Source: an uncultured Planctomycetota bacterium (lineage in GTDB: Bacteria; Planctomycetota; Planctomycetia; Isosphaerales; Isosphaeraceae). From it: a stretch of DNA of 64,000 bases. Both the position numbers and the translations under genes were made by a program. The stretch lies in assembly GCA_963823665.1 (NCBI GenBank), contig CAWGMQ010000005.1:640001-704000 (forward strand). The letters run 5' to 3'. This document shows, one piece after another, positions 1 through 64,000 of the stretch; the stretch's first letter is position 1, and each line of letters starts with the position of its first letter. The notes beneath the pieces were generated by a model. The model saw only the letters and a list, made by a program, of their open reading frames with translations. It was not told where the DNA came from and did no database searches.

Positions 1-3685
<3,685 letters not shown>

Positions 3686-3710
3686 GTCCCGCACCCAAGT
3701 TTTCACGCCG

Positions 3711-4205
3711 ATGATCGCAACAAGCATCCAGATTACACGACCGTCGGCCGGAGCCGGCTTTCGGCTCGAGGCATCGCAGTTCCTGCCTCAGCCGCGCGAC
3801 CGCATATTCGACTTTTTCTCAGATGCCTTTCAACTTGAAACACTCACGCCCTCGTGGCTCAAGTTCTCCGTGCTCACGAAAGCACCGATTCAGATCTCCG
3901 TGGGGACAACGATCGACTACAAGCTCAAGCTTCATGGCATTCCGATTCGCTGGCAGAGCCTGATCAGCGATTGGGAGCCTCCTTCACGCTTCGTCGATCG
4001 CCAGGTGCACGGCCCTTACCGCCGCTGGAACCACGAGCACATTTTTCAGCCCGTGGCAGGGGGAACTCTCTGCCTTGACGTTGTGGAATACGAAGTCATT
4101 GGGGGGAGGCTGATTCACTCACTCTTCGTCCGGCCCGATTTGCTCAAGATATTTGCGTTCCGCCAGCAAAAGCTGAACGAGGCGTTTGCAACCATCAATG
4201 AGTGA
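3711..4205 (+). CDS. SRPBCC (START-like) family protein
   Basis: In-frame ATG at 3711 within ORF 3420..4205. Motifs [34 protein letters not shown] and IFAFRQQKL. Confidence 0.85.
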
Positions 4206-4763
4206 ACGATCGAGACCTATCGGGACAGAAGACGACGCTGAGCGCGCCAGCCAGCTGGCCGACGGTGGCCTGGGACTTGCTCGTCGTACCCCCGCCGCGC
4301 AAACCATCGTACTTGGGTTCTTCATCGCGGTATGCTTTGCCGCCGCGGGCATCGGCGCGCTCATCACAACGTCTTCGGTCGGCACCTGGTATCAAGTGCT
4401 GTCGAAGCCGGCGTGGACACCGCCCGATTGGGTCTTCGGTCCAGTGTGGACCGCACTCTACATCATGATGGCTGTCGCAGGTTGGCTCATCTGCGCGCGG
4501 GCGCCTGGACCAGCGCCCGAGCCCCGCTCTGTTGGTTCGCCGTCCAGCTCGTGCTCAACGTGGGCTGGTCGGTGCTCTTTTTCGGCTTGCGCAGCCCCGG
4601 CGTCGCCTTTCTCGAGATCCTACCGCTATGGCTCTCGATCGCCGTGATGGCTGTCTTATTTCACCGTCGCTCCAAAACCGCGGCCTTGCTTGTTGCCCCG
4701 TACCTCCTCTGGACAACATTCGCAGCATTTCTGAATTTCGCGGTCTGGAGAATGAATTCATGA
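4198..4763 (+). CDS. tspO: TspO/MBR family tryptophan-rich sensory protein (frameshift near 4495)
   Basis: N-half [25 protein letters not shown] is in ORF 4186..4647. C-half [14 protein letters not shown]...[14 protein letters not shown] is in ORF 4332..4763. Confidence 0.88.
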
Positions 4764-4796
4764 TCTCCGCCACGATCACGCCCGAAACGCCTTCTC

Positions 4797-5051
4797 ATGA
4801 TATCGCGAGGAGCCGACCGCTCCGCGCCTGAATCAAACGAACGGTCCGGTTACATTCGCACCGGCGCACTTGCGCTGATGCATGTGGTATGCTTCGGCGT
4901 AATTTGGGTCGGCATGAGCCTTGGCTGTACGGCTTCGGTGCTCGTCGCTCTGACAAAGCTCGGGCTGGTCTGGGATCTCAGGCCCGTGCCGGAACATGTC
5001 TTGCACGAAGCTCGCCGACTCTCGCGGACCCAGCGCGCGTCGTCAAATTGA
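4797..5051 (+). pseudogene. Internally deleted acyl-CoA (delta-9-type) desaturase remnant
   Basis: LMHVVCFGVIWVG resembles the first TM segment, and LTKLGLVWDLRPVP the C-terminus, of bacterial acyl-CoA desaturases. The His-box core between them is absent. Confidence 0.55.
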
Positions 5052-5061
5052 AAAACCCCGG

Positions 5062-6585
5062 ATGATCAATCAACGGCTGCATCTCCTTCGCATCGCGAAT
5101 TGCAACACACAGCCACTGCGTGCCAGCGGGCAGTACGTGCTTTACTGGATGATCGCCTTTCGCCGGATGGAATGGAATTTCAGCCTCGACCGTGCACTCG
5201 AATGGGCCATCGAGCTCGACCGGCCACTTGTGATCTTTGAACCACTGCGCGCTGGGTATCGCTGGGCGAGCGAGCGATTGCATCGCTTTGTAATCGATGG
5301 CATGGCCGACAACACCGCACGAATCGCCAGCCTGCACAGTCCGGGAGTCTTCTATTATCCCTACGTCGAACCCGCACCCGACGCCGGCCATGGCCTGCTC
5401 GAAGCGCTGGCAACGCACGCCTGTCTGGTCGTGACCGATGATTATCCTGCGTTCTTCTTGCCACGCATGGTCAAGGCGGCTTCAACACGGCTGAACGTGC
5501 TGGTCGAGAAAGTTGATTCGAACGGTTTGCTGCCACTCCGAGCGGCCTCGCGCGCATTTGAGACCGCTTTCTCGTTTCGCGCATTCTTGCAGAAGGAGCT
5601 GCCGGCACACTTGATGATCACTCCGAACGCCGACCCGTTCACCGGAATCATGCTGCCGCAGATCAACTTGCTTCCGGATCGAATCCTGGAACGCTGGCCC
5701 GCCGTATCACCGAGTCTGCTCCGTGGTGGCCCAAACACGCTCGCGCATCTACCCGTCGACCACGCCATCACCGTCGTGGATGATCGCGGAGGGCCCGTCG
5801 CTGCGGCGAAGCGGCTCAAAGACTTCCTCAACCGCTCCCTGAACGACTATGCCAAGCATGCAAACCAGCCGGACGACAACGCGAGGAGCGGACTGTCTTC
5901 GTATTTGCATTTCGGCCATATCTCGACCCACCAGATTTTTCACGAGCTGATGGAGCACGAGAACTGGTCGCCCGACAAGCTGCCCAAGAAGTCTGCCGGC
6001 AAGCGCCAGGGCTGGTGGAATGCCTCCCCCTCCGCAGAAATGTGGCTGGACGAATTCGTCACCTGGCGCGAGCTCGGCTATAACATGGCCGCGAATCGCG
6101 ATGACTATGATCGGTACGACTCCCTGCCCGATTGGTCGAAGGCAACGCTCAAGAAACATGTGCGCGACCGGCGCGAATTCGTCTATTCTCTCGATCAATT
6201 CGCTGCTGCAGACACCCACGACGAGCTCTGGAACGCGGCCCAGCGCCAGCTGGTGCGTGAAGGCCGCATCCACAACTACCTGCGAATGCTCTGGGGCAAG
6301 AAGATCCTCGAATGGACAAGGGCGCCGCGCGAGGCGATCGAAGTGATGGTCGAGCTCAACAACCGCTTCGCGATCGACGGCCGCGACCCTAACTCCTACA
6401 GCGGAATCTTCTGGTGCCTCGGCCGCTATGATCGGCCCTGGGGACCGGAGCGCCCGATCTTCGGAACCGTAAGGTACATGAGTTCCGAGAACACCCAGAG
6501 AAAGCTTCGAGTCAAGGAGTATCTGCGCAGATTTGGTCCGTCGGCTGATGACGATCCCCGACCTGAAAGAACCCGCACCAACTGA
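5062..6585 (+). CDS. Deoxyribodipyrimidine photolyase, class II CPD type
   Basis: Motifs YVLYWM, SGLSSYLHFGHIS, GRIHNYLRMLWGKKILEW and DGRDPNSYSGIFWCLGRYDRPWGPERPIFGTVRYM. Confidence 0.92.
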   Translation: MINQRLHLLRIANCNTQPLRASGQYVLYWMIAFRRMEWNFSLDRALEWAIELDRPLVIFEPLRAGYRWASERLHRFVIDGMADNTARIASLHSPGVFYYPYVEPAPDAGHGLLEALATHACLVVTDDYPAFFLPRMVKAASTRLNVLVEKVDSNGLLPLRAASRAFETAFSFRAFLQKELPAHLMITPNADPFTGIMLPQINLLPDRILERWPAVSPSLLRGGPNTLAHLPVDHAITVVDDRGGPVAAAKRLKDFLNRSLNDYAKHANQPDDNARSGLSSYLHFGHISTHQIFHELMEHENWSPDKLPKKSAGKRQGWWNASPSAEMWLDEFVTWRELGYNMAANRDDYDRYDSLPDWSKATLKKHVRDRREFVYSLDQFAAADTHDELWNAAQRQLVREGRIHNYLRMLWGKKILEWTRAPREAIEVMVELNNRFAIDGRDPNSYSGIFWCLGRYDRPWGPERPIFGTVRYMSSENTQRKLRVKEYLRRFGPSADDDPRPERTRTN

Positions 6586-6899
6586 ACGCCATCCTCGCCG
6601 CAATCACGAGCGGACTGGCCCCCAACCGGTAGCGTGAGCAACGGCCCGCCGGGGCGCTCAGCAGACTCTTCCAGCGAGAAGTGAATCTCCATTACCGTCA
6701 ACACCGATCGAGAGTTCACATCATCACAAGCGATGTAATAGCAGTAGCCTCGTTCAGCGTCATCGTCAGGAGCGCTTCGGTATTCGCACCGGCGTTCACC
6801 CCGCTGAAATGCTCCGCCGAAAGTGGAGCAAGCAGCGCCTTGGTGATTTCCTTCCCTTCGCGCGATTACCGAACCTTCCCTCCGGCCTCCGGCGGCGAG

Positions 6900-7381
6900 T
6901 CACTCCGAATCGCTCCTCCGCCCCAAACTGTTGATCGTGCTGGCCGTCGCGTAGATCAGGTCTGGCATCACAGGTCCATCGGTTCGATACGCGCCGGTGC
7001 CTCCCTGATACTTGCGCCCCTGCGACCATCCCAGGATCATGCGGCGACGGAATTTTCGGCTGCCCGTTTCATCCCACCCCCATGTGCCGTCGATCGCGCG
7101 CCGGCCCTCGCCGCGGCCGTACGGAACACCCCCGCCGACATAGTAGCCAATCCCACCCGCGGTCCGGCTCGTTTCCAGATGCCCCGACAGCGACCGTGGG
7201 TAGCCGTGCGCTCGTCCGTGTGCGGGATCCATCGCGGCTTCCCCGGAGGAGGCGTTCCTTCTTTTTTCTGGAAGTGCCGCTCGAAGAAGTTCGGATGCTC
7301 ATCCTGTCCATCCGCGCACTCGACGCCAGGGCCGATCGCAACCAAGCCGGCGGCGCCAAGCATCACAAAATATCTGTACAT
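6900..7381 (-). CDS. Secreted hypothetical protein (frameshift near 7205)
   Basis: Signal-peptide-like N-terminus in ORF 7037..7381 continues in ORF 6900..7232 (GYYVGGG...GTWGWD...YQGGTGAYRTDG). Lies 25 nt downstream of the heme-binding gene in the same orientation. Confidence 0.6.
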
Positions 7382-7406
7382 TAGCGGTCTCCGACATTCG
7401 GATCAG

Positions 7407-9533
7407 TTACTTCCGCGGCGCAGGTAGCGGCGGCTTGATTGGCGCGAGCGAAACCGGCGATCGATTGGCCGGCAAGTGTGGATTACGGTTGTACTTGAAA
7501 TACGGCAGACGAATTCCCCGAACTTTCACCTGGTCAGCCCGCTTGATCGTTCGCGGCGGTCCGTATGCCATCGACGCAACCGAAGTGACGTCGTCGTCCT
7601 GGAGCACCCCGTCGCCGCTGACCCCGAGCCCGCCGACGAGCTCGTTTCGCAACGCGCCGCCGTTCGTGTCCTTGTACAAGGGAGCGCTGCCGGGAAAGAG
7701 CACCACGCCGTTCTGGTTGTACATATTTGCGGAAGTAATTACTTGATGGAAATTCGTGTTGGGGTTGAAGTCGTTGTAGCCTTGAATGCTCTGGAAAGCC
7801 TTGGCCGGCAGGGGCGCGCCCTTGTTCGTTGCAAATTTCGTCACGCCGCCGTCGGTGAGGATCGAGCCCGGACCGGGGGGATCGGTGTCGATGCCCTCGG
7901 GGAAGAACGGCAACGAGAGGTAGCGGAAAGTGCGGGCAGTGAGTGCGGTGCCCGCGGGGACGCCTTTGATCTTGTCGATTGGCTGGAGCTGGCTGGCATT
8001 ATCGTAGTAGGCCAAATTGCGAGCCTTGGCAACAGCCACTCCGATGGAGAAATAGGTCGCATCAGGCATCCGGTAGAGGCCCAGGATATTGCCATTCTCG
8101 TCGCTGACGGCGAAGACCATCTTCGCCGGGACGTTCAGTGGCGTGCGGATCTGCGAACGGATACTGTCGGCCTCGGCGATTCCCCGCGCAACGATCGCCT
8201 CCACGTCCGCCGCAGTCAGGTTATCCCCTGGCATGGTGTGCGGTGTCACCAGCCAACCGTACGGTACTCCTTGACCGGCGAGCAGCGTGTCGTTCGCCGC
8301 ATCGACCGGCTCGTTGGTGCCGTCATTCGGATTCCCCACGCCGAGCGTTGCTCCGAAGGTCAACAAGTGATTGAGCCCTTCCAATCCGCCAGGTCCGAAC
8401 AAGTTGAGGGTGATGCCTGCAAGATCGATCCGGCCGAAAGGCTCGGTGAAGTTCGGCAGCGCCGGCGCGCCGTTGATCGGGCCGTTGAATGGAACGCCGG
8501 CCATCTTGCTCCCACCCGCGGCCACGAACGCCATGTATTCGCCGATTTGCGCGTAGTCGGGCTTCTTGTGATTGGTGACGAGCGGTGTGTTGAGAGGTGA
8601 ATTCTCTTCCGTCGCAAATCCGGTCGTACCCGGAAAGAAGACCCCGATCCCGCCCACTTCAGCGGGTTTTCCGTCGGGCTGTAGCTTGTACAGCGGCACA
8701 CCGCCGGGCAAGGTCGCGATTCCTCGGGCCTGTGCCGTGGGCAGGATCCCGGTCACCTGTCCATAGGACTCCGGCGCAACCAGGTTGCCGCCTGCCGGAA
8801 TGTACTGCGCCGGTACGTTGAACCGTGTACCCGTCAACGGGCTGATGCTGTCGCGGTTGGTGCTCTCGATGTCGTACAGGTCGACTTGCGGCGTGAACAT
8901 GATACCTGGCGGAAAATGGCCCTTGATCCCCACCGGCGCCACGAATCCCGGTCCATAGAGCGTCGAGTTGCCGTTGTCGCTAGGTACGTCCGGATTGGAA
9001 TCCACCTCACGCTGCGTGATGGTGGTTTGACTGATTTGCTGGATCGTGCGCGATGTCAAGGGCGCCTGGTCATTCCCGAAGTATGCCCCCGTGCGCGCCA
9101 GCGAGACGGCGCCGTCAATCGCGAAAACTTTGTTGACTGTGTTGTTGGTGATTTCGCTCGACACCCCGCTCTCGACGCGCACGCCGAGAATCGTGCCATT
9201 CCTGTCCACCACGGCGATGATGGCGTTATTCACGCCGGCGGCGGCCGCGGCTCGCTGGAGGAGTGTGCTCACATCCTGCTTAGTCAACACTTGATCAGCC
9301 ATTGGCGGAGCCAGCGGGTTGTCGGGATTCGTCGGGTCGTAACCGTGCACCCCGGAGGCGATCAGCGCCCCGCTCGTGATCGCTTGCCGTTTGGCGGCCG
9401 CGCGCGCTGCTTGTTCCTTGGCGGCAGAAGACGCGCTCAACAGCTCCCGCCGTTCGAGGCAGCCGACTCCAGGAACGAGTGCGCGATCGCGCCGCGCTCC
9501 GACGCGCGCTCTGCGGAATGCCGACCACCCCAT
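7407..9533 (-). CDS. Secreted tandem GlcG/HbpS-family heme-binding protein with LEPR-xLL N-terminal motif
   Basis: Basic N-terminus plus CLERRELLSA. Two GlcG/HbpS-like domains: IAVVDRNGTIL...AVSLARTGAYF...LPGGVPLY...GGIGV and FAVSDENGNILGLYRM...AVAKARNLAY...FPGSAPLY...GGLGVSGDG. Start placed at ATG 9533. Confidence 0.78.
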   Translation of the reverse strand: MGWSAFRRARVGARRDRALVPGVGCLERRELLSASSAAKEQAARAAAKRQAITSGALIASGVHGYDPTNPDNPLAPPMADQVLTKQDVSTLLQRAAAAAGVNNAIIAVVDRNGTILGVRVESGVSSEITNNTVNKVFAIDGAVSLARTGAYFGNDQAPLTSRTIQQISQTTITQREVDSNPDVPSDNGNSTLYGPGFVAPVGIKGHFPPGIMFTPQVDLYDIESTNRDSISPLTGTRFNVPAQYIPAGGNLVAPESYGQVTGILPTAQARGIATLPGGVPLYKLQPDGKPAEVGGIGVFFPGTTGFATEENSPLNTPLVTNHKKPDYAQIGEYMAFVAAGGSKMAGVPFNGPINGAPALPNFTEPFGRIDLAGITLNLFGPGGLEGLNHLLTFGATLGVGNPNDGTNEPVDAANDTLLAGQGVPYGWLVTPHTMPGDNLTAADVEAIVARGIAEADSIRSQIRTPLNVPAKMVFAVSDENGNILGLYRMPDATYFSIGVAVAKARNLAYYDNASQLQPIDKIKGVPAGTALTARTFRYLSLPFFPEGIDTDPPGPGSILTDGGVTKFATNKGAPLPAKAFQSIQGYNDFNPNTNFHQVITSANMYNQNGVVLFPGSAPLYKDTNGGALRNELVGGLGVSGDGVLQDDDVTSVASMAYGPPRTIKRADQVKVRGIRLPYFKYNRNPHLPANRSPVSLAPIKPPLPAPRK

Positions 9534-9933
9534 CGCTTTAGGTCGCCTCCATGGCCTTGATTCCTCATCGATTGAAGGCACACAGTGACGCATGAACACG
9601 AGGGAACCAACCCGCGTTTCGCGAGCGATTGCGCAAGGGTTCTTCTTCCCCCCCAACACCCTTTGATCGACACGCTTCGCTGCCCGCCATGATCATTTTT
9701 TCCCGGAGATCTGTCGTAGTCGGAATAATCACTCGATTTAGCCTAATCGACAGAATCGTCAATGTGCCGACTTAACGCGGCCGATTTCTGATGGACAGCG
9801 TAACGCACGTCTTTCGGGTTGCGCCCGCTCGTGGTGGAGCGACGACAATCCTCTCTCTCACAATCCAATCACTCATCGGCCACACGTCATTCACGACCTC
9901 GTTCCCGTGGAACGGGGCGAGGGCCTGTTCTTG

Positions 9934-11804
9934 ATGGGTCTGCCCAAGTTAAGTCAACGCTTGGTCTGGGTCGCGCTGGCAGCCGTGCCGATTTTCGGCT
10001 GGTGCTGCGCGCTAGCGCGCGCGCAGGACGACGAGATCTCACCACGACCGAGCATGCTTGCGCGCCGATCGACGCGGCGCGACCCGAGAGTCGGCTTCCA
10101 TCGCTCTTTCACTCGGAACCGCTGTTCCAGTTTCCCGACGACCCGCCCATCGGCTACACCGGTCCTTCGGGCGTCATGCCGACGGAGGTCCAGGAATCGG
10201 ACCATTTCGTTCCGGTCGAAGATCGCTGGCGCATGGGCTACCCCGCCTGGGACCGGTATGGCAAGGGCCATCCAATCACCGATGACTACCCGTATAGCGC
10301 CGGACGCTGGTTCGATCCGTACAACCAGAATGTGTTCAAGGGCGATTATCCGATCATCGGCCAGCATACGTTTCTCGATATCACATCCGTCGCCAACCTC
10401 GACTTTGAAGCAAGGCAGGTCCCCACCCAGACCACGCCGTTCGAGAGCACCGAACGCCCGTTCTCCGGGAACTTCTTCGGTCGGCCCAACAGCTTCTTCA
10501 CACTCGATTTCTTCTCGATCGCGTTTGATTTGTTTCACGGCGATGCGGCCTTCAAGCCGGTCGACTGGCGCATCAAGCTGACGCCGACCTTGGGCGTCAG
10601 CAACTTTTCGTTCAGCGAACTGGCGCAGACCAGCCCGAACGTCGCCCAAGGCACGATCCGTACGCGAGAAGTGTGGGCGCTTCAAGAAGCGTTCGTCGAG
10701 TACAAGCTCGCCGACTTCGGACCCGACTATGACTTCGTCTCCATTCGCGCGGGCACTCAGCCATTCAACGCCGACTTCCGAGGGTTCCTGTTCTTCGACC
10801 AGAACCGGGCCATCCGGCTCTTCGGCACAAACTTCTCGAATCGCGATCAGTTCAACATCGTGTATTTCCGTCAGTGGGAAAAAGACACGAACACCGGCCT
10901 CAACACGTTCAACGATCGCCGCCAGAATCTCGTGTTCATGAATTATTACCGGCAAGACTTCATCTTCCCCGGCTACACGGCCCAGGTGAGCCTGAATTAC
11001 GACAACGACCCCGCGTCGATCAAGTATGACAAGAACCGCTTCCTGGTACGTCCCGATGCCGATGGCGATTTTCAACCCCACTCGGTCAACGTGGGCTATT
11101 TCGGCTGGGCTGGCGACGGGCACTGGGGCCGCTATAACCTCACGCACCAGTTCTACTGGGCATTCGGCTATGACAGCTTGAACCCGCTGGCCAATCGGCC
11201 GCAAATCATCAATGCTCAGATGGCCGCGATCGAGGGCTCGTACGACCGCGACTGGGTGCGGTTTCGGCTCTCCTTCTTCTGGGCTTCCGGCGACGGCAAC
11301 ATCAACGGCACACATGCCACCGGCTTTGATACGATCCTCGATCAGCCCAACTTCGCCGGCGGCGGCTTCAGCTACTGGAACCGTCAGCAGATTGGCCTTC
11401 AAGGCGTGAATCTCGTCCAGCGGCTCAGTCTCGTGCCCGACCTTCGGTCGAGCAAGATTCAAGGCCAGGCAAACTTCGTCAATCCCGGACTGATACTTCC
11501 GACCTTCGGCATGGATTTCGAGGTTACTGCCAAGACGAAGCTGATCACCAATTTCAACCTGCTCTGGTTCGACAAGACGAATGTCTTGCAACAATTTCTC
11601 TATCAGGGAAACATCGATCGATTCATTGGCGGCGATATTGGCTTCGGCCTCGAGCACCGGCCTCTCTTGAGCGAAAACGTGCTCTTTGTCGGCGGCGTTC
11701 AGATGCTGATCCCGGGGCAAGGATTCCGGGATATCTACGACAGCTTCAACGGCCGGGTTAACGCCCTGGTCGCCGGCTTCATCAACGTTGTCTTCACGTT
11801 CTAG
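9934..11804 (+). CDS. Probable outer-membrane beta-barrel protein (frameshift near 10060)
   Basis: Signal peptide ending ALARA-QD in ORF 9907.. joins ORF 9819..11804. Aromatic-rich amphipathic strands (LQEAFVEYKL, FVSIRAGTQPF, VRFRLSFFWASGD) and a C-terminal INVVFTF with terminal Phe. Confidence 0.7.
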
Positions 11805-11910
11805 AACTCGATCTTGACGAGTTTGGCTCTCCGGGCTACGGTCTCGCCGCTTCGGTCTGACTCCGCGCACCGCGACCGGTGCTTCACGTCGAGGAGGAGG
11901 TTGGCCTTTC

Positions 11911-14900
11911 ATGCCGAGATTCTCCGCGGGTGCGTCATCGCGCCTGCGAGCAACCCATGCGCTGCCGCTGGCGACCTTCATGCTGCTGGCCGTCCTCTTC
12001 GGCACACCTGGCCGTCACGATGGCGGAGCCGCGCGCGCTCAGTCGGCTGGCGGGGCGCAGGCACCGGGCGCTTCCACGCCCACCCGGCAACCGGCGAGCG
12101 AGCCGTTCCCCGTGCCCGAAGAGCTACGCGGCCTCGATCTCTCGCGACAAACCCCCGAAGCCGCGGCGGCCAAGAGCGCCGGCTGCGTCGCGTGCCACCA
12201 AGGACAGCACGACCCGCACTCGAAACCCGAAACCCTCAGGCTCGGTTGTGTCGACTGCCACGGCGGAAACCCTCAAGCCGCTGACCAGCAAACAGCTCAC
12301 GTCTGGCCCCGGTTTCCCGACGCGTGGAGAAGCGCGGCCAACCCCGTCCGTTCCTACACACTCTTGAACCACGAAAACCCCGAGTTCATCCGGTTCGTCA
12401 ATCCCGGCGACCTTCGGGTCGCCCACCTGAGCTGCGGCACCACCAGCTGCCACGCCGATCAGGTGCTGCAGGTGCGCACGAGCATGATGACTCATGGAGC
12501 CATGCTCTGGGGCGCCGCGCTTTTAACAATGGCTCCGTCCCGTTCAAGCGGGCCCGCTATGGCCAGAGCTACAGCATGAACGGAGCACCGCAGCGGCTCC
12601 AGACCGCCCCTCCGCCTACTCAATTCGAGATGGAACACAAGGGAGTCGTGCCGTTCCTCGACCCCCTGCCCCGTTTTGAGGCCTCCCAGCCCGGAAACGT
12701 CTTGCGCATCTTCGAGCGCGGCCGGCGCGACCCGCAGGAAGTCGGCATCCCCAACCCGCTCGAAGACCCCGGCAAGCCTCGCGCCGGCTTGAGCGCACGC
12801 GGCCTGGGAACCAAGAACCGCACTGATCCCGTTTTCGTCGGCCTTCAGAAGACACGGCTCTTCGACCCGACGCTGAACTTCCTCGGAACGAATGATCATC
12901 CCGGCGACTATCGCTCTAGCGGCTGCACAGCGTGCCACGTGATCTATGCCAACGACCGCTCGAGGGTCAACTCCGGGCCGTATGCCCGCTTCGGCAATCA
13001 AGGACTGTCCTTTCAAGCCGACCCCACAATCCCCCGCAATGAGCCCGGCCATCCCATCAAACACGAGTTCTCAGTGGGGGTTCCCACCAGCCAGTGCATC
13101 GTCTGCCACATTCACCCCGGTACGAATGTGCTCAATTCCTACACAGGTTATATGTGGTGGGATGAGGAAACCGACGGCGAGCTGATGTACCCGAGGGAGC
13201 AGAAATACCCCACCGCGGAAGAATTCACGCTCACGAACATGTCGAACCCGGACGAGAACCGCGGCACGCGGAAACTGGTCGGATCCAGCGTTCCTCGCCC
13301 GCCTCGCCGAACTCAATCCCCAGGCACGACACACCCAGTTCGCAGATTTTCACGGGCACGGCTGGGTGTTCCGGGCCGTCTACAAGAAAGACCGGCATGG
13401 CAAGCTGCTCGACCACCGAGGCGAAGAAGTTGTCAATGATTCCACGGCCGCGCTCATGGCGGCCGTCGCACTACCTGCCGAGCAGAAGGAACGATATCGC
13501 ACCGGTAACGCCGCGGCCGTACAGAGAGCCTCGTTCGAACGCGCCGAGTCGAAACGCGACGGCCTGCCGGTGCACCAGCTCGATATCCACCTCGAGAAAG
13601 GAATGCATTGCGTCGACTGTCATTTCATTCAGGACGCCCACGGCAACACCAAACTCTATGGCGAGGTTCGCGCGGCCATTGAGATTCAGTGCGTCGACTG
13701 CCACGGCTCTCCCGGCCAGCGCGCGACCCTCATGACCAGCGGCCCCGCTTCCGACACCTCCGCCGCCGAATCCGGCAAGGAGGGCCGTGATCTCACCGTG
13801 TTCCGCACCCCGTTCCGACAGCGGAGATTCGAGCGGCGTGGCGATAAGATCATCCAGCGCTCCATGGTTGAATGCGACCTCGAGTGGGAGATCACCCAGG
13901 TCGCCGATACGATCAACCCTCGCTCCGAGCACTACAACGAGCGCGCAGCCCTGGCCAAAACCGTCCGCTTCGAGAATGACCAGATGGTGTGGGGCGACGT
14001 TCCGAAAGATGGTGAAAAGGCCTGCGCGCACGCCAGCGCCAAGATGAGCTGCATCGCCTGCCACTCGGCCTGGAACCCGAGCTGTTTCGGCTGCCACCTC
14101 CCCCAGCGCGCCAATCGCAAGATGCCGCAGCTCCACAATGAGGGAGATGTCACCCGCAATTATGTTTCCTATAACTTCCAGACGCTGCGCGACGACGTGT
14201 TCATGCTGGCGAAGGACGGCGACGCAACCGCCAACCGCATCGGTCCGGCCCGCTCGTCGTGCGCGATCCACGTGGGCTCGTACAACCAGAATCGCGAGTC
14301 GATCTACGTTCAGCAGCAAACGATCTCCGGCGACGGCATGTCGGGAATCGCGTTTAGCACCAACGTGCCCCATACCGTCAGAGGCGGCCCGCCGCTCATC
14401 CACGATCCGGAACACGCCCAGAATCCCAAGAACGGCCGGCCGCCTAACCCGGGTGCTTATCTGCCGGGCCACTCCGACACCAAGATGTGCACCGACTGTC
14501 ATCTCTCGAAAAACGGCGACAATAACGCCGTCATGGCCCAACTTCTGATGCAGGGCACAAACTATGTGAATTTTATCGGGCGCTACTGCTGGGTCACGGC
14601 GGGCGACCACGGCCTGGCGGCGGTTGTGGTCACCGAGCGCGATGAGCCGCAGGCCGTCATCGGCAGCTCGCTGCACCAGCTTGCTTATCCTGATAATTAC
14701 AACAAGCACCTTCAGGCTGAAGGCAAGCTGAAACACTCGCACGAGCACTCGGGCCGCGACGTCGCCGAGCGCATCCGGCGTCCGGAGATCCTTTCGATTC
14801 AAGCACGCGGAGAATACCTCTACGCCGCCTGCGGCGAGTCCGGCCTGCGCGTCTTTGACATCGCATTCATCGACCACAAAGGCTTCTCCGAGCGAATTGT

Positions 14901-15942
14901 GACGGCGCCGGTCTCTCCGCTGGGACAGCGGTTCTTCGTGCGCACCTCCTACGCCACGGCGGTCGCAGCGCCGGCGACGATGGCCCCGGACCCGACACGC
15001 CAGCATCAGCCCGGCAACAACGAGCAGAGTGTTCACGCGATGTATGGCTACCTCTATGTCACGGACCGCGATGAGGGCTTGATCCTCGTGCCGGCCGGTA
15101 CACTCTTGGACGGCAACCCACTCAACAACTTTCTCGGCCGCGAGCTCACCTTTAACCCCGACAAGATCCTGAGCGGCGCTCGGGCCATCACGATCGTGGG
15201 AACCTTCGCGTTTATCTCCTGCAACGCCGGCATCGTCGTCGTGTCGCTCGATGACCCGAAGCACCCCGTGGTAACGTCCGTGCTCGGCGAGCCGTTTCTG
15301 AACCATCCACGCGCAATCCAGGCCCAGTTTCGCTATGCCTATGCATGCGACGCCGAGGGGATCAAGATCCTCGATATCACCGACCTCGCGCACCCGCAGC
15401 CTGTGTCGAAGCTGCCGATGCGAGACGCTCGCGGCATCTATCTCGCACGGACCTACGCCTATGTTGCAGCCGGGGCCGAGGGGCTCGTCATCCTCGACAT
15501 TGAGCGTCCCGAGGAGCCCAGGATCGACCAGGTTTACACCGCCGACGGCTGCATCAACGACTTGAATGACGTGAAGCTCGGAATCACGTATGTTAGCGAG
15601 TTTGCCTATCTGGCTGATGGCGAGAACGGCCTGCGCGTCGTGCAGCTTACCTCGCCCGAGACGCCGGGGAACTTCGGCTTTAGCCCCCGGCCCACACCTC
15701 GCTTGATCGCCAGCTTCAAGCTGCCGCTGGGAGCCAAAGCACACGCCATTTCAAAAGGCGTCGACCGCGACCGTGCCGTCGACGAGTCTGGCAATCAGGT
15801 CGGTGTGTTTGGCCGGGTGGGCGCGCGGCCCTTGAACGCGGAAGAACAGCGCAAGATGTACATCCACAACGATCGCGTCTGGACCGTGAGCGACGACCCG
15901 CTCGATGCGGTCTACAAGCGTGTTGCGAACCCGCCGCGATAG
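11911..15942 (+). CDS. Large multiheme cytochrome c with C-terminal LVIVD-repeat beta-propeller (frameshifts near 12523 and 13257)
   Basis: Three overlapping ORFs join into one protein of about 1340 aa with a signal peptide. Heme motifs: CVACH, CVDCH, CGTTSCH, CTACH, CIVCH, CVDCH, CVDCH, CIACH, CFGCH, CTDCH. LVIVD-type repeats: YAYACDAEGIKILDI, YAYVAAGAEGLVILDI, FAYLADGENGLRVVQL. Confidence 0.85.
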
Positions 15943-15974
15943 GTCATCCGGTCAGTTCGTGCCGCGCCATCGAT

Positions 15975-16744
15975 TCAGAACTGATAGACCTCTCCCGGCC
16001 GGCCGATTCGCAGGCCCGGCATGTTCAGCGCGTGAAGCTCGGCCACAACCTGCTCATAGAAACGCGGCTTGATATGGACGGCGATGAATGGCACCGGCCG
16101 GGAAAGCTTGCGCGCCTCGGCAGCAAAGGTGGCGGGGGTCAGGTGTCCGGAGATCATCGCCAGCTCGGACATGGCGTCGGGAAACGACGCCTCCAGGAAG
16201 ACGGCCTTCAAATCGGGAGACGCGCTCGCCATCCGCCAGAACGAATCGGTCGGCCGCGTGTCGGAAGGAATCGCCACCATCACTCCAGGCGATTCGACCA
16301 GGAACCCCAGTGTCGGAACGACGTGATCAACGGCCAGCGGCGTGATCCGCAGACCGCCAGCCTCGACGGGACACTCCGGCTCGAGCGACTCGAGCCTCAC
16401 GAACGGTGTCCCTTTTCCGACATCTTGACGAAGTCGGGCCACACCCGATCGTTGAACACATCATGTCTCAAGCTTGCGAGCGTTGCCGCGCTGCCGTGAA
16501 CCGTGATGCAGCGCCCTCCCGATTGAAACACCGAGTCCAGCAAGATCGGTAGTGACGCGATGTGGTCAAGGTGACTGTGCGTGATGAAAATGTGCTCGAT
16601 TCGTTGCTGAGCCTGGAGATCGTCAATGAGCCCCAGGCCACCCGCGTCGATCGCGACGACTTCATCAATCAGGTAAGACGAGAGGAAAAACCCGGGATTT
16701 CCGCCCCCCACCGAGACGGCCGACGGAACGAGCGTGATCTTCAC
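15975..16744 (-). CDS. Class II (metallo-beta-lactamase fold) 3',5'-cyclic-nucleotide phosphodiesterase (frameshift near 16410)
   Basis: GTG start after GGAG. Motifs IDAG, ITHSHLDHIASL, FNDRVWPDF, VDHVVPTLGF, SDT, EASFP, GHLTP and VHIKP across ORFs 16397..16825 and 15975..16442. Confidence 0.85.
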
Positions 16745-17024
16745 CTCCGGCCTCCTCTCTGCCCCAGATACCAAAAACCGGCGGCGGATGGGCGGCCGAT
16801 TACGAAATTCGGTATCACGCAACACAACCCATTCTTACCAAACAATCTATCTTAGCACCACGTTTCGGCAACGAGGAGCGGCTCATCGGCGATTCAGTTC
16901 GGACTAATCGACAAAAATCTCGAATGGAGCTTCTGAAATCAATCGGATCGATCGATTGTATAGAATGGGATTGTGTCGCGCACGTCGCCCGTCTTCATTT
17001 GCGGATATCCGTGAGGCAAGGACC

Positions 17025-20000
17025 ATGGGTCATTGGAATGCCACGAACATTCGGAAGGCACGCCGGCTTACCAGGCCTGCGGCGAGCGACTCGATTCGCG
17101 AATTCTGCTCTCGGGCGTCACGGCGATCGTGACGACGACCCTGGACCTGTCAACAATTGGCGGCACGCTACGGGACGCGATTCTGGCCGTCGATTCGAGC
17201 ACGGGGACTCCCAATTCAATCGTTTTCAAAATTCCGAAGTCGGACCCTGGGTACAACCCTTCGACCGGAGCGTTTACGATCAGTCCGTTAACGGAATTGC
17301 CGCAGATCACCAATCCGGTGCTAATCGACGGCACAACCGAGTCGAGTTTCCTCGGTGAGCCAGCCCTTGTCGTGATCGACGGCAATCAGATCAAAGGTTC
17401 CGCCGACGGACTGACGGTGGCTCCGTCCGCGCCGGGAAGCACGATCGACGGCCTCGAGATCGCCAGTTTCGACGGTTCCGGAATCGTCATCGAGTCGGCG
17501 AATAACACCGTCGGCGGCACGGCTTCAAACACTGGCAACATCCTCGTCTCCAACACCACCGCCGGCGTTTCGATCGCGCCAAGCGGCCAAGTTCCAGGCG
17601 CGGCCTCGCACAACCTCATTCTCGGCAACTTGATCGGCACGGATTCAAGCGGCGCCAGCCTCGGCAACGGTGTCGGTATCATCATCGATAGTCCAAACAA
17701 TACCGTTGGTGGAAGTACATCGGCGGGGGCCAACGTCATCGGCTTCAACAACTCGGCCGGCGTTGAAATCACCGGCACGAATGCAATCGACAACTTTCTG
17801 CTCGGGAATTTCATCGGAACCAATGCGAGTGGTGCCAACATGGGCAGTCCGGTCGGCGTGGTCCTCGGCAGCGGTGGCAACACGATCGGCGGGAGCTTCT
17901 CCGGCGCGGGCAACGTTATCGGTCTCAGCACTGCAGAGGGCATAGAGATCACCGGCGCGGGTGCCACAAATGAAGTCGTACTTGGCAATCTCATCGGCAC
18001 CAATGCCAACGGTGCGAATTTGGGTAACGTGGTCGGATTGCTCGACAGCGCGGGCGGTAACACGATCGGCGGAACAACAGCCGGTGCGGCCAACATCTTC
18101 GGTTTCAACACTACGGCGGGCATGCAGATCGGCGGCACAAACGAAGTGGTCATCGGAAATCTCTTCGGCACCAACGTCAGTGGCGCGAATCTGGGCAACG
18201 TTGCCGGGTTGCTCCTCGAGTCAGGATCCAACACGATCGGAGGGAGTTCAGCCGGCACGGCCAATGTCTTCGGTTTCAACAACTCGGCGGGCGTCGCGAT
18301 CACGGGCGCCGGTGCAACAGCCAATGTCGTACTCGGCAACTTCATCGGCACCAATTCCAGCGCGGCCGATTTGAGCAATCGAATCGGCGTGGTGCTTAAC
18401 AACGCCGGGGCCGACAACACGATCGGAGGGAGTTCAGGCGGCACGGCCAATGTCTTCGGCTTCAACACGACGGCGGGCCTTCAGATTAGCGTGTCTCCCG
18501 ATCTTTCAGGCGGTATTACGAACGACACCGTAATCGGCAATCTGTTTGGAACCGACGCGAGCGGCGCCAAACTTGGCAATACCCTCGGCGTGCTCCTCGA
18601 TTCTGTGGGGGGTAACACGATAGGTGGAGCCTCCACCGGTGCAGCCAATGTCTTCGGTTTCAACACCACGGCGGGCCTCAAAATCACCGTCAATTCAGGC
18701 CGGGTTACGGTTCTAGAGAGAAACACCGTGATCGGCAATCTGTTCGGCACCGATGCCAGCGGCGAGAACCTGGGCAACACGGTCGGCATACTCGACGACT
18801 GGGGAGGAAACACGATCGGAGGAACCTCAGCCGGCGCTTCAAATGTCTTCGGCTTCAACAGCACGGCCGGACTTCAGATCGACCTCGGAGGCGACGTCGT
18901 CATCGGGAATCTCTTCGGCACAAATCCCAGTGACGTGAATATGGGCAACGCGGTCGGCGTGCTCGACAACTCGGGAAGCAACACGATCGGAGGAAATTCG
19001 GCCGGCGCTGCCAATGTCTTCGGCTTTAACAGCGCGGCGGGCTTTGAGATCGCCCGCGCGGGTGCAACAAATGATGTCGTCATCGGGAATCTCTTCGGCA
19101 CCAATGCCAGTCGTGCCGACCTCGGCAATGCCGTCGGCGTAAACGTGACGGGCAGCGGAAATACGATTGGCGGCACAACGAGCGGCGCGGCCAACGTCTT
19201 CGGTTTCAACACCACCGCCGCACTTCTGATCACTGGTACGGGCGCCACGGCCAACGTCGTGCTCGGAAACTTCTTCGGGAGCGACGCCAAGGGCGCTAAT
19301 CTGGCCAACTCCATCGGTCTACTGCTCGGCAGCTCGGGGAACACGATTGGCGGGGCAACTCCCGGCGCGGCCAACATCTTCGGATTCAATACCTCCTCGG
19401 GGCTCGATACGACTGGCGCCGGTGCAACCGCCAACCTGATTCTCGGCAATCTGTTCGGCACCAACCCGTCCGGGGCCAATCTCGGCAATGCCGTCGGCTT
19501 GAACATCGGCAGCGCGGCGAATACGGTCGGCGGCAGCGCTCCTGGCGCCGGCAACACATTCGCATTCAACAACTCGGCGGGAGTGGTGATCGCCGGCACG
19601 GACGCGACCGGAAACGTCTTGCTCGGGAACCTGATCGGCACGAACTCGTCCGGGGCGAATCTCGGCAACGCAACCGGCGTGGTCATCGGCAGCGCGGCGA
19701 ATACGATCGGCGGCAGCACTTCTGGTTCTGGCAATCTGATCAGCCAGAACGAGACGGCGGGCATCGACTTCACCGGGTCTGGAGCAAGCGCCAATGTGGT
19801 TCTCGGCAACCTCATCGGCACGGACAGTACGGGTCAGCTCGCGCTTGGCAACGACATTGGCGTGCTGATAGGCGGCGGCACGGCCAATGTGATCGGCGGA
19901 ATGGCCTCGGGCGCTGCCAATGTCATCTCCGGCAACTTGACCGCGGGGATCGAGATCACCGGCGCCACAGTGAGTGGAACTCAGATCACCGGCAACCGAA

Positions 20001-20856
20001 TCGGCACGAACGCGTCCGGAACAAGTCCGGTCGTGCGTGCGAATCAGCCCCCCTCTCTGCGCTCCAGAACACCGGGGTCGTGATCATCGGATCCACCGGC
20101 AACGTCATCGGGGGAACGAGCCCCTTGGCCGGTAACCTCATTTCCGGGAATTACGTCGGCGTGACGCTCGCCACGATCGCCGGGGCCGACAACCCCAACC
20201 AAGTCGCAGGAAACCTGATCGGAACCGACGCCTCCGGCGTCAACGCGCTGGGGAACATCGTCGGGATCTACATCAACGGCGCGGCGGGAAACCAGATCGG
20301 CATGCCGGGCTCGCCGAATACCGTCTCGGGCAACAGCTCGGTCGGGGTTGAGATTTACGGGAACGGCTCGACAGCAAATGTGCTCGAAGCGAACATCATC
20401 GGCCTCGCCTCTGATGGCACCACAGCCTTGCGCAAGCCGAATGGTCAATTCGTTCAGCCGACAGGTGTCTTCATTTTGAACGCATCCCGCAACACGATCG
20501 GCGGGCTGACGGGCGCCCAAGGCAACGTCATTTCGGGCAATCAAAACGCGGCAGTCTACATTTTCAGCCAGGCTGGTGTCTCGAGCGGAAATACCGTCCA
20601 GCACAATCTGGTAGGTCTGGCCTCGAGCGGCAGCGCCGGTCCTGGAAACAACGGTTACGGCGTTCTCTTTCTGAACGCGCCCAATAACCAGGCCGGCGTC
20701 ACCGGTCCCACGGCCAACCGGTTCGGCCGCAACCGGATCGCGACTTTCCGGAGCTTGACAGGGCCGGCGCTGGCGGTCCAGGCCAAAACGGCCCAGGGCC
20801 GGGCTCGCCACTCCGCTCGAACCCAGCATTTTCGGACGCGGAAACTTTCGCACTGA
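17025..20856 (+). CDS. Secreted right-handed parallel beta-helix repeat protein with LEPR-xLL motif (frameshifts near 17080 and 20055)
   Basis: MGHWNATNIRKARRLTRPAA joins ERLDSRILLS, followed by GTLRDAILA. About 17 Asn/Gly-rich repeats of 55-60 aa (NTIGG...ANVFGFN...GNLFGTN.SGANLGN). Confidence 0.82.
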
Positions 20857-21006
20857 AATGGTCGTCATGGTTGTTCGGCCGGCTGCTCTCTTCGTCGTCG
20901 CCGGGCCGGTGTCGGCGCAGCAACGATGATGGTGCGAAGACCCGGAAATACCTCAGGCAAACGTGATCTGCCGGTGAAAGCGTGTCACAGGATCACGATC
21001 CGGAAC

Positions 21007-22458
21007 TCAATACCCACCCAGCACCGGCGGCGTCGCCAGTTGCGGCCTGCGCCTCGGACCAAAGAAGTAATTGATGAAGGCCATCGCCTCGAAGTCGAAC
21101 GGCTTGGGACTGGTCACCGGGGTCACCACTCCGAATGTGATCAGAGTACGCTCAAATATTCCGATGTTAATTCCGTAGGTGAGGTTCACAATGTCGGTCA
21201 TGCCGGTCGGGTCGCGAAGGCTGTAAGGATCGCGATGGTTGAGCGGATCGGTGACGTGCACTTCAAACGTCGGCGCGATCATCGAAATAAGCGGTGCGGA
21301 CAAGGCATTGGGATCGGGCCGCAGGATGAAGTAGCCCAGCCCGAAATCGTTATACAGCAGGACGGGGTCCGAGCCAGTGGTCGTCACATCCACGATGGTG
21401 AAACCGTGGAAGTAGAGCCTGCCGGTATTGTAAATATAGCCGATGAACGGCTGGAAGCTGGTGCCATGAGGTGACGGGGCAAAGGTATCAAAGCCCGCGA
21501 ACCGGCCCGGGCCGGTCGGCGCGGTGACTGCAAGCCCGGTCGAGAGCAGGCTGCCCGTCTCGCGGTTTTCGAGAAGCACGTATTTTCCATAAATGCTCAT
21601 GTCGCCGACGGCCGTACTCGTGCCGCCGAAGTTTCCGGAGGCACGCGCCGAGGCTGTGTTCGCGGTGACCGAATCCAGCGGCACGCGAAAACCGACCGAG
21701 CCCTGGCCGTCCAGGAACGTCTTCTCGAAGCCGCCGATGTACCGGAACACCTGGGTGTAGCCGATCGGCGCCTGCAATCGTGTGTTGACCGGGTCATTCA
21801 CGCCCTGAAAATAGTTGAACGTGAAATACACGCGGTCTTGCGGGCGAGGAGACTGATCTTCGCTGATCTTGATATCCCGGATCGACGGAATCACCAAAGA
21901 AGCGCCTCGCGACCCGGGAACTCCGGGGGGCTTGGGCGGCGGGAACGGCGGCGGCAGACCGCCGCCACTCGCAGCCGTGTGCACCATGCTCAATCGCGGG
22001 ATCGGCCCGAGGTCTCCGATCATCTGTGGAACGCCGCCCCAGGAGGCCGACGCCAGCGATCCGTAAGTCCCGGGTGCGGCCGCGAAGGGCGACGCGTCGA
22101 GCTCGCTCGCTAACGATCGTTCCAGCTCCGCGCGGAGGTCGGACGACGCCGGACCGGTCGTGGGGGGCCTTGGTTGTACGACGGGTGCAGCCGGCGCGGT
22201 TGTTGGAGACGTCGCCGGTGGGCGTGGCTGCGTTGTCGTCCGCGGAGTCGTGGCCGGCGCCTGCGCTGGCCTCGTTCCCGGCTGAGCGGGCCTCGTCGTT
22301 GGAGTCTGCTCCGGCACGGGCCGTGACTGAGCCGGGTCCGAGTCTGCGCGAGTGCCAGGTTGGTTAGCATCGTCCTGCGCGCCCCAAGACCCGATTGCTC
22401 GGTCGTGGAAAACGACGAAGCTAACAATCCCGGCAGCGACCACCCTCGCCCACCTCAC
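21007..22458 (-). CDS. Secreted hypothetical protein, Pro/Thr-rich N-region and probable beta-barrel C-region
   Basis: 483-aa ORF with a signal-like N-terminus and a low-complexity linker. Then KISEDQSPRPQDRVYFTFNYF, GFEKTFLDG, GDMSIYGKY and a final strand FEAMAFINYFF. Confidence 0.6.
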   Translation of the reverse strand: MRWARVVAAGIVSFVVFHDRAIGSWGAQDDANQPGTRADSDPAQSRPVPEQTPTTRPAQPGTRPAQAPATTPRTTTQPRPPATSPTTAPAAPVVQPRPPTTGPASSDLRAELERSLASELDASPFAAAPGTYGSLASASWGGVPQMIGDLGPIPRLSMVHTAASGGGLPPPFPPPKPPGVPGSRGASLVIPSIRDIKISEDQSPRPQDRVYFTFNYFQGVNDPVNTRLQAPIGYTQVFRYIGGFEKTFLDGQGSVGFRVPLDSVTANTASARASGNFGGTSTAVGDMSIYGKYVLLENRETGSLLSTGLAVTAPTGPGRFAGFDTFAPSPHGTSFQPFIGYIYNTGRLYFHGFTIVDVTTTGSDPVLLYNDFGLGYFILRPDPNALSAPLISMIAPTFEVHVTDPLNHRDPYSLRDPTGMTDIVNLTYGINIGIFERTLITFGVVTPVTSPKPFDFEAMAFINYFFGPRRRPQLATPPVLGGY

Positions 22459-22611
22459 CGGTCTCTCCGATCTGCGGAAACCATCGACCCAGCACGTCCG
22501 GCGGACCGCGACGGCACAGCGATGACGGCAATTCCGCTCTATCTGATGAATTCGTCACTTTCGTTGGATTTCCTTAAGTCGTTAGCTTGAGCAAGAAGAG
22601 AAAAGTGTTAC

Positions 22612-25600
22612 TCAGCCTACGTGTACAGAATCGTCCACGGATTCTCTTAATTTCTTGAAATCATCCCGCTCGCGGAGAGGAGCGAAATCCTTGAGATCAA
22701 GCGAGGTCCTCGAGCTGATGACCTTAGTCTGTACGGCTTTGCGAAGTACACCCACGGCTCTGGCCAGACCGTCTTCCATCTGTTTTCGCCCTTCCGGCGT
22801 GTCGGCGGCTGCCTGGGCGCACGTGATCAATTTAGCGGCCGAATAAACATAGAACCGCGGTTCGTTCGGATGGAACGAGGGAATTCCCTCGGCGGCGACC
22901 ATGGCGTCGGTGAGGCGACCAGCGTCGATGAGTGCTTGCACCAGGAGCGCGCGATTGTCGAGCACAAACTTGAGCACCATCTCCACACCGGGCCTGGCGT
23001 TCAGGACGTCTTTGAACAAGCTGTCAGCCTTCTCCGCCTCGATAGCTGCTTCGGGCGGCTTCGAGTTGATAAGAAGCAAACCAAGCTGGTAGTGGTCCCG
23101 GCCCAGGTCGAGCTGGTACTCCGCGACGCCGGGATATTGCGTACAGAGAGCCGAGTGCTGTTCCAGGGCTTTCCGCAAAGACACTTCGGCATCGGCCGGC
23201 GCCGTTGCGCCGAGGATGCTTCCCAGCGCCGCCTGCGAGAGTGCAAGCTTCATCCGGTACGCCGGCAATTCCGGATAGCGGATCTTCAGCGCTTCAAGAA
23301 GGCGGGTTGATTCCTTCAATGAATTGGCAGCCAGGTCGGGCTTTTTCGTGTTCATCGCCAACAGGCCGAGGTTGTACTCGACCGTTGCAAGCTCGAGCGC
23401 ATACTGCGCGACTGAAGGAAATTCAGCGGTGAGTTTGCGAAGCAGGCCCTCCGCGCGCGTGAGCTGCGCACCCGCCTCCTCGTAGCTCCGTCTGTTCTGG
23501 AGCAACAGCGAACCGAGATTGCCGGAGACACGAGCAACCTGCCACCGCACCGCCGGCAACGCGTCCGGACCTTCAAGCGCAGGCTTGAGCAAGTCGAGCG
23601 TCGCTAGCAGCGTTGCCTCGGATTCCGCCGAGCTGCCCAGCGCTCGCTGCAAGATCGCCAGGTTGTTTCGAAATCGAACAAGCTTGGTCCGAAATTCAGG
23701 CCGATCGCCGAATTGCTTCACCAGAGCTTCTTGACCCTCGAGCGCGGCACGATAGGCTTCGACGTCCGCGGGCGTGCCCGACCCACGGCGAGCCAGGAGC
23801 GCACCCAACTGGTAGCGGCTGTCGACCAGCGCCTGCTTGTCTTCCACACTCGCGTCCGGCACATTCGCGATCTCTTCCCGCAGCTTGATCGCTTCTCGTA
23901 GTTTCGCTTCGCCTTCTTGAAAACGATTGCCGTCCTTGAGCAGCACGCCCAGCCCGTGCAGGTCACGCGCCAGATCGCGGCGGACTCCTGCGTTCGACCC
24001 AACTTCCTTCGAGAGGTTTTCAAGCTCTCCGCCAGCCGTGCGATAGGAAGCTTCGGCCCGCGGCGCATCGCCCTGAAGTGCCTGAATATCACCCAGTCGC
24101 ACCTGCGCCCGCACTGCTCCCCAGCGAACCTGCGGATCATCTCCCTCGTCGACCAGGAATTGCTCGTAACCGGCCCGTGCCTTCTCGAGCAAGCGCTGCC
24201 GCACCGGCTCCATCTGCGGGATATCCGCCAGATCGACGTCGGCAACTTCTCCCAGCAACCCATCGGCAGCATCCTGCGCAAGGCGCAAATTGTGCAAGGC
24301 GCGGGTCGCATTCGTAGTGGCAATCTTTCGCTGGGCGTCGGTTTTCCCGCGCTCGCGTTCAATCAGCACCACACCCACGGTCAGGCCGATCACGGTGGCC
24401 ACCAGTAACGCCGCTGCGCTTGTCGCCAGCGTGCGGTGACGCCGGCCCCAGCGCGTCATTCGAACGGCCAGGGGATCGCGATGGACCGACACCGGCTCAT
24501 CCACGATCCATCGGCGCACGTCCTCGGCAAGGTCTTCCACGCGGGGATAACGATTCGCGGGTTCAAGTGCCATTGCCTTCGAGCAAACGGCCTCGAGAGC
24601 GCGCGGAACTGTCGGGTCGATCTCACGCGCCTTGGGCAAGTGACCCGCCTGGATCTTGCTGAAGACGTCCACCACCGACGATCCGCTCACCGGCGGTTGC
24701 CCCGTCAAGATCTCGAAGAGAATCGCTCCCAGGCCATACACGTCCGTCCGCGTGCCGATCCGGTCGTTATCGGCGGCGGCCTGCTCGGGCGCCATGTACG
24801 CCGGCGTGCCCACCTGGCCGACCGTCTGCTTGGTCTCGGCCTCGGCGGAGACCGAAATCCGCGGCTCCGTTCCTGCCGGGTCAGACTGTCCCACCACCTT
24901 GGCGAGGCCCCAGTCGAGCAAGACCACTTCGCCATACGCGCCCAGCACCACGTTTTCAGGCTTCAGATCGCGATGGATCACCCAGCGCGAGTGGGCATAC
25001 GCCACCGCCTGACAGACCTTCACGAACGGCTCCAGCAACTGCCGCTGAAGCTCGAGGCGATTCGCGGGCTTGCCGCCCCGCCGACGATGGAATTCGGCGA
25101 TCGAGAGCCGCAGGTTCTGCCCCCGCAGAAACCGCATCGTATAGAACGGCTGATCGTCTTCTTTTCGTCGCGCCAGCTCGTACACCGGCACGATGTTGGG
25201 ATGCTCGAGCTGGCCGGTGATCTGAGCTTCCTTCAAGAATCTGCGCCACGAATCGGGATTGGGCTCCGTCGACGACTTGATCTCTTTGAGTGCAACGTCG
25301 CGATTCAAATCGGTGTCGTGGGCGATCCAGATCTTGCCCAACCCTCCTTCCGCATGCAACCGCGTGAGGGTGTAACGCAGCGAATCGCGCTGTGCCGGCG
25401 GGGGCACGAGCGTCTCCACCAGCACGTGGCCGCGGGCCGGCGGCAATGCATGGATCGAGTGACGAATCTGCGGGTTCTTGATCGCTCCCAGAACATCACG
25501 CGCTTCAATCGGGGCTGCGGCCCCCAACGTCGCGCGCACGTCACCTTGGTTCTTCTTGAGCTTGCGTTCGATTTTCCGCTCAACGTCGCTACGGTCCCTG

Positions 25601-25764
25601 TCCGTGATCCATTTGCGTTCGATCAACAGATCAGCCAGCGGCCGATCGAGCCGCATGGCCCAGCCGGCGCACACGTCGGCAAACTGCGTCCGGTCGATCA
25701 AGTCATCTTGAAGCGCGATTACGGCAAAGAGCAAATTCCGATCGACATCAACATTTGACGACAT
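22612..25764 (-). CDS. Hanks-type Ser/Thr protein kinase with TM segment and TPR-like helical C-terminus
   Basis: Motifs HAEGGLGKIW, VALKEI, EAQITGQLEHPNIVPVY, HRDLKPEN, DWGLAK, GTPAYMAPEQ and DVYGLGAIL. TM segment AALLVATVIGLTVGVVLI. Confidence 0.93.
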   Translation of the reverse strand: MSSNVDVDRNLLFAVIALQDDLIDRTQFADVCAGWAMRLDRPLADLLIERKWITDRDRSDVERKIERKLKKNQGDVRATLGAAAPIEARDVLGAIKNPQIRHSIHALPPARGHVLVETLVPPPAQRDSLRYTLTRLHAEGGLGKIWIAHDTDLNRDVALKEIKSSTEPNPDSWRRFLKEAQITGQLEHPNIVPVYELARRKEDDQPFYTMRFLRGQNLRLSIAEFHRRRGGKPANRLELQRQLLEPFVKVCQAVAYAHSRWVIHRDLKPENVVLGAYGEVVLLDWGLAKVVGQSDPAGTEPRISVSAEAETKQTVGQVGTPAYMAPEQAAADNDRIGTRTDVYGLGAILFEILTGQPPVSGSSVVDVFSKIQAGHLPKAREIDPTVPRALEAVCSKAMALEPANRYPRVEDLAEDVRRWIVDEPVSVHRDPLAVRMTRWGRRHRTLATSAAALLVATVIGLTVGVVLIERERGKTDAQRKIATTNATRALHNLRLAQDAADGLLGEVADVDLADIPQMEPVRQRLLEKARAGYEQFLVDEGDDPQVRWGAVRAQVRLGDIQALQGDAPRAEASYRTAGGELENLSKEVGSNAGVRRDLARDLHGLGVLLKDGNRFQEGEAKLREAIKLREEIANVPDASVEDKQALVDSRYQLGALLARRGSGTPADVEAYRAALEGQEALVKQFGDRPEFRTKLVRFRNNLAILQRALGSSAESEATLLATLDLLKPALEGPDALPAVRWQVARVSGNLGSLLLQNRRSYEEAGAQLTRAEGLLRKLTAEFPSVAQYALELATVEYNLGLLAMNTKKPDLAANSLKESTRLLEALKIRYPELPAYRMKLALSQAALGSILGATAPADAEVSLRKALEQHSALCTQYPGVAEYQLDLGRDHYQLGLLLINSKPPEAAIEAEKADSLFKDVLNARPGVEMVLKFVLDNRALLVQALIDAGRLTDAMVAAEGIPSFHPNEPRFYVYSAAKLITCAQAAADTPEGRKQMEDGLARAVGVLRKAVQTKVISSRTSLDLKDFAPLRERDDFKKLRESVDDSVHVG

Positions 25765-26606
25765 AGCACCAACCTCTGGAAGACTGCCGATCCGAGTCGG
25801 AAGAAGACCCATCCGTACTCTACGCTTACGGCGAAGCGAATGGGACTTGATGAGACTGAATCAGACGCCTTCGACCGGCTGGTGTACAAATTCCGGGTTT
25901 TGCGATGGCAGAGTTCGTCGTTCGCTGCCACGCCCCTTTTCGGCCCGCTGGAAACGCGTCTTGATCATCTAAATGGGACTAGTTGACCCTAAAAAAGTCC
26001 CATTTTGCTTGCTGCCTTGGACCCGTCCGATGGCTGGCCGGAACACCATGAAACAGCACGGAAATGCTGATAGTCAAAGAGGATAACGCCAAGAGTTCCG
26101 CTCGACGATCCGTCGGTCCACCGGGTGAGAACTCATGCTCACCGCGGTCCACACCTGTCCCACGCCCCGCCCGGCCCAAACTCGAGTACATTTCATCCCG
26201 CACGGTCCGCCATCGGGCCTGAAAGGCCATTAGAAAAACAGCCCAGGCATCGCCCTGGGTTTGCGGTCCGGTTCCAGAGAGGTGGGTGGCTCACCCCTTG
26301 CCCCGACGCCGGTGTCGGTGATCGAGATTGAGCTATACATATTATGGAGCAACTTTCGCGATTCGGCCATTTGACCGGCCAGAAAAGCTCGGATTTTTAT
26401 TCCGATCGCAACGAATCCAACGATCAACGCGACTGCGGCCCCAGAATCGAACACGACGCCGGCAAAAAGCCCGCAAAAACGCCCGTCGCGATTCCCGCAT
26501 CCAGTTGGCCCATTCCGACCAGCATGGCTCGCATTCGGCTCCTCGCCGTCACGCTTGATTCGCTGGCCTCTCAACTCACGAAGCCGCCGAGGCGTTCTCA
26601 CCCGAT

Positions 26607-27476
26607 TCAGGAGATCCTCACCGACAACCGAGCACCTCCGCGGCACGACGATTGGAAAAACCCCTCGTACTGCTCCGCCAGCTTGTCCCCATCCCAGCGC
26701 TTCGCCTCCGCCAGCGCCCGTCGCCGGTGCTCCGCCTCGAATTCAGGATCGTCCCACAGCCGCTCGATCACGGCCACCCACGGCGCCACCTCCTGCGAGG
26801 TCGGCACTACGCTGCTCGCCGGCGTGCACCGATCGGGGACGGTAAACACGAACCCGGCATCGCCCAGGGTCTCAGGCAAAGCTCCGCGATCGCTGGCCAG
26901 CACCGGTATGCCGTTCGCCATCGCTTCGATCGGCACGCGGCCGAGCGATTCGCGCCAGAGCGACGGCATGAGCACAACCCTGCTCACCCGATAGAAATCA
27001 CGCGGATCGGGCGTATTCGCCATGCGGTGCAGGTTGGTCAGCCCCGAGAGATCGACCGGCAACCCCGCCAGTCCGTCAGCGGTACCGCGGCCTTCGACGA
27101 CCAGCAGCGGAATATCCAGCCGCCGTCGGCCAAGCTCCAGCGCAATCCGCGCGAAGACCGTAGCCCCTTTCTCAGGTTGAGGATTGATGAACGTCACGTA
27201 TTGCGGCTCGCGGTTCTCGGCAATTTCGAGGTCGAAGACCTCGGCCTCCCCTCCACGGCTGAGCGCCGCGCCCGACCGCGCCGTCGGCCTCTCGACCGAA
27301 GCGAGCACATTCTCGATAGGCGTCTCATTCTGATAGTCAATCACGCCGCAAGTGAACGCGCGGCAGTCCCATCCGCGCCCCGCCAGCAATTCCAGCAGCT
27401 CACGCGTCGCGAGCACCGCCCCGCTCAACGGATCGAGATGGCTGTGAATGGAAGCAAACAAAAAGCGATGCCCCAT
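26607..27476 (-). pseudogene. Glycosyltransferase family 4, apparently with an internal deletion
   Basis: C-domain intact (TFINPQPEKG, VLMPSLWRESLGRVPIEAMANGIPVLASDRGALPE). The N-domain is only about 85 aa and joins abruptly at EIAENRE/PQYV. Confidence 0.65.
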
Positions 27477-27510
27477 GTCGAGCCCCTCAGAGAAAAACGC
27501 AGAAACATGT

Positions 27511-27647
27511 CAGGTCCGCCGTTGCGGACCATCCGGCCCCATCAGAGTCATGAACGGCAAGACCCACGTAGGGTCCGCCGTTGCGGACCATCTGCCCCCA
27601 CCAGAGCGAGGAAGGCAAGAATGCTGTAGGGTCCGCCATTGCGGGCC
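27511..27647. repeat. Three REP-like palindromes GTAGGGTCCGCCGTTGCGGACC in a 58-59 bp tandem unit
   Basis: GGTCCGC...GCGGACC hairpin cores at 27513, 27572 and 27630. GTAG precedes copies 2 and 3; the intervening sequences resemble each other. Confidence 0.75.
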
Positions 27648-28212
27648 GAACGAATGCGTAGACCCAGCCCGTCGCGTTCAAGCTCGCTGCGCCCGAGAAC
27701 TTGACCACGGTCGTGAGACTTTGGTTCGGACGGGGAACCCCCAACCTCGCACGTTAGTGCGATCCCCCGCCCCACCCGCCCGCTTGCCGTTTTCCAGCTC
27801 GGACAAGACGTTCGCGTATCATGGGGATATCCCGCTCTATGGAACGAGGGAGGAAGGGACTCTGGAACTCGTCCTGCGCTACACCCCACGGGAGGCTGGA
27901 GTGGATTCGCTGGAGGATCATCCCAAAGCAAACCGCGCTCTCCTCATCGAGCGAGGAGCATTTTAAGTCTTGAACAGGAGAGCGTTCGCTTGACAGTGAT
28001 TGAAGGACACACACGATCGGTGCTCGCGGCTCAACTTCGGTCCCTCGGACTAATCAAACGGCAATGGGAGATGGTCGTTTATGATGTGGCGCAAAGGCTC
28101 GGATCTCTGCTGTCGCACTGGAACGATGAAGTCTTTCGACACACGATCATGGTGCTGGCCACCGAAGAGGCGTCCTTCTGGGAACCGCGCACTGCCAGTC
28201 TGGAAATGCGTT

Positions 28213-28307
28213 CGTCGCTCGTCCAACAGCGTGTGGCCCGCAGCACTGGCGTAGGCCAGATATACACCCATTTGGCAGTTGTCGATCTTGCCGGTTGCTC
28301 CGGGAAG
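28213..28307 (-). mobile_element. IS701-family transposase fragment
   Basis: GATGKIDNCQMGVYLAYASAAGHTLLDER matches the GKxxNCQxGVxLxYA motif of IS701 transposases. Only about 30 codons remain. Confidence 0.75.
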
Positions 28308-28445
28308 CGAATGCAATTGTCACATAATTTTAACACAAGTGACATTCGCTCTTATATATTCTAATGGCGGTGCTGATGAACCTGCTCCGTTGAGTGGCCG
28401 GCGACCCGGGTCGGATCAATTCGCCCTTCCGGATTCGCACGTGCG

Positions 28446-29476
28446 TCAGTACTGATCAGCACTAATGCACTCGCCGCCGCTTCGCGTCGACAGCGCCTGC
28501 CAGACGCCGAGCTTCGCGCCGGGGATGATGTAGGGAGCACCGGTGTTCGAATTCTCGCCCAGGTAGAGGGGCCAACAACCGGTTCCATCCATCGGCCACG
28601 AATCGATCGAGTTTTTGATGAACTTCACCGAGCCGTCTCCAAACGTGCAATTGGCCCCGCCGGGATGAAGGCTATTTACATTGACGAATTGGAGGAACGC
28701 CGTGTTGTAGTTGGGAGGCGCGCGGCGCCGACCAAGGTGTCCACGCCGTCACCGCAGGTCCACCATTGAGACGCTCCCGTGTCGGCGGTCTCGCCGAAGA
28801 GCAGCGTGTTGCTCAGGCCGTCGCTGACCTGGGCCACGCGCACCGAGCTCAGCGCGTAGACTAGCCCGAGCTGGGCGATCCGTTTCGCCTCCCCCGGCAT
28901 GAGCTGGTCAAGCGTGCCAGGGACGAGGTTGAAGAGGTCCCACTCCCACGGGCCGGTGATGGCCGAATAGCTGTTGCCCCAGTAGTAACCCTGGACCATT
29001 TGGCCCGAGTTTGTCACATTGGAAATCGCGCAGCCCGTCGTTACTCCATAGTCGCTCGGGCACCATAGCGTTGCGATGCCGATTGCCCAGAGCGTGTTGT
29101 TTTCCCAGTTCGCGTTCATCAGGGACAGGTTGGCGGCATTGTACGTCGTTTGCTGCTCCAACTGGGGTAAGAGCCGCACGAACACGCTGAAATCCTGGTT
29201 GAGCGAGTTCATGGCGATGGAATAACCGCGCGGGAAACAGCCAGGCGGCAGGCAGCCGTTGATCGACTCGTAACTGGCGACCGCCAGGCCGAGCTGCTTC
29301 AAGTTGCTCTTGCACTGGAGACACCGGGCCGCCTCGCGCGCGTATTGCACAGCCGGCAATAGCAAAGCCACCGCGATCCCGATGATCGCGAGCACCACCA
29401 AAAGCTCGATCAGCGTAAAACCGAACCTTTGCCCTGTCCGCCGACGTACTGGATTGGCAGCGGGATGCGATGTCAT
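28446..29476 (-). CDS. DUF1559 prepilin-type N-terminal cleavage/methylation domain protein (frameshift near 28720)
   Basis: [45 protein letters not shown] and [12 protein letters not shown]. The C-terminus [20 protein letters not shown]...[12 protein letters not shown] is in a second frame. Confidence 0.9.
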
Positions 29477-29784
29477 CGGGCCAGACCTCCTGCCTTCCGA
29501 TCTCGTCCTTGCACGCGACGAGGTGCAATCGCGTGGGACTATACGAAATTCGTATCCAACGGACAAGGCCGCCGGAACTGGTAGAATCGAACGGAACATT
29601 TGATCCAGAAAGCACTTTGGGCCAGTGGCGGGAAAAACGTAAGCTGCGATCGGGCCTCTCCGGTCGGTTTCAGAGCGGTTCCTGGGCTCGCGAATCGTCA
29701 AAAAAGTGTATCGAGCAGGCCCTGGGCAAAGACTAAGTGATACGGGGACAAAAAGTCCGGGGCTCGTCAACGGAGTGGCGACGC

Positions 29785-32700
29785 ATGGCAGGGGGGCGAT
29801 CGGGCGACCTGTCTAAGCACCTATCCAGTGTGTTCCGGGTCGGAACACTGGTGGGCGTGCCGGACGCTCAGTTGTTGCAGCGATTCGTCGCCGGCCGCGA
29901 CGAGGTCGGCGAGGCGGCCTTCCGCGCGCTGGTGGAGCGGCACGGCCCGATGGTGCTGCGCGTGTGCCAGAGCGTCCTCGGCGATCGCCATGATGCGGAG
30001 GACGCGTTCCAGGTCACGTTTCTGATCCTGGCTCGCAAGGCGGGGTCGATCCGAAATCATCGATCCGTGGGGAGCTGGGTGCACGGTGTGGCTCGTCGCG
30101 TCGCGCTTCGAGCCCAGTCCGAGGCCCGGCGCCGGCTCGCTCGCGAAACGAAGGTGGCCAAGGGAGCGAAGATGGCGTCGCCGTCACTAGAACCCGGCGA
30201 AGATCACGGCGAATCGGCGCGTGCACTCCACCAGGAGATCACGCGCCTGCCGGAGAAATACCGGGCGCCGATCGTGCTCTGCTATCTGGAAGGGATGACG
30301 CATGAGCAGGCCGCGCGTGAGCTAGGCTGGCCGGTTGGAACAGTGCGCGGACGTCTGGCACGGGCGCGTGGGTTGCTTCGAACCCGCCTCACCCGCCGCG
30401 GGCTGGCACTTTCTGCCGGGCTCGTGGCCGCAGGATCATTGCCCGAGACGGCGTCCGCGGCGCTGCCCGGGGTCTTGGTAGAGGCGACGGTGCGGGCCGC
30501 GCTCAGCTCGGCGACGGCCGGCTTCTCGACGCTAACCGTGACGATCCTTCTCCGGGCCGTGCTCAGGAACATGGCCTTTGTTCGACTGGTGCGGTTGACA
30601 GTGCCTGTGCTGATCATCGCCCTTGTTACTGCTAGCGCGGCCATGCTCGCGTATTCAAGCGGAACGAAGCTCTCCGGAGAGCAAGACCTTGCCGCAGAGA
30701 TCAAACGGGGCTCACCGCCGGCCCCGACCGACCTGGCCGGCGACCCGCTGCCCGCTGGCGCCCTGGCACGGCTGGGCACAACCCGCTTTCTCCATGCGGC
30801 CAGTCCGACCCAGATCGCTTATTCGCCTGATGGTGCAACCCTGGCTTCTTTTGACGGTACCTTGTATCTCTGGGACCCGTTGACGGGGCGCGAACGCCTT
30901 CGCATCGAGACAGGTGCGGGCAACGGAATGGGCCATGTCCAGTTCGCTTACGCCCCCGATGGCCGGACCTTGGCTGTCAAGGCTCAAGAGGTGCGCGACG
31001 ATATCGTCTCAGGGGAAGGGCGAAAGGTCTTCGATTGGATCGGCCTCTATGAGCCCAGAACCGGCCATGAGATCCGGCGATTCGAGGGAAGCGGGATGCC
31101 GGATGGCCTTGCATTCTCGCCGGACGGTCAAGTGCTCGCGGGGGCCGGCTCCATCGACGGGAAGTCCTTCATCACTCTTTGGGACGTCGCCTCGGGCCGC
31201 GTGATCCGACGCATCAGCCCCTTACCGAATGCGCCGCCTCGGCCGCTGGCGTTCCTGCCCGATGGCAAGGTCTTGATCTCGTGCGTCTCTTGGCGGAAAG
31301 CGGAGTCCAAATATGACAACCTACCCGGGCGCGCCCGAGGAGAGCGCGATCTACCTCTGGGAGGTCGCCACCGGGAAGCAGATCAGACGTATCGGGATCG
31401 GAAAGACAACGATCAATGAGGCCGTGCTTGCTCCCGACGGCAAGACTGTGGCCACGGGCGCGGCCGACAAGACGATCCGGCTCTGGGACCTGGTCACGGG
31501 CCTGCAACTGTCCAAGTTCGGAGGAGGCGACAACGAGCCAGGCCACCTTGCGTTCTCGCCCGACGGCACGACGCTGGCGTCGACGGAACGGACGATCTTC
31601 TCGACGAACTTCTGGAAGAGTCCGCCCGTGACACCGATCCATATCTGGGACACGGCCACGGGCCGCGAGCTTCGCCACTGGGAGACGGACAACGGCAGTC
31701 GTGTCTGCTTCTCGCCGGACGGTACGACGCTGGCCTCGGTGGCGAGCCAGGTCATCCGGCTCTGGGAGGTGGCGACCGGCCGAGAGATTCGGCCTCAGAC
31801 GACGGGCCATCACTCAGCAATCGGGGACGCTGTCTTCACACCCGATGGCCAATCCATCGTGACCGCTGGTCACGACCGGACCATCCGCTTCTGGGACGCT
31901 GGCACTGGAAGAGAGATCCGTCAGCTCGAGGGTAGCAGCGGCGCTATCGGGTTCGCGTCATTGTCCGCCGACGGCAAGTCGTTGGCGACCGGCTACGGCT
32001 TCCAGCCCACTCGGCTCTGGGACGTCACCTCGGGGCGCGAGCTTCGCCAATTTCAAATGCCCGGCAAGCCTGACGATCAGTTTGTCTCATGCGCGGACCT
32101 GTCGCCGACGGCAGAACCCTCGCCACGTCGGCGAACGACGGCGTCATCTTCTGGGACACGGACGACGGGCGTGCAGAGGGCCGGCGTGGCCAGGTCCGCG
32201 CTCGCTCCGACTCGCGTCACCACGCTCGTCAAAGCGCTGCGGTTCGCTCCGGACGGTGGGTCCGTGGCCACGATCGGCGGCCACTGGATCCGGATCTGGG
32301 ACGTGGCGACGGCCAGGGAAACGCGCCGAATCGTGATGCCGAACTGCGCCACCTTGGCGGCCAGGGGCTCCCCCCAGACCGCCGATCGAGGTCGTCGGTC
32401 GTGGTGCCTATCTCGCGTTTTCGCCCGACGGCAAAGTCCTCGCGGCGTCGAGCCAGCAAGACGGCCAGATCTGCCTGCTCGACATGGCGTCGGGCAAGGA
32501 GCTCGCCCGTCTCGAAGGACCTGGTGGCCTCGACAAGGCCATGGCCTTCTCGCCCGACGGCAAGATCCTGGCGACGGGAATCGCGACGGGCAAAAAACTC
32601 GGACCCGAAGTCTCCATCCGGTTGTGGGAAGTACCCGCGCGGCGGGACATTTGCCGCGTGCCAGCGCATCGTCGCGGGATCAGCGCGCTGGCCTTTTCCC

Positions 32701-32828
32701 CCGACGGCCGCCGCCTGCTCTCGGCGAGCGCAGACGCCACGGCCCTGGTCTGGGAGGTGGCCAACCTGATCGGACAGAAAACAACGCCGGCCGCCAATCG
32801 ACTGGGTGAAGGAGTCAGGAGGGAGTGA
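29785..32828 (+). CDS. ECF sigma-70 factor with TM segment and WD40-repeat C-terminal extension (several frameshifts at about 31330, 32105-32160, 32400)
   Basis: Sigma motifs [30 protein letters not shown] and [41 protein letters not shown]. Then [17 protein letters not shown] and many FSPDG..LA...IRLWD repeats. Confidence 0.88.
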
Positions 32829-32968
32829 GGCGCAACCGCCTCCGCGGACGGCCGAATTGGCCCCCAGCCGTCTGAATCTCGAGGAAAACGGGGCATGGAT
32901 ACGACGGACTGAACATCCCACCGGGCTTGTGACCCGGTTATTGCAAGGAAGATTGGAGCGAAGTCGCA

Positions 32969-33676
32969 ATGACACGTCGGAAAGCGTTTCGTCCTGCTCT
33001 CGGTGAGGCTCTGGAAGACCGAATCGCCTTGAGTGCCACGGCCGCAGCCGTCGGCCACCATGTCCGCCCAGGCCGCGGCAGTCTCGTCCGCGACGACCAC
33101 CACGCCAACCTCACCATCTTACGACGAGTTGACGACGACGTATGCCAACGGCGATGCCGGCACGATAGTCGGATGTCGGCGAAATCACCGGCACGACAGA
33201 GACCGAGTATCGACTGATCGTGCCGACCGGCAACAACACGAGCACGACCACGGAGTCGATCACTCTCCCCGGCACAGCCGGCGACGAAAAGGTCGTCGAC
33301 GTCTCGACCACGCAGGGGAACACCACAACCCAGAATATCACGACGACCCTGCCCGACGGCACGGTCACCACCAAGACCCAGACCCAGGTTAAACAGGGCA
33401 AGAAGTCCCTCTTCGAGCGCATCCCTCGATACGCCCGGAGTGGGTATTCAGACCACAAAGGGCACGATTATCCACAGCGGTCAGAAGACGATCACGAACG
33501 AGAAGATCACCACCGCCGGCGGCAAGGTCTATCACCTTCACCGGATCGTGACCCGGACCAGTCCGCTCGAATCGAGCGCGACCAGCACGACCACGGGACC
33601 CAATGGGGCCGTCACGAACCAGGTGAAGTCGACCACGACCATCACACCGCTGCCATTGCCTGCGAACGACACTTGA
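32969..33676 (+). CDS. Small Thr-rich secreted protein with LEPR-xLL motif (multiple frameshifts)
   Basis: MTRRKAFRPALGEALEDRIALSA, followed by Thr-rich beta-strand segments spread over ORFs 33033.., 33220.. and 33440..33676. Confidence 0.6.
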
Positions 33677-33850
33677 CCAACGTCAGCCGGGGGCGCTCCG
33701 CCACTGGGATTCCGTGATCGGGATTCTTGCGGAGGGAGCGCCCGCCCGGCCGTTTGATCGCACGAAATCGACTCGACCGATCACTCGCTGACGCACTTTG
33801 CGGCCGGCGAAGCGGTTGGTCCGAACTCTCCGTCATTTTCGAGGAAGGGA

Positions 33851-35075
33851 ATGAAGATGATGACCCATATCATGGATCGGACGCAGGGACGCCGGAACAT
33901 CACACTATCCGCGATTTTCGGCCTGATTCTGATGGCGCCGGCCGCGAGCGAGGCCGGAAAGATAGCGAGCTTCGACACCGCGGACGCCCTGCGCGAGGTC
34001 GCGACCGCCAGCTCGTCACCCCTCTCGAACAGTGCCATCGTCGAGATCCTCAATGCCGGCACACCGGTCTCTGAAACCACGACAACGACTTACAGCGACG
34101 GCACCACCCAAACCGCCCTCCTGCTGATCGTTCCCAATACGACCGCCGGCACTGTCACGACCACCAAGGACATCAATCTGGCTGATGGTGAAACGGAGAC
34201 GGTCGTCGACGTGGCGACCGTGTCCGGGAACACGACCAAGAACGTCATCACGACGACCTTGCCCGACGGCTCGGTCCAGACCAAGCACGAGAACCGACGT
34301 CACCAAGGGGGAGACGACGGCAATCAAGGGGACGGTCTCCCTGCCCGGAGGCGGCACACAAACCATCACCGGCGGAACAGTCCAGCGCAGTTCGCAGTCC
34401 GTCACCGCCGAGACGATCACCAATCCCGCCGGCCAGGTTTATCACGATCGTATTGTCATCACGCACACTGGCGCGCTCAGCCAAAGCGAGACGAATATGA
34501 CCATTGGCCCCGACGGCTCGGTCTCGTCCGTGAAGTCCGTCATGACTACGGTGCTGAATCCGAGCGCGGTGGGGCAGAGTGCCGCTCCAACGTACCTCGG
34601 AATCCCCACTCCCGCGGTGCAGGCTCTCAATCTCGAGGCGCAGATGCTGGCGCCGCCGAGCGCGACCACTGATGAGCCAACGGTGCAGCCGGTCGCACTC
34701 CCGGAGCCGAGTACGCTGACTTTCCTGGGTATGGTTCTCCTGGCCGCGGGACTGCGTCGCGGATGGCAGAGGATAGCCTTCATCAACGCCGCCCGCGCTG
34801 AGATTATCAATTATCTGGCGGTGCGTAACGGACAGCATGCCGCCGAACAAACCAGACCGGTAAGCAGCTTGCACCCCGAACAACTCGCCCAGGCGAGAAG
34901 GGAACAGGCTGCCCCCGGTGCGGCCAGTAGGCCGATCCTTCCCACGTCGCCGTGCCCAGCGTCGGAAAGGAGACTAGTATTCCGTCAATCTTCGATTGAC
35001 ACGTTTGGTGGGATGACCGACGAGTGCCGCGCTGGCGCAATCAATCAAGGCGCCCGCCTCCGCCAGGGAGTATGA
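33851..35075 (+). CDS. Thr-rich PEP-CTERM protein (frameshift near 34290; true stop uncertain)
   Basis: Signal peptide (ITLSAIFGLILMAPAASEA) and a Thr-rich domain, then VALPEPSTLTFLGMVLLAAGLRRGWQR at about 34690-34770. The reading frame runs on beyond the expected end. Confidence 0.7.
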
Positions 35076-35096
35076 TAGACGACCGGAGGTGCACCT

Positions 35097-35669
35097 ATGC
35101 GACGCTTCACCATCCTCGAACTTATGGGGCTGGTCCTCGGCTTGGCGGTCGCCATCGCGGCACTGAGAAACGCGGACGACCACTGGGCTGGTGGCCTGCT
35201 GCTGGCCACGGCCCTACTCATCGGCGTGGCTGCGCTCGGCGCCGTCTATCATGCCGGCCGACGGAGTGCCGGACGGCTGGGCTTCGCGGTCTTCGGCGGG
35301 GGATACTTCGCCCTGGCGTTCTTGGGGCTGTCCGAGCCAAACGTGACCAAGCTGCCGACGACACGGTTGCTGCGCTACGTCCATGAGAAGGTCGCGCCCA
35401 CGCCGTTCGTTTACACCGCGATTCTTCACTCCACCGTGCCGACGAGTGGGGCCACGTCAACCGTGAGCAATCCCGTTCACCACCAGGTAGCCTGGGAGTA
35501 CACCACCGTCTCGCCGAACCGTTGGGACTCGATGCTTCCTGGCGCGGCGAACTACGACGCCTTCAGCGTCGTTGGGCACTGCCTGTTCGCCCTGCTGGCC
35601 GGGCTGCTGGGAATCGTCATCGCAACGAGGTACCTGGCAAGGCAAGATTCAGTCCGGTTCGACCAGTAA
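35097..35669 (+). CDS. Hypothetical membrane protein
   Basis: GGAGG ribosome-binding site upstream and about four hydrophobic segments (MRRFTILELMGLVLGLAVAIAAL..., LGFAVFGGGYFAL, VGHCLFALLAGLLG). Confidence 0.7.
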   Translation: MRRFTILELMGLVLGLAVAIAALRNADDHWAGGLLLATALLIGVAALGAVYHAGRRSAGRLGFAVFGGGYFALAFLGLSEPNVTKLPTTRLLRYVHEKVAPTPFVYTAILHSTVPTSGATSTVSNPVHHQVAWEYTTVSPNRWDSMLPGAANYDAFSVVGHCLFALLAGLLGIVIATRYLARQDSVRFDQ

Positions 35670-35734
35670 CCGAAACAGTATACGTAGTGTTCGCTTCCAT
35701 TCGCGCCGGTACGCCAGGCACCAAAGCGCGTCGC

Positions 35735-35843
35735 GGGAACCCAGACATCCAGTCTCTGGAGTGGGTTCCGGAGGGTTCCGAAGGCAGCCAGGCACACCTG
35801 ACCTGCACCGGTTCGCATCGCACGATTGCTGGGTGTCTTGCGG
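35735..35843. repeat. About 107-bp imperfect direct repeat, copy 1
   Basis: GGGAACCCAGACA...GCACCGGTT.GC.TC.C.CGAT.GCTGGGTG.CT.GCGG, shared with 36473..36578. Confidence 0.7.
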
Positions 35844-35879
35844 CCCTGGAAGGCGTCGGGCTAACGCGCGATGGCATGC

Positions 35880-35974
35880 GGAGGGATAACGCGGATCAGG
35901 GGGCGACTTCTCCACGGCCGTACGAGCACCCGTATTACTGGGCGGCTTACGTGCTGGCTGGTGATCCGGATTGA
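35880..35974 (+). pseudogene. C-terminal remnant of a CHAT (caspase-like) domain protein
   Basis: RPYEHPYYWAAYVLAGD matches the HPxxWAxFxxxG terminal CHAT motif. No upstream CHAT sequence is present. Confidence 0.7.
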
Positions 35975-36224
35975 TATGCGACCATCGCTTCAACGTCGAT
36001 GATCGCTTCCGTGAGTCAACTCGCCGATAAACAGTTATGTGGAAGGGTGACCTGCCGGCGTTCAAGTCCTCACGAGGAATCGCGCGATTGGCGACAATTT
36101 GGCAACAATACTGGCCGTGTCATCCCAACGCCACTACAATGCACCAGTGCTATGTTCGTGACGTTTACTCTCTCAAAAACTAGGTCTTCAAACGTCACTC
36201 CAACATGTTCCCAATGCCACGCTC

Positions 36225-36292
36225 ATGGCAGACGCGCCGGACTCAAAATCCGGTCCATGCTAGGGGTGTGGGCTCAAGTCCCACCCTCGGTA
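36225..36292 (+). tRNA. Truncated or pseudo tRNA-Leu(CAA), 3' portion only
   Basis: TGGCAGACGCG, anticodon arm CCGGA-CTCAAAA-TCCGG, long variable arm, T-arm GTGGG-CTCAAGT-CCCAC (C in place of T54) and 3' acceptor strand CCTCGGT-A. The 5' acceptor strand (GCCGAGG expected) is missing. Confidence 0.8.
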
Positions 36293-36472
36293 CTTGGTGC
36301 AAAATGCTGAGTGATCGGCTTCGAGTACGCGGCTTGTCCCACTTCGACTGACGCAGGACACTTTTTTCTCGAACGCGACGCGCGATAAAAATCGATGAGT
36401 CCGCATCAGTGACTCGCGACTGGACGAGGTTTCCCATGATCGCCCATGGTCGAGTGCAAAACGGCGTCATTG

Positions 36473-36578
36473 GGGAACCCAGACACCCACGCTCTGCAGT
36501 CGACAGTCGGTCCTCGGGAAAGCCAAACGCATTTGGCTCGCACCGGTTTGCGTCCCGCGATCGCTGGGTGCCTCGCGG
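36473..36578. repeat. About 107-bp imperfect direct repeat, copy 2
   Basis: Aligns by eye with 35735..35843. Confidence 0.7.
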
Positions 36579-36783
36579 ACGACGACGCGCAGCGCACGCG
36601 TTTTGCCACGCACGGTCAGCAACCGGGTGGGCTCGGCTACTTCGCCGGCGTTTTGCACGCGTCGGTTGCTGCGAACCGCTCCATATCGACGACCGTGCTT
36701 CGTCACTTGCCGCGCCGGCGAACGAAACGACGCAGCTTGGCCTCCATTCCAATCGAATTCGGCCTACGCCGCTGCGACCAGCG

Positions 36784-37245
36784 CTAGCGAGCGAGCCGCT
36801 TACCTACAGAAACGCGGCTTGCGCGGCCGCCTTGCCCAGAAACCAACGCCGTGAGCAACGCGGTGCAGCGCTCACAAGCGAACTCGCTCGACTCCGCTTG
36901 CTTGAACATGCGACCGAAGTCGCGCACCGTGTGCACCCAATTCGATCGATCCACACCAAGCCGGTCCAGGATGGGAGCCAGGTCTTGAGGGATTGCCCTA
37001 CGCATGTCCCGCCTCCCCGGCCCGTCCAATCGAACCGTCACGTTGCAGAGAGAGCTTGCGCCGCGCAGTGCGACTTCAGCGTCGGACCATTGCTCGACTC
37101 TGTCGGGTCGGTTGCGGAGCACGAGATGCAGGTGGTTGCTCATAATGGCATAACCGCACACCTCAATTCCGAAGAGTCCGGCGAGGGCGCGTAGGCGATC
37201 GAGAATCCAGGCCTTACGGTGAGAGTAATCACGACCCGCCGCTGG
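36784..37245 (-). mobile_element. Y1/HUH (REP-associated, RAYT-like) transposase remnant
   Basis: GRDYSHRKAWILDRLRALAGLFGIEVCGYAIMSNHLHLVL (HUH motif) and WSDAEVALR join directly to the C-terminal IPQDLAPILDRLGVD..NW. The central region is missing. Confidence 0.75.
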
Positions 37246-37352
37246 GCACGACGCCCACTGTCGCCGCGCTTGCGAAAGCGTGGAGGGGTCGGTAGCATCT
37301 CGGTGGTTTCGTTGATGCTTGAACCGATGGCCGAAGCGACAAGGAGGTTTGC

Positions 37353-39992
37353 ATGCGGGGACTCGAGGTCGTCCCGGTGCTGGCAACGCTGGTGTTTCAA
37401 CAGCCCGCATCAAAATCCGAGGCGCTCAAACCCGTCAAGTTCACGGTTGTCGACCGGGTGACGAAGAAGCCGCTGAACGAATTCTCCTACTCGTTGTCAA
37501 TCACCGTTCCCGGTGAGGTCCATGAGCGGCACGAAGCGAAGGAGCCTGCTCGCGTCGATGTGAAGTCGGCGACAGGAACGTTCGTGGTGCCGGCGCCGGC
37601 TTCGTGCAGACTGGAACTGGATATTGATTCGCGGGACACGGTCGCCGGATATCAACACAACCTTATCAACTCGTTCGCCTTGCAGTCGTCCGATCCGAAG
37701 CGCGAGTTCGTGATCCAGGTTGAGGTGGGGATCACCGTGCGCGGCATCGTTCGCGACTCAGCCGAAAAGAAACCACTTGCCGGCGCGACCGTTGCGCCGA
37801 TCATCGATATGCACCAGGCCCGCGGGCCGAACCTCGAGCGCGCGGTGAAAACGGATGCTGACGGACGCTTTGAAGTGCACGGAGTCAACCCGCAGTGGGG
37901 TGCCGTGGTCAAGCATCCTTCGCATAAGTCGCATTTCATCGCTTGCGGAGGGCCGGAGGTGCTACGCGGCGACCCCCTGCTCATCGATCTCAAGGTGGGG
38001 GAAGCCCAGACAATTCGCGGTATCATCCGGGACGACGATTCCCGTGGAGTTCAGGGTGCCGAGATCTCAGGATGGGGCGTCACGACAACCTCCGGGCCGG
38101 ACGGCCGATTCACGCTGGTTATTCCACCGCCGGATTACACGCACGGAGAGGTTCACTTCAAGAAGGCGGGTTACGCCAGAAAGGGATTCGAAAGCGTTCA
38201 GTTGCCGATGACCGAAGAGCTGGCCGTCCAGATGGTGCCGCTCTTTGACGTCAATGGCACGGTGCTCTCGAGCACGGGCGAGCCGGTGTCGTCGTTCACG
38301 ATGGCCGTTGGGCCCAAGCTGGACTCCGAATACGGCGAGTGCATTGCGCAGCAGGTGCAGGACCCGGCGGGGCAGTTCTCCGTCCTGGCCAAGGAGGCGG
38401 GCTTGAACCGCGTGCTCGTGAAGGCGGACCGGCACGCCGTCTGGAAAGGGACGATCTCGGTTGCGCGGAAGGGCGTGCTCCAGAAGATCAAGCTTCAACC
38501 TGGAGTGACGGTCTCCGGGCGCGTGGCGAGGCCAGCCGGCTCGCGCGCGCCGCTGGCCGCAAGGCTCATTCCAAACCCCGTTCGGGGCATGGAAAACATC
38601 TACGACGAAACCGGGCGCGGGCTCGCGACCTTGAAGTCTCACATCGCCGACGACGGAACGTACGTCTTCGAGCACGTTCGACCCGATGGCTACCAGCTCT
38701 GCGTTGAAGGCGAAGACATCACACCGGTGTACCGGCTGGTCGAGGTTGAACACCGCAGCCTGGATATCGGCGAGCTGCAACCGGCCGGCACCGGGCGCAT
38801 CGTCGGGACGATTCATCTTGCGGGCGGCCTGAATGAGACGGCATGGCCGTTCGCTGCGGTCTTCCTGGAGTCGGCCGGGCGGCGCGTGACCCGGGAGAGC
38901 GTGACGGGTGAGGAGCGTGCGGCGACGGCGGACGAAAACGGCCAGTTCACGCTTGAGCACGTTCCTGAAGGAGTCCACGGCATTCTGGCTCGTGGGGTCA
39001 ACTTAGACAGTTATGCCGCGCCTTTCATGTGGGGGGCGCGGGTGGTTGCAGGAAAGACGACCGAGGTTCACACGTTCGACCGCGGAAAAGACAGGCGGTT
39101 GGAGTTATCGATCGTCGTGGGCAACGGTTCGCGGCGAGACTTTGAGAACGGCAGTGCGGAGCGCAAGCAGGAGCACACGCTGCTTTCGTTCTTGAATCCA
39201 GAGCCGAGCTTCACGCTGGCGCTCATGCCGCGGGTGAACGAGGCCTGCGCATTCTCGATGGAGACCAATCCTGGCAACCGAAGCGATCGAGCAAGGATTC
39301 GCCTGAACGACGTTAGCCCGGGCGCGTACCATCTCAGCCTGACCGATGCGCCGGAATACGTCGGTGCGATCGGGAGCGTTCTCTACGAGCACGAAGTACT
39401 GTTCCGCCCGGGCGCACCACCGGTGGAGATCTCGCTGGGCGCGGCATCGATTGAATGCACGGTCGAGCGCGGATGGCACGGCTCCGTGCTGGCGATCGAG
39501 CAAGGGTCGGAGCTTCCGGCGAGGCTGGTGCATTACTCCGAGGATCGACCTTTTGCGATCCGGTTCGTCCGCCCGGGGACTTATACGCTGATTGCGCACG
39601 ACGAGAAGAACGGCTGGGGCAAGGCCCCGCGATTCCAGGTGGGAAATGGAATTGCCAAGGCCGCTCCGATCAAGCTGGTGGCTGGCGGGTCGGTGCAAGG
39701 GCGGGTCATCGCGCGAGTTGCGTGCCTTGTGCCGGACGCCGTTGTCGCAGTCGATTCCACAGGCATTGAGATAGCGGACAGCAAATTTGGTCAGTCCGAA
39801 CTCATGGAATACCGAATTCCCCACCTATGGCCGGGCGAGTGGACGATCAAGCTGCTGGCGGAAGAGAACGAAGTGGCCAGCACTCGCGTGAAGATCTCCG
39901 GCATCGAGGCTGTCACGTCGGACCTGGTCGTGAGCGAGCCTTCCCCGCATCACCACGATGGTGATCGGCCGGCAATCGGGGGTCGACGGTAA
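37353..39992 (+). CDS. Secreted protein with repeated carboxypeptidase-regulatory-like (Ig-like) domains
   Basis: AGGAGG upstream. Repeated RGIVRD...PLAGATV...TDADGRF, RGIIRD...SGPDGRF, VSGRV...DDGTYVFEHVRPDGY and ADENGQFTLEHVPEG units. Confidence 0.78.
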   Translation: MRGLEVVPVLATLVFQQPASKSEALKPVKFTVVDRVTKKPLNEFSYSLSITVPGEVHERHEAKEPARVDVKSATGTFVVPAPASCRLELDIDSRDTVAGYQHNLINSFALQSSDPKREFVIQVEVGITVRGIVRDSAEKKPLAGATVAPIIDMHQARGPNLERAVKTDADGRFEVHGVNPQWGAVVKHPSHKSHFIACGGPEVLRGDPLLIDLKVGEAQTIRGIIRDDDSRGVQGAEISGWGVTTTSGPDGRFTLVIPPPDYTHGEVHFKKAGYARKGFESVQLPMTEELAVQMVPLFDVNGTVLSSTGEPVSSFTMAVGPKLDSEYGECIAQQVQDPAGQFSVLAKEAGLNRVLVKADRHAVWKGTISVARKGVLQKIKLQPGVTVSGRVARPAGSRAPLAARLIPNPVRGMENIYDETGRGLATLKSHIADDGTYVFEHVRPDGYQLCVEGEDITPVYRLVEVEHRSLDIGELQPAGTGRIVGTIHLAGGLNETAWPFAAVFLESAGRRVTRESVTGEERAATADENGQFTLEHVPEGVHGILARGVNLDSYAAPFMWGARVVAGKTTEVHTFDRGKDRRLELSIVVGNGSRRDFENGSAERKQEHTLLSFLNPEPSFTLALMPRVNEACAFSMETNPGNRSDRARIRLNDVSPGAYHLSLTDAPEYVGAIGSVLYEHEVLFRPGAPPVEISLGAASIECTVERGWHGSVLAIEQGSELPARLVHYSEDRPFAIRFVRPGTYTLIAHDEKNGWGKAPRFQVGNGIAKAAPIKLVAGGSVQGRVIARVACLVPDAVVAVDSTGIEIADSKFGQSELMEYRIPHLWPGEWTIKLLAEENEVASTRVKISGIEAVTSDLVVSEPSPHHHDGDRPAIGGRR

Positions 39993-40027
39993 GAAGTCGG
40001 TGGTGGGTGATGCGTGGCGGATGATCC

Positions 40028-40069
40028 TCCTCGGGGTCAGACCTTTCCTCGGGGTCAGACCCTTCCTCG
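40028..40069. repeat. 18-bp tandem repeat containing REP-like palindrome GGGGTCAGACC(C)
   Basis: TCCTCGGGGTCAGACCTT followed by TCCTCGGGGTCAGACCCT, between convergent genes. Confidence 0.65.
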
Positions 40070-40205
40070 TCCTCACCGTGGGGTTCTTGATCGACGTTCG
40101 CGAGTTCGCGACAACCCTGGCGAGCCACCTGGGATTGGACGCGCCGCGTGCCACGGTCGAACGAAGGCGACCCCCTGGCCAGTGCGGTCGTCACGACCCA
40201 CGCGC

Positions 40206-41966
40206 TCACTTCGACTTCAACTCAAGCACCGGATCAAAGCTCGCCGGAGCCGTCTTCAGGCACTCGACCGTCCGCCCCAGCAGAGTCAGCCCCGGCAAGT
40301 CATAGCTCCCGCCGGCACCCGTCAGAATCGGAAAAACAGCCTGGGCGGCCTCGCTCCACTCGCCGGCTTCGTAGAGCGCGAGCGCTCGCTCATATGACTC
40401 GCGCCGATCCTGCCATTCGGGAGTTGCCGTCTCGGCGTGAAGCTCGTGCAGCTCGACGTCGCCGTCAATCCCCACAACTCGGGCGCGGCAGAGCCGGCGG
40501 GTGGCGAAGCTGGTTCCCAGCAGCTTGCGCGTCGAGCCGGTCACGAGCAAGCTCACGCCCAGGTGCTTGGTCGCCCCCTCGACACGGCTCGCCAGGTTGA
40601 CGGTATGCCCGAGCGGGCCGTACTTGAACTTCTGGTGGCTGCCCGTGTTTCCCACCAGTGCCGCCCCCGAGTTGATCCCCACGCCCAGGCCGATTGCTCG
40701 GCCGACCCGCCCTTCCCAGCGGCGATTGAGCTCCGGCAAACCGTCTCGCATCTGAAGCGCCGCCCGGCAGGCTCGCACGGCATGGTCCGGTTGCTCGAGC
40801 GGCGCGTTCCACATCGCCAGCAGCCCGTCGCCGATGTAGTCCACGACGACGCCCGATGTCTCCATGATCCGGGCTGTGAGGTGCTGCATCACGTCCCGGA
40901 TCAGCTCGCACGCCAGCCGCGGTGCGATTTTCTCTGAAATCGCCGAAAAACCGCGGATGTCGGCGAACAGAACGGTCACCTCGCGGTCGCGGCCGTCAAG
41001 AAGCGCCGGGTCGTGGTCAAGCGCGGCGGCCAGGTCGGGCGTGAAGAACTGCTCGAACTGAACGCGCCGGCGTGCCGCCTGCGCTTCGCCCTCCTGGCGG
41101 GCGAGCCCGGCCGCCACGGCCGCGGCCATCACCTGGGTCAACTGGGCCTCGATCGGGCGGATTTCCAGCGACCGCCCGGAGCCCCGGCGTGCCCCGTAAA
41201 CGGCGCCGATCACTTCCTGTGAATCGTCGAGAATCGGCGAGGCGACCACGGCCGTCACGCCTAGCAGGCTCATCGCGCTCGCCTGGAACTGGTCGCCTTG
41301 GTAAAACGTGCGGCGCTGGCTGACGACCGTCTTCAAGATCGACCGGCTGAACTGGCTCTTCGCGTCGTCGTGCGGGGGATAGCAGGCCACCGGGTCCCAG
41401 TCATCGTCACGCCGCAAGAGCACCAACCCGCAGTCGAGTCCGATCAGCTCCACAACGGCGCGTGCCGTCTCGGTGAAGTAGTTCGGTGACGACGCCGCGG
41501 CGCGTTGCACGCCGATCAGCGCCTCGAACCAACGCGCCATCTCGTCCGATTCGGGGGCCGGGCTCAACTGCGGCGCCATCGTCCGTTCGACGAGGCCGGG
41601 CCCAAGCGGTGCGCGGATCGTCTTGAGGGCCGCACCATCGACGGACGATTCAGTGGAGTCTTTCGATTCGATCTCGACAAGCGTGTCGCCCATCTGGAGC
41701 CGGGCGGGCAAAGACGCCAGCAACTCGCGCCCGGGGTCGATCAACGTTCCATCCGCCAGCCGAATGGTGACTTTTCCGCTCAAGTTGCGCAAGAGGACCG
41801 TGTCGTCCGCCTGCGGTTCGAGATAAAGCTGATTGGTGGATACGGTCGGGTCTTGAAGCACTCGCCGCGGAACGTCGCGCGTCGGCCCCCGCCCGAGCTC
41901 GAGCGGCCCCCCGCGATGGACGAACCGATCGCGCTCTGTCCGACTACTGAGCAAGATCCAGAGCAT
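40206..41966 (-). CDS. Class III nucleotide cyclase with FHA-like and GAF domains
   Basis: FHA-like ELGRG...DPTVS. GAF FSRSILKTV...VVASPIL...GAVYG. Catalytic VTVLFADIRGFSAISE, YIGDG, GVGINSG and GHTVNLASRVE. Confidence 0.92.
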   Translation of the reverse strand: MLWILLSSRTERDRFVHRGGPLELGRGPTRDVPRRVLQDPTVSTNQLYLEPQADDTVLLRNLSGKVTIRLADGTLIDPGRELLASLPARLQMGDTLVEIESKDSTESSVDGAALKTIRAPLGPGLVERTMAPQLSPAPESDEMARWFEALIGVQRAAASSPNYFTETARAVVELIGLDCGLVLLRRDDDWDPVACYPPHDDAKSQFSRSILKTVVSQRRTFYQGDQFQASAMSLLGVTAVVASPILDDSQEVIGAVYGARRGSGRSLEIRPIEAQLTQVMAAAVAAGLARQEGEAQAARRRVQFEQFFTPDLAAALDHDPALLDGRDREVTVLFADIRGFSAISEKIAPRLACELIRDVMQHLTARIMETSGVVVDYIGDGLLAMWNAPLEQPDHAVRACRAALQMRDGLPELNRRWEGRVGRAIGLGVGINSGAALVGNTGSHQKFKYGPLGHTVNLASRVEGATKHLGVSLLVTGSTRKLLGTSFATRRLCRARVVGIDGDVELHELHAETATPEWQDRRESYERALALYEAGEWSEAAQAVFPILTGAGGSYDLPGLTLLGRTVECLKTAPASFDPVLELKSK

Positions 41967-42080
41967 CAAAACCCAACCTGCTGGGCCATGCCGCGCCACT
42001 TTCCATTTGCACAATCGTCACCCGGCCCGAATTCCCTTTCACCGCGCCGGACCGTCTACAAATTGTACCACAAACACGGA

Positions 42081-44771
42081 TTATCCATGCTCCCGCCACT
42101 CATCGATCAGTGAGGCAACGAGCGCCGTCCAGCCGGTCTGGTGCGAGGCGCCTAACCCGGCCCCCGAGTCACCGTGGAAGTACTCGTAGAACAGAATCAG
42201 GTCGCGCCAGTGTGGATCCTCTTGCAGCTTCCGTTGCCGGCCGTAAACGGGGCGCCATCCGCTTGAAGGATCGCGCGCGAAAATGCTAATCAACTTTTCA
42301 GCGATCGATCGGGCCATCTCGCCGTAGGTGACAGGCTGCCCGAGAGAGCCCGCGGCGCTCACAGCACGCTCCGGCCCGTACGCCTTGGCCAGCTTGCGCA
42401 GCGACTCGATCAGCAGGAAGCAGGTTGGAAACCAGATCGGACCACGCCAGTTCGAGTTGCCTCCCTTGATCTTGCTGATCGCCTCAGCCGGCTCGTAGCC
42501 AACCGATTGCCCTTCGAAGACAAACGGCGACGCCTGGTGCGCTTTGGACAGGCTGCGGATGCCGTGGTCGGATAGGAACTCCGCCCTATCCCACACCCGC
42601 TCGAGCATCTTCCCGAGCTGGGCGTCGTTCACGATCGTCAGCACGTGCGTGACCGCACCCTCTCTTTTCACCGTATGCACCACACCCTCGATCAGGTCGC
42701 CACGGTTCGAAAGGAACCAATCAAGGTTGCGCCGGAAGCTTGCGAACGGCTCGATCCAAGCCTGCTCGAGCCGCTCGACGGCAAAGAGTGGAATCAGGCC
42801 GACCAGCGACCTCACCCGCAGCTCCCCGAACGATTGGTCGGGCCGCCGCAACACGTCGTAGAAGAATCCGTCGCGGTCGTCCCAGAGCGCATACGGGCGA
42901 TTCCCCATATGCTTCATCGCGGCCGCGACGTAAACGTAGTGCTGGAAGAATTTGGTCGCCAGCCCCTCGTACACCGGGTTTTCACGCGCCAGCTCGAGCG
43001 CGATCCGCATCATGTTCAGACAGAACATGCCCATCCAGCCGCTGCCGTCGGACTGCTCGAGCACCGTGCCGTCCTTGAAGTGAGTCGAACGGTCCAGCAC
43101 GGTGATGTTGTCCAGACCGAGAAACCCCCCCTCGAAGATGTTGTTGCCCGACTGGTCGACCTTGTTAACCCACCAGGCGAAATTGATCAGCAGCTTGTGG
43201 AAGCAGCGCTCGAGAAAAAGGCGATCAGCAACTCCGGTGCGCAGCCGCGCCATGTTGTAAACTCGCCACACGGCCCAGGCGTGCACCGGCGGGTTTGTGT
43301 CGGAAAACTCCCACTCGTATGCCGGGATCTGCCCGTTCGGATGCTGGAACTGCTCGAACAGGAGCAGCCAGAGCTGATCCATGGCGTAGCCCGGGTCGAC
43401 GAGCGCATAGCCGACGCAGTGAAACGCCAGGTCCCAGGCTGCAAACCACGGATACTCCCACTTGTCCGGAACCGACATCACCCGCAGCGAATTCAAATGC
43501 CGCCAGTGCTCGTTCCTCACCGACCGGCGCGACTCCGGCGGCGGGAAAGCCGGGTCATCGCCTTCGAGCCATCGGTTCACATCGAAGAGATAACTTTGTT
43601 TGCTCCAGAGCAGGCCGGCCAGCGCCTGCCGCTGGATGCGCCGCTCGTCTTCGCTCGCCGTGCCCGGATGAATCTCTCGGTAGAATTCGTCGGCCTCCGC
43701 CTTTCGCGCGGCAATGATCTCATCGACTTTGCGCAGAGCCGGCCGTTCTCCAGCCGCCTCTCTGAGCCGGAGCCGGATCACCGCCGAGCTCCCCGGCGAT
43801 ACGGCGTCGAATCGGTAGTGGAGCGCGGCCTTGGTCCCGATTTCGAGGGGGTTGATGCACGGCTCGCCCTGAATGATGAAGCGGTGGAATGCATCCTTGA
43901 CGTAGGCGTGTGCATGCAGGCGACCGGCACCCTCGACCCTCGCACCGTTGGTCTCGTTGTCGGTGAAAAGAAGCCGCCCGCCAGGGGGTGCATCCAGGGT
44001 GCGCCGCCCAAGGTGATATTCAACCGGAACGGTCGCCAGCGATTGAACTCCGGTGTCATCGATCGCCAGGCTAAAGCCGTCCGGACCCTCGGAGCCGCGC
44101 CGGATCGTGGGCCGGGTGGCTGAGACGGGGCCAAACGCCCAGGTATTCCGGAACCACAACTGGGGCAGGATAACGAGCGGCGCAGGCTCGGGACCGCGAT
44201 TGAAAGCCTCGATGCGGATCACGATGTCTTCGGGTGTGGCCTTGGCGTATTCGATCACGATATCGAAGTAGCGGTCCTGGTCGAAGATTCCGGTGTCGAT
44301 CAGCTCGAATTCGGGCCCCTGCCCGTTCCTGGCCCTGTTCTCCTCGATGAGACGGCAATAGGGATACTCGTCCTGGGGATACTTGTAGAGGTACTTCATG
44401 TATGCATGTGATGGCAAATTGTCGAGGTAGTAGTAACACTCCTTGACGTCCTCGCCGTGGTTTCCTTCATGCGGAGTCAGCCCGAAAAGGCGCTCCTTGA
44501 GGATCGGGTCGCGGACGTTCCAGAATGCGGGGGCGAAGCAAAAGAGCTGAAAGCGGTCGCAGATGCCGGCAATGCCGTCCTCTCCCCAGCGGTAGGCCTT
44601 GCTCCGCGCCTGGTCGTGAGAGAGAAATCCCCACGCTTTGCCGTCGGCGCTGTAGTCTTCGCGCACGGTTGCCCATGCGCGCTCGGAGACATACGGGCCC
44701 CACCGACGCCACGATCCGATGTCGTCGCGGATCTCGGCCAGTCGTCTGTGCTCGGCCGTATCTGGAAGCAC
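42081..44771 (-). CDS. GH63/MGH1-like glycoside hydrolase (glucosidase)
   Basis: Motifs [58 protein letters not shown] and [25 protein letters not shown] start at 44771. Confidence 0.9.
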
Positions 44772-44775
44772 GCGC

Positions 44776-46270
44776 TCACCGCCCTCGAGACGGGAACCGG
44801 CCCGGTTCAAATCCGCGCGGGCTGTCGAAGCCTTTGGGAAACTCCAGCCGCTCGAGCAGCTCGCAAAGTTGCTTGTGCAGCGCGTCTTGGTCTGGTGTGT
44901 GCACCGGGGCCGAAGCCAGCGACGATTGATACAAAGGCACCAGTGAAAGGTACGCGCTGCGCGGCCTCGTCCCAGCTTGCAACCTGCTCCCACGCCTTCG
45001 GATCGTCGATCCGCTCGATCAAGCCCTCGATCGTCTTGACGTCGAACTTGTGCTTTCCGACATCGTCGAGGCACTTGTCGATCGACTTTGATGCATACTG
45101 CACAGCCGACTTGATCTCCGGAATCGCTGCTTGCTTCTCCATCAGGAGCGCGAGCCGGCCGAGTGCCTCCGCTGTTGCCGCTCGATTCCCTGGGCCAACG
45201 GCAGGCGAGGCGAAGAGCGCCTCCGTGCCGGGCAAGATCCAGGTTCCCCAGCGCAGTGAACCGACGGCCACGCCGTTGGCTCGAAGCGTGCGACGCCAGG
45301 TCTGGTCGCGCAGGTCGTGATGGCACGAGAAGCAGCCAAATTCGGCGAATTCCGGCCAGGGTGCCGTCGGCTTGTTGTTCGCAGGATTGATCCCGGGCAG
45401 GGGCTCGGGAGGAGCCTCGGACGCGGCGGCGCGTTTCTCTGGCTCGGGCAATCGTCGCTCCAGTAGCGCGAGCGCTGCCTTGATGGTGGTCAATCGGCCG
45501 ACGGCCCACGCCCGTGCAGCGAAGTTCTCCGCCGAAGCACCCGATCCGTCTTCACCGGGTTTCTTGTACTTTTCATCCCAGTGCGGCGGCATGTTTTCCA
45601 GATACGCGGAAAACTCGAAGCTCAACCGGGGATGACCGGCGGCGATCAGGTCGTGATTGACGTCGCGCACGGTTAAACCGTCAGAACGCTCGCCCACGTG
45701 GCAGCCTGCACAGATCTCCGCGCGGACTTTCAGGTCCTTGGTGTTCAGCAGGCCCTTGGCAAACTTGGCGGCGGCATCAAGCGTCGTCCACTCCGCGGTG
45801 GTGTGCGGCCCGATGTAGTTCGCCGCGGCCCCGTGGCACGCCTCGCAGCCAACTCCGTCGGAGTTCAGCCAGGTGGTCCGTTCGAGCTCGGCGGCCGGCC
45901 GCGTCGTCGTGTGGCACGCCAGGCACCGCTCGTCTTCGAAAGCCTTCAGGTGCTTGCCCTCTGATCCCGCAAGCTTGCTCTCGATACCCTCGGAGCGCCG
46001 GTCGAACAGGACCGCGTACGCCCGGGAGTGCTTGCCGGACGACATCCACGTCGTGTGCTCGTTCCGCCTCACGCTCGTGAGCGGCGACTTCACTTCCTTG
46101 ATGCTACCGTGACACGCCACCGCCGAGCACGATCCCGCGCCTCGGAATTCGGATGCCGCGACGGGTGTCGTCGCGCGGCCGGTTCCTTGCCGGGTCGGCT
46201 CATTTCCCCGGCAGAGCGCGGCAATCACGCAGCCGGCTAGAAGCAATAGACCATAGCGTGCCCCTCGCAT
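44776..46270 (-). CDS. Periplasmic multiheme cytochrome c, cytochrome c554-like N-domain (frameshift near 44952)
   Basis: Signal peptide. Heme motifs [26 protein letters not shown] and CFSCH; also W..SGKHSRAY and [14 protein letters not shown]. The C-terminus continues in ORF 44776..44982. Confidence 0.85.
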
Positions 46271-46494
46271 GCCGGCTCCCGCAAAATCGGTGCGACACAA
46301 AAGTTCTGCCCGGCCGGACCTGTGCCAGGATACGGCAGGAACGGACGAAAGCCCAGGAATTAGTGGGCTCAAGACTTTTTTTGTAATATAACATGTCAGC
46401 GCGATCGTGGGCGGAGCCTCCTCGGGATCGCGCATGCTCGACTGGCCGAACGAGCCCGGCGCTCGAATCGAATCTCCCGAGGCGGAGTGATTGA

Positions 46495-47487
46495 ATGCTG
46501 GTCTTCGGTCGTGAGAACTGGCGAGCTCACCTTCCCTGGTGTGTGGCAATTCTCGCGGCAACGGCGGCGGCGGCGGTTGGTTACATCGCTTACGGGTTCA
46601 GCGCGGGCTCCTGGAGCCCGCCGGGAGGCGCAAGCCCGCCAGGGTTCGTCTACGGGCTCGCGGGCGGCGCCATCATCTTGTTCGAAATGTTGCTCTGGCC
46701 GCGAAAATCGCTCTGGCGCGGCTGGCGCCTCGGCAGGACCAAGCTCTGGATGACGGCCCACATCTGGCTCGGGCTCTTGACCATTCCCTTGCTGCTTTTG
46801 CACGGCGGCTTTCATTTCAGCCTCGGCAGAGCCACCCTCGCCGCGGTTCTGATGTGGCTCCTGGTCCTCGTGGTCGGCAGCGGCATCTTCGGTCTCGTGC
46901 TTCAGAACATTTTGCCGAAGCTCATCCTCGAACAGGTTCCGGCGGAGACGATCCACGCACAGATCGGGCACATCCTCGAACAGTATCGCGACGAGGCCCA
47001 GCGGCTGGTGGACGTGACCTGCGGCGATACCGAGTCCTCTGAAAGTGGACGCACGATTGCCGCTGTCCCTGATCGGGCTTTCGAGTCGCGTGTCGCTTCG
47101 GGATTGGTTCGTCAGGTCGGCCGCGTTCAGGGCAAGGTGGTGCAGTCGAGCATTGAGGCCAGTTGGGTACCCGGCTCGGAAGACTTGAGAAGCTTCCACC
47201 GCGACCAGGTCGACCCTTACCTTCGCGCCCGTTCCGGAACCCGGATGCGGCTGGGATCGCAGACTCAAGCGAGAGCCATGTTCCAGGCGGTCGAGGCTCG
47301 GCTCCCTCCGGCGGCGCACGACGCGGCGAAGCGCCTGGCGGATTTTTGCGAACAGCGCCGGCAATTCGATCTCCAGACGCGGATCCACTTCTGGCTGCAC
47401 GCGTGGCTGGGCGTTCATGTCGCCCTCTCCGTCGCCTTGACACTGCTGATGATCATTCACGCCGTTCTCGCGCTCGAGTATCTCTAG
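46495..47487 (+). CDS. His-containing integral membrane protein (possible cytochrome b-like quinone-interacting subunit)
   Basis: About five TM helices with His at WMTAHIWLG, LLLHGGF, WLGVHVAL and MIIHAV. Lies 13 nt upstream of a decaheme cytochrome. Confidence 0.65.
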   Translation: MLVFGRENWRAHLPWCVAILAATAAAAVGYIAYGFSAGSWSPPGGASPPGFVYGLAGGAIILFEMLLWPRKSLWRGWRLGRTKLWMTAHIWLGLLTIPLLLLHGGFHFSLGRATLAAVLMWLLVLVVGSGIFGLVLQNILPKLILEQVPAETIHAQIGHILEQYRDEAQRLVDVTCGDTESSESGRTIAAVPDRAFESRVASGLVRQVGRVQGKVVQSSIEASWVPGSEDLRSFHRDQVDPYLRARSGTRMRLGSQTQARAMFQAVEARLPPAAHDAAKRLADFCEQRRQFDLQTRIHFWLHAWLGVHVALSVALTLLMIIHAVLALEYL

Positions 47488-47500
47488 CCTCAGGTAGGTC

Positions 47501-49117
47501 ATGAACGGAGAAACCGGCAAACGGCGCCAGTCGCGAATCGAGCTCACGTACTACCAGACCGCCGACTGGTATGTGTGGTGGCGGCGCGGTCTCTGTCTAT
47601 TCGCAGTCCTCGCCGTGGCGATCTGGATCGTGAAATCGGCCATCGCCAGCCGCGGCGCCACGTCTCACCCATGGTTGCCCGTCCCCACCACGATTGCCTC
47701 CAAGGGCCCCCTTTCCCAGCCGCACGCGATCTGGGACTCGACATGCGATGCATGCCACGTTTCGTTCGCCCCGATCAACGGTTCGCGCTGGTCGCCCGCA
47801 CTCTGGGCAAGTAAAGACGGGGGAAGCAAGAAGTGCACCGCCTGCCATGCCGGGCCGGCTCATCATCAGAGTCAGCTAAAGGAATCCGTCCCCGATTGTG
47901 CCGAGTGTCATCGCGACCATCGCGGGCACGATTCGTCTCTCCTCTCCATGGACGACTCGGTATGCACAACCTGTCACCAGAAACTCGCCGATCATCGCGA
48001 TGGGCCTGGCGTGGTTGTGAACATCCCCGACAGCGTGACCCGATTTGACGAAAAAAACCACCCTGGCCTTTCCGCATCCTGGACCGCGCGTGCGAAAGAC
48101 ACGAAGCGAATCAAGTTCAACCACGCAAGACATCGGGCCCTTGGGATCGCGCTCGAAAAGGGCGGAAAACCGTGGACTTTCGCCGACCTCGCGGAACCTG
48201 ACCGAGCTCGGTACGGCTGGAAGGCCGGCGTGTCGCCCGATACTCCGATCAAGCTCGAGTGCGCAGCGTGCCATGAAACTGATGCGAGCGCGGTCGCCAC
48301 ATCAGTCAATCGTGGCTCGCTGAATGCCGGCGAGCCGCGCAGCCCGGGCGCCTACATGCGGCCGATTGTCTTCGACTACCACTGCGCAGCCTGCCATCGT
48401 CTCGAGTTTGACGCCAAGCTGCCGAACGCGACGATGCGCCATGGAATCTCTGCGCAAGAAGTCTTCGCCGATCTGAACCAGCGTTACACCGCGGAGGCCG
48501 TGAGAGCCGATCCAGAACTGCTCAGGCAGTTCGTCCCGCCGCGGCCGATGCCAGGGCAACCTGCTGTGCCCGCGAAAGAGCGGATCAAGCAGGCAGCAGT
48601 TGAGAGTTATTTCACTGCGGCGAGGTTTCTCTTCGCTGCCGCGATCGATGAAAACGTCCGCCGGGCAGCAAAGTTACCCGCAAGCCGGCGAGGATGCGTG
48701 GAGTGCCATGTCCTGAAACCCGGTGCGGGGCCGATCGTGAATCTGGATTCACTCGCATCGATCGAGATTGCACCGCCGCTCATGACGCCCGTCTGGCAAG
48801 AGCACGCGTTTTTCAATCACACGACTCATCGTGCGCTCAATTGTGCCGCGTGCCACGCGGACGTCGATCTGTCCAGGGAAAACGGCGACGTGCCTCTCCT
48901 GCCGGACATCACGAAATGCGTCACATGCCACTCTCCGGCCGGCACGCTGCGCGCGGGTCAGCCCGGAGGCGCAAGCACCTCGTGTACCGAGTGCCACCGC
49001 TATCACAACGGCGACAACCCCGACCAAGGGCTGGGCGCCAGGGCGCGGCGAGGTGCACTCGAGCAGACGCTCGAGAGATTCTTGGGGGGGATGCCAGAGG
49101 CCGGTTCCGCGAAATGA
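47501..49117 (+). CDS. Membrane-anchored decaheme cytochrome c (cytochrome c3-like)
   Basis: N-terminal TM helix. Ten CxxCH motifs: CDACH, CTACH, CAECH, CTTCH, CAACH, CAACH, CVECH, CAACH, CVTCH, CTECH. Distal-His motifs FNHARH and FNHTTH. Confidence 0.9.
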   Translation: MNGETGKRRQSRIELTYYQTADWYVWWRRGLCLFAVLAVAIWIVKSAIASRGATSHPWLPVPTTIASKGPLSQPHAIWDSTCDACHVSFAPINGSRWSPALWASKDGGSKKCTACHAGPAHHQSQLKESVPDCAECHRDHRGHDSSLLSMDDSVCTTCHQKLADHRDGPGVVVNIPDSVTRFDEKNHPGLSASWTARAKDTKRIKFNHARHRALGIALEKGGKPWTFADLAEPDRARYGWKAGVSPDTPIKLECAACHETDASAVATSVNRGSLNAGEPRSPGAYMRPIVFDYHCAACHRLEFDAKLPNATMRHGISAQEVFADLNQRYTAEAVRADPELLRQFVPPRPMPGQPAVPAKERIKQAAVESYFTAARFLFAAAIDENVRRAAKLPASRRGCVECHVLKPGAGPIVNLDSLASIEIAPPLMTPVWQEHAFFNHTTHRALNCAACHADVDLSRENGDVPLLPDITKCVTCHSPAGTLRAGQPGGASTSCTECHRYHNGDNPDQGLGARARRGALEQTLERFLGGMPEAGSAK

Positions 49118-49230
49118 GCTGATAAGCGCCCATGGGCGAGCCCATCAACGTTGATGAATCGCTGGTGGAGCGCCTGCCCTTGCCAATAGCCAAACCCGTC
49201 CGCCGGGCCCAGAACGCCGAGACATCGGTT

Positions 49231-49599
49231 TCACGGGATGAACGTCACCTGGTCTCGCCATTGGTCATCGTCTGCGGCATGTGCGGCTGCCGCGAGGAAT
49301 GCCAGTAAGTCCGCGAGTTTTGAGCGCGCACGAACGATGAACAGGCCCGGCGAGTTGCGGCCGGCTCTTTGGTGGGCCGCGAACTCGGAGATCATCGTCC
49401 GCCTGTCACGGGAGATCAGTACGCGTCCAGCGGCCTCAGCCCACTGCAGAATCTCTGCGTCAGGGGTTGAGAGCGGCAGGTCTGGAGGATCACCGACGCG
49501 GGTCGCATCGATGGGATCCGCGGAGACGGCATTGTGAGAACGAATCGCCCGCCAAAGGTCGCCACGGAAATGCTCGTCGAGAAGATAGCGGAGAGCCAT
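49231..49599 (-). CDS. DUF5615 family PIN-like toxin
   Basis: Motifs LRYLLDEHF, DAEILQWAEAAGRVLISRDRRTM and SPGLFIV. Confidence 0.82.
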   Translation of the reverse strand: MALRYLLDEHFRGDLWRAIRSHNAVSADPIDATRVGDPPDLPLSTPDAEILQWAEAAGRVLISRDRRTMISEFAAHQRAGRNSPGLFIVRARSKLADLLAFLAAAAHAADDDQWRDQVTFIP

Positions 49600-49602
49600 A
49601 CG

Positions 49603-49935
49603 TCACGAGTCAGCCGACGACTGGCCGCTGGCGGCCCGCTCGGCGATCAGGCGGCGGATCCGGAGCAGGGCAGGACTGGGATTTGACGCCGACTCCTGGC
49701 GTTCGAGATCGGCGCGGTACTCGGCGACGTAGGTATCCACTTCCGGCCGATGAGCTTCGCGAAAGGCGATAACTCGCCGGATCAATTCGAGGTCAAGCGA
49801 TGGGAGCTCATCGCGAATTTCATCGGGGCTGCGCCCGCTCTCGACCAAATCGATCAGCGAATAGAGACCGATACGGTGGCCTGTAATGACGATTTCGCCG
49901 TTGGGCCATTGGGTCAGAAAGTTCGGAAGATTCAT
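49603..49935 (-). CDS. DUF433 family antitoxin
   Basis: ITGHRIGLYSLI...GRSPDEIRDELPSL.LELIRRVIAF, directly upstream of the PIN toxin. Confidence 0.8.
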   Translation of the reverse strand: MNLPNFLTQWPNGEIVITGHRIGLYSLIDLVESGRSPDEIRDELPSLDLELIRRVIAFREAHRPEVDTYVAEYRADLERQESASNPSPALLRIRRLIAERAASGQSSADS

Positions 49936-50089
49936 GAGGCCCCCTTTCGCGCTGCCGTTCACCGAACGACATCTATGATACCGCTCGCCTTCAGCGACCG
50001 CCAGGAATGGCGGAGCGTACGACGCCGTGTTTCTCGGCGAAGTACTGCCTGCGTCCACCAAAGAGGTCCGGTTGATCTAGGAGCGTGAA

Positions 50090-50330
50090 AAGGCGCTGTC
50101 GGGAATAATCAGGCAAAAAGCTCACCAATTTGGGGAACGGGTTTTGATCGAACAGCAGCTTCACGCCAAAGAAACCAACATGCTCCGTTCTCGTTCCGCC
50201 GCGAAAGGTAAGGCCGCCTGAATGTCCTCGGGCTCAAGGTGGGGAAAGTCATCCCGAAGTCCAGCAGCCGACACGCCGGCCGCCAAGTAGGAAAGCACGT
50301 CGTAAACTGTGATGGGCATGCCGCGGACCC
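50090..50330 (-). pseudogene. Decayed second DUF433/DUF5615 toxin-antitoxin pair
   Basis: Minus strand reads VRGMPITVYDVLSYLAAG....LRDDFPHLEPEDIQAAL.FAAERE (stop at 50161). It overlaps GTG-KLLFDQN..., which then degenerates. Confidence 0.72.
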
Positions 50331-50361
50331 GACCGAGGCGATCGACGGGGCACCGCTGCCA

Positions 50362-50730
50362 TTATTCGTTTTTCACTCGCTCGAGCACGTAGATGTACTT
50401 TCGGACGCCTACCGTTGTATTGAATTCGGTGGGTCTAGGCAGCTCAGGATCGTAGGCGGAGCAGATCGTCAGCTTATCGCCCTCCAACAGGTAAATTCCC
50501 TTCAAAGTCTGCTCTCCTAGACGCACCGTCGAAAGGTCAACGCACTTTGGATCTTTGCTTTCGTCGAATTTGAGTCCGTATTCGGCGGTCCGCCGGTTGG
50601 GTCGAATCCATTTGGTGCCGTTGATCGTGTGTTCTGCGCCAGGATTTTCGCGTCGTCTTTACCGGAAAACTCGCAACGAACAACCTACCATTTCCCTTGC
50701 AGTTTCTCCTGATCAGACTCGGCTTCAACG
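50362..50730 (-). pseudogene. TIGR03067 domain protein remnant
   Basis: DQEKLQGKW*VV (in-frame stop), then after a frameshift KFDESKDPKCVDL...LKGIYLLEGDKLTIC...PRPTEF...YVLERVK. Confidence 0.7.
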
Positions 50731-51107
50731 ACGGCAGTCAATGAAGAGTGGCCGGCACCGGCCTCGGCCCGTGAACCGGTTTGGAGCGCCAAGCGCATTG
50801 CGGGAAGGAGCGAGGCCACGCCCGCTGCAAAGACGAGTCGAGAAATTCGAGCACTCCGCCAGCGATCTGTCTCAACGTCGCTCATGGTAGACTCCAAACG
50901 TGGTGAAGCCTCTTCCAGCACCCGAATGACCGGGAGCGCGATGGACGACCGCAACCGTCTCGCTACCACGCTCAAGCCATCGAGGCGATGCTAGCCTTAT
51001 TCGACTGACGAGCCTACACTCGATGTTGGTTCTCGATTCGTAGTGCGACCGTGGAATTGCCGCAGACTCCGCTTCCGCTTTAGATATTGCCGGGGATTTG
51101 TTTTTTC

Positions 51108-52472
51108 GTGAGCCGACAACTTGCCATCTATGGGGGCAGCTTCAACCCGCCGGGGCTTCATCATCGCGCGACGGTCGAAATGCTGTGCAGGCACTTTGAT
51201 GAAGTCGTGATCGTGCCCTGCGGACCGCGACCGGATAAGCCGGTCACGAACGACGTCGAGCCGATCCACCGGGCGGCCATGGTCGACCTGACCTTTCGTG
51301 CCATTCCCAAGGCCCGCGTCGAGCTCTTCGACCTGGAGTCCAGCACGTTCACCCGGACTTACGACCTCGATCGAAGATTCAGAGCGGAGGGAACGCTCTG
51401 GCATGTCGTCGCCGACGAGTTCGTTCGCCGCGAGCAGAACAACGAATCAAACATTCAACGTGAATGGACGCGAGGACGTGAACTGTGGCAGGAGGCCAAT
51501 TTCGCGATCTTGAACCGTTCTGGAGCTCCACTCGAAGAGGCGGAGCTGCCGCCCCACCGTCGCGTCTTTGAAATTGACCGCGACGGGTCGAGCCTGGTCA
51601 TCCGCAATCGAGTCTTCCATCGCCAGTCGATCGCCGAGCTCGTGGTCAAGGAGGTTGACGCCTACATCCGCCGGCACAGGCTCTACCAGGGCGTCGCCTC
51701 ACCCCGGCAAACGAGACTCCGGCCGGAGAGGCAGAGCTATCTCGTCGTTGCCGATGAGCGCAACGCGGCGTCACGCGCCGTGGCCGATCGACTCGCGGCC
51801 CACAGCGGCAACGATCCCGAGCTGATCGTGGTCGTGGGCGGCGACGGCACCATGCTGCACGCCATTCGTCAACACTGGCGGCTGCGCCTGCCGTTCTTCG
51901 GGATCAACACCGGCCACCTCGGTTTCTTGCTCAACGACTCGCCCGAGGCCGAACCGGACGAGCAAGACCTCGTGCTCTACCATCTGCCCCTGCTGCGGGT
52001 CGAGCTCGAGCCGCTCGAAGGCGGCCAAATCGTCGCGCTGGCGTTCAACGACGCCTGGGTCGAGCGAGCGACCGGCCAGACTGCGTGGCTCAGGCTGCTG
52101 GTCAACGACCAGGAGCGAATCGAGAAACTCGTCGCCGATGGCGTGCTCATCGCCACCGCGGCCGGCTCAACTTCGTATGCCCGCGCGATGGGCGCGACGC
52201 CATTGCCACTCTATACAGCGGCCCTGCTCCTGGTCGGCTCGAATGTGCTGAACCCGCCGCAGTGGCGGCCTGTGATCCTGCCGGCTGATTCCCGGATCGA
52301 GGTCAGGACACACGACCCGGTCAAGCGACCGCTGAACGCGTTCATCGACGGGATTCCCCAGGGCGTCGTGCAAGCGCTTCACGCCCGAGTGAGCAACACG
52401 GCCGCCGTCGAACTGGCGTTTCTGCCCAACAATGACCCGTCGCTCAAATTGGCGAAGCTGCAATTTCCATGA
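51108..52472 (+). CDS. Fused NadD-like nucleotidyltransferase and NAD(+) kinase
   Basis: N-half AIYGGSFNPPGLHH, IHRAAMV, SSLVIRNR and VDAYIRRHRLY. C-half VVGGDGTMLHA, NTGHLGFL, FNDAW and ADGVLIATAAGSTSYA. Confidence 0.88.
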   Translation: MSRQLAIYGGSFNPPGLHHRATVEMLCRHFDEVVIVPCGPRPDKPVTNDVEPIHRAAMVDLTFRAIPKARVELFDLESSTFTRTYDLDRRFRAEGTLWHVVADEFVRREQNNESNIQREWTRGRELWQEANFAILNRSGAPLEEAELPPHRRVFEIDRDGSSLVIRNRVFHRQSIAELVVKEVDAYIRRHRLYQGVASPRQTRLRPERQSYLVVADERNAASRAVADRLAAHSGNDPELIVVVGGDGTMLHAIRQHWRLRLPFFGINTGHLGFLLNDSPEAEPDEQDLVLYHLPLLRVELEPLEGGQIVALAFNDAWVERATGQTAWLRLLVNDQERIEKLVADGVLIATAAGSTSYARAMGATPLPLYTAALLLVGSNVLNPPQWRPVILPADSRIEVRTHDPVKRPLNAFIDGIPQGVVQALHARVSNTAAVELAFLPNNDPSLKLAKLQFP

Positions 52473-52583
52473 CCCGCTCGAGAGCCGTCGTTTGAGCAAG
52501 AATGCATTCGATCTGGTTGCGCACGCATTCCTCGGCTAGAATTCAGTTGTTCCGCGAAACTTGACGAGAGTGGAGACGGTTCG

Positions 52584-52844
52584 ATGTCCACCGATTCTTG
52601 CCGCGAGATCGAGACGTTTTACCATTTCCTGGGCGAGCGGCTTCAAGAAGGCTCGGTCAACCTTTCGCCCGAGGAGAGCGTCGAAGCATTTCGTGCTTAT
52701 CAACGCGACCTCGAGCGCCTCAGGACGGAGCTGGAGCCGGCGCTCGATCGTTTCGACCGAGGCGACTCGGCAAAGCCATTCGATGCCGAGGACGTGAAGC
52801 GCCGAGGTCGGGAGCGGCTCGCCCGCGAAGGAATCACCGACTGA
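52584..52844 (+). CDS. Probable ParD-like antitoxin
   Basis: 86-aa acidic protein (ALDRFDRGDSAKPFDAEDVKRRGRERL) directly upstream of a ParE-like toxin. Confidence 0.68.
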   Translation: MSTDSCREIETFYHFLGERLQEGSVNLSPEESVEAFRAYQRDLERLRTELEPALDRFDRGDSAKPFDAEDVKRRGRERLAREGITD

Positions 52845-52858
52845 GACTGCGCAGGCCC

Positions 52859-53167
52859 ATGGCAACTGTCGAATTTGACGACGACGCAGTCGCTGACATG
52901 GACGGGATCTACGATCACATCGGTCGATCGCTTAAGAGTCCTCAGGCTGCGGACCGCATGATTGACCGCATTCATGCCGCTTGCGAGTTGCATGCAAGTC
53001 AACCTGGGATGGGGGAGCTCAGGCCCGATCTGGCACCGGGCGTTCGAGTCTTTGCCGTCGGATCGTACGTTGTAGTCTACCGGCCTTGCGATGACGGAAT
53101 TCGTGTGCTTCGAGTGTTCCTTGGACGCCGCAACTTTCCGGCATACTTTCATGACAAGCCGGTTTGA
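52859..53167 (+). CDS. RelE/ParE family toxin
   Basis: AVADMDGIYDHI...AADRMIDRI...PGMGELRPDLAPGVRVF.VGSYVVVYR...IRVLRV. Confidence 0.85.
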   Translation: MATVEFDDDAVADMDGIYDHIGRSLKSPQAADRMIDRIHAACELHASQPGMGELRPDLAPGVRVFAVGSYVVVYRPCDDGIRVLRVFLGRRNFPAYFHDKPV

Positions 53168-53191
53168 ATCGATGGGCCGGCTGATCTTCGA

Positions 53192-55681
53192 TCAAACGAT
53201 CACGTCTCTAGCGTCGGCCATGCTGCCCCGCACCAAGTCCAGTAACTCGCTCCCCTTCATGCGGTGCGCCGCGTCGTGCGGGCAGGCGTAGACGCAGCTT
53301 GGCTCGTGGCCGGGGCCCAGGCTTGTGCAGACGTCGCAGGTGGTCGCCTTGCGCACTTCGGCCTGGGCTTTCTTGTCGAATTGCTCGACCATGTTGATAT
53401 TGCCATACGGGCAATTCTCAGCGCAGAGGCCGCAGCCGATGCACCAGTTCTCGATGATGATCTCGGCTGACTGGTGGCGGCGGATCGAGCCCACGGGGCA
53501 GCCGACCATGCAGTACGGGTCGAGGCACGATCGGCACGAGCTCGCAACCAGGAACTTGTCGAACCGCAGGCCCTCGCGGATGAGCCGGGTCACTCCTTGA
53601 TGCGTATCGGCGCACGCCTTTGTGCACTCGTCGCAGCGGGTGCATTTCACCAGGTCGAGGACGAGCAGGTTCTGGGCATTCATCAGCCCTTGATCGAGGA
53701 AGGCCTCGAGCGGCTTCGCGTGGGCTTCCCAGACGTGGCGCTGGTTGTCTTCCAGTCGCTTGCGCGCCTCGGCGATCACCGCCGTTCGGAGCGTGGGCGC
53801 TTCGTCCAGGATCGCGCGGAAGTCTTCGGGCGTGATTCGCACGAGGTCGACGTGATCCAGCGCCGCGCAGGTGGCGGTTCGAACGCCGGCCGGGGCCAGG
53901 TCGCGCAGCTCGGGGAGGTCGGAAAGCAGCCCGATCTCACCGATGTACCCGCCGGGGCCAACGTAGTTCAACACCCGGTCTCCTCCGGCGCGAGACTCGG
54001 AGACTTTCACGAAGCCCGTCCTGACCAGATACAGGCCGTCGGTCGCCCGGTCGCCCTGCCGAAAAATCACCTGGCCGGGCTCGAACCGCAAGAGCGAAAC
54101 CCGCGGGCGGAGATTATCCACGACGCGCTGGAATCGCTCCTCGTCGGCCCGCAGGGGCGCGAAAAGGGGAACGCTGCGCAGGTGGCCGTCGATCGTGCGC
54201 GCGCGATACTTCGCCTCGAGCACGCGGCGGAACGACGGACTGCGCTGCATGATGTAAAGGACATTCCGCAGCATCTCCAGGACCGTGCAATCCTCGCCCG
54301 CGGTGACCGTTGCCGAGCGCGGGTAATGGCTCATGCAGGTCATCTCGCCGAAGATGTCGCCGGCCTTCATCGTGGCCTGCGGCCGGCCATAGGGCAAAGC
54401 GACCGGCGCGTCGACGGAGATAAAGTCACGCACGTGGTCGCCTGGGCGCGTCGTCAGCTTGCTGGTGAACCAGCCGATCGCTCCCCAGAACCCCGCGCGC
54501 GGCTGGTTCTCGACATGCTCGACCGGCGTCCGGAGGAAAATGTCGACCGAGCCCTTCTCGATGAAGAAGGCCGTGGCGCCGTTGTCGCCCTCGCGGCAGA
54601 TCACCTCTCCCTTGCGATACACACGGCGTTTGACCGCGTGAATGTTCGATCGCAAGAACGCGTGCGAGATTCCCTGGAACGCCTCGCGAATCTCGGAGAT
54701 CTCGTGCCCGAGCAGATCGCTCACCGAAACATCGGTTCCCTCGGAGAACCTGGTCTCGATCACGCGCTTGTGCGTGAGCGCCCCGGTCGGGCAGTCGTCG
54801 GCGCACTCGCCGCAGGCAACGCAGCTCGATTCGCCCATGGGCGAGTCGAGGTCGAAGGCGATCCGCGCTTTAAAGCCCTTGCCCATCCGGCCGATCACGT
54901 GGTTTTCCTTGATGACGTCGCAACCCCGGACGCAGCGGTCGCAGAGGATGCAGGCGTTGTGATCGACGGCGATGACAAGCGACGAGTTGTCACGCGGAAG
55001 CTCGATCTCGCGGCGCTCGAGCCGCGACTCGGTTGCTCCGAATCGCTTGGCAAGCGCCTCGAGCTCGCACTCGCCGGGAGCCTCCCGTTCCTTGACGCAT
55101 GGTGTGGGATGGTCGGTCATCAACAGCTCGGTCAGCACCTTGACCGCCGCGTGCAGCCGCGCTTTCGCCTTGGCGTCGGGCGATGCGACCGTGTCGACGA
55201 TCATCGTCGGCTCGACGCGATGCTGGCAGGCCGGAATCAGCTTGCGGCCCGGCTCGACGCGATTCGTCCGCTTCGAGTACTTTGAGACCTGCACGACGCA
55301 CACGCGGCAGACCCCCACCGGATCCATGTATTCGCGATGGCAGAGGGTCGGGATTGGATTGGCCGCGTGCAGCAGCTTGTCACGATAAAGTTCGCTGACG
55401 GCGTCATAGATGGTCGTCGACCGCGGGATCACGCGGCCGTGCGCGTCGCGGCGGAAGTTACCCTGCGCGTCGGTCGAGGGCACGGCCTTCTTGACCTCGA
55501 TCTCATGGCCGTCGACGGTGATCTTGATCGTTTCCTCGAGGTCGGCCGCCGTGGCCTTGTCGATGCGGATCAACCGGCCCTCGAAGTCGCGGGCGAAGAG
55601 ATCCTCTTCCTCCCAGACCGGGAAGGTCGCGCGGTCGTCTCGCTCGCGGCCAGGGATGTGGTCTACCGATCCGGCGCTCAT
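53192..55681 (-). CDS. NuoG/FdhA-N-like Fe-S module fused to two cNMP-binding domains and a DmsB/NrfC-like 4x[4Fe-4S] domain
   Basis: [2Fe-2S]: PTLCH..GVCRVCVV..AC. [4Fe-4S]: CILCDRCVRGC and CVACGECADDCP. cNMP domains: ICREGDNG..FGEM..PRSATV and IFRQGD..IGEIGLL..RTATC. C-terminal: CTRCDECTKAC, CRSCLDPYCMVGCP, CIGCGLCAENCP and CDVC..PSCVYACP. Confidence 0.9.
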   Translation of the reverse strand: MSAGSVDHIPGRERDDRATFPVWEEEDLFARDFEGRLIRIDKATAADLEETIKITVDGHEIEVKKAVPSTDAQGNFRRDAHGRVIPRSTTIYDAVSELYRDKLLHAANPIPTLCHREYMDPVGVCRVCVVQVSKYSKRTNRVEPGRKLIPACQHRVEPTMIVDTVASPDAKAKARLHAAVKVLTELLMTDHPTPCVKEREAPGECELEALAKRFGATESRLERREIELPRDNSSLVIAVDHNACILCDRCVRGCDVIKENHVIGRMGKGFKARIAFDLDSPMGESSCVACGECADDCPTGALTHKRVIETRFSEGTDVSVSDLLGHEISEIREAFQGISHAFLRSNIHAVKRRVYRKGEVICREGDNGATAFFIEKGSVDIFLRTPVEHVENQPRAGFWGAIGWFTSKLTTRPGDHVRDFISVDAPVALPYGRPQATMKAGDIFGEMTCMSHYPRSATVTAGEDCTVLEMLRNVLYIMQRSPSFRRVLEAKYRARTIDGHLRSVPLFAPLRADEERFQRVVDNLRPRVSLLRFEPGQVIFRQGDRATDGLYLVRTGFVKVSESRAGGDRVLNYVGPGGYIGEIGLLSDLPELRDLAPAGVRTATCAALDHVDLVRITPEDFRAILDEAPTLRTAVIAEARKRLEDNQRHVWEAHAKPLEAFLDQGLMNAQNLLVLDLVKCTRCDECTKACADTHQGVTRLIREGLRFDKFLVASSCRSCLDPYCMVGCPVGSIRRHQSAEIIIENWCIGCGLCAENCPYGNINMVEQFDKKAQAEVRKATTCDVCTSLGPGHEPSCVYACPHDAAHRMKGSELLDLVRGSMADARDVIV

Positions 55682-57528
55682 GACGATCGCTCCGCAGGGC
55701 CGAGCACCCCGATGTCACTCGAGAACGACTGGAGCACCGTGGAAAGGGGCTTTGCCGCGGACATGCCCAGTCCGCAGATCGAGGTCAGCTCGAGGATCTC
55801 CAGTAGCTCGTTCACCAGCGCTTTGTCACGAGCGAGGTCCTCGGCTGTTGCCTGTCCCCGTGCGATGCGCTCGCCGACGGAGACAAGCTTTTGCGAGCCG
55901 ATCCGGCAAGGCACGCATTTGCCGCATGACTCGTTGCGAAAGAACCGCGAAGCGTTCAGCGCGTGGTCGAACATGTTCACGCCTCGGTCTTCTGCATACA
56001 CGGTGAGTCCGGCGCCGAGCATGAGGTTCAGGGTGCGGAACTCGTCGATGTCGAGCGGCAGCTCGCGGATGTCGAGTGTGTCGCGGCCGGCCGGGAAGTT
56101 CCGCTCGGACCTTGGCCCGACGTCGGCCTTCGAGAGAACGGCGGGGATGAAACCGCCGGAAGGCCCTGACGGCGCAACGGCCTTGAGAGGCAGGCCGTCG
56201 CGCACGCCTCCTGCCAGATCGATCAGCTCGCCCAGGGTCGAGCCGATCTCGACTTCAAAGACGCCGGGCTGGCGCACATCGCCGCAGATCGAGAAAAACC
56301 GCAGCCCCGGCGCGCCGGCTTTTCCTTTGGCGGTGTACCACGGACTTCCTTTGCTACCCGAATCGGCATACCACTTGCCGCCGTTGAGCACGATCGCGGG
56401 AACCCAGGCGAACGTTTCGACGTTCGAGAGCAGTGTGGGTTTGTCGAAGAGGCCGTTGGTCTCGAGCTGGGGCGGCCGGTTGCGCGGCTCGGCCCTGTGC
56501 TCCTCGATGGCCTCGATCAAGGCCCCCTGCTCTCCGCAGACGTAACCGCCGGGGCTGATGAATACCTCCATGTCAAACGGCATTCCGGTGCCGAGCATGT
56601 TCGATCCCAGCACACCGTCATGCCGCGCCGCCGCGAGGGCCTGGTTCACAGCGTGGATCTGGTCGTGATATTCGTGGCGAATGTAGATATATCCATATTT
56701 CGCTCGAACGAGGAGGGCCGCCAGCACCATCCCCTCGATGATCAGGTCGGGCGTGCGCAGGAGGAGCTCGCGATCCTTGAATGTCGCCGGCTCGCTTTCG
56801 TCGGCGTTGCAGACGATAAATTTTTCGTCGCCCCGGGCCTCGAGCACGTCTCGCCATTTCTGTGCCGCGGGAGTGCCCGCGCCCCCCATGCCGCGCAGGT
56901 TGGCGGTTTCGAGCTCGGCGATGAAGCTCGTGCGAACGGCCTGGCGATCCTGTTCACCGGCGGCAGCCTTGAGCTTGCCGGCAAAGTCGCGAGCGGCCTG
57001 GTAGAACCGCGAGTTTGCGGTGGGATCCGTGGCTCGCCCGTAGGGGTCGATCCGCCAGGGTCGCGGCGAGCGATCGACGGCATCGGGCGGCACGTCCTGG
57101 CTCTCCAGGTGCGCCGCGACGATCGTGCGTAACCGCGCGGCAAAGTCGGCAACAACCGGGCGCTCCAGGACGCGCGTCTCTTCCGGCTTTCCCGGACGGT
57201 GCAGCTCGATCAAAACGGCCGGTGCGCCGTCGCAGCGGCCCAGGCACGACACACTCTCGACCTTGACGCGGTTCTCGCCGCCGAACTCGGCCGCGACGGC
57301 CTCGAGCGCCGCGAGGCAGCCAGGTGCGCCGCGCAGGTGGCAGGCGATATCGCGGCAGACGTGCACCTCGACCGGCGGTGGTGGATGCAGCCGGAAGTGG
57401 GGAAAGAAGCTGACCACCTCGTGAATCCGGTGCAGCGGGACATCGAGCCGGGCCGAGAGGCTCTCGAGATCCTCCCGTTTCAGATAGCCGTTACGTTCCT
57501 GGATTGCACGAAGCTGGTGGACGAGCAT
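55678..57528 (-). CDS. Fused NuoE-NuoF-like NAD(P)H-binding flavoprotein
   Basis: NuoE [2Fe-2S]: VCRDIAC...SCLGRCDGAP. NuoF: LRGMGGAG, CNADESEPATFKDR, YVCGEQGAL, ESCGKCVPCRIG and SICGLG. 4-nt overlap (ATGA) with the downstream Fe-S gene. Confidence 0.92.
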   Translation of the reverse strand: MLVHQLRAIQERNGYLKREDLESLSARLDVPLHRIHEVVSFFPHFRLHPPPPVEVHVCRDIACHLRGAPGCLAALEAVAAEFGGENRVKVESVSCLGRCDGAPAVLIELHRPGKPEETRVLERPVVADFAARLRTIVAAHLESQDVPPDAVDRSPRPWRIDPYGRATDPTANSRFYQAARDFAGKLKAAAGEQDRQAVRTSFIAELETANLRGMGGAGTPAAQKWRDVLEARGDEKFIVCNADESEPATFKDRELLLRTPDLIIEGMVLAALLVRAKYGYIYIRHEYHDQIHAVNQALAAARHDGVLGSNMLGTGMPFDMEVFISPGGYVCGEQGALIEAIEEHRAEPRNRPPQLETNGLFDKPTLLSNVETFAWVPAIVLNGGKWYADSGSKGSPWYTAKGKAGAPGLRFFSICGDVRQPGVFEVEIGSTLGELIDLAGGVRDGLPLKAVAPSGPSGGFIPAVLSKADVGPRSERNFPAGRDTLDIRELPLDIDEFRTLNLMLGAGLTVYAEDRGVNMFDHALNASRFFRNESCGKCVPCRIGSQKLVSVGERIARGQATAEDLARDKALVNELLEILELTSICGLGMSAAKPLSTVLQSFSSDIGVLGPAERSS

Positions 57529-57743
57529 GGAGTTTCCCGGCGTTCACATGGAAACGGGCGGCTCGGGCCTGCATCGGATCGCCGCCCGCGGACTTCCTAG
57601 TATTGCAAGCGATCGAGCGGACGGGAAGCGTTCAGCGTAATCAGGTTTTCAAATCACCGGTCTATCCCCTTGGCCCGATTGCTCCGGTATGATCGGAACT
57701 CGAACCCAGCCGCTCCAGTTCCTCTCCGATTCGAGGTTCCAAG

Positions 57744-58904
57744 ATGAGCACGACCGATAAGCCCGACCCGAATTCGCGGGCATCACATGGTCTCTTCAGC
57801 CGCATCATAAGGCGCTGGCGTTTGCTCCTGTTCCTTTGGTTGCTCGCCTTGGTGCCGATCGTCTATGCGATTTATGCGATCGAGCAACCACGTTATGAGG
57901 CATTGAGCTTGTTGAGAGTCGCCGCAGCTTCTCCCAATCTCTTTGAGCCATCCAGGCCGGAACAGATCGATCCCAAGAACGTTCTGCCGTACATGCAGAC
58001 CCAGGTTGGCTTGATCAGCAGCGACCGCGTCCTCGGTCCGGCCGTCGCAAGCCGGGAAGTCGCCAATCTGAGCGCCATCACGGGCTCGAGTGAGCCGATC
58101 GTCGATCTCAGGAAGAGAATGACGGTGGCCATTGTGCCGGACAGCTATTTGATTCGCGTCGCCCTGGAACTTCCGGACGGAAAGGAGGCGGCGACGATTC
58201 TGAATGCTGTCGTCAACTCTTATTTGCTCTATCACGGCGAGCATACTCGGAGCGGCAACTCGACCCTTCGAAAGAGCCTTGCCGAACATCTCGAGGAATA
58301 CAAGAAACAGATCGGCGAGAAGCGAGACGAGCTCAGAACGCTCGTGCAGCCTAAAGTTATTAGCCCGCATCCTGGATACCGCACGGCCGGCACGGTGACT
58401 GAGGAGCAATCCGACCGGATCGCGGCGGAAATGGTCAATGCTCAAGTGGAGCTTGTGAAGGCACAGTCGACGCTCGAAGCGACGGAAGCCGCCGCCGAAG
58501 CAGAAAAGGATCCCCGTCTACGGCAAACACTGAGCGACCTTCGGATCAACGTGGCAGCGCTCGTGAAACAGAAAGAGTACCTGGCCAAATACCTCGACGG
58601 GCTCAAAATTGAAAAGAAAGGGACAACCGACGTCTCGTTCGAAGCAGCATTCGTGAACCGCCAGCTCGAAATCTTGCTGAAGGATGAGGCACAGATCAGC
58701 GCGCACCTCAAACAACTGGAATTTGATTCGCAACGCGGGGAGGGTCGCGTGACGTTGGTCGACAACGCCTTGCCCCCAAGAACGCCAGTGAACGACAGGC
58801 GGTTCGCGTACATGGCGGCTGCGCCGGTCGTGATGTTGCTGGCCCTCATGAGCGTCGCTTTGTGCTTGCCTCTCAGAGGCTCGCGCGCCTGGGCTGGGGA
58901 ATGA
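57744..58904 (+). CDS. GumC/Wzc-like polysaccharide co-polymerase periplasmic domain protein, copy 1 (no tyrosine kinase domain)
   Basis: N- and C-terminal TM segments. YEALSLLRV, YMQTQVGLISSDRVL, SYLIRVAL..EAATILNAVVNSY, coiled coil, RVTLVDNA..P. Confidence 0.72.
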   Translation: MSTTDKPDPNSRASHGLFSRIIRRWRLLLFLWLLALVPIVYAIYAIEQPRYEALSLLRVAAASPNLFEPSRPEQIDPKNVLPYMQTQVGLISSDRVLGPAVASREVANLSAITGSSEPIVDLRKRMTVAIVPDSYLIRVALELPDGKEAATILNAVVNSYLLYHGEHTRSGNSTLRKSLAEHLEEYKKQIGEKRDELRTLVQPKVISPHPGYRTAGTVTEEQSDRIAAEMVNAQVELVKAQSTLEATEAAAEAEKDPRLRQTLSDLRINVAALVKQKEYLAKYLDGLKIEKKGTTDVSFEAAFVNRQLEILLKDEAQISAHLKQLEFDSQRGEGRVTLVDNALPPRTPVNDRRFAYMAAAPVVMLLALMSVALCLPLRGSRAWAGE

Positions 58905-59025
58905 CCTTGAACAGAAGCGCGCGCGCCGCGACCGGATGATCGATTTTTCCCTTCACCCCACCGAGCATGTATCGTGAGTGATGGACGTTGATCGTCTCGC
59001 TTCCGCAGTTATTCGAGCATCCGCC

Positions 59026-60225
59026 ATGAGCACATCTGCCAAGCCCGACCCGAACTCGCCTCAGCGCCTCGGTGTCCTGAGTCGAATCACTGATCAACTG
59101 TGGCAGATCATTTTGCTCTGGCTGGTCATCTCGATGCCGATCATCTACCTGATCCATCAGTTCGTCGAGCCGCGCTTTGAAGCATTCAGCATCTTGCGCG
59201 TCACACCGACTTCCTGGCAGCTCTACGAACCGTCCGGTTCGCAGCATGTCGATTTCAGGGGCGGTCTACCTTACCTGCAGACTCAAATCGGCTTGATCAC
59301 TTCTGATCGTGTGCTCGGCCCGGCCATCGCGGAGCGTGAGGTCGTCAATCTGAGCACGATCAAGAATGCCGATGATCCGAGAGAATACCTGCGCGAGCAC
59401 CTGAAGGTCGAGATGGTGAAAGATGCCTATCTGATCCGCGTCGCGTTGGAGTTGCCGGATCGCAACGAGGCGACCGCAATCGTCAATACCGTAGTCCAGT
59501 GTTACTTGCTCTATAATAGCGAACATCAGCGGAGTGGGAATTCGACTCTCCGGAAAAGCCTCTCCGACCATCTTGAGGAATACAAGAAACAGATCGGCGA
59601 GAAGCGAGACGAGCTGAAAGGTCTCTACCAGAAGGGCACCATCGTTGCCGTTCCGGGAATCAGCCTGAACGCGTCCGGCAAAGTCAGCGACCCCACGCAA
59701 CCGCGGCTTTCGACTGTGACGGAATCGCAAGCACGACGGGTCGCGGACGAGATCATCAATTCCGACCTGGATTTGATCAAGGCGCAATCAATCCTCGAGG
59801 TAACAGAAGCTGCGAGTAATGCAGGAAACGACCCGCACGCGCGACAAATGCTGAGCGAGCTTCGGCTCAACGTGGCCTCGCTCGTGAAGCAAAGAGAATC
59901 TCAGGCGAAGTACTTCGAAGGCCTTAAGGTGGAGAAGAACGCGGGAAAACCCGACGCGTTCGACGTTGATTTGGTGCGACGTCAACTTGACATCCTGCTC
60001 CGGCGGGAAGACCAGGTCAACCAACAGCTCAAGCAACTGGAGTTCGAGTCATCTCAAGAGAACGTTCGAGTGACGCTCCTCGACGCCGCCGTGGCTCCGA
60101 ACGCTCCCACCAACAACGACCGGACCAGATACATGGCCCTCGCGCCCATCGCCGTCTTGCTCGCTCTGATCGGATTCGCCTTGCTTTTGCCTGTAAAGGG
60201 CTCGCGCGCCTGGACTGGAGAATGA
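59026..60225 (+). CDS. GumC/Wzc-like polysaccharide co-polymerase periplasmic domain protein, copy 2
   Basis: Paralogue of 57744..58904 (shared RSGNSTLRKSL..HLEEYKKQIGEKRDEL and GSRAW.GE end). Confidence 0.72.
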   Translation: MSTSAKPDPNSPQRLGVLSRITDQLWQIILLWLVISMPIIYLIHQFVEPRFEAFSILRVTPTSWQLYEPSGSQHVDFRGGLPYLQTQIGLITSDRVLGPAIAEREVVNLSTIKNADDPREYLREHLKVEMVKDAYLIRVALELPDRNEATAIVNTVVQCYLLYNSEHQRSGNSTLRKSLSDHLEEYKKQIGEKRDELKGLYQKGTIVAVPGISLNASGKVSDPTQPRLSTVTESQARRVADEIINSDLDLIKAQSILEVTEAASNAGNDPHARQMLSELRLNVASLVKQRESQAKYFEGLKVEKNAGKPDAFDVDLVRRQLDILLRREDQVNQQLKQLEFESSQENVRVTLLDAAVAPNAPTNNDRTRYMALAPIAVLLALIGFALLLPVKGSRAWTGE

Positions 60226-60228
60226 GCA

Positions 60229-62088
60229 GTGCTAGCATCAAGACTGCCTCGGATTGCTCGCGTCTTGTTGCTCGCCTGGCTCTCCGTGTTACTTGCGCCG
60301 GCCGAGGCCGCACGCGCTGAGCAGGGAACCAAGCCGAATATCATCGTGATCCTCGCCGATGATCTCGGCTATGGAGAACTCGGCTGTTATGGGAGTCCGA
60401 GATTCAAGACGCCCAATATCGATCGCTTGGCCGCTGAGGGCGTGTGGCTGACGCAATTCAACACGCCCATGGCGTACTGCGCCCCGACCCGAGCTGCCCT
60501 CTTGACCGGTCGATACCCACTGCGCTGCGGTCTCTCCACCAACCCGGCGCCCGACGAAGGGCCCAAGGCCGACGCGGTGGCGCTTCCGAAAAGTGAGATC
60601 ACGCTGGCCGAGATCTTCAAAAGGGCCGGCTATGCGACCGCCATGGTTGGCAAGTGGCATCTCGGCCACCAGGCGCCCGAGCACCTTCCCACCCACCGTG
60701 GCTTCGATGAATACGTCGGCATCCTTTGCAGCAACGACATGCGGCCGGTGCGCTTGATCGAAGGCGACAAACCAGTTGAATACCCGCTCGTTCAGGCGAC
60801 GCTCACCAAGCGTTACACCGAGCGGGCGCTGCGATTCATCGAGGGCCACCAGAACGCGCCGTTCTTCCTTTACTTCGCGCACGCGATGCCCCACAAGCCA
60901 CTTGCTTGCTCGGAAGAATTCTACAAGAAGAGCGGCGCGGGGCTTTACGGCGACGTGCTGGCCGAGCTGGACTGGAGCGTCGGGCAGGTGCTCACCAAGC
61001 TGAAGAAGCTTGGCCTGGACCGCCGCACGCTCGTGCTCTTCACCAGCGATAACGGCCCGTGGTTCGGTGGGAGCACCGCGGGCCTGCGCGGGATGAAAAG
61101 CACCACGTGGGAAGGCGGCTACCGCGTGCCATGCATCGCGCGATGGCCGGGCCGGATTCCTGGGGGCCCTGTTTGCGGCGCGCCTGCGGTCACAGTGGAT
61201 CTCTTCGCCACGGCTCTGGCCGCTGCGGAAATCCAGCCGCCACAGGATCGGGTGATCGACGGCAAGGACTTGCTTCCGCTGCTAACGGGAAAGGTCCGCG
61301 AAGTCCACGACGTCGTCTTCGGTCAGCAAGGCCCGCGGCTGGCCACGGTCCGCGATCGAAGATGGAAGCTCCACTTGCTCGCGCCGGCGGATACTCGTGC
61401 GTCAGAAACAACCAGCCGCTGGGTCGACCCCCGCGGCCCAGACGGAACGACAATTCTAGCGCCTTCCGAACAGTACCAGCCGAGCGACTATCCCGGCATT
61501 CGCACGGGGGATTTGCCGCGCGCGATGAGCTTGTTTGACCTCCAGAAGGACCCGGCAGAACAGCACGACGTCGCCGCCGAGCATGCGGACGTCGTGGCCC
61601 GACTCAAGGCGCGAGCCGACGAGTTCGTCAGTTCGCTCGCAACGAACGGGAAACAGAGCGCCGTGGCAGACCCGTCGCCGGCCGAGCCGGTCACGGCGTT
61701 ACTAACCGTCTCGCCGGAACGTGCCTCGGCCGGCGAGACCGTCGAGGCGCTCGTCCACATCCGCATTGCCGGCGCGCACTTCATTCACGCCCGAGACGAA
61801 GCCCGCTCGCCGTTTATCCCGCTCACAATGAGCACGACTCTACCCGACGGTGTCGAGCCCATCGGCGACTGGCAATTTCCTGCGCCTGAAAAAGGGCGCG
61901 GACAATCGCTCGTTTATCGTGATTCGGTTTTGTTGCGACGTTCGCTCCGAGTCGTCTCGAGCTTGGCGCCGAAAACGCTTACAGTGGCGGGTGAGCTCCA
62001 GTACCAAGTCTGCACGGAGGAGATCTGCTGGCCCAAAGGAAAGTTGAAGCTATCCGCGTCTCTCATGATCCAATCCCCACGGAGATAA
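60229..62088 (+). CDS. Cys-type arylsulfatase fused to a DsbD N-terminal-like domain
   Basis: Sulfatase motifs PNIIVILADDLGY, CAPTRAALLTGRY, GKWHLG and FTSDNG. C-terminal IAGAHFIH...W.FPAP...YQVCTEEICW. Confidence 0.85.
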   Translation: MLASRLPRIARVLLLAWLSVLLAPAEAARAEQGTKPNIIVILADDLGYGELGCYGSPRFKTPNIDRLAAEGVWLTQFNTPMAYCAPTRAALLTGRYPLRCGLSTNPAPDEGPKADAVALPKSEITLAEIFKRAGYATAMVGKWHLGHQAPEHLPTHRGFDEYVGILCSNDMRPVRLIEGDKPVEYPLVQATLTKRYTERALRFIEGHQNAPFFLYFAHAMPHKPLACSEEFYKKSGAGLYGDVLAELDWSVGQVLTKLKKLGLDRRTLVLFTSDNGPWFGGSTAGLRGMKSTTWEGGYRVPCIARWPGRIPGGPVCGAPAVTVDLFATALAAAEIQPPQDRVIDGKDLLPLLTGKVREVHDVVFGQQGPRLATVRDRRWKLHLLAPADTRASETTSRWVDPRGPDGTTILAPSEQYQPSDYPGIRTGDLPRAMSLFDLQKDPAEQHDVAAEHADVVARLKARADEFVSSLATNGKQSAVADPSPAEPVTALLTVSPERASAGETVEALVHIRIAGAHFIHARDEARSPFIPLTMSTTLPDGVEPIGDWQFPAPEKGRGQSLVYRDSVLLRRSLRVVSSLAPKTLTVAGELQYQVCTEEICWPKGKLKLSASLMIQSPRR

Positions 62089-62094
62089 ATTGAG

Positions 62095-63405
62095 ATGTTC
62101 AAATTCCAATTGCTATCCGCCAGCCTGTTGCTGGGATTGACCGCGGCCGTACCGGCATCAGTTCGCGCGGAGGAGCTGCGCGACCTCAAGGTGCTGTATG
62201 TCGGCTCGGAACGTGCATCGGCCTATGTTGGATTTCTGAGCGGGAAGGTCGCCCGGATCGAGGCCAGGAGCCGGCAGGATTTCCAGCCCCGTGATGCGGC
62301 GCCTTTTGACGTTGTCTTGCTCGACTGGCCGCAGGGGGAAGAAACCCGCGAAATGCGGAAGCTCAATTCGCCGCTGGGCCGGCGCGAAGAATGGGAGAAG
62401 CCGACCGTGCTGCTGGGAAGCGCGGGGCTTAACCTGGCCGTCGCATGGAAAATGAAGGGAGGCTCGGGGTGTACCTGCATGGATCCCATGGCGTTTGACC
62501 TGCGCGAGCACCGCATCTTCGAAATGCCGTTCAAGATCGATCGCGCCAAGATGATTTCGATCCCGACGCCCGACGCCTTCAAGGATGAGATCAAAGAGCC
62601 CGAGATCAAGGTGCTGCCGCTGGTCTCCGATCTCAAGACTCACTGGAACGCAGGCTGGTGCACTCACGCCAGGGATTTCGATGTTTATCCGGATGTCGAA
62701 TTCCTTTCGGGTGGAGTGAACCACCAGACTCCGACGTCGGCGGGCCTCTGGCGACAGGGGAACTTGCTGCACTTCGGATTCGAGCAATCGCCGGACGAGA
62801 TGAATGAGGTTGGCAAGCAACTGTTGCTCAATTCCATCGCGTATATCAGTCACTTCACGGAAGACCGCCCGATCGCGATCAATCCGTCGGTCTTTGCGGG
62901 TCCTGTCGCGCGGAATCGCTGGACTCTTGCGCGCTGGCTTCGCAATCCTGGATATCGCATGGATCTTTGCAAGAGTCTGCTCGCACCGGAAACCTGGGGA
63001 ATTCTATCCAAAAGACCGGACCGGGAGGCGATGGCGCAATGGGCGGACGAGAACGCCCGGTTCTTGCACCCCAATCGCGACGCGGTCCTGGAAATCGACG
63101 AGGACCTCGCAGGGGCCCGCGTGAGGTTTGACCGGCCGGAGTTCTTCACGAAGGTAATCGCCGACTTGCGGTCTGAAGACCGTGCAGTCGTGGCTCGCGC
63201 ACAGCGATTGCTCGAGCGGTATGTTCCGATTGGTCCTGGTGGCGGCGACGCCAATGCTTGGGCTTCCTGGTGGGAGGAGAATCAGCGATTCGCATTCGCC
63301 TCTGACGACGCGGATTACCGGTGGTATATCGATCCGCTTGCGAAGAAACGAGGCGTGGCCACGGGTGAGATGCGCGGGCCCAAACGCGCCAGTGTGCCCT
63401 TTTAG
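62095..63405 (+). CDS. Secreted hypothetical protein with CxC motif
   Basis: Signal peptide (AVPASVRA), GSGCTCMD and RQGNLLHFGFEQSP. Lies 6 nt after the sulfatase gene. Confidence 0.7.
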   Translation: MFKFQLLSASLLLGLTAAVPASVRAEELRDLKVLYVGSERASAYVGFLSGKVARIEARSRQDFQPRDAAPFDVVLLDWPQGEETREMRKLNSPLGRREEWEKPTVLLGSAGLNLAVAWKMKGGSGCTCMDPMAFDLREHRIFEMPFKIDRAKMISIPTPDAFKDEIKEPEIKVLPLVSDLKTHWNAGWCTHARDFDVYPDVEFLSGGVNHQTPTSAGLWRQGNLLHFGFEQSPDEMNEVGKQLLLNSIAYISHFTEDRPIAINPSVFAGPVARNRWTLARWLRNPGYRMDLCKSLLAPETWGILSKRPDREAMAQWADENARFLHPNRDAVLEIDEDLAGARVRFDRPEFFTKVIADLRSEDRAVVARAQRLLERYVPIGPGGGDANAWASWWEENQRFAFASDDADYRWYIDPLAKKRGVATGEMRGPKRASVPF

Positions 63406-63517
63406 CTTCGTCCAGCGTACGAAGGCTACGCTGTGCGCACATGCGGGATCGCCGGGCGGAGCCGGCTCCTACACAATCGGGCTTCGGTCCTACCCGTAGA
63501 AGGGGGCTCCGTCTGGT

Positions 63518-63737
63518 CTGATGAAAAGCGGGCCGTATTGGCGAATTTCGAGGCGGACGATTCGGCGTTTTCTGTTGCGCGACGGTTTTGTGATGGCGGC
63601 CGCCGGCACGCACCCCCCCTGGCCCTGGGCTGATGAAAAGTGGGGCTTATTGGCGAATTACGCGGTGAACGAATCGGCGTTTTCTGTTGCGCGACGGTTG
63701 GGTGATGGCGGCCGCCGGGACGGACCCCCCCTGGCCC
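63518..63737. repeat. Two-copy 112-bp imperfect tandem repeat
   Basis: CTGATGAAAAG...TTGGCGAATT...TCGGCGTTTTCTGTTGCGCGACGGTT...GTGATGGCGGCCGCCGG...CCCCCCCTGGCCC starts at 63518 and again at 63630. Confidence 0.85.
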
Positions 63738-63849
63738 CCCCTTCTTAAGGGGGGGAAGCTTGGCGCAACATTCGCGGCGGGAAATCTCCGCTCCGTCTAC
63801 CGCAAGTTTTCAACAGGCCACCCCTGGCCCCCCCTTCTGAAGGGGGGGA
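63726..63849. repeat. Two REP-like hairpins CCCCTGGCCCCCCCTTCT(T/G)AAGGGGGGGA
   Basis: Copies at about 63728-63756 and 63821-63849, between convergent genes. Confidence 0.75.
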
Positions 63850-63891
63850 AAAGTTAGCGGGCTTTCGCTTGCTTGTGGCGTGTCGAGCGGA

Positions 63892-64000
63892 TCACTGGCG
63901 GGTGCGGCGGTCATCCGCAGCCTCGGCGGCGATCTGGCGATATCGCTCGAGGGCGCGGTCGAACGCCTTGCGCGCTTCGTCGCGCTCGGCGGGCCGTATC
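63892..64000 (-). CDS. 3' end of a gene entering from the right edge (function unknown)
   Basis: Minus frame reads IRPAERDEARKAFDRALERYRQIAAEAADDRRTRQ*. Confidence 0.5.
   Translation of the reverse strand, partial: IRPAERDEARKAFDRALERYRQIAAEAADDRRTRQ

Follow-up and report, generated by a model that had tools for sequence, protein, structure and literature searches.

The cluster and its kinship to the ptd operon

The 64,000-nucleotide stretch of DNA analyzed here (the window), from a Planctomycetota genome of 16.5 Mb, carries genes for cyclic-nucleotide enzymes, iron-sulfur proteins and multiheme cytochromes, and it raises the question of whether these genes form one system and what that system would do. 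A sequence-only reading had proposed an electron conduit across the cell envelope, gated by a cyclic nucleotide. When examined by Pfam scan and ORF checks, each of the parts on its list was recovered where it had been placed. The absences that it had claimed also held: hydrogenase, molybdopterin and complex I membrane subunits were unmatched in the Pfam scan of the 42 window ORFs, and no catalytic or membrane subunit of hydrogenase, complex I or FDH recurred across 80 related loci.

The genes lie in two blocks. Comparison with relatives showed that the region from 25.8 to 40.2 kb is an unrelated insertion splitting the cluster. A contig misjoin was ruled out, as both blocks are collinear in the relative G121, where the kinase gene abuts the cyclase gene. 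The gene-neighbourhood and profile comparison across genomes confirmed that the left and right blocks, contiguous in relatives, cluster together and form one conserved system.

Accessory genes include those of a secreted Gly/Asn repeat protein (17033..20856, plus strand), which accompanies the cluster in close relatives only, an exported uncharacterised protein downstream of the kinase (21007..22458, minus strand) and a GH63/MGH1-like glucosidase (42081..44774, minus strand; 4 of the 80 related loci). The NadD-NAD kinase fusion (51087..52472, plus strand; Pfam match) is indeed present, but its proposed membership in the system did not stand, a copy being found near PtdE in 1 of the 80 related loci; on the same count, it was ruled out as the NADPH supplier.

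Single-base frameshifts break up several genes: the LVIVD cytochrome gene twice (near 12520 and 13260), the phosphodiesterase gene (16412), the c554-type cytochrome gene (near 44953), the orf at 6900 (near 7206) and probably the barrel gene, whose signal peptide is encoded in a different frame, a frameshift before ~10100 being probable. Short-read contigs from two runs, which may represent the source sample, covered three of the frameshifts and supply the base that the window lacks there, run X4 at 12520 and run X1 at 16412 and 17063; those of run X1 were otherwise identical to the window over the covered parts. The breaks at these three positions are most likely assembly errors. These contigs and the intact relatives disfavour the view that the phosphodiesterase and LVIVD genes are pseudogenes.

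The cluster is a widespread bacterial gene cluster and a new form of the ptd operon. The ptdABCDEFG genes were described in 2024, without a function, from ocean metagenomes (bioRxiv 10.1101/2023.11.21.568154, Elbon et al.); the earlier statement that no characterised system has this composition overlooked them, named though themselves uncharacterised. The L097 operon, whose gene order and domains match those of the preprint, was taken as the ptd reference, and the comparison was made via the L097 sequences and not those of the preprint. Common to both are a PtdD-like cytochrome, a PtdE with cNMP-binding and 4Fe-4S domains, a ferric-reductase-like PtdF and a decaheme PtdG. In contrast to ptd, the window is devoid of PtdA-C and has NuoEF and a NuoG-like module as input. 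PtdA, a pentaheme protein with a beta-sandwich, was unmatched in the window (best E value in the genome 1.5e-6 over 185 aa, elsewhere), as was PtdC, an FNR-type FAD/NAD(P) oxidoreductase; the PtdB porin was unmatched in the whole genome (G000, profile A3). The outer module of the window, made up of an LVIVD decaheme cytochrome, a barrel and an HbpS-like protein, has no detectable kinship to PtdAB, and a cyclase, a phosphodiesterase and a kinase are attached. The main text of the preprint mentions neither cyclase, nor phosphodiesterase, nor LVIVD (10.1101/2023.11.21.568154). It was the only relevant literature found; its journal version or supplements may mention further variants. Most likely, the cluster serves to carry electrons of NAD(P)H through the inner membrane and on to cytochromes of the outer envelope, with a cyclic-nucleotide switch controlling their passage.

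Proposed electron input and inner-membrane core

The place of PtdC is taken by a fused NuoE-NuoF (HoxF-like) diaphorase (55678..57528, minus strand), which adjoins PtdE in 70 of the 80 related loci. The FMN, N1a, N3, N1b and two 4Fe-4S motifs are those of the HoxEFU/NuoEFG/FDH diaphorase modules. Unlike these, the cluster includes no hydrogenase, FDH or membrane arm, its NuoG-like part is fused to cNMP domains, and the GEE motif of NuoF is changed to GEQ, a change seen in 44 of the 54 relatives where the motif was found. The second Glu of NuoF is linked to the choice between NADH and NADPH. The input slot is taken by one of three distinct flavin reductases: NuoEF, the FNR-type PtdC (L097, L107, L108) and, in Sphingobium, a TrxB-like domain fused directly ahead of the cNMP-cNMP-FeS part. 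Since three different flavin diaphorases are found in the same slot, NAD(P)H is likely to be the cytoplasmic partner, as had been supposed. In several PtdE clades the reductase gene is absent within the fetched loci, and some PtdE/NuoEF pairs stand far from cytochrome genes (L081/L082).

The window PtdE (53192..55681, minus strand), identified by phmmer from the L097 operon (5e-57), is a variant in which a HoxU/NuoG-like Fe-S module is followed by two cNMP-binding domains and a DmsB/NrfC-type 4x[4Fe-4S] domain. The latter has 16 Cys for four clusters, whereas two clusters are given in the preprint (10.1101/2023.11.21.568154). Matches to cNMP domains were obtained at 4 loci of the genome, one of them being the PtdE gene. 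In the first pocket (A), residues G445, E446 and R455 are retained in 43/43 PtdE sequences; the second (B) is degenerate in PtdE of the ptdAB type.

PtdF (46495..47487, plus strand; phmmer 1.9e-12 to a ptd member) is a 5-TM membrane protein with a cytoplasmic insert of ~150 aa and loops that follow the positive-inside rule. Residues H89 and H103 (TM3) and H308 and H322 (TM5) are invariant in 49/49 sequences, and these four His are predicted to form two stacked bis-His heme sites, placed as in diheme proteins of the ferric-reductase type. In the NOX/FRD superfamily and MsrPQ, electrons pass from NAD(P)H and flavin via two stacked bis-His hemes, on TM3 and TM5, to an acceptor outside. PtdF shares the His pairs ~14 residues apart on these helices, but differs in its 5 TM, its large cytoplasmic insert and its feeding by a polyferredoxin with cNMP domains. 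A PF01794 match was obtained for 6 of the 49 members (best 9.5e-6), the window PtdF being unmatched; fold searches with PtdF returned generic helical bundles only, and neither a ferric reductase nor a NOX was matched in structure. Fusions of PtdF-like proteins with TrxB-like reductases also occur (P0123, P0125).

Modelling of complexes had been suggested for the proposed pairs, and for PtdE and PtdF it gave a score of 0.70, against 0.01 for the best of three controls, with a contact agreement of at least 56% and a partner pLDDT of at least 77. The mark set for such models was reached by 116 of 157 solved pairs and 2 of 215 mismatched ones, counts that are only roughly valid for the PtdE-PtdF job. 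No solved PtdF homologue that the model could have copied was found. The modelled interface places PtdE residues 677-685 and 798-803 on PtdF residues 82-86, 137-145 and 301, beside H89; the terminal 4Fe-4S cluster of PtdE is thus predicted to dock next to the conserved His residues of PtdF.

Next in the proposed chain, PtdG (47501..49117, plus strand) is a membrane-anchored, wire-like decaheme cytochrome with 10 CxxCH motifs and 10 conserved distal His. Its identity among loci is 24-47%, and its match to ptd (4.9e-74) was obtained by iterated profile only. The PtdD-like cytochrome (44776..46270, minus strand), of the c554 type, has 4 CxxCH, 1 CxxxxCH and 5 conserved distal His, and an iterated profile matched it to the tetraheme PtdD of ptd (2e-75). 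Several loci of the Pirellulaceae type encode PtdG and PtdD as a single fusion protein. The heme counts first read from the three cytochromes (10+5+10) hold provided that the LVIVD and c554 proteins are each credited with one CxxxxCH.

Outer module and possible end points of the chain

The outer module begins with an HbpS/GlcG-like protein of the heme-binding fold (7407..9557, minus strand; PF03928), predicted to be exported, whose N-terminus is of the LExRxLL type here and resembles a lipoprotein signal in Sphingobium. Its gene is present in 27 of 29 long LVIVD loci. Beside it, in Planctomycetia, is the gene of a small secreted Gly-rich protein with a GxWGWD motif (6900..7381, minus strand), found in 7 of 111 loci scanned; an intact relative of this protein was unmatched in NCBIfam. 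The barrel (9934..11804, plus strand) was modelled, its N-terminal 100 residues being unresolved, as an 18-strand outer-membrane beta-barrel with an AlgE-like fold (Foldseek E 1e-17 to AlgE); its identification as PtdB was ruled out by the lack of similarity (hhalign 1%). The third component (11911..15942, plus strand) is a decaheme c-type cytochrome of ~1330 aa with a signal peptide and C-terminal LVIVD repeats, probably forming a beta-propeller. Its profile had no match in the PDB, and its structural look-alikes in the Atlas were uncharacterised cytochromes only. The uet cluster of Tenderia was set aside as a different system, its LVIVD protein not being described as a cytochrome in the text available.

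In a sample of 121 Planctomycetota genomes, all 29 genomes with PtdE had PtdF and an outer module, only 2 having both outer modules, and an outer module was present in 8 of the 92 genomes devoid of PtdE. With PtdF, an outer module was found in 35 of 37 genomes, versus 2 of 84 others; these genomes are related to one another, and p-values on co-occurrence overstate. PtdAB is an interchangeable alternative to the LVIVD/barrel/HbpS module.

This exchangeability of end modules favours a chain that ends in the periplasm, with the LVIVD decaheme-propeller protein as terminal reductase, the barrel as substrate or product channel and the HbpS-like protein handling heme or metal. Such a chain would share its inner-membrane part with the explanation preferred below and differ only in the electron end point. 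It agrees with the AlgE/OprD-like fold of the barrel, typical of small-solute barrels, and with the many invariant non-heme residues and surplus His of the LVIVD protein. A weak likeness to ExtM and ExtKL of Geobacter, far below cut-offs, points the same way: the ExtHIJKLM operon (selenite/tellurite reduction, NCBIfam naming) also combines a small barrel with c554-type and larger cytochromes, but has no cNMP/Fe-S chain, and the LVIVD protein scores 74.9 bits against ExtM where the cut-off is 800. Against this end point, the LVIVD protein showed no heme motif of a catalytic kind, such as CxxCK, and the PDB offers no relative from which to assign a reaction; we regard it as a possible, tentative reading.

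MtrCAB and other porin-cytochrome conduits consist of decaheme cytochromes and an outer-membrane barrel, fed by quinol, the barrel MtrB having 26 strands. Here too, a barrel stands beside a multiheme cytochrome, but it has 18 strands and is AlgE-like, and the proposed feed is NAD(P)H. The barrel anticipated by the first reading is present; a cytochrome-filled conduit of the Mtr type is not established. An LVIVD decaheme threading the barrel, with minerals or humics as the terminal sink of an extracellular respiration, corresponds to the first reading and is one option offered for ptd (10.1101/2023.11.21.568154). The barrel and LVIVD genes are adjacent in 74 of 80 loci, some LVIVD and HbpS members have lipoprotein-like signals, and the conserved His of the LVIVD protein suffice for 10 bis-His hemes. 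On the other hand, the barrel is narrower than MtrB and the cluster is devoid of a quinol-oxidising subunit. Furthermore, the LVIVD protein (41-68% identity among loci, 47-49% across phyla) is far more conserved than the wire PtdG, a degree of conservation more in keeping with an enzyme or fixed partner than with a simple wire, and the named hosts include genera known to be aerobic. This type of conduit thus appears unlikely.

Candidate signal enzymes

The cyclase (40206..42014, minus strand; PF00211) combines FHA-like, GAF and class III nucleotide cyclase domains, and both metal Asp and the transition-state N/R pair are intact. It is the best of 4 class III matches in the 16.5-Mb genome. The specificity pair is D/G in 12 of 16 aligned cluster cyclases, including that of the window, and K/T in 4, while the guanylyl cyclase Cya2 is reported to have E/G at these positions (PMC4215837, PMC5995499). 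The suggestion that cGMP is the signal is therefore plausible for this lineage only: its basis is a D/G pair, which is non-canonical, and elsewhere the cyclases are adenylate cyclases with K/T. The phosphodiesterase (15975..16744, minus strand; PF02112, 48.3 bits versus a cut-off of 23.7), of class II with a metallo-beta-lactamase fold, has the HxHxDH motif; its profile scores RNase Z and yeast PDE1 about equally, and its substrate is thus putative. A search with its N-terminal half gave a single match in the genome, the window copy. Given how few matches to the cyclase, the phosphodiesterase and the cNMP domains the genome contains, their presence together here is not due to chance. A Ser/Thr kinase with TPRs (22612..25812, minus strand), which abuts the cyclase in G121 and G123, is a candidate activator of the cyclase via the FHA-like domain.

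The association of cyclase and phosphodiesterase with the cluster recurs in other genomes, which supports the first reading, and enzymes of differing domain make-up are found beside it in two phyla. Of the 36 other PtdF-containing genomes, 10 have a cyclase no more than ~20 kb from the core. A Sphingobium query retrieved 29 long loci from metagenomes; 10 of these have a cyclase, and 12 have a metallophosphoesterase whose best match, SpdA, does not reach its cut-off. In Planctomycetota at large, FHA/GAF cyclases are frequent, 78 of 121 genomes having one at E<=1e-60.

The cNMP domains might instead have a structural role or a non-cyclic ligand (a redox metabolite or AMP, for example), in which case the cyclase and phosphodiesterase would be frequent but loose neighbours. 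Most genomes have no adjacent cyclase (~72% of those with PtdF), cyclase-phosphodiesterase pairs are also encoded outside the cluster (in G034, G092 and G108), and pocket B is decayed in one clade. Nevertheless, the G-E..R residues of pocket A are invariant, non-homologous phosphodiesterase folds and different cyclase sensors have been recruited in different clades, and this phosphodiesterase, single-copy in a genome of 16.5 Mb, is encoded within the cluster, so that we give this possibility little credit.

Proposed mechanism

Taken as a whole, the best explanation, which we hold to be somewhat more probable than the contrary, is a modular line, switched by a cyclic nucleotide, that exports NAD(P)H reducing power. 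NAD(P)H would be oxidised at the NuoEF flavin, and within PtdE the electrons would run along the NuoG-like clusters and reach the ferredoxin domain with its four clusters, the terminal 4Fe-4S of which would dock on the cytoplasmic heme b of PtdF. The inner membrane would then be crossed via the two bis-His hemes of PtdF to the anchored decaheme PtdG and pentaheme PtdD, with a hand-off to the outer-envelope module (LVIVD decaheme, barrel and HbpS-like protein), where a periplasmic or external substrate would be reduced. The signal would be written by the cyclase, under the control of the kinase and the FHA-like domain, and erased by the phosphodiesterase. Composition, conservation, co-occurrence and motifs are observed and the docking of PtdE on PtdF is modelled; the outward direction, the gating, the periplasmic hand-offs and the acceptor are the parts that we infer. 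Because the cNMP domains are located between input and output in one chain, cNMP binding would decide electron flow. The gating advanced in the sequence-only reading thus agrees with domain order and conservation, and is itself a proposal.

When electrons from NAD(P)H are moved outward without a proton-pumping step, the membrane potential is dissipated, as by NADPH oxidases. Such dissipation would explain why the line should be tightly controlled, and it speaks against a respiratory chain that conserves energy; in the best reading, electron export costs energy and does not conserve it. The line may then be a widespread bacterial counterpart of the regulated NADPH oxidases, in which a kinase-cyclase relay leads to cGMP (cAMP in other lineages), whose binding within an Fe-S wire turns on the supply of NAD(P)H electrons, through the envelope, to an exchangeable surface enzyme module, an idea to which we give a little less than an even chance. 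An inward flow, in which NAD(P)+ would be reduced by a donor in the periplasm or outside the cell, is very improbable: diaphorases are reversible and ptd genes are reported to be prevalent in Nitrospirales and other marine lineages, but to push electrons in against the membrane potential the donor would have to lie far below NAD(P)H in potential, and neither a bifurcating flavoprotein extension nor an ion pump is found in the cluster.

This locus and its relatives recast ptd as a kit of three parts: an input for NAD(P)H, which is exchangeable; a core of cNMP/Fe-S protein, diheme and decaheme, which is fixed; and an outer module of either of two kinds, nearly exclusive of each other. Recruitment of cyclases and phosphodiesterases to its neighbourhood has occurred repeatedly. 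If the comparison with regulated NADPH oxidases is true, a cyclic nucleotide would gate an electron-transfer chain by direct allostery, in ~30% of the sampled Planctomycetota genomes and in Alphaproteobacteria, the breadth outside Planctomycetota resting on plasmid/chromid records and 80 metagenome loci. The locus opens a concrete and cheap test of a cyclic-nucleotide-gated electron wire, for which Sphingobium herbicidovorans (NZ_CP020539.1) is a cultured host with reductase, sensor and ferredoxin in one protein. Such a wire would also supply a target for the few bacterial Cya2-like cyclases.

Gene content and assembly of the locus

Every part listed by the sequence-only reading was recovered by an ORF scan and Pfam/NCBIfam scans of the window, which spans positions 640001-704000 of contig C5 in a genome of 16.46 Mb and 12 contigs. 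Several window genes were spread over two or three frames. At positions 12520, 16412 and 17063, short-read contigs, possibly from the window's own source sample and thus not counted as independent support for the cluster, carry one extra base each. Since they supply the missing base, and the 488-base contig spanning the class II phosphodiesterase (PDE) is otherwise identical to the window, these frameshifts are most likely long-read errors.

A light/oxidative stress trio (SRPBCC, TspO and class II photolyase-like genes, 3420-6585) adjoins the cluster, and two chain-length-determinant-like genes lie in tandem at 57744-60225. Between the decaheme gene ptdG and the NadD-NAD kinase fusion, a DUF433 gene and a small partner overlapping it upstream (49231-50061) form a probable toxin-antitoxin-like pair. 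A second c554-type pentaheme cytochrome, on contig C7 of the same genome (L124, 10049-11659), is 43% identical to a paralogue located within the cluster in other Planctomycetes.

Conservation of the two blocks

The best 80 relatives of the cNMP/Fe-S protein PtdE belong to Planctomycetota or to bacteria without further name. Neighbours were counted by tblastn in 80 genome loci extending at most 10 kb on either side of PtdE, many being shorter: the NuoE-NuoF diaphorase (NuoEF) was found in 70, the decaheme in 49, the membrane protein in 48, c554 in 46, the cyclase in 15, the kinase in 13, the barrel and HbpS in 10 each, LVIVD in 8 and the PDE in 6. The NadD-NadK fusion (51087-52472) was found in one, a close relative.

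The left (7-25 kb) and right (40-57 kb) blocks had been proposed to form one system. This was borne out by 14 of the 80 loci, where left-block genes lie next to PtdE, and by three further observations. The relative G121, 78-92% identical in DNA sequence, has the two blocks in collinear arrangement, its kinase gene directly adjoining the cyclase. In G123, most cluster parts lie inside about 30 kb. In Sphingobium, the barrel lies about 10 kb from the cNMP/Fe-S gene in all 12 large plasmid or chromid records having that gene; an annotated example reads CHASE2-cyclase ... c554, HbpS, barrel, LVIVD, phosphoesterase, PtdG, PtdF, PtdE. The cluster is thus real and conserved. Because G121 keeps the blocks collinear, with the kinase gene against the cyclase, the 25.8-40.2 kb stretch is an insertion. 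This segment of about 14 kb (25800-40200), between cyclase and kinase and absent from G121, holds GT4, DUF1559 prepilin-like, frameshifted ECF-sigma/WD40 and carboxypeptidase-regulatory repeat genes and an IS701 remnant.

In Sphingobium locus L127 (2797-10950), a CHASE2 cyclase, a ShlB/FhaC transporter and a 2092-aa protein adjoin the cluster; L089, too, has ShlB-like genes on the flanks of PtdE.

A variant of the ptd system

The operon ptdABCDEFG, of unknown function, was named by Elbon et al. and encodes, in order, a pentaheme, a porin, an FAD/NAD(P) oxidoreductase, a tetraheme, a cNMP/4Fe-4S protein, a ferric-reductase-like membrane protein and a decaheme (bioRxiv 10.1101/2023.11.21.568154). 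This order was reproduced in loci L097, L099 and L101. Compared with L097, the window shares PtdD, PtdE, PtdF and PtdG but lacks PtdA, PtdB and PtdC. The main text of the preprint contains no mention of a cyclase, phosphodiesterase or LVIVD (bioRxiv 10.1101/2023.11.21.568154), and no other description of the cluster was found in the literature searched. The window cluster is a variant of this uncharacterised system, with a different input and a different outer module.

Among 121 Planctomycetota genomes (completeness at least 90%), PtdE (E<=1e-40) was found in 29, PtdF in 37, the LVIVD cytochrome in 24 and PtdB in 17. All 29 PtdE-positive genomes carry an outer module (LVIVD only, 17; PtdB only, 10; both, 2 against 7.9 expected), whereas either module occurs in just 8 of the 92 genomes scored without PtdE, 2 of which do carry it, below threshold or at a contig end; scored by PtdF, the counts are 35/37 against 2/84, and all these co-occurrence statistics are inflated by kinship among the genomes. 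The input is exchangeable too: the slot is filled by NuoEF with a NuoG-like extension, by a PtdC of the FNR type, or by a TrxB-like domain that forms one protein with PtdE. In some PtdE clades, no reductase gene was found in the fetched loci.

In loci L098, L102, L103, L109 and L222, cytochromes with 15 and 17/18 hemes stand on either side of PtdF-PtdE, and the neighbourhood lacks a reductase gene; the first four loci also carry a K/T cyclase, a PDE and an FHA protein or similar ORF. Genome G058 holds two clusters, a ptdAB-type operon adjoining a PDE and cyclase, and an LVIVD-type one (L216, L222). In proteins P0123 and P0125, a TrxB-like reductase is fused to a PtdF-like membrane domain and cNMP domains are absent; they are possibly an ungated relative.

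The PtdE-PtdF core

PtdE consists of a HoxU/NuoG-like Fe-S module, cNMP-A, cNMP-B and a 16-Cys DmsB/NrfC-like domain. Pocket A (G445, E446, R455) is kept in 43 of 43 sequences; pocket B is intact in the window and decayed in ptdAB-type members. The PtdF fold model is a helical membrane protein (pLDDT 88.7). Hydropathy and charge pattern predict five TM helices, and PtdF has a 150-residue cytoplasmic insert and invariant histidines H89/H103 and H308/H322. PF01794 was matched by 6 of 49 members, and fold and structure searches found no solved homologue.

A model of PtdE 315-820 in complex with PtdF and two hemes gave a score of 0.70, the highest of three controls being 0.01; contact agreement was at least 56% and partner pLDDT at least 77. 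The mark for this score, which 116 of 157 solved pairs and 2 of 215 mismatched ones attained, is only a rough guide here. The modelled contact places the PtdE C680/C683/C686/C800 cluster against PtdF 82-86 and 137-145, beside H89. The model supports a putative binding of PtdE to PtdF.

A proposed signalling link

The strongest of four class III cyclase matches in the window's genome, and the sole match to the PDE N-half, lie inside the cluster. Against a link to the cyclase, most genomes have no adjacent one and such cyclases are common (78/121 genomes). For it, 10 of the 36 other PtdF-positive genomes have a cyclase no more than about 20 kb from the core; the cyclase profile was partly built from these loci, which makes its ranking circular but not the positions. 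The PDE occurs in 18 of 29 PtdE-positive genomes against 10 of 92 others. Of 80 metagenome loci fetched, 29 are 18 kb or longer; a cyclase was seen in 10 of these, and in 12 a metallophosphoesterase whose best match, SpdA, falls below the cut-off. In G058, a canonical ptd operon is directly adjoined by PDE and cyclase, and the loci with a neighbouring cyclase are spread over at least four distinct clades of the unrooted, midpoint-displayed PtdE tree. This link was not found in the papers searched and is new relative to them.

The closest PDB match of the cyclase is Cya2, whose specificity pair is E/G (PMC4215837, PMC5995499). The window has D/G at these positions, as do 12 of 16 aligned cluster cyclases in all; the adenylate K/T pair occurs in four loci of one family and in the Sphingobium CHASE2 cyclase. 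The suggestion that the signal is possibly cGMP is thus plausible for the window's lineage and does not extend to the clusters in general.

Proposed electron route

Most likely, electrons would flow outward, from NAD(P)H through FMN and Fe-S centres past the proposed cNMP gate of PtdE, then through 4x[4Fe-4S] and two b hemes to PtdG/PtdD and the outer module. The NuoF motif GEE is changed to GEQ in 44 of 54 relatives, which may indicate NADPH use; there is precedent for linking the second Glu of NuoF to the choice between NADH and NADPH. PtdG has ten CxxCH motifs and ten conserved distal histidines, and PtdD has five heme motifs, four CxxCH and one CxxxxCH, with five such histidines. The barrel is modelled with 18 strands, and AlgE is its closest match.

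Beyond PtdG and PtdD, electrons might cross the outer membrane. Rated somewhat higher is that they end in the periplasm, where LVIVD would be an enzyme and a solute channel would serve it. Conservation of the LVIVD protein is unusually high, and it has surplus invariant histidines.

Outward electron flow without a pump would spend membrane potential. For this reason, a NOX-like, tightly switched export of reductant fits the cluster better than respiration.
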